A stretch of 64,000 nucleotides of DNA from Eledone cirrhosa (taxonomy: Eukaryota): contig OZ024743.1 of the NCBI GenBank assembly GCA_964016885.1, forward strand, positions 164,176,001 through 164,240,000. Direction: 5' to 3'. The position numbers and the translations under genes were made by a program. The notes beneath the pieces were generated by a model that worked only from the letters and a program-made list of their open reading frames with translations, had not been told where the DNA came from and did not search any database. Of the stretch, positions 1 through 64,000 are shown one piece after another (within the stretch, counting starts at the first letter, position 1; every line of letters starts with the position of its first letter).

Positions 1-11
1 TATATATATAT

Positions 12-67
<56 letters not shown>

Positions 68-140
68 GACTATCCAGTGAATTTCCAACCGATAAGGTAT
101 GATTTTCATGGGTATGTCTCTATTTATAAAACAAACTTTG

Positions 141-204
141 TATTTTATCTGATGAAAGCGTACCAATGTTGTCTTGGTACCCTTGAATTATATATAATAA
201 AATA
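141..204 (+). ncRNA. Minimal type I hammerhead ribozyme motif, variant or decayed (GAAT instead of GAAA)
   Basis: Stem I TATTTTAT/ATAAAATA; core CTGATGA (149-155); stem II AAG-GTACCAA/TTGGTAC-CTT; GAAT; palindromic stem III TATATA; TA. Stem I is extended by TATTTATAAAAC (121-132) pairing with GTTTTATAAATA (212-223). Confidence 0.7.
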
Positions 205-243
205 AATATGGTTTTATAAATATAGTTTCCATTTATTTAATAT

Positions 244-248
<5 letters not shown>

Positions 249-284
<36 letters not shown>

Positions 285-848
285 TATGTATGTATATATA
301 TGTGTATATATAGATATGTATATATAGATATGTATATGTATATATGTATAGATATGTATATATAGATATGTATATGTATATATGTATAGATATGTATATA
401 TATATATATATATGTGTATAGATATGTATATAGATATGTATATGTATATAGATATGTATATGTATATATATATATATATATATATGTGTATAGATATGTA
501 TATGTATATAGATATGTATATAGATATGTATATGTATATTGATATGTATATGTATATATATATATATATATATAGATATGTATATGTATATAGATATGTA
601 TATGTATATATATATATATATATGTGTATAGATATGTATATGTATATATATGTATAGATATGTATATATACATATATATGTATAGATATGTATATATATA
701 GATATGTATATGTATATATATAGATATGTATATGTATATATATAGATATGTATATATATATATATGTATAGATATGTATAGATATGTATATGTATATATA
801 TATGTATGTGTGTCTATGTATGTATATGTGTATATATAACATATATAC
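249..848. repeat. (TA)n microsatellite with TAGA/TATG variant units
   Basis: Directly visible low-complexity array. Confidence 0.97.
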
Positions 849-849
849 A

Positions 850-1473
850 CAAACTAAAACAAGTCGAAGTCTCTTTCAAACTAATTCAAAACCATTTTGA
901 AAAACTTCGATACATTTACTCCAATGGTCAAACACAACAACAGCCACAACAACAACAACAACAACAGCCACAACAACAACAACAACAACAGCCACAACAA
1001 CAGCAACAGCCAGAAAATCAGGAGCCACCACCACCGCCACCACTACTGAATTCAAGCATAATAGCTGAGTTACTGAACGACAGTATCTCTCCACCACTTT
1101 CTCAGTCATCATTATCGCCATCATCATCATCACCACCGTCATCATCTTCTGCCACATCAACTGCTAGTAATGGACCACAGCTTTCTCTCCCACCACTCTC
1201 TCAGCCTCCACCACAGTTGTCATCATCACCACCACTGCCGCTATCGTATTCTACCATGTCAACTACTATCAATGAAAAACCACTGCTGTCTTCCCCCTTA
1301 TCACCACCGCAGTCATTCTGTAGTCAAAAGAACCTTTAAAAAAATCTATGGAGCTGTATGCACCCCCCCCCCCCACTACACAAACTAGAAACCCCAAAAT
1401 ATGCCGCTACTCACTACATCAGAGGCTATGCACACGTAGCAACTGCCTATTTACCCATTTACCTGGTACATGA
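850..1473 (+). pseudogene. LINE ORF1 remnant: poly-Q/P/S linker followed by a CCCH-type zinc finger
   Basis: ORF 806-1339 contains Q, P and S runs; 1393-1473 translates PKICRYSLHQRLCTRSNCLFTHLPGT* (C-x8-C-x4-C-x3-H). Confidence 0.6.
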
Positions 1474-2021
1474 CGCACTAACACTGCCAGCCAACGCCAA
1501 AGTACGCTTCCCACACGCATAAGTCGGAGTCCCAAAATCTGCCGACATTCCCAACGTGAGAAACTATGTCTGCTGACTGACAGTACTTTCACTCATCTTC
1601 CTGGGACACAACGTACAGAAAAGGGGCTCCATGCCAACACACAAACCACAATAAAGCCACCCCCTGTTGCAGTAATGCTGCTCCAGTCTTTTCACAAAGA
1701 CACGATTACAACAACAACAAAAATAATGCTGCTCCAGTCTTTTCACAAAGACACAATTACAACAAATACAACAACAACAACAAAAGAGGGAACTGCAACC
1801 CTATCCAATGGTGTAACCATAAATCAATCAAAAACTGCTCCCTGAACAAGAACATTTTTCTTTTTTAGCCATGAACCTGGCAAAAGAGATACAGAAAAAC
1901 ATTTTAGCCATCACCCAACACCATCCTTGCTGTCACTAACACCCAATCTCAAAACAAGCCCCTGCAACAGTCAAAACCAGCCACCACATTAGCCTCCACA
2001 TTTTTACTCAATACACAAGAT

Positions 2022-4873
2022 ATGAGCCCAGCCACCAATGCACAGAAATGGAAGATCCAATTCATTGAGGATTGGGTTGGTAACCATCCATTTCACATCC
2101 CCTTCTTCATTCTTACTGAGACCCACCTTGACAACTCCCACTTGAAGGCCGAAGTAAGAATGAGGAATTTCACAACCATCCACATGGATCGTGTTGACAG
2201 AAGGAAGGGTGGAACTGCCATTTTCCTGCATGATTCCTTTATAGCAGATGGTAACACAACATTCTCTAATGGCTACTGTGAATCAGTCACTGTGCACAAC
2301 AAAGCCAATGACCTGATATTAGTTGGGCTCTATAGGCCACCACAAACACCCATAGTCTGCTTCAAAGAATGCTTTATTCAATAGTGCCATTCTAGCAACA
2401 TACTTTTGATGGGAGACTTTAATCTACCCAGTGTCGATTGGTCTACAAACAGTTTGAAACCAAGCACTCCAACCTTAACCACTGACAAAGAAGCAGTCGA
2501 GTCACTTCTTGACTTTATGAATGAGTTTTTCTTGTCCCAACTTGTCCTTGCACCAACAAGGCATCAAAAGAACATTCTGGATATAGTGTTTAGTAACCAC
2601 ACTAACACTATACATAATATTACGGTGGAAAAAACCCTTCTCTTAAACCATGACATGGTTCTTTGTAACCTGAGATTTCACCAGCCGAAAGCTAATCCTA
2701 GGGACCCCTTTCCAGCCCACCCATTTGATAACATGGATCTCTATAATGCCAACTGGGATGTAATTATGAACGAACTATCATGTGTTGACTGGTCTTTTAC
2801 ACACGCACACATTTCCACCAACATCAAAACATCTTGGCAGATCTTTGTAGACACTGTCACAAATATATGTACAAAACACACCCCACCAAAACCTGTGAAC
2901 AAAACTAAGTGCAGTATCCTCCAAAACAGAAAAACAATTATCAGAAAAATAAAAAGAACAACCAAAGAAATTAACACACTAAAATACTGCCAACAGCAAC
3001 ACACATTCGATGGCTATCGCCCTGCTTGAGTAAAAAAAATATAACCTCCAGCAATGCATGATGACCATCATCAATAACCAGAGAACAGCTGAAGAGAGGT
3101 GGGCCATTGAGAAAATCAAACTCAACCCCAAAGTGTTCTTTTCATTTGCTAAAAAACACTGTTCGCCTTCTAGTTGATGAAAATGGCACACTCCAGGACA
3201 ATGCCAAAACCATGGGCGAGATACTGCAGAAACAATACTGCTCTGTTTTCAGCAATCCTGATATGGCCGATCTGGGCTGTATCAGTGATGTTAATCCCCA
3301 ACACACTATATCGGACATAACGTTTGGCGCCCCTGATGTCTTAGCAGCATTAAACACAATTCAGCAGTTGGCCCCGACAGGTTCCCTGCTTGTGTCCTGA
3401 AAGTGTGTCGACACCAACTTGCATCTCCTCTTGCTAATCTGTGGAGGAACTCACTGGATACTGGGTATATTCCTGAAAACTTTCTGTCCCAGTCTTCAAA
3501 AAGGGAAATAAGTCCCTTGCAGTGAACTACCGTCCGATCTCACTTACCTCTCATATTATTAAAGTATTTGAGAGGGTGGTGAGATCACGAATAACCCACT
3601 TTCTTGAAAACAAACGCCCTGCTGAACACCCACCAACATGGGTTCCATAATGGAAGAGACTGCCTAACACAGCTACTGCATCACTTTGAGACATTTTGAG
3701 AGCCTTGGGAGAGGGCTCCAACACTGATGTCATCTACCTTGACTTCAGCAAGACCTTTGACAGGGTTGATCATAAGATTCTACTGAAAAAACTATCCAAT
3801 ATTGGTGTCTCTGGAAAGTTAATACAGTGGATCAAATGTTTCCTGACAGACAGAGCCCAACATGTTGTAGTCGATGGAGTGAAATATAGCCCTGCCAAAG
3901 GCAGCAGTGGCGTCCCACAAGGCACTGTGTTGGGCCCACTTCTTTTCATCATCTACATTAATGACATTACTGACACCATCAAGCACAGCAACATAAGAAT
4001 CTTCGCAGATGATTCGAAGCTCCAGAAGGTCACCAATGAGGTGGGTGACCGGACTTCCCTTCAGTCAGACCTACTGGCTGTTATCCAATGGGCAGAAAAG
4101 AATAATATACTGTTGAATGAGGATAAGTTTGAATTAATCCACTTTGGAAAAGAGGATTCCCTGAAACTACCATACTCTCTTCCTTCGGGTGAAACTCTAG
4201 TGGCATCCAACAACATCAGAGACTTGGGAGTAATTGTGGACAACAACATAAGCTGGGCCACTCATATAAACAGTAAAGTTGACATGGCCCGCAGAATGTG
4301 TTCCTGGATTCTCAGAACCTTCCAGTCGAGAGATATCCACACTGTTGTCCTTCTCTTCTCCACATTTGCCCGACCCCACCTTGAATACTGTTGTCCACTG
4401 TGGTCTCCCCACACGAAACAAAGTATCATGAAAGTTGAAGCACCCCAAAGATAGTTGGCATGACAGGCCTTGACTATTGGGGTCGATTAGAAAAGCTCAA
4501 ACTTTATTCTCTTCAACGTCGCCGTGAGCGCTACATTATCTGCATGATGTGGAAAATATTCCATCAGCTTTGCCCAAATGATGTTGGCATCACCTTTAGT
4601 GTACACCCAAGGCTTGGGCCACGTGCTATCCGCCCGCAACAAAAATCTCACTCGCATCTCATAACAACAACACGGCACAATTATTTCACCTCAATTGGCC
4701 CTGCTCTCTTTAACATTACACCAAAACACATCAAAGCAGAGACAGACCCCATCAAGTTCAAGAAGTCTTTGGATAAATTCCTTCAAGAAATCCCGGATAA
4801 GCCTCCTACACCCGGATATGCCTCTGTAAACAATAACTCTCTGTTCGAGTGGGCCATGGTGCCCAAACCCTGA
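2022..4873 (+). pseudogene. LINE ORF2 (endonuclease-reverse transcriptase), fragmented
   Basis: Collinear ORF fragments 2022-2384, 2406-3029, 3107-3400, 3696-4454 and 4460-4873 carry EN and RT motifs. Confidence 0.9.
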
Positions 4874-4949
4874 TTTGTAAGACTTCGCCAGGTGGTGCTA
4901 TTAAGTTAGACATGGCCTGGGCCAATACTGGCCGAAAACTATCAAAGTT

Positions 4950-7066
<2,117 letters not shown>

Positions 7067-7069
<3 letters not shown>

Positions 7070-9432
7070 TGGCGGGATGGGGGAAGTAGAGTAGACTATC
7101 AAGTGGCCAGGAGGGAAGCTAGGAGAGAAGTGTACTTAGCAAGAAGGGAAGCTGAGGAAAGAAAGTTCAAGCATGTTCTACAACGCGATGACCAAAAACG
7201 TGAGGTGTTCAGGATTGCCAGGCAATGCGTCAAGGAAAACCGTGATATTGTCGGGGAGAAGTGTGTACTTAACGATGATGGCATACTTGCCATCACCGAC
7301 ACTGATAAGAAGGTAGCTTGGAAGTGTCACTATGAAAGGCTACTAAATGAGGAGAATAAATGGGAGAAAGACAGTCTCCCCCATATCGACCCGATAGAGG
7401 GACCAGCAGTGTTAGTCGAGGGGAGTATAATAAGTAAGGCAATCAAGGATATGAAGACTGGTAAGGCGGCTGGGCCTTCGGAAATAGTTGCTGAGATGCT
7501 GAAGGCATCTGGCACGGTGGGACACACCATGGTCACCCGCATAGTTAACCAAGTCGTACAGAATGGGGTTGTTCCGAAGGACTGGCATAGCAGCATCATC
7601 GTTAACTGTTATAAGGGTAAAGGAGACGCCCTAGATAGGAGTAACTATAGAGGCATTAAATTAATCGACCAGGTCATGAAGGTCACGGAAAAAGTAATAG
7701 CGCAACTAATTAGAGAGAGAATTGATCTAGATGAAATGCAGTTCGGGTTTGTGTCAGGCAAAAGCACCACAGACGCTCTTTTCATAGTACGACAACTACA
7801 GGAGAAGTACCTAGCTAAAGGTAAACCCCTCTACTTAGCTTTTGTCGACCTGGAGAAAGCCTTCGACAGAGTCCCCCGCTCCATTATCTGGTGGGCTCTT
7901 AGAAAACTAGGCGTTGACGAATGGCTTGTGAGGGCTATACAAGCCATGTATAAAGAAACAGTCAGCAAGGTTAGAATTAACAACGAATATAGTGAAGAGT
8001 TTAGCGTAAAAGTTGGCGTCCATCAGGGCTCTGTTCTCAGCCCCCTACTATTTATTATTGCCTTTCAGGCTATAACAGAGGAGTTCAAGACAGGCTGCCC
8101 ATGGGAACTCCTATACGCAGACGACCTGACACTCATAGCGGAATCAATGGCCGAGCTAGAGAAGAAATTCCAAACATGGAAGCACGGCCTAGAGTCAAAA
8201 GGACTTAAAATTAACCTGGCTAAGACCAAAGTTCTAGTTTGTAGGAAAGAAAACAAGGCGGCGATCCCTTCTGGGAAATGGTCGTGCTCGGTATGTAGGA
8301 AAGGCGTAGGTAGAAACTCCATCTTATGTCCTAAATGCAAAGTATGGGTGCATAAAAGATGTAGTGGGATCACAGGTAAGCTAACTAAGAACATAGACTT
8401 TACATGTGGCCGGTGTTCTGGTGCAATAAGTAGCAGCAAGTGCCCACAAAATACTAGCTCTTTCAATTGCGCAGAGGGTTCTATAGAAATAGTGGACAGC
8501 TTCCGTTACCTGGGCGATAAAATCAGCAGTGGGGGAGGGTGCTCTGAAAGTACTGTAGCTAGAGTCAGAACTGGTTGGAAAAAGTTCAGAGAGCTTATAC
8601 CACTATTAGCTGCTAAAGGGTTCTCCCTAAAAATGAAAGGCAGGTTGTACGATGCCTGCATACGAACAGCAATGTTGCATGGTAGTGAGACCTGGGCATT
8701 GTGTGCAGAGGATATACGCAGACTAGAGAGGAACGAAGCTTGCATGCTCCGCTGGATGTGTAACAGTAATATACGTGAACGGCAAAGCATAAACGAACTA
8801 AGGAAAAAATTAGAGATAAGAGGGATCAGATGTTGTTTACTCGAGAGAAGGCTGCGTTGGTATGGACACGTGATGCGCATGAAAGTCGATAGCTGTATTA
8901 CAAAGTGCAGGGCAATAAAGATAGACGGTAGCCACGGAATAGGCAGACCTAGAAAAACATGGGATGAGCTGATAAACTCCGACCTCACACACTTACACCT
9001 CTCCAAGACAATGTCACTGGACCGTGACCTTTGGCGGTACTCAGTAACAGAGAAGACCCGCCTTGCCAGTAGGCATCTCTAACAAACTACACCCCGTCCC
9101 GCCACCACCCCCACCCCATCCACACCACCCCGTTCTATGTAAAGTTATGTTGGTGCCGCGCCATCCAGGCCGAAACAAATGAGATCGTGTAGGTGTCACG
9201 ACAAAAAAACACACAGTCCACGCTGTAATGTGGCCGTGTAGGCAACACGGTAAAAACCTCCCAGACCCACACTGTAAATGTGGTTGGTGTTAGGAAGGGC
9301 ATCCAACTGTAGAAAACCTGCCAGACAGTCCTATGCGAGCAAGTCAATCACTCTTGCCTCAAGTGGGACTAACCCCGTCAAAACCCATGCAAGCGTGGAA
9401 CACGGACGTTAAACGTTGATGATGATGATGAT
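7067..9432 (+). mobile_element. RTE-clade LINE, subfamily A, 5'-truncated, open RT ORF to 9082, structured 3' UTR, (GAT)n tail
   Basis: Uninterrupted frame with [71 protein letters not shown]; ends ggacgttaaacgttgatgatg. Confidence 0.96.
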
Positions 9433-14364
<4,932 letters not shown>

Positions 14365-15489
14365 TGTGTCCGGGATGATGCCGGTGTACTTAGTGTCACG
14401 AATGATCAGAAAAAGGATGCCTGGAAATGTCATTATGAGAGACTGATGAATGTGGAGAACAAATGGGAGAGAGAGAAATTACCCTTGGTAGATCCGACAG
14501 AGGGACCAGCTATTGAGATTGACGAATATAGGGTCCAAGAGGCGATTAGGGAAATGAAAAAAGGTAAGGCTACCGGACCATCGGGAATAGTTGCTGAGAT
14601 GCTGAAGGCATCAGGGGACGTAGGCACTAAACTGGTTGCACGCATCATCAATCAGGCTATATATGGTGGTGTCATACCCAAAGACTGGTGCAGCAGTATT
14701 CTCATAAATTGCTACAAAGGTAAAGGGGATGCTTTGGAGAGGAGCAATTATAGGGGTATAAAACTGATAGATCAGGTTATGAAAGTGGCAGAAAGGATTT
14801 TAGCACAACTAATTAGAGAAAGGGTCAAACTAGATGAGATGCAGTTTGGTTTTGTGCCTGGGAAGAGTACAACAGATGCCCTCTTCTTGGTGAGACAACT
14901 ACAAGAGAGGTTCTTAGAGAAGAATAAGCCACTATACTTAGCCTTTGTTGACCTAGAGAAGGCCGATCTGTCATCTGGTGGTTCCTAAGGAAGCTAGGTG
15001 TTGAGGAATGGCTTGTGAGGACTGCAAACTTTGTACAGAGGTACTCTCAGTAAAGTCAGGGTAGGAATGGAGTTTAGTGAGGAATTCCAGATACAATTAG
15101 GAGTACATCAAGGTTTGGTCCTCAGCCCGCTCTTGTTCATTATAGTCCTCCAAGCCATAACAGAGGTGTTTAAGACTGGCTGTCCATGGGAACTTCTCTA
15201 TGCTGACGATCTGGTTCTTATAGCAGAATTAGTAGAGGAGCTAGAGGATAAATTCTGGCTATGGAAACAGTAGTTGGAATCAAGAGGACTGAGAGTGAAC
15301 CTAGCTAAGACAAAAGTGTTGAGTAGAAAAGAGGACAAAACTCTGATTCCGTCAGGGAAATGGCCAAGTTCGATATGCAGAAAAGGAACTGGCATAAATT
15401 CTATAAAATGCACACAATGCAGATCCTGGGTACACAAAAGATGTAGTGGGATAGCAGGCAAACTAACAGGTAGAGAGAAATACGTATGT
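14365..15489 (+). mobile_element. RTE-clade LINE, subfamily B, internal fragment truncated at both ends
   Basis: [16 protein letters not shown]...[22 protein letters not shown]-like cysteine cluster; nearly identical to the minus-strand copy at 34298-36976; small deletions and a stop. Confidence 0.93.
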
Positions 15490-15495
15490 ATATAT

Positions 15496-15533
<38 letters not shown>

Positions 15534-15632
15534 GTATATATATATGTATATATGTATGTATATATGTATGTATATATATATATGTATATATGTATGTATA
15601 TATATATATATATGTATATATATATGTATGTA

Positions 15633-15921
15633 CACAACATCCAGGCCGAAACAAATGAGGTCGTGTAGGTGTCACGACAAAAAAAAAAAACACAGTCCAC
15701 GCTGTAATGTGGCCGTGTAGATAATACGGTAAAAACCTCCCAGTCCCACACTGTAAATGTGGTTGGTGTTAGGAAGGGCATCCAACTGTAGAAGACCCGC
15801 CAGACAGTCCTATGCGAGCAAGACAACCACTCTTGCCTCAAGTGGGAAAGTTCCCGTCCAAACCCATGCAATCGTGGAATATGGACGTTAAACGATGATG
15901 ATGATGATGATTATCATGATG
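15633..15921 (+). mobile_element. RTE subfamily A 3' UTR and tail only
   Basis: Matches 9160-9432 and ends in (GAT)n. Confidence 0.92.
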
Positions 15922-15955
<34 letters not shown>

Positions 15956-15973
15956 TATATATATATATATGTG

Positions 15974-16028
<55 letters not shown>

Positions 16029-16144
16029 GTGTATATATATATATATGTATTCTGTAATGAATGTTGACCCACAATATTTGCATATGTATCGGTATGTCTC
16101 TTGGCTGAAAAGGAGGTCATATAACTGTCCATGCATTAATAAAT

Positions 16145-16191
16145 TGCTCCGAAGAATCCAAACCTCGGTTTGGAGGAAACAGCTGTAAGCA
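16145..16191 (+). ncRNA. Minimal type I hammerhead with CCGAAGA core variant
   Basis: TGCT / CCGAAGA / a-TCCAAACC-tc-GGTTTGGA-g / GAAA / CAGCTG / TA / AGCA; GUA triplet; followed by an AATAA tail. Confidence 0.75.
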
Positions 16192-16249
16192 CAATAATGT
16201 TTTGAACAGTTCTTTGATTCTTATATTTCATATGTATATATATGTGTGT

Positions 16250-16657
16250 ATCCGGGAGAGATGACCTCTTAGCCTTTGTCAAGGTAGAATTCTAGGAGAA
16301 TGAAAACTCTGATATAACACCTGCAACCCTGATGGTATCCAAGGAAGTTGACATGTTCTTCTTTTTGATAAATATCATCTTGGTTAAGAGAGTGGGACTG
16401 GCCTTGTGCAGTGCCTTTGCTCACTATAAAAGCTTCACGGCACAGGCATTGCTTTATATATGGAGATCTCTCTGCACTTGTCGTCACATGGTACCATGGG
16501 CCCTATGTGTCAATAATTGTCACAAGTGTAGTGTTTGTACCAGACTTTTCAAGTCGCTGGCTGGACTAAAAAGTCACACTCGTTCATCGCATCGGTAGGG
16601 GTTCTCCTACATGGATGTAAAGTAGTGGCCGTACTCGAAAACGAGTTGGCAGCCACC
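16250..16657 (+). mobile_element. Old RTE/BovB-like LINE 3' end with C-terminal C2H2 zinc finger
   Basis: ORF ends [25 protein letters not shown], then a short UTR running into a TA array. Confidence 0.55.
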
Positions 16658-16670
16658 ATATATATATATG

Positions 16671-16701
<31 letters not shown>

Positions 16702-16724
16702 GTATATATATGTGTATATATGTA

Positions 16725-16767
<43 letters not shown>

Positions 16768-16793
16768 ATGTGTATATGTATATGTGTATATGT

Positions 16794-16825
<32 letters not shown>

Positions 16826-16840
16826 GTGTATATATATATG

Positions 16841-16877
<37 letters not shown>

Positions 16878-17527
16878 GTGTATATATATGTGTATATGTA
16901 TATATATGTGTATATATATATATATGTATATATATACATATATGTATATATATGTATATATATATATATATGTATATATATGTATATATATACATATATA
17001 TGTATATATATATATTATACTTTGGGAGGGTCATGTTGCCAATAAGAAACACATGCACCAGTTGCTTTCACTTCAATTTATTATAATAAATTTATAAATT
17101 TCCGGTTGGTTGGTTGGTTCCACAACCAGATGGTTGTTTATATATTGTCAAAGTTCTTTCGTCACACATTCTGTGACTTCTTCAGTGACTGGGGATTCTT
17201 TTCTTTGTTTTTGTGCCTCTCCTTTGTTCTGTCCTACGCCATCTTGTTTCTGACAGAAATATATATATATATAAATATATATATATATATGCATACTACT
17301 GAACGTCTGTATACATATATGTATGTACGTATACATACATACATACTTACATTTAAGTAACTGCCGTACTAAGAGTGAGAAATGAAATTTCGTTTCATTC
17401 TATTCCATTTATCGTTTTCGGTGCGCCCGGCCGACTAAACTCACTCAATATGTAAATTAGGCTGCTCAGCCGTTAATATGCATAAGGAAAGTATATACTT
17501 TCAGACGTTCAACCATCTGGCAGGAAG

Positions 17528-17578
17528 GTATACGATGCTGACGATAGCTAATAAGCTTGAAACTAGTACATCGTTTAC
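17528..17578 (+). ncRNA. Minimal type I hammerhead ribozyme
   Basis: ACGATG / CTGACGA / t-AGC-taataa-GCT-t / GAAA / CTAG / TA / CATCGT; GUA triplet. Confidence 0.85.
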
Positions 17579-17692
17579 GTAGATGACGAGTTCATGATTT
17601 CACTTGAATTCCTACGTAAGTTCATCTTGGAGTAATAAAATTGAAAAAATGGAGAATAACATGGTCAACAGTACAAAAAAGGGGATTTATTT

Positions 17693-17804
17693 ACAGTCTA
17701 ACAATTGTTTCACTGATAAAGATGTCTAAAAATTGCTGAACGCTAGAAGCAGTGCCACTCAATTTTAAATACGATGTTAGCTCGATCAGATCTTCAGAAA
17801 ATGA
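17693..17804 (-). ncRNA. Hammerhead-like motif with enlarged stem II and decayed stem I
   Basis: Minus strand: CTGAAGA-t-CTGAT...(about 65 nt)...ATCAG-t-GAAA-CAATTG-TT-agactgt; the 5' strand of stem I pairs poorly. Confidence 0.55.
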
Positions 17805-18281
17805 CAGTTTCTAACATCATATTTAAAATTGAGCTTTTGAGTTCTGTTTGAATAGTGAAAAAGAACTTCAAATCATAGGATGAATATGCTAATGAAGGTA
17901 ACCTTAAAATTGAAAAAGATCGTTATATTTAGACGCTAGGTAAATTTAAATAATTCTTAGTATTATTTTTTAAAGGAAGAGGAGATAGAGGTTATTATTG
18001 GGGTGGAAGAAATTTAGGGAAAGAATCTAGGTAAAAGTTATATTAGAGTTGATAATACATTATTATTATGAATATATGTATATAATTGTATGGAGTGTAT
18101 TTGTTAGGGTGTAGAGAGAGTGAAATAATTATATTTATATTTATTTAATTATTTAATTATATATTTTGGGAGTATCTATAATATAATGTGAGAATTATAA
18201 ATGTGTTTAAGTGAGAGAATATTAATTTAAAAAGTGACAGATATATTGTATTCATATATACGATTGGGTTTATTCTATTGG

Positions 18282-18458
18282 TGTGTTTTAATATTATAAA
18301 GATAATATTTATAAGTATATTTTATGAAGATTAGAGTTGTAAGTATATTTTATATATATATAAATAACCTGTCGTAATATAATAAAATAAAATATACTTA
18401 CAACTCTAATCTTCATAAAATATACTTATAAATATTATCTTTATAATGTTAAAACACA
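18282..18458. repeat. Inverted repeat, about 72-bp arms
   Basis: 18282-18353 is the reverse complement of 18387-18458 (...ataagtatattttatgaagattagagttgtaagtatattttat). Confidence 0.88.
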
Positions 18459-18580
18459 TATATGTATATATATATGTATATATATGTATATATATATATA
18501 TGTATATGTATATATATGTATATATATATGTATATATATGTATATGTATGTATGTATATGTACATATGTATATGTATATA

Positions 18581-19201
18581 TAACAGTAATATACGTGAAC
18601 GACAAAGCATAAATGAATTGAGAGAGAGACTGAGCATAAGAGGAATCAAATGCTGTGTGCAGGAGAGGTGGTTGCGCTGGTATGGACATGTGATGCATAT
18701 GAAGGATGACAGCTGCATAAAAAGGTGCAGAGCACTAGAAGTTGATGGAAACCCCGGAGTGGGGAGACCCAAGATGACCTGGGATGAGGTGATAAAAGCC
18801 GACCTTACCCAATTACACCTCTCAAAGGCAATGACACACAACCGTGACCTCTGGTGTCACGCAGTAATACAGAGTACCCGACCTCCCATGGGTACAAGCT
18901 GAAGCATATAGACAATATGCCCCCACACCGCCCACCGCAAGGTGGTCGTGGAGGTGCCACGGCAAAAAAGCACCCAGTCCACACTGTAAAGTGGACATGT
19001 AGGCGCCACAAAAAAGCACCCAGCACTCACTGTAAATGAAGTTGGTGTTAGGAAGGGCATCCAGCTGTAGAAATCAAGCCAAATCAGTTCCTGTATGAGC
19101 AAGGCATGGTCAGCCGACCAGACACTGCCCACAACAGGATAACCCGTCTAACCCATGCTAGCGTGGAAGAACGGACATAAAACGGTGATGATGATGATGA
19201 T
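18581..19201 (+). mobile_element. RTE-clade LINE, subfamily C, 3' fragment
   Basis: NSNIRERQS...LRWYGHV...GRPKMTW; distinct 3' UTR ending catgctagcgtggaagaacggacataaaacggtgatgatg. Confidence 0.9.
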
Positions 19202-19226
19202 ATATGTATATATATGTATATGTATG

Positions 19227-20926
19227 TCATCATCATCATCATCATCGTTTAACGTCCATGTTCCACGCTTGCATGGGTTTGGTCGGGAGTTTTCCCACTT
19301 GAGGCAAGAGTGGTTGTCTTGCTCGCATAGGACTGTCTGGCGGGTTTTCTACAGCTGGATGCCCTTCCTAACACCAACCACATTTACAGTGTGGGGCTTG
19401 GAGGTTTTTACCGTGTTGCCTACACGGCCACATTTCAGCGTGGACTGTCTGGCGTGTTTTCTACAGCTGGATGCCCTTCCTAACACCAACCACATTTACA
19501 GTGTGGGACTGGGAGGTTTTTACCTTGTTGCATACACGGCCACATTACAGCGTGGACTGTGTGTTTTTTGTCGTGACACCTACACAATCTCATTTGTTTC
19601 GGCCTGGATGTTGTGGCACCAACATAACTTTACATTGAAAGGGGTGTATTTTGTTAGAGATGCCTACTGACTGTAGTAGGTTTTACTTTGTATTTAGGTA
19701 AGGCGGGTCTTCTCTATTACTGAGTACCGCCAAAGGTCTCGGTCCAGTGACATTGTCTTGGAGAGGTGTAAGTGTGTGAGGTCGGAATTTATCAGCTCGT
19801 CCCAGGTTTTCCTGGGTCTGCCTACTCCGTGGCTACCATCTATCTTTATTGCCCTGCACTTTGTTATACAGCTGTCGTCTTTCATGCGCATCACGTGACC
19901 ATACCAACGTAGCCTTCTCTCGAGTAAACAACATCTGATCCCTCTTATTTCTAATTTTTTCCTTAGTTCATTTATGCTTTACCGTTCACGTATATTACTA
20001 TTACACATCCAGCGGAGCATGCAAGCTTCGTTCCTCTCTAGTCTGCGTATATCCTCTGCACACAATGCCCAGGTCTCACTGCCATGCAACATTGCTGTTC
20101 GTATGCAGGCATCATACAACCTGCCTTTCATTTTTAGGGAGAACCCTTTAGCGGCTAATAGTGGTATAAGCTCTCTGAACTTTTTCCATCCAGTTCTGAC
20201 TCTAGCTACTGTACTTTCAGAGCACCCTCCCCCACTGCTGATTTTGTCACCCAGGTAACGGAAGCTGTCCACTATTTCTATAGAGCCCTCTGCGCAGTTG
20301 AAAGAGCTAGTATTTTGTGGGCACTTGCTGCTACTTATTGCACCAGAGCACCGGCCACATGTGAAATCTATGTTCTTAGTTAGCTTACCTGTGATCCCAC
20401 TACATCTTTTATGCACCCATACTTTGCATTTCTGACACAAAATGGAGTTTCTACCTACGCCTTTCCTACACACTGAGCATGGCCACTTCCCGGAAGGGAC
20501 CACCGCCTTATTTTCTTTCCTACAAACTAGAACTTTGGTCTTAGCCAGATTAATTTTAAGGCCTTTTGATTCTAGGCCGTGCTTCCATGTTTGGAATTTC
20601 TTCTCTAGCTCGGCCATTGATTCAGCTATGAGTGTTAGGTCGTCTGCGTATAGGAGTTCCCATGGGCAGCCGGTCTTGAACTCCTCTGTTATAGCCTGAA
20701 GAGCAATAATGAATAGTAGGGGGCTGAGAACAGAGCCCTGATGGACGCCAACTTTTACGCTAAACTCTTCACTATATTCGTTGTTAATTCTAACCTTGCT
20801 GACTGTTTCTTTATACATGGCTTGTATAGCTCTCGCAAGCCATTCGTCAACACCTAGTTTTCTAAGAGCCCACCAGATAATGGAACGGGGGACTCTGTCG
20901 AAGGCTTTCTCCAAGTCGACAAAAGC
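19227..20926 (-). mobile_element. RTE subfamily A copy, tail-to-tail with the C copy; duplicated 3' UTR module
   Basis: ORFs 19979-20914 and 19694-19894; (CAT)n tail on the plus strand at 19227. Confidence 0.95.
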
Positions 20927-21978
20927 ATGTATGTATATATATATGTGTGTTTATGTGTATACGTATGTATGTACATGTATTTGTGGCTGTATGTGTGTAT
21001 ATATATATATATGTGTGTATGTGTATATATATGCATATGCATGTGTATGTGTATGTATATATATATGTATGTGTATATATATATGTGTGTATGTATGTAA
21101 TATATATGGACTGTAAATATATTTACATATAGGGAAGTGAATATGTGAGTTAGCATCTCCCCTCCCCCACATACACACACACACTTCCTCTCCCAAAAGA
21201 ATATCAACAACACATTTTTGACAAATGTTCCAAAACTATCCTTTTTTTTTTCTGTTTTTACTGCCATTCCATTCTTATCAAAAGACATGTATCTTACACC
21301 TCATTAAAACCCACCACCACCACCAGACATGCACCTAAATTCATCTTTGATATAGAAATTTGTAGAAGATATTCTTTATAAATATAAGAGAGTTGATTCA
21401 GCTATAAGAAACGAATTAAAAAAAACATCCTGCCATTATATATTCATCAAAGGTCATCTATTGAAATAAAACCAGCAGGAGGGAATTTTTACAACCATTT
21501 TCTCAAACACCCTGTATCTTGATGTCTTCCTCACCATTTTCTGAGTGTATGTGTGTGTGTATGCTTTAATTTTTTCAAATCTTCATCAACACTCATTAAC
21601 ACCACACCCGCATCCCAGACACATCCAAATCTCTCTTATATATAGAGTCACACATCACAACTCAACCTGATCTCAGTTTGACAATCGCCACCAACGAATG
21701 CGAGAAAGTTCTCCAACAAAGTTAACCAGGAATCTTTAAAATTCTTCCCACCGAAGTTAACAAAGAATTTACTAGATCTACCAACTCATAATATTATAAA
21801 ATTAAATCAAATTATTTAACACTACAAGTGAAGTCATTCTTTTCCTTTTTTTCAAATATACCTAACTGTACCAAGGATCTCACACATATGTATATGTATA
21901 TATATGTATATATATATATATGAATTAAAAAATTTTTTTTAATTATCGTTTATTGTTCTACATGGCTGAATACAATAA

Positions 21979-22399
21979 ATGTAATCTGAGCTTTTCGAAT
22001 GTCAATAACAATATTCGACTCATTTGCAGTTATGCAGACAGCCTCATTTTTAAAGCCATGTCAGTAGAATGAGCCCCTCATTCTTTCTCTTGTGTTGTCA
22101 TGTAAACAGAACTGCAGACACTAATGTTTCTGGATATAACCCTTCATCAGTGCAGTTCACTCTTCACCTGCCAATTGTCAGTAGTAGTGAAAATATATGA
22201 TATTTTCTAAAATATACAGTGACTGATTGGCTTGCTTTGCATATTAGCAGACAGGCTGATCAGTCAGATCTGCATATTAGCAGATCCACTGATCAGCTGG
22301 ATTTGCATATCAGCTGACATGGCTGTAAAAATGAGGCTGTTTGCATAATTGCGAACGAGTCGAATATTCTTATTGATATTCGAAAAGCTCAGATTACAT
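21979..22399 (-). mobile_element. Non-coding hammerhead-bearing unit with 86-bp terminal inverted repeats (probably Penelope-derived)
   Basis: 21979-22064 pairs with 22314-22399; internal hammerhead; internal GCATAT(T/C)AGC repeats. Confidence 0.75.
22109..22158 (-). ncRNA. Minimal type I hammerhead ribozyme
   Basis: Minus strand: GAACTGCA / CTGATGA / a-GGG-ttata-TCC-a / GAAA / CATTAGTG / TC / TGCAGTTC; GUC triplet. Confidence 0.88.
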
Positions 22400-22430
22400 A
22401 TATATATATTTATATATGTATATATATATA

Positions 22431-23618
22431 TCTATAAAAGGCAGATTGTTGTTGTTGAGTGTGTGTGTGTGCATGTTCCATGTTTATACATTTACACGAT
22501 CTCAAACTGATTTGACTCAAAGTATGTAAGAATGTTGTAAATGGTCTAACTTAGGTCAACGACTATTTATTTCATTCACACTCACCCACAATTACGGAAA
22601 TAATCGATAAAACTAAATACATGACGCTTTACCCCTCTATCTACTCCCCTTAAACTTTAAGAGAGAGAGAGAAGGAACGTTTGTTTTTGAGTGGAACAGT
22701 CAAACATTTATTTACTTCAATGACAAAGAGAACTTATTACATTTCATACGAAACAACAATTATTCAAAAGCAACAGGTAAATTTATTCAACAACAACAAA
22801 AATAGCGATAAATCTTTTTTAACACATCTATCAATGAACGTGGAAGAAAGAAGTATCAGTTCATTTATATACACAATAATATCCTCTATGAGGTCACTAA
22901 ACCTGCTAGAAACAGCAGCTAACTCCCCCATATCACACCACTCCCTACTGTCTTAAATTTAGAAAACATATCCTCTATGAGGTCACTAAACCTGCTAGAA
23001 ACAGCAGCTAACTCTCCCCCACATTCAAAAGCAACATAAATTTATTCAACAACAAAAAAAGTAGCGATAAATCTTTTTTAAAACATCTATCAACGAACGT
23101 GGAAGAAAGAAGTATCAGTTCATTTGCTATACGCAATAATATCCTCTATGTGGTCACTAAAGCTGCTAGAAACAGCAACTAACTCTCCTCCATATCACAC
23201 TACTCTCTACTGTCTTAAATTTAGAAAACATATCCTCTATGAGGTCACTAAACCTGCTAGAAACAGCAGCTACCTCTCCCCCCATATCACACCCCTCCCT
23301 ACTGTCTTAAATTTATAAAACACATTAGACAACCATGCAGAACAACTCCATCACAACTCTGTTGTTCGGCTGGCATCGTCTACGCGCGTGTTGCGCAAGT
23401 AGTGTGAAACAATAAATTTCAACACTTCTTTGCACAGAGATAATATCCATAGGCGAAACTACAATTGTCACTGCTGGCGCAGCTCCTGCTTCAGCAGTCC
23501 AGGTCTTCAATTCATTCACCCAGTGCCTGGCAGACAAAGAAGTGCTGCCATAAAATGGGTGGTGCAACCTAACTTTAGTAACTTACTGACCCCGAACAAT
23601 GCCGGGCTTTAATGCTAC
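22431..23618 (+). mobile_element. Non-autonomous Helitron-like element with internal tandem duplications
   Basis: 5' TCTATAAAA followed by a GT-rich leader; 3' hairpin CCCGaacaatgcCGGG then CTAC (decayed CTAG), resembling 62113-63367; four copies of an ggtcactaaa(c/g)ctgctagaaacagca unit. Confidence 0.65.
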
Positions 23619-23654
23619 TATATATATATTTATATGTATATATCTATATGTATG

Positions 23655-23710
<56 letters not shown>

Positions 23711-24028
23711 TATATATATGTGTGTGTGTATATATATATATGTGTGTGTATATATATATGTGTATATATATATGTGTATATATATATGTGTGTATATATA
23801 TATATATGTATATATATATGTATATTAATATATATATATATGTATATATATAGATTAATATATATATATATATATATATTAATATATATATATATATATT
23901 AATATATATATATATATATTAATATATATATATAGATTAATATATATATATAGATTAATATATATATATATATATATTAATATATATATATATATATATA
24001 TATCTATATATATATATATATATATACA

Positions 24029-24069
<41 letters not shown>

Positions 24070-24262
24070 GCATATATATATATACATATGTATACATATG
24101 AATATATATATATACATATGTATACATATGCATATATATATATATACATATGCATATATATATATACATATGTATACATATGCATATATATATACACATA
24201 TATATACATATGTATACATATATATATATATACATATACATACATATATATATATATACATA

Positions 24263-24299
<37 letters not shown>

Positions 24300-24366
24300 G
24301 CATATATATATATACATATATATATATACATATGTATACATATAAATATATATATATACACACATA

Positions 24367-24420
<54 letters not shown>

Positions 24421-24423
24421 TAT
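23619..24423. repeat. (TA)n array whose variant polarity switches from TATG/TGTG to TACA/TGCA
   Basis: Directly visible. Confidence 0.95.
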
Positions 24424-25638
24424 AAAGTTCTAGTTTGTAGGAGGAAGGAAAATAGGGCACCAGTCCCATCTGGGAAATGGCCATAGTGAGTGTGTAGAAA
24501 AGGAGTAGGCAGAAACTCCATTTTATGTCCCAAATGCAATGTATGGGTGCATAAAAGATGTAGTGGGAACACAGGTAAGCTAACTAAGAATATAGATTTT
24601 ATATGTGGCCGGTGCTCTGGTGCAATAAGTAGCAGCAAGTGCCCACAGAATACTAGCTCATTCCATTGCACAGATGGTTCTATAGAAATAGTGGACACCT
24701 TCCGTTACGTGGGTGACAAAATCAGCAGTGGTGGAGGGTGTTCTGAAAGTACAGTAGCTAGAGTCAGAACTGGATGGAAAAGGTTCAGAGAGCTTATACC
24801 ACTATTGGCCGCTAAAGGGTTCTCACTAAAAATGAAAGGCAGGCTGTATGATGCCTGCATACGAACAGCAATGTTACATGGCAGTGAGACATGGGCATTG
24901 TGTGCAGAGGATATACGCAGACTAGAGAGGAACGAAGCTTGCATGCTCTGCTGGATGTGTAATAGTAATATACGTGAACGGTAAAGCATAAATGAACTAA
25001 GGAAAAAATTAGAAATAAGAGGGATCAGATGTTGTTTACTCGAGAGAAGACTACGTTGGTACGGTCACGTGATGCGCATAAAAGACGACAGCTGTATAAA
25101 AAAGTGCAGGGCAATAAAGATAGACGGTAGCCACGGAGTAGGCAGACCCAGAAAAACCTGGTACAACTTGATAAATTCCGACCTCACCCACTTACACCTC
25201 TCCAAGACAATGTCACTGGACCAAGATCTTTGGCGCTACGCAGTAATACAGAAGACCCGCGTTGCCTAAGTACAAAGCGAAACCTACAGTCAGTAGGCAC
25301 CTCTAACAAAAATACACCCCGGCTCCACTACCCCCACCCCATCCACACCACCCCTTCCAATGTAAAGTTATGTTGGTACCACAACATCCAGCCCGAAACA
25401 AATGAGGTCGTGTAGGTGTCACGACAAAAAAAACACAGTCCACGCTGTAATGTGGCCATGTAGGTAACACGGTAAAAACCTCCCAGTTCACACTGTATAG
25501 GTGGTTGGTGTTAGGAAGGGCATCCAGCTGTAGAAAACCCGCCAGACAGTCCTATACGAGCAGGACAACCAATCTTGGATCAAGTGGGAAAACTCCCGTC
25601 CAAACCCATGCAAAATGGACGTTAAACGATGATGATGA

Positions 25639-25642
<4 letters not shown>
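24424..25642 (+). mobile_element. RTE subfamily A 3' portion with stop codons
   Basis: ORFs 24490-24984 and 25069-25269; A-type UTR and (GAT)n tail. Confidence 0.95.
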
Positions 25643-25716
<74 letters not shown>

Positions 25717-25794
25717 GTATAAATGTATGTATATATATATATACATATGTATAAATGTATATATATATATACATACATATGTATAAATGTATAT

Positions 25795-25827
<33 letters not shown>

Positions 25828-25888
25828 CATATGTATATGTATATATATATATATATACATATGTATATGTATATATATATATATATAC

Positions 25889-25966
<78 letters not shown>

Positions 25967-26030
25967 GTATATATATACATATGTATATATATACATATAC
26001 ATATGTATATATATATACATATGTATATAT

Positions 26031-26207
26031 CTAAGGCAGGTAAAATTCCCGAGATCCATGGACGAGTTCTCTCCAGCGGTCTCTGTCCCTCATTATCGCT
26101 GCCATATCCTGCATCTCCAACAGACCAGTGTCTGTCCTTAGGGCATCAACATATGTTAACCTTGGTCTTCCCCTTCTAGTGTGTCCATGTAGGGGCTCCC
26201 AAAGGAG

Positions 26208-26208
<1 letters not shown>
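26031..26208 (-). mobile_element. Short 3' fragment of a different RTE-like LINE
   Basis: Minus strand reads [28 protein letters not shown], resembling an RTE C-terminal GRP motif. Confidence 0.65.
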
Positions 26209-26255
<47 letters not shown>

Positions 26256-26305
26256 AAATATAAAACAATCAAATTTTAGTTTAATACACTCAATTGGTGA
26301 TGATT

Positions 26306-26341
26306 GTTTCTTCCAGACAGCTGTCTGGAATCATCGGAGCA
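26306..26341 (-). ncRNA. Partial hammerhead with CCGATGA core (stem III and 3' stem I lost)
   Basis: Minus strand: TGCT-CCGATGA-TTCCAGAC-agct-GTCTGGAA-GAAAC; same TGCT-CCGA start as 16145. Confidence 0.55.
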
Positions 26342-27299
26342 TACACAGTGTTTAAACAAGTAATTATAATCTTAGTCTTCGGAACATTCAGAAAGATACT
26401 TTACTATTGACAATGTCAGTAACATCATATTGTAAAGCAAGAGTGACAAACAGATATTATGTTATTCAAATATCAAAGTATTAGGAGCTGTTGTGAAGAG
26501 TGAAAATATTGAGCATATTATATAGAAAGTTATTCATAAAAATAAATAATATACAAATTTTGTAACCTTTGCCTCCTTGAGTATTGCACTATTATTTATT
26601 CAAATCTCAACCTACTAAATAGAAAATCAGAAATTTTCTCCACATGTCCACATTACCACAGATATTCTTTCTACTATTTCAAATCAAATAGCTAATCTAT
26701 AACAATGTCAGATCTATTGCTATATTACAACTACCTTTAAGTTTAATTCATTTGTTTTTTGTAATTATATAATTAACCCCCATAAACTTTAATAAACCCT
26801 ACCACCCTATATTCTATCTGATACCCTTTTCTGATACTTAATTATCATAATATCACCATAACATATTAATAAACTCCTTCCTATATCTCATATGTAATAC
26901 AAATCATACTTTTCTTAATAAACAAATAAATAAACAATTTAGGCACCCTACTATGCTCTCCATCCTTACTACTAAAGTAATATATAACACTAATTAAATA
27001 GCTGACAACAGTGCCCAGGCACAAATTACTCCATTATATATTGCCATATATTTTATAAATCCATATCTAGTTATTAATAATTTAACTCGCTTTACACAAT
27101 CTGAATAAATAAGAATAACAAATAACTTTTATATATAATTGATAAATAATCAATAATAATTTATAATTTATAAATATTAATTTATAACACCATTTAATGA
27201 ACGATAATGTTTAATAGATAAAAAATAATTTAGAATAATAAAACAATCCCCCTCTATATCAATAAATATTAATAGATTATAATTCTTTGGAAAAGTTTT

Positions 27300-27723
27300 T
27301 AAGAATTATAATAATTGTTTCTACTTTTGGCACAAGGCCAGCAATTACCCAGTACATTACTGGTACTTTATTTTATCGACCCCGTAAGGATGAAAGTCAA
27401 AGTTAACCTCAGCGGAATTTGAACTCAGAATGGCAAGAGCCGTAACTCTATGCGTCAAAGCATGGCGTCCGACCCTCTACCGATACTGCCAATCCACCAC
27501 CCTATAAGAATTATAATAATTGTTTCTACGTTTGGCACAAGGCCAGCAATTACCCAGTACATTACTAGTACTTTATTTTATCAACCCCGTAAGGATGAAA
27601 GTCAAAGTTAACCTCAGCGGGATTTGAACTCAGAATGGCAAAGGCCGTAACTCTCTGCGTCAAAGCATTGCGTCCGACCCTCTACCGATACTGCCAATCC
27701 ACCACCTTAAGAATTATAATAAT
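27300..27723 (-). mobile_element. Tandem dimer of tRNA-derived SINEs with a Nin-like central domain
   Basis: Each unit has a B-box-like GAGTTCAAAT and ctttcatccttacgggg(t)cgataaaataaagtac on the minus strand; taagaattataataat occurs at 27300, 27505 and 27708. Confidence 0.85.
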
Positions 27724-28314
27724 AAAAAATATTTTATATTAATAAAATTAATAAATAAATATATAATAAACAAGTATATTAATTGATTAACCGATTAATT
27801 CTAAATAGATCTTGATAGCATAAGATCATCATTAATGGATAGGGCTATTATTAACTAATAAATGGTTTGAATAACAAATATTGGTTTCTTTTTATGCTGT
27901 AAATCTGTAATACTTCCTTAATTACCTCCCTTTTTTTATTAACTCCCCTTATGAATATCTTTTTCCTTATTTTTAAATTCATACAGTTACAACCATTTAA
28001 CAACATTTTTACCTTTAGACTTTGTGAAATAATTCTTAATAGAACACACACAGACAAGAACGTGAAATATTCCTTAATAGAGAATCTAAAGAGTGGAATG
28101 CATTATATAATATCTTTCTTGTACATGGCAACAAAAACAATGGAATTAATGTATACTTCACACATATTTTTAAACTATACATATTTCACATACATTACAA
28201 CTAGAATTAAAAACATTCCAAGTATCGAACCTTTGCTTTACACCCAGCATAAACATTTCTACATAGTATAAAAATTTCTGAATGACACTAACCTATCTTA
28301 TTTACTTATATTAT

Positions 28315-28441
28315 TTGCATTTTGAGTTCAAATCTCGCCGAGGTTAACTTTGCCTTTCATCCTTACGGGGTCGATAAAATAAAGTACCAGTAATGTAGTG
28401 GGTAATTGCTGGCCTTGTGCCAAAAAGTAGAAACAATTATT
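28315..28441 (+). mobile_element. Same SINE family, 5'-truncated
   Basis: gagttcaaatctcgccgaggttaactttgcctttcatccttacggggtcgataaaataaagtaccag...ggccttgtgccaaaaagtagaaac. Confidence 0.85.
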
Positions 28442-28689
28442 TGCATTTTGCATTACACAACATTTATTCATCTTATCATTACGTATTTCTTTACCATGCC
28501 ATTTTTAACATTCTTTAACATTCTGTATGAAATAAGCTTGATATATTCATTTTCTGACTTATACCTCATGCATGCCTTTATATACCCTTACTATTACATT
28601 TTTCAATGCTATGATATCATTTATCTATCTTCTGTAACACTTTTTTGCACCTGAATTACCTTAATGAATAACTTTCTATATAATATACT

Positions 28690-29060
28690 TGAAGGTCAAC
28701 CTCCATATGCATCTCATGTTCATACCATTGCAATCACCTCTCCTGCATACTGCTTCCGATCCCTCTGGTACCCAAATTTTCTCTTATCTTGCTGATGTTT
28801 TCTCCTTCATGCATGTTGCTAATACATATCCACCAAAGCATGCTCACTTCATTTCTGTCCAATTCTCATAGGTCCTCCACACCCAAAGCCCAAATCTCAC
28901 TTATATGCAGCATTACCATTCACACATAAACATCATACAATATATTTTTCACTTTTAGGGAGAGACACTTTGTAGTAGCCAGAAATAGCAGGAGGAGGAG
29001 GTCGTCTCTGAACTTTTTCCATTAATACTCTAATACATGGATACTATTACTGACCATCAG
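28690..29060 (-). mobile_element. Old degraded RTE RT fragment
   Basis: Diverged similarity to the RTE-B 3' ORF region (aactttttcca, catcatacaa, catgctcacttcatttct). Confidence 0.55.
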
Positions 29061-29129
29061 TTTTTTGTTGACAAGACACTGCATGAAATTACATTATCTA
29101 CGGATTCTGGTATTATAAAGCTTAGGCTT

Positions 29130-29460
29130 CTTGGACAATAGTTTATTGTCTCCATCATCCCCACTCTCTTTACTATCAACAATGTGAACTTCATCCACTA
29201 TTTCTTCTGTTAACACTTGGTATCTATAACCACCCTCTGTGTCTTTTAGCCAGGTTTTGACATCAGCACTGTGACATCTGCTTTGCCTGCCCTCTAAAAT
29301 GTATGTTGAAAATTCCTTGTCACAAATCCTTCAAAATTGTAATCTGCCTCCACATCATACAGAAGTTTCTTCCAAACATTCAATGCCTTCTGTTTGTTGA
29401 ACCTCCATCAGTTCCAATGACAACTGTTCCAATTGTTTGAACAATGGAACAATCTGTACC
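29130..29460 (-). pseudogene. Tigger/pogo-like transposase C-terminal fossil
   Basis: Minus strand gives NVWKKLLYDVEADYNFEGF and DVKTWLKDTEGGYRYQVLTEEIVDEV, typical of Tigger/Jerky C-termini. Confidence 0.55.
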
Positions 29461-30266
29461 AGTAACATAATTTTCAGGGGATTCAGAATGTTGCAGTGTG
29501 TGATAAGGCTGGTACTTTGAGTTACAGGTAACATTTTTTCCAGCTAAGTGGACTGAAGTAAAAGGCAAATGAAGTGTCTCCCGCAAGGATATAATGCATT
29601 GTTTAGTATTGTGTTAATAGAAACTTCCTCCATGCCAGGTCCATGCAAAGTTTGAAATTTCAATCATGGCTCCTGCAACCTCTCTCAAGTGTGAGCTTAT
29701 TTGTCTGTTCTAAGAATAGAAGCTTCTCAAATCTCACCTACTTTTTCACTTCTAATAAAGCTTTTTTATCTTTTCCAGTTTTTTTTAAAAATTAAAGAAA
29801 ATCCTCCGCTCCTCTTTTTTTCTTGTCCCACCCTCTTTCAATTAACTAGTTTTGCCTTGTCACCATTAAGTATCATTATTAGTGTTGGCTTACAATTTGT
29901 TAAGTGGCCCTCCTAAAGCATGTCTTTGCCACCACTTCAGGTTATATATGTTGTGACCTTAAACATACTTAAGTGTGATAACATTATTCATTGTTTGTTG
30001 TTGCTACTTCTTCTCTGACTTCCTCTTTCATCTTGGTAAGGAAGGAAATCAGAGAGAGAGAGGGACGGAAACTGTGAGACATTGAGAGAAAGTGGAACAG
30101 AAAGAGTGAAACATAGAGAGAAAGTTGGACAAGGAGAGAGGCTGTAAGCAATAAAGAGAAAGTGGGACAAAAGAAGAGACAGAGCAAGATTGATTGGGAT
30201 GTAATTAAATGCTTCCTTTAGCTTCATACTTCAAAGCTTTAATACATAAATTTTCTTGGCGATTTT

Positions 30267-30297
<31 letters not shown>

Positions 30298-30747
30298 AAT
30301 CTTGTGCGTGCGTATGTGTGTGTGTTCAGCTCATTAGAGGAATTATTTTCTTTTGAACCCCCTTCCCACCCACCCCTATCATAGTTTTATATTTTCTAAA
30401 ACTCAAAGGCAAAAGATGAGGTCATATTGTCAGATGGTGCTGTTGTTCTTGGTAATATTGGTGATGATGGTGATAGCTGTTTTAGTGGTGGTGGTGGTGG
30501 CGACAGCAGTAATGATGATATGGTAGTAAAGGTGAGAAGGGTGGTGGGGTGGTTCTATGATGAGGGCGATAGGATAATGATAATAGTGGTTCTCTGTTTT
30601 TATGCCAATGTCAAATCATTTGGCACAGTTTAGCAATGGAGAGTGGAGAAACCAATATCAAAAAGTTCATCAATTGTTCAGGTATGAATATGTGTGTATG
30701 TGGAAACGCACCTACACATGTTCTTTTATATATATATATATATATCT

Positions 30748-30800
30748 GTTAGAACACGAAAAGTGTGAAACAACAGAATGTTCACTTTTCGTGTTCTAAC
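30748..30800. repeat. Perfect 18-bp inverted repeat hairpin
   Basis: GTTAGAACACGAAAAGTG / CACTTTTCGTGTTCTAAC with a 17-nt spacer. Confidence 0.9.
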
Positions 30801-31500
30801 ATATATGCCTAGCTTTTATAAAAATTTTTCGGGGATAGCCGTGGTGGTGGTGATCGTATGTCATTGGCTAATTTTCAACCAATCAGAGTACCTCTCTCTA
30901 TATCTCTTCCACTGTTATTTACGCCTGTTTCTCTCTATCTGTTCCGTCTCTATATATATCTCTTACTCTTTCGCTTTGCACTCCTCCCCTTCAATACCAT
31001 CTCTCCCCCTCTCTATATATTTGTTACTCTATCGCTGCACGCTCCTCTCCTTCAATATATCAATTACACACGCTTTACACTCCTTTATCCCCAGCGCCCC
31101 TATATATACAACGCCCCTCTCCCGCATCTATATTTTAATGTACCGTTGCACCGTGAATATATGTGTCTATATATATATACATATATATTGTATATACACA
31201 TTCATGTATGTGTATACACACTCATGTATGTATATACACTGGTTTTATGTGTGTATTGTAAATTTGTACTGTTAAAACACGAAACTAACATTCGATTGAC
31301 ACTTTGATTACCTGTACAGGCAATAGTTATTAGAATGCTGTTGAAGTGTGTATATATTTTTGGGGGACATCCTGTATATACACACATTATATATAATACA
31401 ATAAACAGATAAATACACACATATATATATGAGCTTATTTAATTATAAATATTGTGAATTTTTAACTCAGTTCAATTATATATATAAATGGCTTCTACAG

Positions 31501-31534
31501 GACTAGAACTGTTTCATTCGAAAGAAATCATCAT
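31501..31534 (-). ncRNA. Decayed hammerhead core
   Basis: Minus strand: aTGATGA-t-TTC-tttc-GAA-t-GAAA-CAGTTC-TA; no 5' stem I strand. Confidence 0.35.
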
Positions 31535-32158
31535 AATATTGAGAGGGGGGACTAGATAAAATATTTCAAATCAAATGTGTATAAGTTATAAGTTAAAATG
31601 TATAAATAGAGACGATAGTGGAGGTATATCTGTTTAGTGGAACAGTAGACGATAGAATTAAATACAGACGATAATCTCCCTTTAATGAAACAGCAGACGA
31701 TAGAATTAAGGCAATTTAAATTTTAAGCATTTGCATTTTTGCCTTTCATCGTTACGGGGTCGATAAAATAAAGTACCAGTAATACACTGTCACTAGACGA
31801 CTTTCAAATTGAATTGTTGGTTCCATTTCTTTAGTATTTTCAATTGTAGTTATCTACTTAAAAAGCGTTACACGGTTAGAGACATAATTCGTAAGTTATA
31901 TCTTCCCTATTAAACCATTGCATTATTTCGCCTACAATAGAACAAAAATGAAATGTTCTTTAAAGAAACAGGAATATAACTTTATAAAAAAAAAAGTTGC
32001 GTCCGCTTCTTTTATCATTGATAATTTTTTCGTTTTAATATTAATTGTTTTTTGTAGTTGTTTATATTAAAAATCTTACTGTAATATTTACTTAAACGAA
32101 GGCAAACATCTAAACTTATAGATTAATCTTGAGCGAAGGACTAGATAAATCTCTCTCC

Positions 32159-32210
<52 letters not shown>

Positions 32211-32599
32211 GAAGAATGATAAAATTTCAAGCAAAGAGTTTAATTAGGTATATTTTGTAATATTATTAACTAATTATTATAATTAACGCGCATATTTTGC
32301 TATCCTCAAACACGTTTTACACATGGCATGAAATATAACTAATCCGAGATGGCTAGGTTTCATCTTCTAACTGGATATACGAAATCCATTATGTCTTGAC
32401 AACAACATGAGGTAACATTATGTTATTCACAGACACACTTTGTACACTGTTCCATATCAGAATGTATTTCCTTCGTCACATTCACAAACAGTATTGAAAA
32501 TATGTTCTTCGGCAAATAAAAATGTTTTGTTCATAATATTTCAACTAGCGATTGCTCTACTCCACGCACGACCACCATAAATTAATGACCAGCTCAACA

Positions 32600-32770
32600 C
32601 AAGTATTGGTAGAGCGTCAGACACCATGCTTTGCAGTATTGTTATGGTCCTTTGCATTCTAAGTTCAAATCCTGCCGAGGTTAACTTCGACTTTCATACT
32701 TACTAATTCGATAAAATAAAGTACCAGTAATGGACTGCCGTAATGGATTTGTGCCGAAAAATAGAAACAC
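32600..32770 (+). mobile_element. Diverged Nin-like SINE copy
   Basis: aagttcaaatcctgccgaggttaacttcgactttcat...cgataaaataaagtaccag. Confidence 0.75.
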
Positions 32771-33325
32771 TATCAATGTGCAATAAGAGCAAAATATAAC
32801 GACATTGCTCAATTATTTTATCTAATGTTGTAATAACACAAGGAAATGTTGTTTGTGTATTTTTTTTTATATTTGCTCATAGGCTTTTACAATTTCGCTC
32901 AGCCAACAACTATTAAAAAGTGAGTTGCTTAAGATAACAATTTAATCACAAATTGTTGCTATCTTTTAATACACTCCAACAAGTCATCAAATTATGTACA
33001 ATAAAAACAAATCTTATTAATTTGCTCAGGGAATATAAAGAAAATGTATATACACTGATAATTGCAATTGTATGTAAATATTTTGTTTTTGTATTGTTTA
33101 TTTTATGTTTTCTATTATGTATAATATATTGATTTAATATTGATTGTTTTTTGTAGTTGTTTATATTAAAAGTCTGAAAATATTTTTATACATCTTACAC
33201 TAATATTTATAAGATAATTTATAATAACAATTACATAATCTAATTACATTACAACGATAATTTATTATTAATATATATCCTCTTTAACTAGAGTTATTAC
33301 AAGCGTTGCCTTAAAAAAATATTAA

Positions 33326-34282
33326 ACTAGACATGAAAAATGCGCAAGCTCAAAAGTGCCACAGAATGTTATAATAAACCTTCAAAAGTGTGGGACTAGA
33401 GTTGTTGCTAAAAAATATTGTAATCATTATATATCGTACATTCTGTGGCATCCTTTATAAAAATAGCTTAAACCAACGAAGCCTTTATTTTTACGCTATT
33501 TCACTTAGTTAATTCTTAGAGTGTAACATATAAAAATAAATACATCTATGTTTAATGTAATAACAGCTATAAATAATTACGTAATATTATTATCATATAC
33601 TCATAGTAACAAAATAATTGTGTTGAAACTTAATATGATGCTTATATGAACGATCAAATCTATAATGATAATTTCTTAAATATACTAATAGTAAAATAAT
33701 TTAGTTATCTATTGTTACATTTTCATAGAACTATAATATTAACAATCGTATTGCATTATCAAATTTTTATCACTACAAACTTTCATATTGGAATTACCTT
33801 AAGCCACTTATTATTACTTCGCTTTCGTACTTTTACAGCTGTAGATATTGCGCTGTATCTTATATCTAATATCAATATCTCGTGGTAATTTGCATGAAGT
33901 GTAAAATAGGTTTATTAATAACTTTAATATGAAATGTATTATACAGGGCTGTGGAGTCGGCCAAAAATTGACTGGCTCCAACTCAGGATCCGATACTCCA
34001 TTATTTCCTAAATTTCAGCTCCGCAGCTCTGTTATTATATTAATTAATTTATTTTATAGTTGTAAATCATATTTTTATATGTTACACTCTAAGAATTAAC
34101 TAAGTGAAATAGCGTAAAAATAAAGGCTTCGTTGGTTTAAGCTATTTTTATAAAGGATGCCACAGAATGTACGATATATAATGATTACAATATTTTTTAG
34201 CAACAACTCTAGTCCCACACTTTTGAAGGTTTATTATAACATTCTGTGGCACTTTTGAGCTTGCGCATTTTTCATGTCTAGT
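33326..34282. repeat. Long inverted repeat: 213-bp apparently identical arms, 531-bp spacer
   Basis: 33326-33538 is the reverse complement of 34070-34282. Confidence 0.95.
33944..34031. mobile_element. 88-bp mini hAT-like element
   Basis: TIRs CAGGGCTGTGGAG / CTCCGCAGCTCTG; near-perfect 8-bp TSD gtattata / ttattata. Confidence 0.65.
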
Positions 34283-34297
34283 ATATATATATATATA

Positions 34298-36976
34298 TCA
34301 TCATCATCATCATCATCATCATTTTACATCCGCTCTTCCCTGCTTGCAAGGGTGGGACAGGTCTTATTCAGCATAGCATCTCTCCACTTGTCATGGTCCT
34401 TCGTCATCTCCACCGTGAGTTCCAGCGATCTGAGGTCTGTTCTCACCACCTCCGCCCATGTTTTTCATGGTCTACCGCTACCACGTCTTCCTTCAACTAT
34501 GCATTTCCTGGCACTTCTTCACTCATCGGTCATCCTCCATGCGCATCACATGTCCATGCCACCTCAGTCTCCTCTCCTGTACACTACATTCTATCCCTCT
34601 CAGACACAGTTTCTCTCTCAACACATTCATGCTGGGTCGTTCACACACATTGACACTGCACATCCAATGGAGCATGCTTGCCTCATTTTTCTCCAGCCGT
34701 CGCATATCCTCTGCAGTTGCTGCCCATGTCTCACTACCATGCAGCATCGCGCTCCTCACACAGGCATCATATAACCGGCCTTTCGTATGCAGGGAGAAAC
34801 CTTTCTTTGTCAACAGAGGAAGCAGCTCCCTAAACTTCTTCCAACCCGTCCTTATTCTAGATACTATGGCCTCGGAACACCCCCCTCCCATGCTAATCTG
34901 ATCTCCTAGGTACCTTAAGCTATCCACCACTTCTATAGCACCCGCCTGCATTTGAAAAATGTGTCTATCAATGCGACTTCTACTGTCTAATTTCCCTGTA
35001 CATCTACTGCATACATATTTCTCCCTACCTGTTAGTTTGCCTGCTATCCCGCTACATCTCTTGTGTACCCAGGATCTGCATTGTGTGCATTTTCTAGAAT
35101 TTATGCCAGTTCCTTTTCTGCATATTGAACGTGGCCATTTCCCTGACGGAATCAAAGTTTTGTCCTCTTTTCTACTCATCAACACTTTTGTCTTAGCTAG
35201 ATTCACTCTCAGTCCTCTTGCTTCCAACTGCTGTTTCCATAGCCTTAATTTATTCTCTAGCGCCTCTACTGATTCTACTATAAGAACCAGATCGTCAGCA
35301 TAGAGAAGTTCCCATGGACAGCCAGTCTTAAACACCTCTGTTATGGCTTGGAGGACTATAATGAACAAGAGCGGGCTGAGGACCGAACCTTGATGTACTC
35401 CTACTTGTATCTGGAATTCTTCACTAAACTCCATTCCTACCCTGACTTTACTGACAGTACCTCTGTACAAAGTTTACACTGTCCTCACAAGCCATTCCTC
35501 AACACCTAGTTTCCTTAGGGACCACCAGATGTCAGATCGGGGTACCCTATCAAAGGCCTTCTCTAGGTCAACAAAGGCTAAGTATAGTGGCTTATTTTTC
35601 TCTAAGAACTTCTTTTGCAATTGTCTCACCAAGAAGAGGGCATCTGTTGTACTCTTGCCAGGCACAAAACCAAACTGCATCTCATCTAGTTTGACCCTTT
35701 CTCTAATTAGTTGTGCTAATATCCTTTCTGCCACTTTCATAACCTGATCCATCAGTTTTATATCCCTATAATTGCTCCTCTCCAGAGCATCCCCTTTACC
35801 TTTGTAGCAATTTATGAGTATACTGCTGCACCAGTCTTTGGGTATGACACCACCATATATAGCCTGATTGATGATGCGTGCAACCAGTTTAGTGCCTACG
35901 TCCCCTGATGCCTTCAGCATCTCAGCAACTATTCCTGATGGTCCAGCAGCCTTACCATTTTTCATTTCCTTAATCGCCGCTTGGACCCTATATTCGTCAA
36001 TCTCAATAGCTGGTCCCTCAGTCGGATCTACTGAGGGTAATTTCTCTCTCTCCCATTCGTTCTCCACATTCATCAGTCTCTCATAATGACATTTCCAGGC
36101 CTCCTTTTTCTGATCATTCGTGACACTAAGTACACCGGCATCATCCCGGACACATTTATCTCCAACAACATCCTGATTTGCATTGACACACTGCCTTGCA
36201 ATGTGGAACACTGCACGCCTCTGATCTTCCCATCGCAGAACATTGGCAAACCTCCTACTCCGCCTCCCTGCGTGCTAAGTACACCTGACGTCTAGCTTCT
36301 CTCTTAGTGGCTGTATATCTTTCCCTACTCCCACCCTTTTTCCAAGCCTTCCATGCTAGTATTTTGTCTCTAATGGCCTTATCTACTGTGCTGTTCCACC
36401 ACCAGGTCACTCTCTGTCTGGTTGGAGCTCTGCTCCAGCCACAAGTTTCATCAGTAGCCTGCAGCAAGTTGTCCCGTAAGAAATTCCAGTTATTATCTAT
36501 GTCATACGTCTCTAAATCGTCTTCTTTTTCGTCATATACATCTTGAAAGGCTTTCCTAAATTTGTTATTTAGTGAAAGGTCTTTTAGCTTCCAGACCTTT
36601 CTTCTCCACACCTTCCTGTATGTCTCATTCCATCTCTTGCTACTGAGATATCACTAACGACTAACCTATGCTGTGGGGTACAGTCTTCCCCAGGGTATGC
36701 TTGGTATTAGACACTATCTGCCTGTCCCACTGCCTAACTAGTAAAAAGTCAATCTGGCTTATGTGCTCGCCAGATTTGTAGGTTATTAGGTGATTGGCAG
36801 GTTTCTGGAAGTTTGTGTTGCAAATAGTCAATGTACCTGCATCACAAAATTCAAGAAGTCTCACTCCTTCTTCATTTCTTTAACCGTGCCCACCATGTAC
36901 CCCAGTGTAAACATCCTGGAGCTATCCAACATGACCATTGAAGTCTCCTGCCAGCATAACGATGTCTCCATCCTCT
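34298..36976 (-). mobile_element. RTE subfamily B copy including part of the APE endonuclease; frameshifted
   Basis: ORFs 36661-36864 (TYKSG...SQIDFLL), 36255-36611, 35474-36211 and 34523-35470; short 3' UTR and (GAT)n tail. Confidence 0.95.
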
Positions 36977-37135
36977 GTATATATATATATTATATATATA
37001 TATATATCATATATATAGCAAGAAAGTAAGTGTTGGTAAAATCCAGTACTTCAGTATGTGGATAGGTATATAAGTTCCGGAGTTATAATAGTGACGAAAC
37101 ATAAGTCAATTGCATGAACTCATAATCCTTTATTT

Positions 37136-37191
37136 ACTGCTATATATATTTCGATGATAACCATTGAATGGCTATGACCTCATCAGGCAGT
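37136..37191 (-). ncRNA. Minimal hammerhead ribozyme (left arm)
   Basis: Mirror image of 37325-37380. Confidence 0.85.
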
Positions 37192-37324
37192 TAGTCAGTT
37201 CTTAGATATGCCAGCTGTGTGTTTCTAGTGTTGATGGTATCAGAGCCTTGGGACATGAGTTGTCCCAAGGCTCTGAGACCATCAACACTAGAAACACACA
37301 GCTGGCATATCTAAGAACTGACTA

Positions 37325-37380
37325 ACTGCCTGATGAGGTCATAGCCATTCAATGGTTATCATCGAAATATATATAGCAGT
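37325..37380 (+). ncRNA. Minimal hammerhead ribozyme (right arm)
   Basis: ACTGC / CTGATGA / GGTcATAGCCATT-c-AATGGTTATcATC / GAAA / TATATA / TA / GCAGT; AUA triplet; AATAAA follows. Confidence 0.85.
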
Positions 37381-37428
37381 AAATAAAGGATTATGAGTTC
37401 ATGCAATTGACTTATGTTTCGTCACTAT

Positions 37429-38147
37429 CATATATATATATTATATTATATATATATTATATTATATATATATATTATATATATATATATATATTATATA
37501 TATATAATATATATATATTATATTATATATATATTATATTATATATATATATTATATATATATTATATTATATATATATATATATATTATATATATATAT
37601 TATATATATATTATATTATATATATATTATATTATATATATCATAAATGTATATATATATATTATATATATATATATCATAAATGTAAATATATATATTA
37701 TATATATATATTATATATTTATATATGTATATATATATTATTATATGTATATATATATGTATATTATATATTTATATTATATGTATATATATATATATAT
37801 ATATCATATATATATATATATATTTATATTATATGTATATATTATATGTATATATATATATATATCATATATATATATATTATATATATATTATATGTAT
37901 ATATATCATATATATATATTATATATATATTATATATTTATATTATATGTATATATTATATATATATATATATATATCATATATATATATATTATATATT
38001 TATATTATATGTATATATATCATATATATATATATTATATATATATTATATGTATATATATCATATATATATATATTATATATATATTATATGTATATAT
38101 ATCATATATATATATATATTATATATATAATATATATTTATATTATA

Positions 38148-38179
<32 letters not shown>

Positions 38180-38300
38180 CATATATATATATATTATATA
38201 TTTATATTATATGTATATATATCATATATATATATATATTATATATATATTATATATTTATATTATATGTCTATATTATATATATATATATATTTATATT
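37429..38300. repeat. AT microsatellite with TAT/CAT/TTTAT higher-order units
   Basis: Directly visible; same unit type continues at 38637-38845 after the SINE. Confidence 0.95.
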
Positions 38301-38302
38301 AT

Positions 38303-38636
38303 GAAGGCACATGGCTTAGTGGTTAGAGCATTGGCCTTGCAATCAAAAGGTTGTGAGTTCAATTCTCAGACTGGGTGATGTGTTGTTTCCTTGAGCAAGA
38401 CACTTTATTTCACATTGCTCCAGTTTACTCAGCTGTAGAAATGAGATGATAGGGACTGAGGTCCCTATCATTCCACTGCAAAGTGGTCGTAGAGGTGCCA
38501 TGGCAAAAAAGCACGCAGCCCTCACTGGTTGGTGTTAGGAAGGGCATCCAGCTGTAGAAATCAAGCCAGAATCAGTTCCCGTCCCACCCTTGCAAGCAGG
38601 GAAAAGTGGACGTGAAATGAAATGAATGAAAATGAA
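38303..38636 (+). mobile_element. tRNA-derived SINE with CORE/Meta-like centre and RTE-derived 3' tail
   Basis: A box tggcttagtgg, B box gagttcaattc, ccttgagcaagacacttta, then ggttggtgttaggaagggcatccagctgtagaaa and an RTE-B-like terminus. Confidence 0.85.
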
Positions 38637-38761
38637 ATATATATATATTATATATTTATATTATATATATATATATTATATATTTATATTTATATTATAT
38701 ATATATATATTATATATTTATATTTATATTATATATATATATATTATATATTTATATTATA

Positions 38762-38793
<32 letters not shown>

Positions 38794-38845
38794 CATATAT
38801 ATATGTATATATAAATATACATATATATATCATATATATATTATA

Positions 38846-39034
38846 ATGAGTCGATGCCACCCTCCTATTGTTTTTAGAAACTTTGTAAATAATATCAGTA
38901 CTAGAATCTCTAACCTCTCTTCTAATAAAGCAATCTTTGACAGAGTGGCCCCCTACTATAACATGGCGTTAGCTAACAGCAGCTTCTTGCAACCAATTAC
39001 TTACTCCCCCACTAACACGAACAGCAATCACTAA
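38846..39034 (+). pseudogene. Penelope-like (Naiad-type) RT thumb fragment
   Basis: SRCHPPIVFRNFVNNISTRISNLSSNKAIFDRVAPYYNMAL parallels SNHP...KGISERVSTVSANADVFNQDADYYNETL at 58740-58870. Confidence 0.75.
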
Positions 39035-39363
39035 GTTCAAGCCATATGCAAGGGATCATTGTGGACTGTGTATTGATGAAAGGATAAATATTCTATGGAG
39101 ATTACACAAAAGCGATTGCCTAAATCAAGAAATGAAATCTTCTTACGTTGTCCACATGTGTAGAAACACCTCTTGCATAACTACAAAGCTCCAGATTGAA
39201 TAACAACAACATTCTAATTTTCTAATCAACTCGAACATTTTATTCCGGAGATTCGCAGTTATCTCCTTTCACCCGTGGTTTTGTATCGCTTGGGTGAAGT
39301 GACCGTTTCTGCGCATGCGCTTTCATATGCTTGTTCTTCCTGTTCTGTATAACCATTGCCAGT

Positions 39364-39404
39364 CCGAGCTGAAGATCGCCATAAGGTGAAACAATTGTTC
39401 TCGG
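39364..39404 (+). ncRNA. Minimal hammerhead ribozyme
   Basis: CCGAG / CTGAAGA / tc-GCC-ataa-GGT / GAAA / CAATTG / TT / CTCGG; GUU triplet. Confidence 0.8.
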
Positions 39405-40200
39405 TATGGTGAACTAACTGTTGTGTTACTACTTCTACCAAACTCGTCCCATAGTCTGAGTGCTCTGCCACTACGGATATTACCTTCCAGTGTTCTACCT
39501 CTATAATATATATATCTAAACTATAATAAAGTAAGGAGTGTGCAACTGTATGGTTTTATTTCTTTTAATCCAGTTAGTAAAATAAGTTGGATTACTTTGA
39601 ATAAATAATGAATGAATATTACATAATTTTTGTACTAAATTTCGTAATTTTTTATTAAATTTAATATAATTTTATTGCTTCTTTAAAATTGACTTCTTTT
39701 CAAAGTTTCAAATTTCTACACTTCCAGTATATTGCTACCACCACAACTTCAACTACCATATATATAGAAAAAAAGAGTGTGTGATGAGAGAGATAGATAT
39801 TTATGATTTCCTACACGCTGATGCGTATGTGTGTGTATGTGCACATACATACATCTATATGTATGAGTATATAACTATAATCGCGCAAACACAAACTTAT
39901 AAAAATACACGCTCAGGGATATACATTCACACAAATACACATACTTTCACACATATACATTTACACAAGCACACACATACAGTCATGATATCAGTGTTCG
40001 ATGAATTGGAAATGAGAGGGTAAAACAAGTATAACGTTTTACTTATTTATTAACAACACAGTTTAACTCTTTTTTTTTTTAACTCATTTGTATAAAAATT
40101 TAATATAATGCTTAACGAAAACCCTAACAAATATAATATATATATATATATACATAACCCATGCTAGCATGGAAGATGGACGTTAAACGATAATGATGAT

Positions 40201-40232
<32 letters not shown>

Positions 40233-40276
40233 TACAGACACGCACACAAGTTTCCTATTTATGTGACCTCCATTCT

Positions 40277-42606
40277 ATCATCATCATCATCATCGTTTAA
40301 TGTCCATTTTCCACGCTAGCATGAGTCTGGATGGGAATTGTCCCACTTGAGGCAAGATTGGTTGTCTGGCGGGTTTTCTACGGCTGGATACCCTTCCTAA
40401 CACCAACCACATTTACAGTGTGGACAGGGAGGTTTTTACCGTGTTACCTACACGGCCACATTACAGCGTGGACTGTGTGTTTTATTGTCGTGACACCTAC
40501 ACGTCTGGCGGGTTTTCTACGGCTGGGTGCCCTTCCCAACACCAACCATTATTACAGTGTGTACTGGGAGGTTTTTACCGTGTTACCTACACGGCCAGAT
40601 TACAGCGTGGACTGTGTGTTTTTTTGTCGTGACACCTACATGACCTCATTTGTTTCGGACTAGATGTTGTGGTACCAACATAACTTCACATTTAAGGGGG
40701 TGGTGTGGATGGGGTGGGGGTAGTGGGACGGGAGTGTATTTTGTTAGAGGTGCCTACTGACTGTAGGTTTCACTTTGTACTTAGGCAAGGTGGGTCTTCT
40801 GTATAACTGTGTAGCGCCAAAGATCTCGGTCCAGTGACATTGTCTTGGAGAGGTGTAAGTGTGTGCGGTCGGAATTTATCAAGTCGTCCCAGGTTTTTCT
40901 GGGACCGCCTACTCCGTGGCTACCGTCTATTTTTATCGCCCTGCACTTTTTTATACAGCTGTCGTCTTTCATGCGCATCATGTGACCGTACCAACGTAGT
41001 CTTCTCTCGAGTAAACAACATCTGATCCCTCTTATTCCTAATTTCTCCCTTAATTCGTTTATGCTTTGCCGTTCACGTATATTACTATTACACATCCAGC
41101 GGAGTATGCAAGCTTCGTTCCTCTCTAGTCTGCGTATATCCTCTGCACACAAGGCCCAGGTCTCACTGTCATGTAACATTGGTGTTCTTATGCAGGCATC
41201 ATACAGCCTGCCTTTCATTTTTAGAGAGAACCCTTTAGCGGCCAATAGTGGTATAAGCTCTCTGAACTTTTTCCATCCCGTTCTGACTCTAGCTACTGTA
41301 CTTTCAGAGCACCCTCCCCCACTGCTGATTTTGTCACCCAGGTAACGGAAGCTGTCCACTATTTCTATAGAACCATCTGCGCAATGGAATGAGCTAGTGT
41401 TCTGTGGGCACTTGCTGCTACTTATTGCACCAGAGCACTGGCCACATATAAAATCTATATTCTTAGTTGGCTTACCTGTGATCCCACTACATCTTTTATG
41501 CACCCATACTTTGCATTTGGGACATAAAATGGAGTTTCTGCCTACTCCTTTCCTACACGCTGAGCATGGCCATTTCCCAGATGGGACCGGTGCCCTATTT
41601 TCCTTCCTACAAACTAGAACTTTAGTCTTAAACAAGTTAACTTTAAGGCCTTTTGATTCTAGGCCATGCTTCCATGTTTGGAATTTCTTCTCTAGTTCCG
41701 CCATTGATTCAGCTATGAGCGTTAGATCATCTGCATATAGGAGTTTCCATGAGCAGCCTGTCTTGAACTCCTCTGTTATAGCCTGAAGCGCAATAATAAA
41801 TAGTAGGGGGCTAAGAACAGAGCCCTGATGAACACCAACTTTTACGCTAAACTCTTCACTATATTCGTTGTTAATTCTAACCTTGCTGACTGTTTCTTTA
41901 TACATGGCTTGTATAGCTCTCACAAGCCATTCATCAACACCTAGTTTTCTAAGGGCCCACCAGATAATCGAGCGGGGTACTCTGTCAAAGGCTTTCTCCA
42001 AGTCAACAAAGGCTAAGTATAGGGGTTTATTTTTAGCTAGGTACTTCTCCTGTAGTTGTCGTACAATGAAGAGAGAATCTGTTGTACTTTTACCTGACAC
42101 AAACCCGAACTGCATTTTGTCTAGATCAATTCGCTCTCTGATTAGTTGCGCTATTACTTTTTCTGTGACCTTCATGACCTGGTCAATTAATTTAATGCCT
42201 CTATAGTTTCCCCTATCTAGGGCATCATCTTTCCCTTTGTAGCAGTTAATGATGATGCTGCTGCGCCAGTCCTTCGGAACGACCCCATTCTGTATGACTT
42301 GGTTTACTATCCGAGTGACCATAGTGTGTCCCACCGTTCCAGATGCTCTCAGCATTTCAGCAACTATCTCCGAAGGCCCGGCCGCCTTGCCCGTCTTCAT
42401 GTCTTTGATCGCCTTACTTATTATACTACCTGCAACTTGCACTGCTGGTCCCTCTATTGGGTCGATGTGGGGGAGACTGTCTTTCTCCCAATTATTCTCC
42501 TCATTTAGTAGCCTTTCGTAGTGACACTTCCAAGCTACCTTCTTATCAGCGTTAGTGATGGCAAGTACACCATCATCATTAAGGACTCACTTCTCCCCGA
42601 CAATAT
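40277..42606 (-). mobile_element. RTE subfamily A copy with open RT ORF and duplicated 3' UTR module
   Basis: ORF 40781-42442 (553 aa) with all RT motifs; (GAT)n tail. Confidence 0.96.
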
Positions 42607-42849
42607 AAGGATTTGTCTTTTTATTAGTCGTTAAAGAAAGAATTGTCAATTCTCATAGTAAAAACTGAAAAATTCAATTTGTATCCTCAATTATCAATAG
42701 TAAAACCTTCAGTGATTGAATATGTATATTTCAGACAAAATCTATTCATTATATCTAACACCCAATACAAACTAAAAAATAGAACATCCAGTGTGTGTTG
42801 TTACACCTTTGGTTACAATGATAAGTGTTTCAGTTAATTCAATTAACAG

Positions 42850-43100
42850 AACAGCCTGCACATGAAATTAACATGCAAGTACCGTTAATGTAATTCTCAG
42901 GGTGATTCAGCATAACACAGTTTGTGACAAAGCTAGCCTCTTTGAATTACAGGTACAATGCATTATTGTCAGTTGAATGGACTGGAGCAATGTGGAATAA
43001 AATGTCTTGCTCAAAGACACAAGGGCTCGGCTGGGAATTGAACTCACTACATCATGATTGCGAACCAAACATCTTAACCACTAAGCCACATGTCTTCACA
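42850..43100 (-). mobile_element. tRNA-derived SINE (same head as 38303)
   Basis: Reverse complement of ttgaactc...cttaaccactaagccacatgtcttc and aatggactggagcaatgtggaataaaatgtcttgctcaa. Confidence 0.75.
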
Positions 43101-43164
43101 AGTATATCCATATACACATACACGAACATTTTAATAATCACATTCATGTGTATTGTGTATAAAT

Positions 43165-43990
43165 ACTAACAGCCTCCCGGCCTTCACCCCAGTCAGTACT
43201 GTGCTCAAATCTATTTATAAGGCACCTATTGGCATCTATCATAATGCCCATTTCTTTAAAATAAAAGATGTTAAAAGGTATTGCATGACATAATTTTTAA
43301 AAAATTATTTAGACTATCTATTTACAGAAAGTAATAATAAAGAAAATAATAGAAAAATATATTCTACGAAAATTATAAAACATTTACAGAACTTTGGTAT
43401 ATACAATGTTTTTAACTTTTTTTCTTTGGAACATATATGAAGAGTTTGTAGGGGATTCCTACTCTGAAACGACTTATATACAATTGACCATGTGAGAAAC
43501 AGTTCTCTTCTAGATGGAGACCTTCAATCTGCAGTGTTTGACCTTGGGACTTGTTAATGGTCATTGTGTTACTGACTCTTACTGAGAATTGCATCCAGTG
43601 AAGATCTTGGCTTTGATGATGTGGGGCTGTAGTTCAGTCACAACCATACGCATGACATTGCACAATCATGACTGATCCAGGTTTCTGAAAAGCATGAGGA
43701 CTGGGCTCTTCTTCAATTCAAGGTTGTGTGGCCTCATACCGGTTTGTTCCTGAGAAATTTAACGGGTTAATGAACAGTTTCATCCTTGTCGACAACTTTG
43801 CCCTTAGATTTATAGGTCTGGCTACCTCCAGAGACGATTTGTGAGAGATTTTTGTTGATGGCATTCATTGTGATGTTTTGGGGAGCAAGGATTGCTCTTT
43901 CACACAGTCACTCTCCATTGGAATGATGGATCTCGAAATTGGGAAACACTCGATTAGTTAAGTTTACAACGCTTTCTACAACAGTACAAA
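43165..43990 (-). mobile_element. Helitron 3' fragment with decayed PIF1-like helicase C-terminus
   Basis: CERAILAP, PHNLELK, MTINKSQGQTL, CFSHGQLY...RVG; minus-strand 3' end has a GC-rich hairpin remnant then TTAGT. Confidence 0.85.
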
Positions 43991-44037
43991 ATTGGGTTGT
44001 TGGACATACAGAAACACACACATACACAGAAATACAG

Positions 44038-44040
<3 letters not shown>

Positions 44041-44118
<78 letters not shown>
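44041..44118. repeat. (CA)n microsatellite
   Basis: Pure CA run. Confidence 0.98.
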
Positions 44119-44122
<4 letters not shown>

Positions 44123-44729
44123 TAAACACATTACGTTTTAGTTAGAGAGAGGGGAGGTGGAATGAGTGAGAGCTGAAGTAGTGTAATTTACTCAGTGGCG
44201 CTTTATGTTGATGTGGTATCAGTGGCTTGTTATGTACTTTAGCATAGGTGTCTTCATATAAACATTGGGTGACCTCTGTGAGGACAACTCTCTGCCTCAT
44301 AGCGAAAACAAAAGACTCTGCTGATGGCATGGTTAGAAGAAATAATAGGATCACTTTGAAGGAATGCATGAGACGATCAATAAAAGCCAGACTACTAAAA
44401 TTTTCACAGTAACAGTGGTCAATAATATTTCCTTTTTTCTTTTTTTTTTTTTTTTTAATTCTTTTCAGAATTAAGAAACTCAATATGCCCAAAAACCTTC
44501 TCCTTTGGGCACAGATTTCAAAAATCACGTCCACTTTTATCGAGAACACACTGTTTCAGAGTATTTCGGTGACATACACACAAATATATATACATATACA
44601 CTCTCAAATATATAGTAGATGATTATATACATACAGACACAGACACACTTATTAATAATATAATGCACCACCAGGAATCGAACTCTTGTCATGAGGTAAA
44701 CACCTTACACACTAAGCCATGTACTGTCA

Positions 44730-45110
44730 ACATCATCATCATTTTTATGTCTCTTTTTCCATGCTTGCATGGGTTGGATAGGTTCTCCTCAGCACAGCAT
44801 CTCTCCATTCAACACATTTCTTTGTCATCTCTTCTGTGAGTGTCAGTGATTTAAGGTCAGCTCTTTCTCAGTCTACCTCTACTGGAGCTTGCTTTCTCTG
44901 GCATTTCATAGCACTTCACCCATCAATCATCATCCATGCGCATCATGTCTGACCAACACAGTCATCTCTCCTTCACTCCACCTCGGATTCCTCTTCCAAG
45001 CTCTGCTTTTCTCTCACATTTACATTGCATATCCATTGAAGCATGGCTGCTTCATTTCTCTCCAGTCACTGCCCATATTTCACTACCATGCAGCACCGCA
45101 CTTCACACAT
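44730..45110 (-). mobile_element. Old degraded RTE 3' end
   Basis: (CAT)n tail, tccatgcttgcatgggttgga, catccatgcgcatcatgt (corresponds to HVMRM). Confidence 0.65.
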
Positions 45111-46199
45111 AGGTGCCATACTTCCGATATGTATATATGCGCGCACACATACACACACGATCTATAATTAAAGCTTTTCCATTCTTTTATGGTGGTAAGA
45201 TGTGTGATTTGAGGATGATTTGGCTATCTATTGCAGCTAGAGTGACTACATAAAGTCTTCTATATTGGCAATTTCTAGTAGTTCTTTTTTAGCCCCAGGT
45301 TAACCTTGACCATGCATACCTATGATGAAAAGCATTCCAGTCATGAACATCCCGTTGTTTTTTTTTCTTTGATTTCATCTATAAGCTGAGAACCCAGAAC
45401 CATATTATTCAACCTGTCTATTTCTGATAGAACAAGCAACTTCATAAAAGCTTCCTCATTAGCTCAAGCTTCTTATAGTAGTAGTGGTGGTGTTGTGTGT
45501 GTCAGGGGGGTAGTAGTAGTAGGTAGTGGTAATAGTTGTAGGCGGGAAAGAAAATCAAGGCTCGAAAGCTGATGATGATGGTGATGATGATAATGACAGT
45601 GGCAATAGTATTGGTGGTGATGATGGTAAAGGTGGTGGTGATGATGGGGGGTAGTGGTGGTGACTGGCAATGTTGATGGTGATGGTGGGGTTGATACTAA
45701 TAGTAGTGATATGTGACATCAACAGTTCTCAATAACAGATTTATTACTTTATTCCCGCTGTAGATAAGTATCATCATCATTACCTCTGACACCACCACCT
45801 TCACAACCCTTGCCATCACCACCACCACACCACATACAACAACATTCTCATCAATAGTTGAAGGAAGCTGTAAAAATACGAATGATTACATTAATTATTC
45901 TACAAAAAGCACCCATCTCACTGTAAATGGGATTGACATTAGAAAGCACATCCAGCTGTAGGAACAAAGCCAGAACCAGTTCTGATCTGACTTGTCTCAC
46001 AATGGAACAAATTGTCTAACCCACGTTAGTGTGGAAAAGTGGACATTAAACAGTAATGTTGATGATGGTGTGTGCTACATGAACATCTCTTTAGTGCATT
46101 GGTCCCAATGAATTAATTTGAGCATGGCAAAACTATTGTTAAAAAACCTTAGAAGATATTGAAACTAAACAAAAACTGGTTAATTGCTTCATCATTGTC

Positions 46200-47071
46200 C
46201 CAGGTTTTACTGTAAACCTTTCATGAAGCAACCATACTTCATTGGATGTGCAATGTAAATATGAGGGAAAGGCAGAGCTTGGATGAACTAAGGGAGAAGC
46301 TGGATTTAAGAGGAATCTGAGTTGGTGTACAAAAGAGAAGATTGTATTGATACGGACATGTGATGAGCATGAGTGGAGAATTACCAGGAAATACCAGTGG
46401 AAGGAATCTATAATAGAGGTAGACTGAGGAAGACCTGTGCAGAAATGGTGAGAACTGACCTCAAATTGCTGAGAATCGCAGAGGAGATGACAAAGAAATG
46501 TGGCGAGTGGAGAGTTGCTGTGCTGAGAAGGACCCATCCAACCCATGCTAACTATATATATATATATATATATATAGTAATAATAAATATGAAGACCAAA
46601 ATCCAAAGAGGACTCAATAAAGGTTGCTCCGACCTCACACACTTACACCTCACCAAGACAATGTCACTGGACCGAGACCTTTGGCGGTACTCAGTAATAG
46701 AGAAGACCCGCCTTGCCAGTAGGCATCTCTAACAAAATACACCCCCCCACCCCATCCACACCACCCCGTTCTATGTAAAGTTATGTTGGTGCCGCGCCAT
46801 CCAGGCCGAAACAAATGAGATCGTGTAGGTGTCACGACAAAAAAACACACAGTCCACGCTGTAATGTGGCCGTGTAGGCAACACGGTAAAAACCTCCCAG
46901 ACCCACACTGTAAATGTGGTTGGTGTTAGGAAGGGCATCCAACTGTAGAAAACCTGCCAGACAGTCCTATGCGAGCAAGAAAATCACTCTTGCCTCAAGT
47001 GGGACTACCCCCGTCCAAACCCATGCAAGCGTGGAACACGGACGTTAAACGTTGATGATGATGATGATGAT
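46200..47071 (+). mobile_element. Old RTE 3' fragment (46200-46550) followed by a young RTE-A 3' end (46628-47071)
   Basis: GRLRKTCAE motif; 46628-47071 is nearly identical to 8978-9432. Confidence 0.85.
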
Positions 47072-47080
47072 ATAAACCAA

Positions 47081-47967
47081 TATTTATTATTAGTACAGAG
47101 TAAAACTTTTAGCAAACAATTTCTGCTTTCACCTAAAGCGGGATCATCAGAAACTGAAAATATCAACCTTGTAGATGCAGAAGTAAATAGTAAAAAAAAT
47201 ATTACGTCCAAATATTGGCTTTAGAAAATAGAAAGACATAACAGTAATATGTGGGGTCATTCTCTTGAGATGAGCAAAATGTATGCAAGGAAAAAATCCA
47301 TTAGAGGGCACATCATTTCTCTGTCACATTTGCTGTAGACCGTGCAAATCTGCAGCTGAACTTAAAAGCCACCTAAGAGGCCATGAACGGATGTTTGGAG
47401 TTGGTGATGGTTGATGAGAGTTCATAGGGAGATGGCAATCATCTGCAAAGATGAAGCAATCACCATATATATGAATATACATACGTATATGTGTGTATAA
47501 TTTTTATGCACTGTATTTTTGTTAATGCATGCATCCACATCGTTCCAAGTATACTCTTGTATGAGCCTAAATCCGAAACCATTATTATTAATATTTTCAT
47601 TATCATTATTTTTACTATTATTAATATCTTTAGTATCTTTGTTTAATCATATCACTGCTATTAATATCATTTTCCATATATGGTAGCTGGACATTATTCA
47701 GTTATTCTAAAAAGAACATTAGTCTCCTGATTTTTTTCATAGTAAGTCTTTGTTCTTCCCGCTTCACCTAATGGCGTAATTCTCCTTGCATACATTTCAC
47801 CGTATCTCAAGAGAATGTCCCCACGTATTACTGTTAAACCCAATATTTGGACATAATATTTTTTTTTATATTTACTTCTGCATCTGCAGGTTGATATTTT
47901 CAGTTTCAGATGATCCTGAAAGCAAAGATTGTTTGCTAAAAGTTTTTATCTGTACTAATAATAAATA
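47081..47967. mobile_element. Older inverted-repeat unit (about 200-bp arms) with decayed outward-facing hammerheads
   Basis: 47081-47291 pairs with 47783-47967; minus strand 47117-47156 reads CAGTTT-CTGATGA-t-CC-cgcttta-GG-t-GAAA-gcag-AAATTG. Confidence 0.7.
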
Positions 47968-50525
47968 AATGTGTGAGTGTGTCTATGGCCATGCTTGTAT
48001 TTGTACTTATTGTTTGTTTATATTCCGTAAATTAGTGTTTTAACAAAAAGAGATTCATAAAATAACTATTAAAGTTGAAAAAATAAGTACCACTAAATCC
48101 CTTGAAAGTGGTACCTCATCATGGCTACAGTCTAATCATTGAAACCAGTAAAAAATATATAAAATTAATTACAGCACTATGTCTATGAATTAATATAATC
48201 CTACAAGGTACCTTTTTGATATTGGCTTGCCTGAAACTGTCCCTAATTCTGGTGCCATGATAAAATGCATCTAGTATACTCTATAAAGTGATTGGCATTA
48301 AGAAGGACTTGAACTGAAGAAACCATGCCAAATAAAGGGTTAAGAGGACTTTTCAGTTGTGTTAAGGTAATGACAACCATTTTAGTGCTGATACCACCAT
48401 AGAATAGACCCAGTTCATTCTGTAAAGTGATTGGCATTAGGAAGGACATTTTGCTGTTGAAACCATGCCAAATAAAGGGTTGAGAGGACTCTTCAGTTGT
48501 GCGAAGGACATGACAACTTCTTTAGTGCCGATGCCACAATAGAATAGACATAGGTAAGCAAGAGGAAATCTCCTGATTGAGTACTGACTAGTTCTGTGAC
48601 CGTCTGTCCATGGAAAGAAGGATGTTAAATGATGATATGTTATATTCATCAGAGATAATTGATTTTCAAGTCTACAGATGAGTGGACATTATTACACTAC
48701 TTCTAATAAACTTATCACCACTAATACCACAGTCATCATCATCACCATCACCACAACCATGATACTTATAGCAATGATACAATATTAGATTATATAGGTC
48801 AAGGTGAAGATGACCAGAATTAGTATGTACTAACTACAATTAGTATTAACTACAATCAGCTAACTACAATAGTTGAATGTCAAAGACTTAATCAGGAAAC
48901 TCCTTTGAATGCAAGTTGAGGAGGTCAGCTGTCACAATAATTAACTGACCTCCTTTTTCACTAGTAGAGTGGTTTTGCACCAAACGCACACCAACATCAA
49001 CACCCTTACTATCATCATCTCTACCATCACCACTATTGCCCCCCCCCCCACACACACACACACACTTTACCCATTGGCAAACTTAATGCATAGATATATT
49101 TGGATGTACTTCTTCCTCCTCACTCCTATTAACACCACAACCACCCTATTACATTTGTTTTACACCATCACTACCGCTATGACTGCCATAATGAAATGCT
49201 TTGGAATGAAGGGTATATTATTAAATTTGTTTTTACTGGTTTCAGCCATTTCAAGTTTGGTACTTAGTTTATAAATCCATTTTAGTGACAGACACAGGTC
49301 AACATATATATATTTACTCATGTAAAAGTTGGAACCCCCATCCTATTTTTTTATTAGTAACCAATTACTATATGTGAATCAAGGAATTATGCTGAACATA
49401 AATGTTACAATGAAGAAATTCAAATTTTACTATGTCCTAATGTACACATGGTAAAATATATACAACACCTTTGGTGCCTCATTTATATGCTTTGGTATTA
49501 CTGTGTTTTGGTAGGTAGAAATATTAGTATTATTACTGTAATTTATTTTACTTTTATTTATCTGGAGTCCCTTTGGGCTTCTGCTTATTGATACATTACT
49601 TTGCATTGTAATGGGTATTTCAGCCCACCCACCCCCAAAAAGTATCCCTGTAATAGTTGACTGAATTAAACCTAAAAAAATATTCCCCCAAATTCGACTT
49701 TTATATGAGCAATACATATAGAGAACATTTGTGTGTGTACGAAAGCTCTTTTCAGTTTCCGTGCCCAAAGTTTCTCTCACAAGGTATTGATCAAACTTTG
49801 GGAATCAAGACATTTGTCTAAGGGGCCACACAGTGGGAGTGAACTCTAAACCATGAGCTGCAATGTGAACTCCTTAACCTCACAGCCATGACTGCACATA
49901 GAGTAGCCTATAATGAGGAGTGTTTCAGCAAGCTGTTTACTTCAGTAGGTCGATCATAGGGTTGTCCTTTGATAGTAATTCTTGGAGTAGTTACAATAGG
50001 TAAAAAGAGGATTAACACAGATATATGTATGTATATACATATGCATATATATATTTATATATATATATCTTTCTCCTTACCTGTAACTCTTGATGGAGTC
50101 GTAGGGGCACCATATTGACATGCAGCATTTCTTAGGCATTTTTAAACCTGGAAGAGCCCATTTCCTCTCCAGGTCTGAACACTGTGAATTTCTTCCAAGG
50201 AAGATTAGTGGAGAAAAAGGAAGTGATAAAGAGATATACAGGAAGAATCGGTCCCAGTACTATTACAATCAAAAGGATTGGAACTCAGATAGAGAGCTGG
50301 AACGAATATTGCAAAGCATTCTCTCCGATATCCTAAGGACTCTACCATTTTGCCTTATATATATATATATACACATATAAGAATTAAAATACTAGAGTAT
50401 GTTGGAGTTCAACACCCTCTTCATATTATAGAAATGACAGTAAAGGTATAGCTCAATGTAATTAAACAGAGCCGAAGAATTATGAAAATAAACCAAAGAA
50501 GCCTTCAATACATCAAAAGTCTTTA

Positions 50526-50568
50526 TTAGCCAACAATGTTTCGTCCTATTAAGGACTCATCAGGGCAA
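50526..50568 (-). ncRNA. Minimal hammerhead ribozyme (left arm)
   Basis: Mirror image of 51858-51900. Confidence 0.88.
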
Positions 50569-51857
50569 TTAAAGCCAAAAACTCAGAAGAATATGGAGTA
50601 TACATACATTAAAGCATAGGAAAATTATCGAGTAAAAATTATCAAGTAAAAATTGCTAAGGAAGTGAATAACATTTTGAACCATATTACAAATATAGTAC
50701 AATGCAAAAACTAAAGCTAAACAAAGGTGGTGATACAAAGCGAGAATTATTGTACTATATATAATATAATATAATATAATTGATAATGATAATAATAATA
50801 ATAATAAAAGGCCCAATATACATATATATATATATATACATATGTACACATATATACATATATATCAATACACATTTCCATCAATACAAGCACAAACTAA
50901 CACTTATTAAGAGTTTAAATAAGAATAAGAATAAAAATAAAAATATAATACATATATTATTTACAGTATAAAATGAAGAGGAAATGAGTAAAAGTAAACA
51001 TATTTATATATGATATACTATATAATTATATAATTATATAGTTGATAATCTCCGGTTAATTTGCACAAACAATATAAATGTTACAATAACACTATAATAA
51101 CAATATTATAATATATTGGCATATAACTTAACAAATCATATAGAGTTACAGACAGGGTGAGAAAAAATATCGTACAGCACTAAATTATGTTGAAAAAATT
51201 TTGCTGGAAAAATATTACCAATGCAAGAAAACAGATGGAGGTCAAGTTTTTATACAATTAGTATAAATAAATATTATCAACTATATAATTATATAATTAT
51301 ATAGTATATTATATGTTTACTTTTACTCATTTCCTTTTCATTTCATACTGTAAATAATATATGTATTATATTTTTATTTTTATTTTTATTTTTATTCTTA
51401 TTCTTATTCTTATTCTTATTCTTATTTTTATTTTTATTCTTATTCTTATTCTTATTCTTATTTTTATTTATATTTAAACTCTTAATAAGTGTTAGTTTGT
51501 GCTTGTATTGATGGAAATGTGTATTGATATATATGTATATATGTGTACATATGTATATATATATATGTATATTGGGCCTTTTATTATTATTATTATTATT
51601 ATTATTATCATTATCAATTATATTATATTATATTATATATAGTACAATAATTCTCGCTTTGTATCACCATCTTTGTTTAGCTTTAGTTTTTGCATTGTAC
51701 TATATTTGTAATATGGTTCAAAATGTTATTCACTTCCTTAGCAATTTTTACTTGATAATTTTTACTCGATAATTTTCCTATGCTTTAATGTATGTATACT
51801 CCATATTCTTCTGAGTTTTTGGCTTGTATTGGCCGATAGTGCTTCTTATAGCTTTAA

Positions 51858-51900
51858 TTGCCCTGATGAGTCCTTAATAGGACGAAACATTGTTGGCTAA
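51858..51900 (+). ncRNA. Minimal hammerhead ribozyme (right arm)
   Basis: ttGCC / CTGATGA / GTCC-ttaata-GGAC / GAAA / CATTG / TT / GGCtaa; canonical G10.1-C11.1 pair; AATAAA follows. Confidence 0.88.
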
Positions 51901-52814
51901 TAAAGACTTTTGATGTATTGAAGGCTTCTTTGGTTTATTTTCATAAAATATATACACATATATATATATACACATATATATGATTTGTAATCTTTCCAGT
52001 CCTCACACCATAAACATTTCATATATATGCATGAAATTCCATTGTCCAGGTGGCTCATGAGGAAGGTAAATGCTTTTGTTCATTTGTCCCTGGTAAATCT
52101 TTTTTTTTTATCTGTGTGCCGTGTGCAACTTTGTTACCATCATCATCATCAGCGTTTTATGTCAAATTTTATTCTTGCCACATGGTTTCCTTGGGCAAAT
52201 GCCCACTACTATCACCTCTGGTTGATCAATATCTTGTGAATGAAATTTGATAGTTAGACTCTGTGTAGAAGCCCATCGTATATGTGTGTATATCCTGAGT
52301 CTTAGCTGTTTGACAAAAAGAGATTGATAAAATAAGACTTCAAAAATAAGTTGGTGCCTCAGCATGGCCACAATATTATGGCTGAAACCAGTTAAAGGAC
52401 AAGAGAAGAATTACCGTTTTATATTTAATAGATTAACTTGTTGTTGGTCTGAGGTGTGGTTGAGATCGATACTAAGGACACTATATTATGAGGTTCAAAG
52501 CTACATCTACTTGAAGGGAGTACTTTATCTGATTATTTGAGATATTGCTCAAGCTAGGTTGTCTTAATGTCCATGGAGAGGTTTATCTCATTCACTCAAC
52601 GTCATAATCACTGATGCTAAGTGTAAGCTTTAAAAAGATATTGGACAAAGTAAGATGCTAGTGTTGATATACCCTTAACCCTTTTAATACCCAACTGTCT
52701 AAAACTACCCTTGGTTCTAAGATACTAAGTTTATTTTAAAGTTTTATTTATCTAAAAATCCTTCATCATAATCTTAAGTATGATCCTTTGTTAAGTTATG
52801 TTCTAAATTCCAGC

Positions 52815-53019
52815 TTAACCCTTAAGCATTCACATTACTCTATATATACTATTATATTTTCATGGTAAATGCTTTATCTCACATAATATCGAATCTACGA
52901 GAATTTGAAAGTATTTATTTTGAGAACAATACCTTAACATCAGTTTGAGTGACCAGTTACAGCCAGTTTCAACAGAAAAAGGTAGAAAATTTTGGCCGGT
53001 TTGAACATTAAAGAGTTAA
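52815..53019. mobile_element. TTAA-flanked MITE (piggyBac-like ends); related inverted copy ends at 56873
   Basis: TTAA-CCCTTAAGCATTCA...TGAACATTAAAGAG-TTAA; internal sequence shared with about 56760-56873 on the minus strand. Confidence 0.7.
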
Positions 53020-53312
53020 TGAGAAACTTATTTATATTACTAAATCCATTCAAATTCTTGATTATTTTCAAATATTTTTAATGTCAACTATATTTTACAA
53101 ACCAAAGTTATACAATGATGGAAAACAGTAAAAAAAAAATGAAAACAACATTAAGTAATTAAAAAGGGGGCGGGGGTAAAGGAAAGCATGTCCGACTATA
53201 TAGGAAAGTAAAGGAAAGGACTATAAATGCCATAAATGAGAAGAAAAGGAGGGAAAGGGCAAGGACTATTAGGCAATGGAAGAAAGAGAGAGTGACAGAC
53301 TCTACATCTAGG

Positions 53313-53512
53313 TCAGGCGGTGTATGTATGGGGTCCAAGGACACCTGAGGTCTCAACAGCAACCAGTGCAAAGAGACAGCAGCTGGACAAGCCCCAGTAT
53401 TTGCTTGTCTTCCTGTCCTCTGCATTGTGGGCTGCAGTACCAGGGTTTGTAGCAGAATCAAATAAGTTGGAGGCAGAGAACATGTTGCATCCCATTTCAT
53501 TAGAACCATGGT
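53313..53512 (-). pseudogene. CRE-clade non-LTR retrotransposon restriction-like endonuclease fragment
   Basis: WDATC followed after a frameshift by ATNPGTAAHNAEDRKTSKYWGL...FALVAVETSGVLGP. Confidence 0.7.
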
Positions 53513-54244
53513 AAAAAAAGGGTTTAAAGTATATCTAATAAGTATACAACTCTTAACATCCTGTAATGATTCAGCAGAAACTATCTAAAAATGTGTTTCT
53601 TAATTTTAATGTTTATAGCAGCCTTACTTGTGGATAGATCATTGTGTAAATATTTTCAGTATTAGAGTATAGACTTCAGTTTTTAATGTGATACTGTCAG
53701 TGATATTTTGTACATTTTAAAAATGTCTTGCTAATGTGGTTTCATGGTGTATAATAACATGAAGCAAAACACTTTTCATTGAATTTACTGGTCTTCCAGT
53801 TTCATGAAGCCAAGCAAGTAGCATTTTTTTCTTGCCCGTGGACATAGCATTTAACCTATGTATTTCAACTCATGACCTACAGGTCAAAGACTACTTGAAT
53901 TAGGCATAAAATATTTTGCTGAGGCAGCACCTTTCAGCATAACTAAACTGTGTTAATCTTAGCACAGAAATATAATCTTTTAAGAGCATAATGTCGTTAA
54001 TCTGTCAGTGGTATATAATAATAAAACATGGAAGCTTAGTGTTTCAAGGTAAAGGAAATGGGATGTAGTATTCTTTATACACTACCTCCAAAGGCTATTT
54101 AACAAGCTAACTGAACCTCCACTAACTAGGCATGCAAGCTGTGATTTATACTTGGTGCATCAAATACTTACCATTGTACATTGCTTTTAGCAGCACTACT
54201 ATCACCACCACAACATCTTCAAGAACAAGAATCATGATAATTAT

Positions 54245-54905
54245 TTCTAATTTAGGCACAAGGCCAACAATTTATAGGGAGGAGGAGAAAATCAATTACA
54301 TTGACCTCTGTTCATCACTGGTACTTTATTTTATCGACCCCAGAAGGATGAAAGGCAAGGTTGAGCTCAGCATGATTTGATCTCAAATGTAAAGGATGTA
54401 ACTAAATGCTTCAAAGCATTTTATCCAACGCTCTAACAATTCTGCCAATCCTAATATAATAACCCTACACTCATAATCATATTAATAACTGTTATTTGCA
54501 TTTGCACAAGATTACAACTTTGTAAGATAAAGATTATAGCCAATTGAATTAACCTGCATACTGCTACCTATTTTATTGACCTATAAAGGATGATAGTTAA
54601 AGTCAACCATAGTGGGATTTGAACTCAGATGTGGAATGAGGGTGTAGAAGGTGGGAGTAAAAGACATTTAGTACACAATTTCACAGATCCATGGTGGCAA
54701 ATTGGCAGAGATGTTAGAACATTGGTATTTGTTCTGGCTATCTGTGCTCTGAGTTCAAACCTCACTGGGGTCACCTTTGCCCTTGTCCTTTTGGAGTTGA
54801 TAAATAAAGTACCAGTGCAGAGGAAGTGAATTGGAGGAATTGTTAGAGAGTTGCACGGGATGCTTTACAGTATCTGATCTGATTTGGTATGTTCTGAGTT
54901 CAAAT
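54245..54905. mobile_element. Cluster of diverged Nin-like SINE copies on both strands
   Basis: ctggtactttattttatcgaccccagaaggatgaaaggc (minus), gagttcaaacctcactggggtcacctttgcc (plus), ttctgagttcaaat. Confidence 0.75.
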
Positions 54906-56869
54906 TTCACTTCCTTCTGCCAGGAGTTGCAATCGGGGGATAATATCAGCAATGGGAAGACCAATGGAAATATTGTTTCTGTTGTCTGATCTGATGACCA
55001 GCTCTTATTAGATTTATACACTCTATGGAAACTTTAAAAAAACATAACTGAAAATAGTGTTGTCTAGAAGTAGAAGAAAGCATGTTGATTCTTCCACTAC
55101 TAACATAGATATTTTATTAGTGTCTGTAATATAAATGGCCAACTATGTCCTTTCATATCAACTTGATTGGGAACACCTCATGTTCATCAATATAAAACCT
55201 CTTTTAAAGTGTTCATCATCACCATCATGGTTTTTCTATGCTGGAATAGGTTGGGCTATTTCAAATAGTATCCTGTGGCTAGATGAATGACCATTCTGAT
55301 GCCAACTCTTATCTTTAAGTAAGATTCTTATTCCACTGGTCTTCACATGTTGAATCACTGAGCTGCAGGATATAAACAAATGTCAGCAGCTTTTATGATG
55401 ATGTGTATATATGTGTTCACACACACAATGTGCCACCCCTCTTCCTTGTGTCTGCTCTCACATTGTACCCTCCACCTACACTCCACACCTACTTCCTATT
55501 CACTTGCACACCACCACACATTCACTATCCCCTGCACCGCAGCCAATTTCACCAACACTCACATTCACGCATGCACCAGCACATATCAATACACATACAC
55601 CTGCACAAATGCATACACACAGACAATGACAATACACAGATGCACACCTAAACCACTAGACTGAAAACATATCTGAACAGTCACACACACACAGTCACTC
55701 CAACACACATACACCTGAACAGGCACAATTGCATATATATACATACAAATGCATGCATATACTCACACAAACTCAAACACACATATGTAGACACAACACA
55801 TATCCCAACAGGCATACATGCATACACACACACACATAACAGACCAAAAATAAAAGCAATGCATGGACAAAACTAAACATGCGCACATACAGACATATAT
55901 CCCAATGGGACATGTCATCATCACTAACAAAATATATACCACTCCAACACGCATACACATCAGAAGTAAAAACAAAACATACACATCTCTTCTCACATTG
56001 ACCTTCAAGGACAAACTCTTTGAATTCTGTCAGCCAAATCTATGGTATTGACACACCCTAGTCATCATCCTTAGTGAGATACACATCCCACCACTCACAC
56101 CCTTGCTTTATATTCATCTGCTGGCTGAGACATAGCTTTCAGAAGACCACCACAATTTTTTCCTTTGCATGGAATACATACATTCTCAACACTACTTCTG
56201 AAGCCCAATAACTGAAATTTGACATAGAATACAGGTTTTGGGATATCACCTCTCATATGGTGTGCACATACACATGCATACACATGCTATTAAGAACATA
56301 GACTAAAACACACATGCAACCAAACAGACACACACACAAAATAAAAGCAACTACATGCACACACAAAATGCATCTCATCTGCACGCACACATCAGGACCA
56401 ATTATGAACCTGAAGACACTACAACCACCTCGAACAGTCCCTCTTCCCACACCCCAGCATTCTGGACTCCTTGCCATCCCCACCCTCCGTCACCCATCCC
56501 AACACCTCCCACTTTTCTTCAAACTCCCAGCTTCTGCTTTCTCCTAATTTTACTCTTCCCTAAAAAGAAGGATGTTAAGTGTAAAAGCCAAATTTGCTAT
56601 CTTCAATTCAGTATTCGTGCCAACCCTTATCTTGGGTAATGACAGAAAGAATACAATTGTGAATATAAGCAGACAAAATGGGATTCCTTTGAAGAGTCTT
56701 TTGGAGTAACATTACTCGATAGAGTGTGTAGTTCAGAGATCAGTGAATCACTCCAGCTAGTGTTTTCAAAATAAATAATATCAAAATCTCATAGAATCGA
56801 TATTATGTGAAATAAAGTGTTTACCATGAAAAAAAATAGTAAATATAGAGTAATGTAAATGCTAAAGGG

Positions 56870-57229
56870 TTAAGGAAAACTATGAAGTTTCATTTACATA
56901 TACAGGTAATACCATTATAACAAATTTTTCAGTATAACGATATTTTTTTTTTCGTCATGGTCTTTTTAATCCCCAAACAAATGTTTGATGCGTTTCTGTC
57001 AATCTCGTTATAAAGAATTTTTCATTACAACTTTTTTTTATACCCCGTGAATTTCGTCATAATGAAATTTCACTGTAGTTGGTTTTTAAATCAGCTGTCT
57101 GAAGAGCAGATCAATAATGGAGTTGGTTCCATAACTTTTATTAGTAACTTTGAGCCAATCCTCTGTGAAACATGCGATACACAATAAAATACTAACTACA
57201 TGTAAACAAAACTTCATAGTTTTCCTTAA
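56870..57229 (+). mobile_element. Small inverted-repeat unit with decayed hammerhead, interrupted by a TA-flanked MITE (56903-57075)
   Basis: ttaaggaaaactatgaagttt / aaacttcatagttttccttaa; CTGAAGA-GCAGA...TCTGT-GAAA-CATG at 57099-57174; MITE ends TA|CAG...CTG|TA. Confidence 0.6.
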
Positions 57230-57298
57230 TATATACACTCTGCCTCTGCATTGAGTGCTTACTTTGGTACCACTACCAGTAATTCACTGAATCACATA

Positions 57299-57334
<36 letters not shown>

Positions 57335-57376
57335 GAAAATGAAGAATCAGTGATGCATCGGAACACTCAATTTATT

Positions 57377-57469
57377 ACGTATTACAATTGTTTCTCTGGC
57401 GAACAGCTCGAGGTGCGATCTGTTTGTGGATCGAACCTGACTCTGGATTCGCAAGTTCCTCAGATACGT
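57377..57469 (-). ncRNA. Hammerhead ribozyme in the inverted pLTR, long stem II
   Basis: ACGTAT / CTGAGGA / stem II closed by GCGAA...TTCGC with inner AGGT-CGATC/GATCG-ACCT / GAAA / CAATTG / TA / ATACGT; AATAAA follows. Confidence 0.85.
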
Positions 57470-57859
57470 CTGGTGATTTCGAAGCAAATTCTCTTTCTGC
57501 AGGGCTCCGACCTTTCGAGTCTATATCATCTGCCTTCATCCTGTTTGCACGGCCCTTAGATTGGTCGATGGTTCGTGACATCATCATAGTGCTTGACCAC
57601 TGAAATCTGCCCACTGGCCATCTCCATTCAGGTGTGAACTGTCACTCACCCCAATCCCATCGGCAAAATTACTGCTGTGTTTAGTAGTAGAGTTTTTATT
57701 ATTTCCCATGCCAATTCTTTGCTTGGCAGCCTCCCCATACATATACATCCACACGCACATGTGGTCACACCTATGTAGAGGCATTCCGAGCCATTAATCG
57801 TACACTTATCTGTGTGGACCTACACGCTCACACTCACACACATAGTGCTTGCGTTCACA

Positions 57860-60364
57860 AAACTGGGTATGTATACATGCTTGACCACATTATATATAAC
57901 GATTGCATCGGGAAAGAGGTTAGGCGAAACTATAGGACCACAGGACAGGACAACCTTGATAGCATCAACGCCACGGCCAAAAAAATAATGACAGGACTAG
58001 AAATAGATGAAAGGACAGAACCCTATGTACCCAGAAAACCGAGGATATCCATTAAGGATCACAAATTAGACTTTAGAACAAATCTCCCCTTTTGGTTAAT
58101 AGCACCCTCCAAATCAGACCTAGGTAGGGCCAGTAAGAATATCATAGATAGGATACTACCAGTACTTAGGACTTAGCTTATGGACCTCCACCAAAGAGGT
58201 AATAGACTGGTTCTCACTATTGGATAGCAAACATCTGGTAAATTTCATTCAGTTGGACATAGCAAATTACTACGTGTCCATATCACCAGTAATCGTGAAT
58301 AAGGCCCTCATGAGCGCCATGGCTAAGTCCAACCTCCCTCGAAGGGAATTAAACATCATAATAGCAACGAGAAAGACGTTAATTAGGTTCGACAATAAAT
58401 TATGGGAAAGGAGGGACAGACCCAATAGATTTGATATTACAATGGGGTCGAGTGACTTAGTGTAGGTGACGGACTTCTCCAAAGGCTATCGGACGAGATT
58501 GCAGGGATCGGCGGAGGAATATGTAGAGACAACGCACTATTTACCTTCTGCTCCCTAAACCCCAACCAGCTGGAGCGTATGAAGAAGCGCATATCGCATT
58601 TTTTTAAACAGCACGGCTTATCCGTGCTGATAGATCCTAGCACTAAGACGGTGAATTTCCTAGATGTAACTCTAGAACTGAATACGGGCATACACCGGCC
58701 TTACCACAAGCCCAACGAGAACCTCCAATATGTAAAGAGGCACTCGAACCACCCCTAGTCCGTTATAGACGCCATAGTAAAAGGGATATCCGAACGCGTA
58801 TCCACCGTGTCGGCTAACGCAGACGTGTTTAACCAGGACGCTGATTATTATAATGAGACACTGTGCAGGGCCGGTTACACAGAAACCATAGTGTACTTCC
58901 CACACAGGGAAAGGCCCTGCAGCAAGGAACACACATATGAGGATAGCAATAGTACTTCCATAGGTAGGCAGAACACCCGGGAACGCGAATCTAAGAATAG
59001 GGCTAGCAATATAGATTACCGCAAGGACACAAAACTGATACTAAGACAGACGAAGGCACACATGGACGATAGACCACAAGTACACGCAGACAGAATCTCA
59101 ACACAAACACAATACGCGATGGGGGGAACTAGAACTAGTGACAGAGTAAAGGCAGCTCTGGATGTGGAACCAGATAGGGGGAATACCCGGATCAATAACA
59201 TAGGCATAGCCCCGACAGTAGCACCAGATAGCAATAATGGGACTACCAGTAGGGCCGACACTATAGAAAAGAATATTTTAGTAAGCGAACGGTGTAATCC
59301 TGACGCACATCGTAGCTATATGGATAGCGGTAACATAGGGGATGATCTAACGGGTAGACACGACTGGGGGGGGGGGGGGGACACACCTGACCCACCACAC
59401 ACTACTACTACTACTACACACAGACGACAGAATAGGACTAGGTCTAAGACTATTACGTGGTTTAACGCCGTATTCGAAGCATATTTGCAACAATGTACCA
59501 GGCCTTTTCTTCAGAGCGTTGGACGAGTGCTTCCCGCCATCGAACAGGTACCACAGGATATTCAACCGCCACACAGTGAAGTTCTCCTTCTCCACCGCAC
59601 CTAACATGGCAGACTATATAGCCAAAAGCAATGCAGTGAACTCGACCGCCAACTACAGCAGGCAGCTGATGATCCTAGGGTGCCTGGACGACCACATGGA
59701 GACAGGGTTACCAACTATGGTCTGGACACCCACGGAAGACGCAGTACTCAACTACCAGGTGGAACTGAATGACGGAAAGGAACCCAGCGTAAGGAGTGAG
59801 CAACATAACGACCGAACATGCAACTGCAGAGTAGGCACACAATGCCCTCTGCAGGGAAGATGCCTAACGAAGGGCATAGTCTATAAATGTGTGGTTAACA
59901 CGCACAACACCAAGCTCACCTAAATCAGCGCAGCATCCACGACCTTTAAATCGAGGATGTAAAATCACACAAACTCTTTCAAGGACCGGAGCAAGAGACA
60001 CTCCACTAGGCTGGCGGACCTAATATGGGGCTTGAAGAACACCGGCACCCCGTATGATCTCAACTGAAGTATTGTTCAAGGTGCCAGTGCATATTCGGCC
60101 GGCAAGAGAAAGTGCAGGCTATGCCTGTCCAAGGCCATGGAGATAGTGAGATTAAAGAATGACACAGTCAGCCTGAAATCGGAGATTATCATGACATGCA
60201 GGCACCAGCGAAGGTACACACTCTCCGGATGGCCCCAACTAAAGCCACACAGGGAAGTGGACGTCAGTTGTGGTGGCGGCGTGGGTCCATGGGAACTGAC
60301 ACCATACCTTGATGACTATGTATGCCTGTGGGGTAGGTCGACACAATCAATGCTGCCCATTTGA
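57860..60364 (+). pseudogene. Penelope-like RT plus GIY-YIG endonuclease, multiple stops and frameshifts
   Basis: IKDHK, PSKSDLG, FIQLDIANYY, FDITMGS, GICRDN (decayed YRDD), VNFLDVTL, SNHP, ITWFN, IFNRHTVKFSFS, CNCR-CPLQGRCL, GIVYKC, KCRLCL, TCRH. Confidence 0.92.
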
Positions 60365-61111
60365 CTCTGTACCTAATCTTAAACACCGCCATCGCAGTAG
60401 CCAGGACACGCCGGCTCAATTTCCATGGGTATAATCAATCCTGTATCATACATCACTAAGGCACTCTATTTCAGCCACAGTAACATACTCCATTATAAGC
60501 TGTCCTTCCGCACTCCCTACATATGTATCTTTTAAGTAGTGTGTGTATTTTCTCTATGTATTCCATTATATAACACTGTATGTATGTTTTCATGTACAAC
60601 CCCAATGTGTATTTTTTATATATTTCTTATATATTTTTTATATATTCTTTATATATTTGTTATATATGTTTGGGGTATACCCTTTACATTATTCCTATGA
60701 GCTTCCCATATGTAATTTTGTTTAAGGTTTCTATATGTGGATTGATTCACGTTAGCACCATAATGCCAACTCTGTCAACATGTGCATCAAAGTGTGTCTG
60801 CATATAGTATATACCGTTATGTGAGATGCTGCATGCATTCACTGATGTATCCCTCATATGTGCTTTTATCATACTTTGCACGTATTTCCAACGTAATATT
60901 TCGATGTACAGCACCATGTGCCTGCTGCATGCACCGTCCAAATATTTTTATACAGTTTATATTCATATATGTGCGTACGTCTGTCTGGGTGTGAGTGCAT
61001 AAATGCGTGTGTGTGTGTGTGTGTGTGTGGGTATATATGTATGTGTGTATGTAAAAGTATGCGCACATATGCATGTGGGTGCGTGTGCATGCACGCACAT
61101 GTTTATATATA

Positions 61112-61228
61112 TAAATCAGTTCCTGTATGAGCAAGGCATGGTCAGCCGACCAGACACTGCCCACAACAGGACAACCCGTCTAACCCATGCTAGCATGGAA
61201 GAACGGACGTAAAACGGTGATGATGATA
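61112..61228 (+). mobile_element. RTE-C 3' tail inserted in the Penelope 3' region
   Basis: Matches 19081-19201. Confidence 0.88.
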
Positions 61229-61575
61229 TATATATGTCTGTGTATATTCGTGTGTGTGTGTGTATATAAGTATATATGTGCATATGTATATATATATGTG
61301 TGTGTGAGTAAGAGTAGGTTTAGATGAATGCATATGTAAGCACGTGTGTGTATCTATGGGTGCACATATGTGTGTATGTATGTACACGTGTAGGAAAAAA
61401 ATGTGTGTGTATATATATGTGTGTGAGTATATATATATATGTATGTGTGTGTGTGTGTGTGTATATGTGTGACGGTATGAATAGAGATATATGTATAAAC
61501 GTGGGTCCCATATGTGTACGTGTGGGCATGTGTCTGCGTATGAATGTACTTATATATGAGGTGAATATGTGTGTG

Positions 61576-61608
<33 letters not shown>

Positions 61609-62024
61609 ATATTTATGTATGTACATGTGTGAACGCAAGCACACAAGCTCTATGTGTGTGGGAGTGTGTGTGTAGATCCACACAGATAAGTGTACAATTA
61701 ATGGCTCGGAATGCCTCTACATAGGTGTGATAACATGTGTGTGCGGATGTATATGTATGGGGAGGCTGCCAAGCAAAGGATTGGCATGGGAAATAATAAA
61801 AACTCTACTACTAAACACAGCAGTAATTTTGTCGATGGAATTGGGGTGAGTGACAGTTCATGCCTGAATGGAGATGGCCAGTGGGCAGATTTCAGTGGTC
61901 AAGAACTATGATGACGTCACGAACCATCGACCAATCTAAGGGCCGCGCAAACAGGATGAAGGCAGATGATATGACTCAAAGGGTCAGAGCCCTGCAGAAA
62001 GAGAATTTGCTTCGAAATCACCAG

Positions 62025-62112
62025 ACGTATCTGAGGAACTTGCGAATCCAGAGTCAGGTTCGATCCACAAACAGATCGCACCTCGAGCTGTTCGCCAAAG
62101 AAACAATTGTAA
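62025..62112 (+). ncRNA. Hammerhead in the 3' pLTR, stem I disrupted by Helitron insertion
   Basis: ACGTAT-CTGAGGA...GAAA-CAATTG-TA-A then the Helitron; the pLTR resumes at 63368. Confidence 0.8.
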
Positions 62113-63367
62113 TCTATATATATAAAACTGAGGATGTCTGTCTGTGTGTATGTGAGTTAGAATCCCTAAAACTCGAGAAGCTCCCAACCGACTGTTTTCA
62201 AACTTTACACGTGTAATACTTATGTTTCATGGAGTGTTCTGAGCAAAAGAAATTTAAAATTTTCAATGACCTAGGGACCGCATTAGGTGATTTAGCGATC
62301 TCTCTATAATTCTTAGTCTTTCTCTTTTTAGATAGATACATACATATAACGTCGCACCCTTATAATATCTGTCTGTATGTCTGCATTACATCACTTCCCA
62401 CAATTCCGCCTGCCTCCGGTTATTCTTCCTTGCTCAAGACAAATCTCACACTCATTCCCCAAACAGTTGGTAAGTGCACACAACTTCTTCCTCACATTTT
62501 AAGCAACAGTGTTGCTTATTTACGTACCACCAGACCCTTACTTCTTTGCCAGCCGTCCTTGTGGCAATACTAAGCTTAGCTAAGGCGGTTATATATTTCG
62601 CACAACACTAAAAATGAAAACCGATAACTATGTATTAGTCAGTCTCTTCTTCATACCGTGAGCAAAGAAAATCCAACTTTTAGTGGAGCGAGTAAAATAA
62701 AGACGATTCTGCTGTGATTCAAAAATCAGGTTTGCAGGTTATATATTTCACACAACACTAAAAATTAAAGCCGGTAAAGAAAAACATCGCTATAATAGCT
62801 TCAGTTTTCACAGCGTTGCTTACTTACGTGCCTTTACGAGAACAAAAGTTACTCAGGGAGTCTTATGCACATAAAAAATTCAACTTTTTGATCACCTATT
62901 AGGTGAAAAACTGCGTTTTTTCAGCTTTTTAGGGGTATTTTGAGGCGTTATGTCAGACCGATTTCCTTGAAATTGTAACTATGTATTAGTCAGTCTCTTC
63001 TTCATAACGTGAGCAAAAAATCCAACTTTTTTATGGCCTAGGGCCCGCATTAGGTGAAAACCTTCATTTTTTTCAGCTTTTTAGGGCTATTTTTAGGCAT
63101 TACGTCCAATCAATATTTCCGAAATTTCAAGGCATATTATGCACATAAAAAAAATTTATTTTCTTGATGCCCTAGGGCCCACACTAGGTGAAAACCTGCA
63201 TTTTTCCTGCTTCATCAAGGAAAATCTTAAGGATTATCCAGCCATCAGAGTATTTGGTTTATTTACTTTACATATTGTCGAGGCATGAAGTTTTTCCACG
63301 ATTAGGTCTGCCGGCAGCCCGCGTTCCAAAATACCTTATCCCGTGCAACGCCGGGTACCACTGCTAG
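62113..63367 (+). mobile_element. Non-autonomous Helitron (1255 bp)
   Basis: A|TC start; subterminal hairpin CCCGtgcaacgcCGGG (63340-63355); CTAG|T end; no TSD; internal repeats of ctagggcccgcattaggtgaaaa. Confidence 0.9.
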
Positions 63368-63488
63368 TACATAAATTGTGTTCCAATGCTTCACTGATTC
63401 TTCATTTTCCATTTTATCATACTCTGCTCCGAAGGAGCATAGAGTGCTCAACCGGTATACCGCCTATGCACACATCCTAGCAACCATA

Positions 63489-64000
63489 CATCATCATCAT
63501 CATCATCATCATCATCAATGTTTAACATCCGTGTTCCACGCTTGCATGGGTTTGGAAGGGGGTTTTCCCACTTGAGGCAAGAGTGATTGTCTTGCTCGCA
63601 TAGGACTGTCTGGCAGGTTTTCTACAGTTGGATACCCTTCCTAACACCAACCACATTTACGGTGTGGGTCTGGGAGGTTTTTACCGTGTTGCCTACGTGG
63701 CCACATTACAGCGTGGACTGTGTGTTTTTTTGTCGTGACACCTACACGATCTCATTTGTTTCGGCCTGGATGGTGTGGCACCAACATAACTTTACATAGA
63801 AGGGGGTGGTGTGGATGGGGTGGGAGGGTGGGACGGGGGTGTATTTTGTTAGAGATGCCTACTGACTGTAGTAGGTTTTACTATGTATTTAGGTAAGGCG
63901 GGTCTTCTCTATTACTGAGTACCGCCAAAGGTCTCGGTTCAGTGACATTGTCTTGGAGAGGTGTAAGTGTGTGAGGTCGGAGTTTATCAGCTCGTCCCAG
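63489..64000 (-). mobile_element. RTE subfamily A 3' end, running off the window
   Basis: (CAT)n tail, A-type UTR and ORF end ([17 protein letters not shown]). Confidence 0.95.

Follow-up and report, generated by a model that had tools for sequence, protein, structure and literature searches.

Inverted Penelope-like insertions in Eledone cirrhosa carry a tail on one arm: constraints on a proposed two-site priming model

In the 64-kb window (the whole stretch of DNA analysed, 64,000 nt), six inverted pairs from six unrelated families each carry a tail of 35-100 bases on one arm only (6/6 units), a feature overlooked in the preliminary description. In counts for family 2, this tail is tied to a head-to-head partner and is nearly always single. 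On balance, we favour the view that every unit arose when one Penelope-like element (PLE) inserted once, the two ends of a staggered cut in (TA)n having primed at different internal sites on one RNA. Both architecture and clade were already known; what is new is a quantitative constraint on an open mechanism.

Six one-tailed inverted pairs in a 64-kb window

The inverted pLTR layout was known beforehand (PMC8557442, PMC3846280), as the preliminary description stated. All six inverted pairs were present where that description had placed them: 21979-22064/22314-22399 (unit 1, about 91% identity), within 37088-37428 (unit 2, 97%), 47081-47304/47768-47967 (unit 3, 78%), 50480-51049/51273-51946 (unit 4, 81-90%), 56870-56902/57197-57229 (unit 5, 91%), and 57327-57854 versus 61641-62113 plus 63371-63417 (unit 6, 92-95%). 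Its view that the units share no sequence likeness was borne out, as a comparison among the six arms gave no cross-similarity beyond a best match of 18 nt (E 0.017). In every unit, a 3' end lies at both termini and faces outward, again as described, and an inverted 5'-truncated copy was seen together with a one-sided tail in all six. The earlier bounds left the tail out in five units, and three nested insertions went unmentioned. The features are as follows.

21945-21978, (-): unit 1 tail, confined to the long arm and corresponding to the beginning of the following 440-nt monomer; left bound approximate
21979-22313, (-): unit 1 long arm, type I hammerhead with core at 22150 and predicted cut at 22117
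22314-22399, (+): unit 1 short arm, tailless, (TA)n at its end
37018-37087, (-): unit 2 tail, corresponding to the initial ~85 nt of the 3.57-kb coding unit less a small internal deletion
37088-37254, (-): unit 2 tailed arm of ~167 nt with its hammerhead core at 37186
37263-37428, (+): unit 2 tailless arm of ~166 nt with its hammerhead core at 37330 and (TA)n at its end
46576-46626, (-): unit 3 distal tail, with an RTE-type insertion (~46627-47070) between it and the arm
47071-47304, (-): unit 3 short tailed arm including the proximal tail (47071-47080), hammerhead core at 47150
47305-47456, no strand: unit 3 junction segment, matching no locus examined
47457-47967, (+): unit 3 long arm, without a tail, its core (47907) decayed
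50379-50479, (-): unit 4 tail, about 100 nt
50480-51041, (-): unit 4 tailed arm, hammerhead core at 50563 with minimal stem III; inner bound approximate
51042-51946, (+): unit 4 long tailless arm, the 3' region of the coding family, core at 51863
56870-56902, (-): unit 5 short tailless arm, 33 bp
56903-57075, no strand: nested high-copy MITE inside unit 5 with TA on either side, foreign to the PLE, which we take to be of the Tc1/mariner type
57078-57232, (+): unit 5 long arm, decayed hammerhead-like core at 57099
57233-57302, (+): unit 5 tail, about 70 nt
57327-57854, (-): unit 6 inverted 5'-truncated tailless copy, core at 57463, long stem II
57853-60200, (+): unit 6 ORF broken by stops and frameshifts, RT followed by a C-terminal GIY-YIG-type endonuclease with CxCx5C and CxH
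61641-63417, (+): unit 6 direct 3' arm, core at 62031
62113-63367: insert in the unit 6 direct arm, TC...CTAG between A and T just past the predicted cut, presumably Helitron-like
63418-63488, (+): unit 6 tail, about 70 nt

The flanks of unit 4 have about 14 bp in common, as judged by eye. An assembly artefact is an unlikely source of the units because their arms differ by 1-22% and the nested insertions are one-sided.

Coding content and hammerheads of the six families

Judged by their motifs, units 2, 3, 4 and 6 are the ends of coding PLEs with RT, GIY-YIG endonuclease and Hydra-clade signatures. A single ORF with RT and C-terminal GIY-YIG was recovered in unit 6 and in families 2, 3 and 4 (families being numbered as the units). 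RT identity was based on motifs and mutual tblastn; Pfam gave no RT match on the ORF fragments examined, no match of any kind on the unit-6 fragments, and in family 4 a GIY-YIG match short of the cut-off (E 7e-4). The Hydra-clade set (RW[KR], DKT, CxCx5C, CxxC/E and CxH, with a (TA)n target) was recovered, being complete only when several broken copies per family were pooled, and the class was assigned by these motifs. Family 2 has a tandem copy with a period of 3573 (locus L281), and in family 3 the arm and tail continue into the ORF at two loci (L428, L430). Tandem or partial-tandem copies forming pLTRs were found in families 1, 2 and 3, and at the DNA level the tail equals the unit start (tandem read-through). 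The unit 1 family appears from its sequence to be a retrozyme-like, non-coding tandem of 440 nt: three loci (L055, L059, L066) have a period of 439 nt with one type I hammerhead per monomer, and the longest stop-free frame is 61 codons. For family 5, neither an ORF nor tandem monomers were found within 1.5 kb at 29 other loci. The expected link from arm family to coding PLE was thus made for families 2, 3, 4 and 6, family 1 being non-coding and family 5 having no ORF.

The preliminary description placed the hammerhead and its downstream sequence at both termini. This holds for units 2, 3, 4 and 6; in units 1 and 5 the core is confined to the long arm, and the short arm is downstream sequence only. 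All cores point outward: 22150(-); 37186(-)/37330(+); 47150(-)/47907(+); 50563(-)/51863(+); 57099(+); 57463(-)/62031(+). Rfam at the gathering score did not find the hammerhead; ranked by E-value, its list was swamped by microsatellite matches, as was a general repeat search of the window. In the window, a three-stem descriptor gave 5 matches versus a mean of 0.03 in 30 shuffles; units 1 and 2 satisfied it, as did two additional solo elements. Descriptor counts, covering families 1, 2, 3, 4 and 6, were 20/29 loci in family 1, 24/30 in family 2, 9/29 in family 3, 1/29 in family 6 and 0/29 in family 4, whose stem III of one pair is rejected by the descriptor rule. Cores of families 4 and 5 were called by eye, as was the decay of the unit 5 core. 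The motif is present in the terminal repeat by descriptor in families 1, 2 and 3 and one family-6 copy, and by eye in families 4 and 5. Single-strand folding gave z-scores of -0.2 to -2.8 and returned no hammerhead folds. Both arms extend across the predicted cut site, so hammerhead cutting is unnecessary for the mechanism proposed below.

The tail is tied to the inverted partner

Family 2 has 3148 ends, 206 tailed and 2942 tailless. An upstream head-to-head partner accompanied 43/79 tailed anchors versus 0/70 tailless ones (Fisher p 8e-16; upstream DNA was limited to 1.5 kb for 19 of the 79), and the partner was tailless in 41/43. The other 36 tailed anchors had no partner end in the flanking DNA examined, and 6 of these read into the ORF. 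A genome-wide search for short outward pairs of this family returned 84 matches at 78 loci, 72 one-strand and 6 both-strand, and the tail was present at all 26 one-strand loci that were fetched. One-tailed pairs would make up about 12% if the two ends picked their sites independently, and 72 of 78 loci matched as one-tailed; priming was therefore not symmetric on RNA 3' ends. The one-tail rule held in 6/6 pairs of family 6, and partners were tailless in 9/9 cases in family 4 and 14/14 in family 5, where anchors had been chosen with a tail. In three public runs from one study, contigs gave three other family-2 joints with low tail depth, none spanning this locus.

Exceptions exist: six tailless-tailless and two double-tailed pairs in family 2, and further ones in family 1. 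Some tailless-tailless outward pairs have TA between the arms. The outward orientation that had been expected is not exclusive, as family 2 also has 36 inward-facing pairs, most of them across (TA)n, which a two-site model leaves unexplained. The palindromes had been proposed as MITE-looking units; they are one-off products, about 3-4% of family-2 copies, and not mobile entities.

A proposed two-site priming model

The steps of the favoured model are all read from fossil insertions. The RNA would extend beyond the element and include the beginning of the adjoining tandem unit, as the match between tail and unit start suggests at the DNA level. The endonuclease would nick both (TA)n strands about 10-14 bp apart, judging from four duplicated flanks: direct duplications of 10-14 bp were found at 3/43 loci versus 0.33 in shuffles, with a fourth seen by eye, in a scan where most flanks are pure TA and hence uninformative. 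The first 3'-OH would prime at site 1 and yield an ordinary 5'-truncated cDNA, consistent with partner arms having the lengths of solo copies (p 0.72); tailed arms are shorter (p 0.009). Usually the second target end would capture this cDNA, often at ATAT, to leave a solo copy. TA-like 5' flanks were found in 25/50 tailless and 3/20 tailed solos, counts that depend on boundary calls and are given no weight here. Instead of such capture, at a frequency of a few percent, the second 3'-OH would prime at a downstream site 2, where the RNA may still be single-stranded, copying the tail and displacing the first cDNA. The two cDNA 3' ends would then be end-joined (blunt, with filler or by a short overlap) and filled in. 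We give even odds to the more specific proposal of one primer per start site, by which the tail would mark where the second target end had primed, downstream of the first on the same RNA, in at least five unrelated families including the non-coding retrozyme-like one. If true, the tail and the inverted pLTR would be explained together, and the head-to-head insertion would amount to twin priming of a downstream kind.

The preliminary description already suggested that both target ends prime, and this is retained as the best reading, without the symmetry. Its placement of priming on RNA 3' ends failed, since the two arms stop at separate internal sites, 35-100 nt from each other, and in nearly every pair each site is used once. 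In vitro, the purified Poseidon element PAc cuts and extends both strands on an uncut RNA template, with two internal start sites bounding the tail (PMC11167929). It belongs to another clade, and two reported observations go against our model: start sites did not differ between strands, so that no strand bias was reported, and no homology between start site and target was reported, whereas both start sites are TA-like in the families studied here. Inverted insertions are absent from the main-text discussion of that paper, which leaves the steps after initiation open.

Allele sharing between arms and competing explanations

Paired arms of family 2 differ at 3.6% of sites versus 5.9% (1000 permutations) and have 28 rare alleles in common versus about 1.6 expected. 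Arm sharing goes in the same direction in families 6, 4 and 5, the effect being weak in family 5 (14.3% versus 15.8%). Rare alleles could also be common to both inverted arms because gene conversion has acted between them or because a pair of RNAs came from the same source. The latter would apply to a dimeric RNP carrying two same-source RNAs, with its subunits forced onto different start sites. We regard this as unlikely, although a dimer is predicted for the PLE protein of the anole (PMC11167929) and such a particle would account for both the one-tail rule and the common alleles without strand displacement. An inward pair (L052, one of five inward pairs examined) likewise has 4 rare alleles common to its arms over 225 sites. 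A dimeric RNP nevertheless requires an unexplained asymmetry and two RNAs drawn from one source among many copies, and the correlation between the lengths of the two arms (rho 0.50) fits a single template more simply.

Somewhat less probable still is fold-back self-priming, in which a strand folds and is copied into a hairpin, as proposed for an antisense template (PMC3846280), the tail arising by endonuclease resolution of an intermediate (PMC8557442). The rare alleles in common would follow from it, as would the excess of near-symmetric pairs (11/29 versus 5.1 expected) and two junctions inside the stem II palindrome, with overlaps of 15 and 19 nt. However, only 7/29 simple junctions overlap by at least 2 nt and 15/29 contain filler. 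No two junctions are alike, as the preliminary description had anticipated in calling them variable, and overlap is centred on 0. Fold-back also predicts a fixed polarity, but the tail lies on the shorter arm in 19 simple pairs, on the longer in 7, with 3 equal, and on the shorter versus the longer arm in 8 versus 5 long pairs.

Symmetric priming on the 3' ends of independent RNAs, or successive insertions into one (TA)n followed by conversion, is improbable and, as the main route, is refuted by the tail counts: it predicts about 88% tailless-tailless pairs where 6/78 were seen, and the template is a read-through one within which both arms terminate. It fits a minority, namely the six tailless-tailless outward pairs and, across (TA)n, the 36 inward pairs. 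That the units are MITEs, or DNA transposons of another kind with terminal inverted repeats, is suggested by TA flanks and by TTAA at both earlier limits of unit 5. It is highly improbable given that most copies are single arms, every junction differs, arms lead into RT and endonuclease ORFs in four families, and neither many copies with one fixed junction nor, in those four families, a transposase with these ends was seen; in unit 5, TTAA is the family's own end, with the tail after it on one side. The units are Penelope-like insertion products, as first described.

Comparison with known systems

Published EN+ PLEs (PMC8557442, PMC3846280, PMC8969392) show the same head-to-head inverted 5'-truncated copy and ~10-bp duplications, have a hammerhead within the terminal repeat, and carry a tail at either end, usually one only, that equals the unit start. 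Tails here reach 70-100 nt versus 30-40 in print, and those papers contain neither counts of tail versus inverted partner nor a shared-template test for arms. A literature search for a published count or a twin-priming model of PLE tails found none, and the origin of the inverted repeats and tails has been called undefined (PMC8557442). The C-terminal EN+ PLEs of the Hydra clade (PMC8557442), likened by motifs, also have RW[KR], DKT, the CxCx5C linker, CxxC before E, CxH after N, canonical hammerheads and (TA)n targets; the family-2 unit, at 3.57 kb, exceeds their general size of under 3 kb. In L1 twin priming (PMC12016303), both target strands likewise prime one RNA and cDNAs of opposite orientation are joined, but the second primer lies upstream and overlaps are about 12 bp; in the PLEs studied here, a fixed downstream site would be its landing point and the whole end would be duplicated. 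Like non-LTR retrozymes (PMC7229834; bioRxiv 10.64898/2026.07.22.740005), the unit 1 family consists of ~440-nt non-coding tandem monomers with one type I hammerhead each; it differs in also making one-tailed inverted insertions, and the term "inverted" is absent from the main text of PMC7229834.

As a whole, the counts (linkage of tail and inverted partner, a single tail in each pair, common arm origin, shorter tailed arm) exclude symmetric priming and make a sharp prediction for work in an existing in vitro system. When genomes are annotated, a short palindrome that lies between (TA)n and is extended on one side should be called a PLE insertion.

Inverted pairs and their hammerheads

The surrounding assembly is that of an animal, 3.0 Gb in size and rich in (TA)n. 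Self-comparison of the window with simple repeats masked recovered all six inverted pairs that the preliminary description had placed there (units 1 to 6, at 21979-22399, 37088-37428, 47081-47967, 50480-51946, 56870-57229 and 57327-63488), and sequence comparison likewise revealed no mutual resemblance among the six arms, i.e., the outward-pointing 3' ends. The hammerhead cores had been described as outward-facing at both termini. They do read outward in all units, but in units 1 and 5 the core is present in the long arm only. An Rfam search of the window gave no scoring hammerhead for these units, and a three-stem hammerhead descriptor gave 5 matches in the window, compared with 0.03 in shuffles. 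This descriptor was satisfied by most copies of families 1 and 2 (each family comprising the genome-wide relatives of one unit), by 9/29 copies of family 3, by 1/29 of family 6 and by no copy of family 4, which has only a minimal stem III; the core of unit 5 was assigned by eye. The predicted cores also vary: the basal pair of stem II is mismatched in family 1 (A-A) and family 3 (U-U), CAGA replaces CUGA in most family-3 copies, and stem II of family 6 spans about 60 nt.

A one-sided tail corresponds to the next tandem unit

Overlooked in the preliminary description, a family-specific extension of ~35-100 nt (the tail) lies outside a single arm in all six units. The tail is the beginning of the next tandem unit: a natural family-2 tandem, with a period of 3573 bp, starts with the tail sequence, and in family 3 the tail continues into the RT ORF. 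Insertions are also found in the units. The tail of unit 3 is divided by an RTE-type insertion, unit 5 contains a nested element that we take to be a MITE, and the right arm of unit 6 carries an insert (62113-63367), presumably Helitron-like, at the predicted hammerhead cut site.

Many tailed ends carry a head-to-head partner

Exact family-2 motifs detected 3020 hammerheads, 2942 tailless ends and 206 tailed ends genome-wide. The tailed sample was taken from the top of a list of 100 places: its first 81, which became 79 loci once two double-tailed ones had been merged (upstream DNA of 7 kb for 60 loci and 1.5 kb for 19). For the tailless sample, the first 70 of 100 were used (7 kb for 40, 1.5 kb for 30). 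In these first-listed samples, 43/79 tailed anchors had a head-to-head partner end, inside 1.5 kb for 34/79, vs 0/70 tailless anchors, of which ~2.5 were expected to be partners themselves. The partner was tailless in 41/43 pairs. Seven tailed anchors continue into the ORF and are not termini; without them, the partner rate is 42/72. A genome-wide search for short outward family-2 pairs in which one end or both lacked a tail identified 78 loci, of which 72 matched on a single strand and the other 6 on both strands. Among the first 28 of these, 26 had one tail and 2 had none, compared with a one-tailed share of 12% predicted if ends were chosen independently.

The outward orientation, previously presented as the recurrent one, is indeed the commoner (78 vs 36 loci), but inward pairs reach about half that number, the two search patterns not being identical. 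Searching for inward pairs returned 40 matches on each strand, and merging five that lay together left 36 loci (e.g., L439, L440 and L441). These are mostly two tailless ends with (TA)n between them, and among the matches listed target-like DNA separates the ends, which are not joined. They may have arisen by repeated insertion into a single tract, or from paired nicks. Both arms of L439 and L440 come from a sister sequence that has only the last ~57 nt in common with family 2. A further locus, L442 (G000:C1:229193426-229193833), is a run of at least five family-2 end stubs of 20 nt, each followed by (TA)n, resembling repeated abortive priming or local amplification.

For families 1, 4, 5 and 6, samples were best-scoring matches, not random ones. 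Among these, 6/6 family-6 pairs agreed with the family-2 tail rule, no partner had a tail in family 4 (9 partners in 30 tailed loci) or in family 5 (14 partners in 30 loci), and family 1 showed some exceptions. A seventh inverted pair, also overlooked, lies at 33319-34290, with arms of 195+ bp that are 100% identical and no hammerhead core. It has (TA)n at its right end, and its left end runs into a family-specific extension that varies from 70 to over 600 nt. Four copies found by chance in sampled loci (L153, L248, L294, L427) share this layout, each an inverted pair that carries the extension on one side. A short inverted pair at 18283-18457 (41 bp at 100%, extendable) adjoins (TA)n; no further copies occurred among the sampled loci. 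Hammerhead-bearing ends of other families were seen at ~16149(+), 17185(-) and 17538(+), without inverted partners in the window self-comparison.

Arm similarity, junctions and lengths

Across the 43 family-2 pairs, arms differed at 241/6710 sites (3.6%), vs a permuted mean of 5.9% and minimum of 4.9%. Both arms had 103 non-majority alleles in common, 28 of them rare (~1.6 expected), and 10/28 were absent from the rest of the sample. Arm difference was also below the comparison value in family 6 (5.3 vs 11.7%), family 4 (2.1 vs 3.5%) and family 5 (14.3 vs 15.8%). Gene conversion could also produce such similarity, and an inward pair (L052) likewise shares 4 rare alleles. The 29 simple junctions were all different, with overlap centred on zero, filler in 15 and overlap of at least 2 nt in 7.

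Lengths, capped at 400, were compared in 40 pairs, leaving out two double-tailed and one read-through. The median of partner arms (170) matches that of single-arm solo copies (169); tailed arms were shorter (median 152, paired p 0.0008), and lengths of paired arms were correlated. Solo-copy 5' ends cluster at -160 to -170, on an ATAT that joins (TA)n. Direct duplications of 10-14 bp where the target is imperfect TA were present at 3/43 loci (0.33 in shuffles).

Possible mechanism of insertion

In PMC11167929, a purified Penelope-like element (PLE) protein cuts and extends both strands; with uncut RNA as template, extension begins at two internal sites (sites 1 and 2), one on each side of the tail. 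This activity and the present counts make downstream twin priming the simplest reading, and we lean slightly towards it as the explanation of the insertions. The layout, the identity of the tail, the counts, the arm similarity and the junctions are shown by the sequences, and from them we infer a single RNA, strand displacement and the following order: site 1 would be used first, the second target end would occasionally prime at site 2 of the same RNA, the second cDNA would displace the first, and the two cDNA 3' ends would then be end-joined. An asymmetric dimer would instead hold two RNAs, which we judge unlikely, and fold-back appears a shade less likely still. Symmetric priming on RNA 3' ends, the mechanism first proposed, is improbable, as it does not fit the tail counts (43/79 vs 0/70) or the excess of one-tailed pairs over 12%. 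The units do not fit a MITE reading, which we hardly credit at all.

Identity of the families

ORFs encoding RT and a C-terminal endonuclease were reached from families 2, 3, 4 and 6. They show the Hydra-clade motifs listed in PMC8557442, and on these motifs the families are provisionally assigned to the known Hydra clade. Family 1 is a non-coding tandem of 439-nt monomers with one hammerhead each, matching the tandem-monomer layout described for non-LTR retrozymes. No ORF or tandem monomer to which family 5 might be linked lay within 1.5 kb at 29 other loci. The unit layout is real, but the architecture, like the clade, is already known: PMC8557442 describes an inverted 5'-truncated copy together with a tail that is often confined to one end, and PMC3846280 gives head-to-head as the most frequent arrangement and proposes self-priming. 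The literature searched, outside which key older papers lie, yielded no published counts tying the tail to an inverted partner; the quantitative tail rule, not found in print, makes an open question testable.

Other repeats in the window

The LINE fragments (endonuclease and RT), which we take to be RTE-type, usually adjoin (TA)n or (CAT)n, and that at 7100-9082 forms one long open frame. Copies of one short interspersed repeat, lying in either orientation, are probably SINEs, as is a tRNA-like head.

1908-4454, LINE fragment
7100-9082, LINE fragment
14389-15460, LINE fragment
19440-20950, LINE fragment
24440-25610, LINE fragment
34340-36280, LINE fragment
40280-42600, LINE fragment
63490-64000, LINE fragment
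27300-27706, short interspersed repeat
28300-28441, short interspersed repeat
31738-31789, short interspersed repeat
32602-32769, short interspersed repeat
54227-54817, short interspersed repeat
38310-38373, tRNA-like head (Rfam tRNA, 30.3 bits)

The element at 52814-56873, presumably piggyBac-like, has TTAA/CCCT...AGGG/TTAA inverted ends 4 kb apart, the right one abutting unit 5; similar ends are present in 18 sampled loci.
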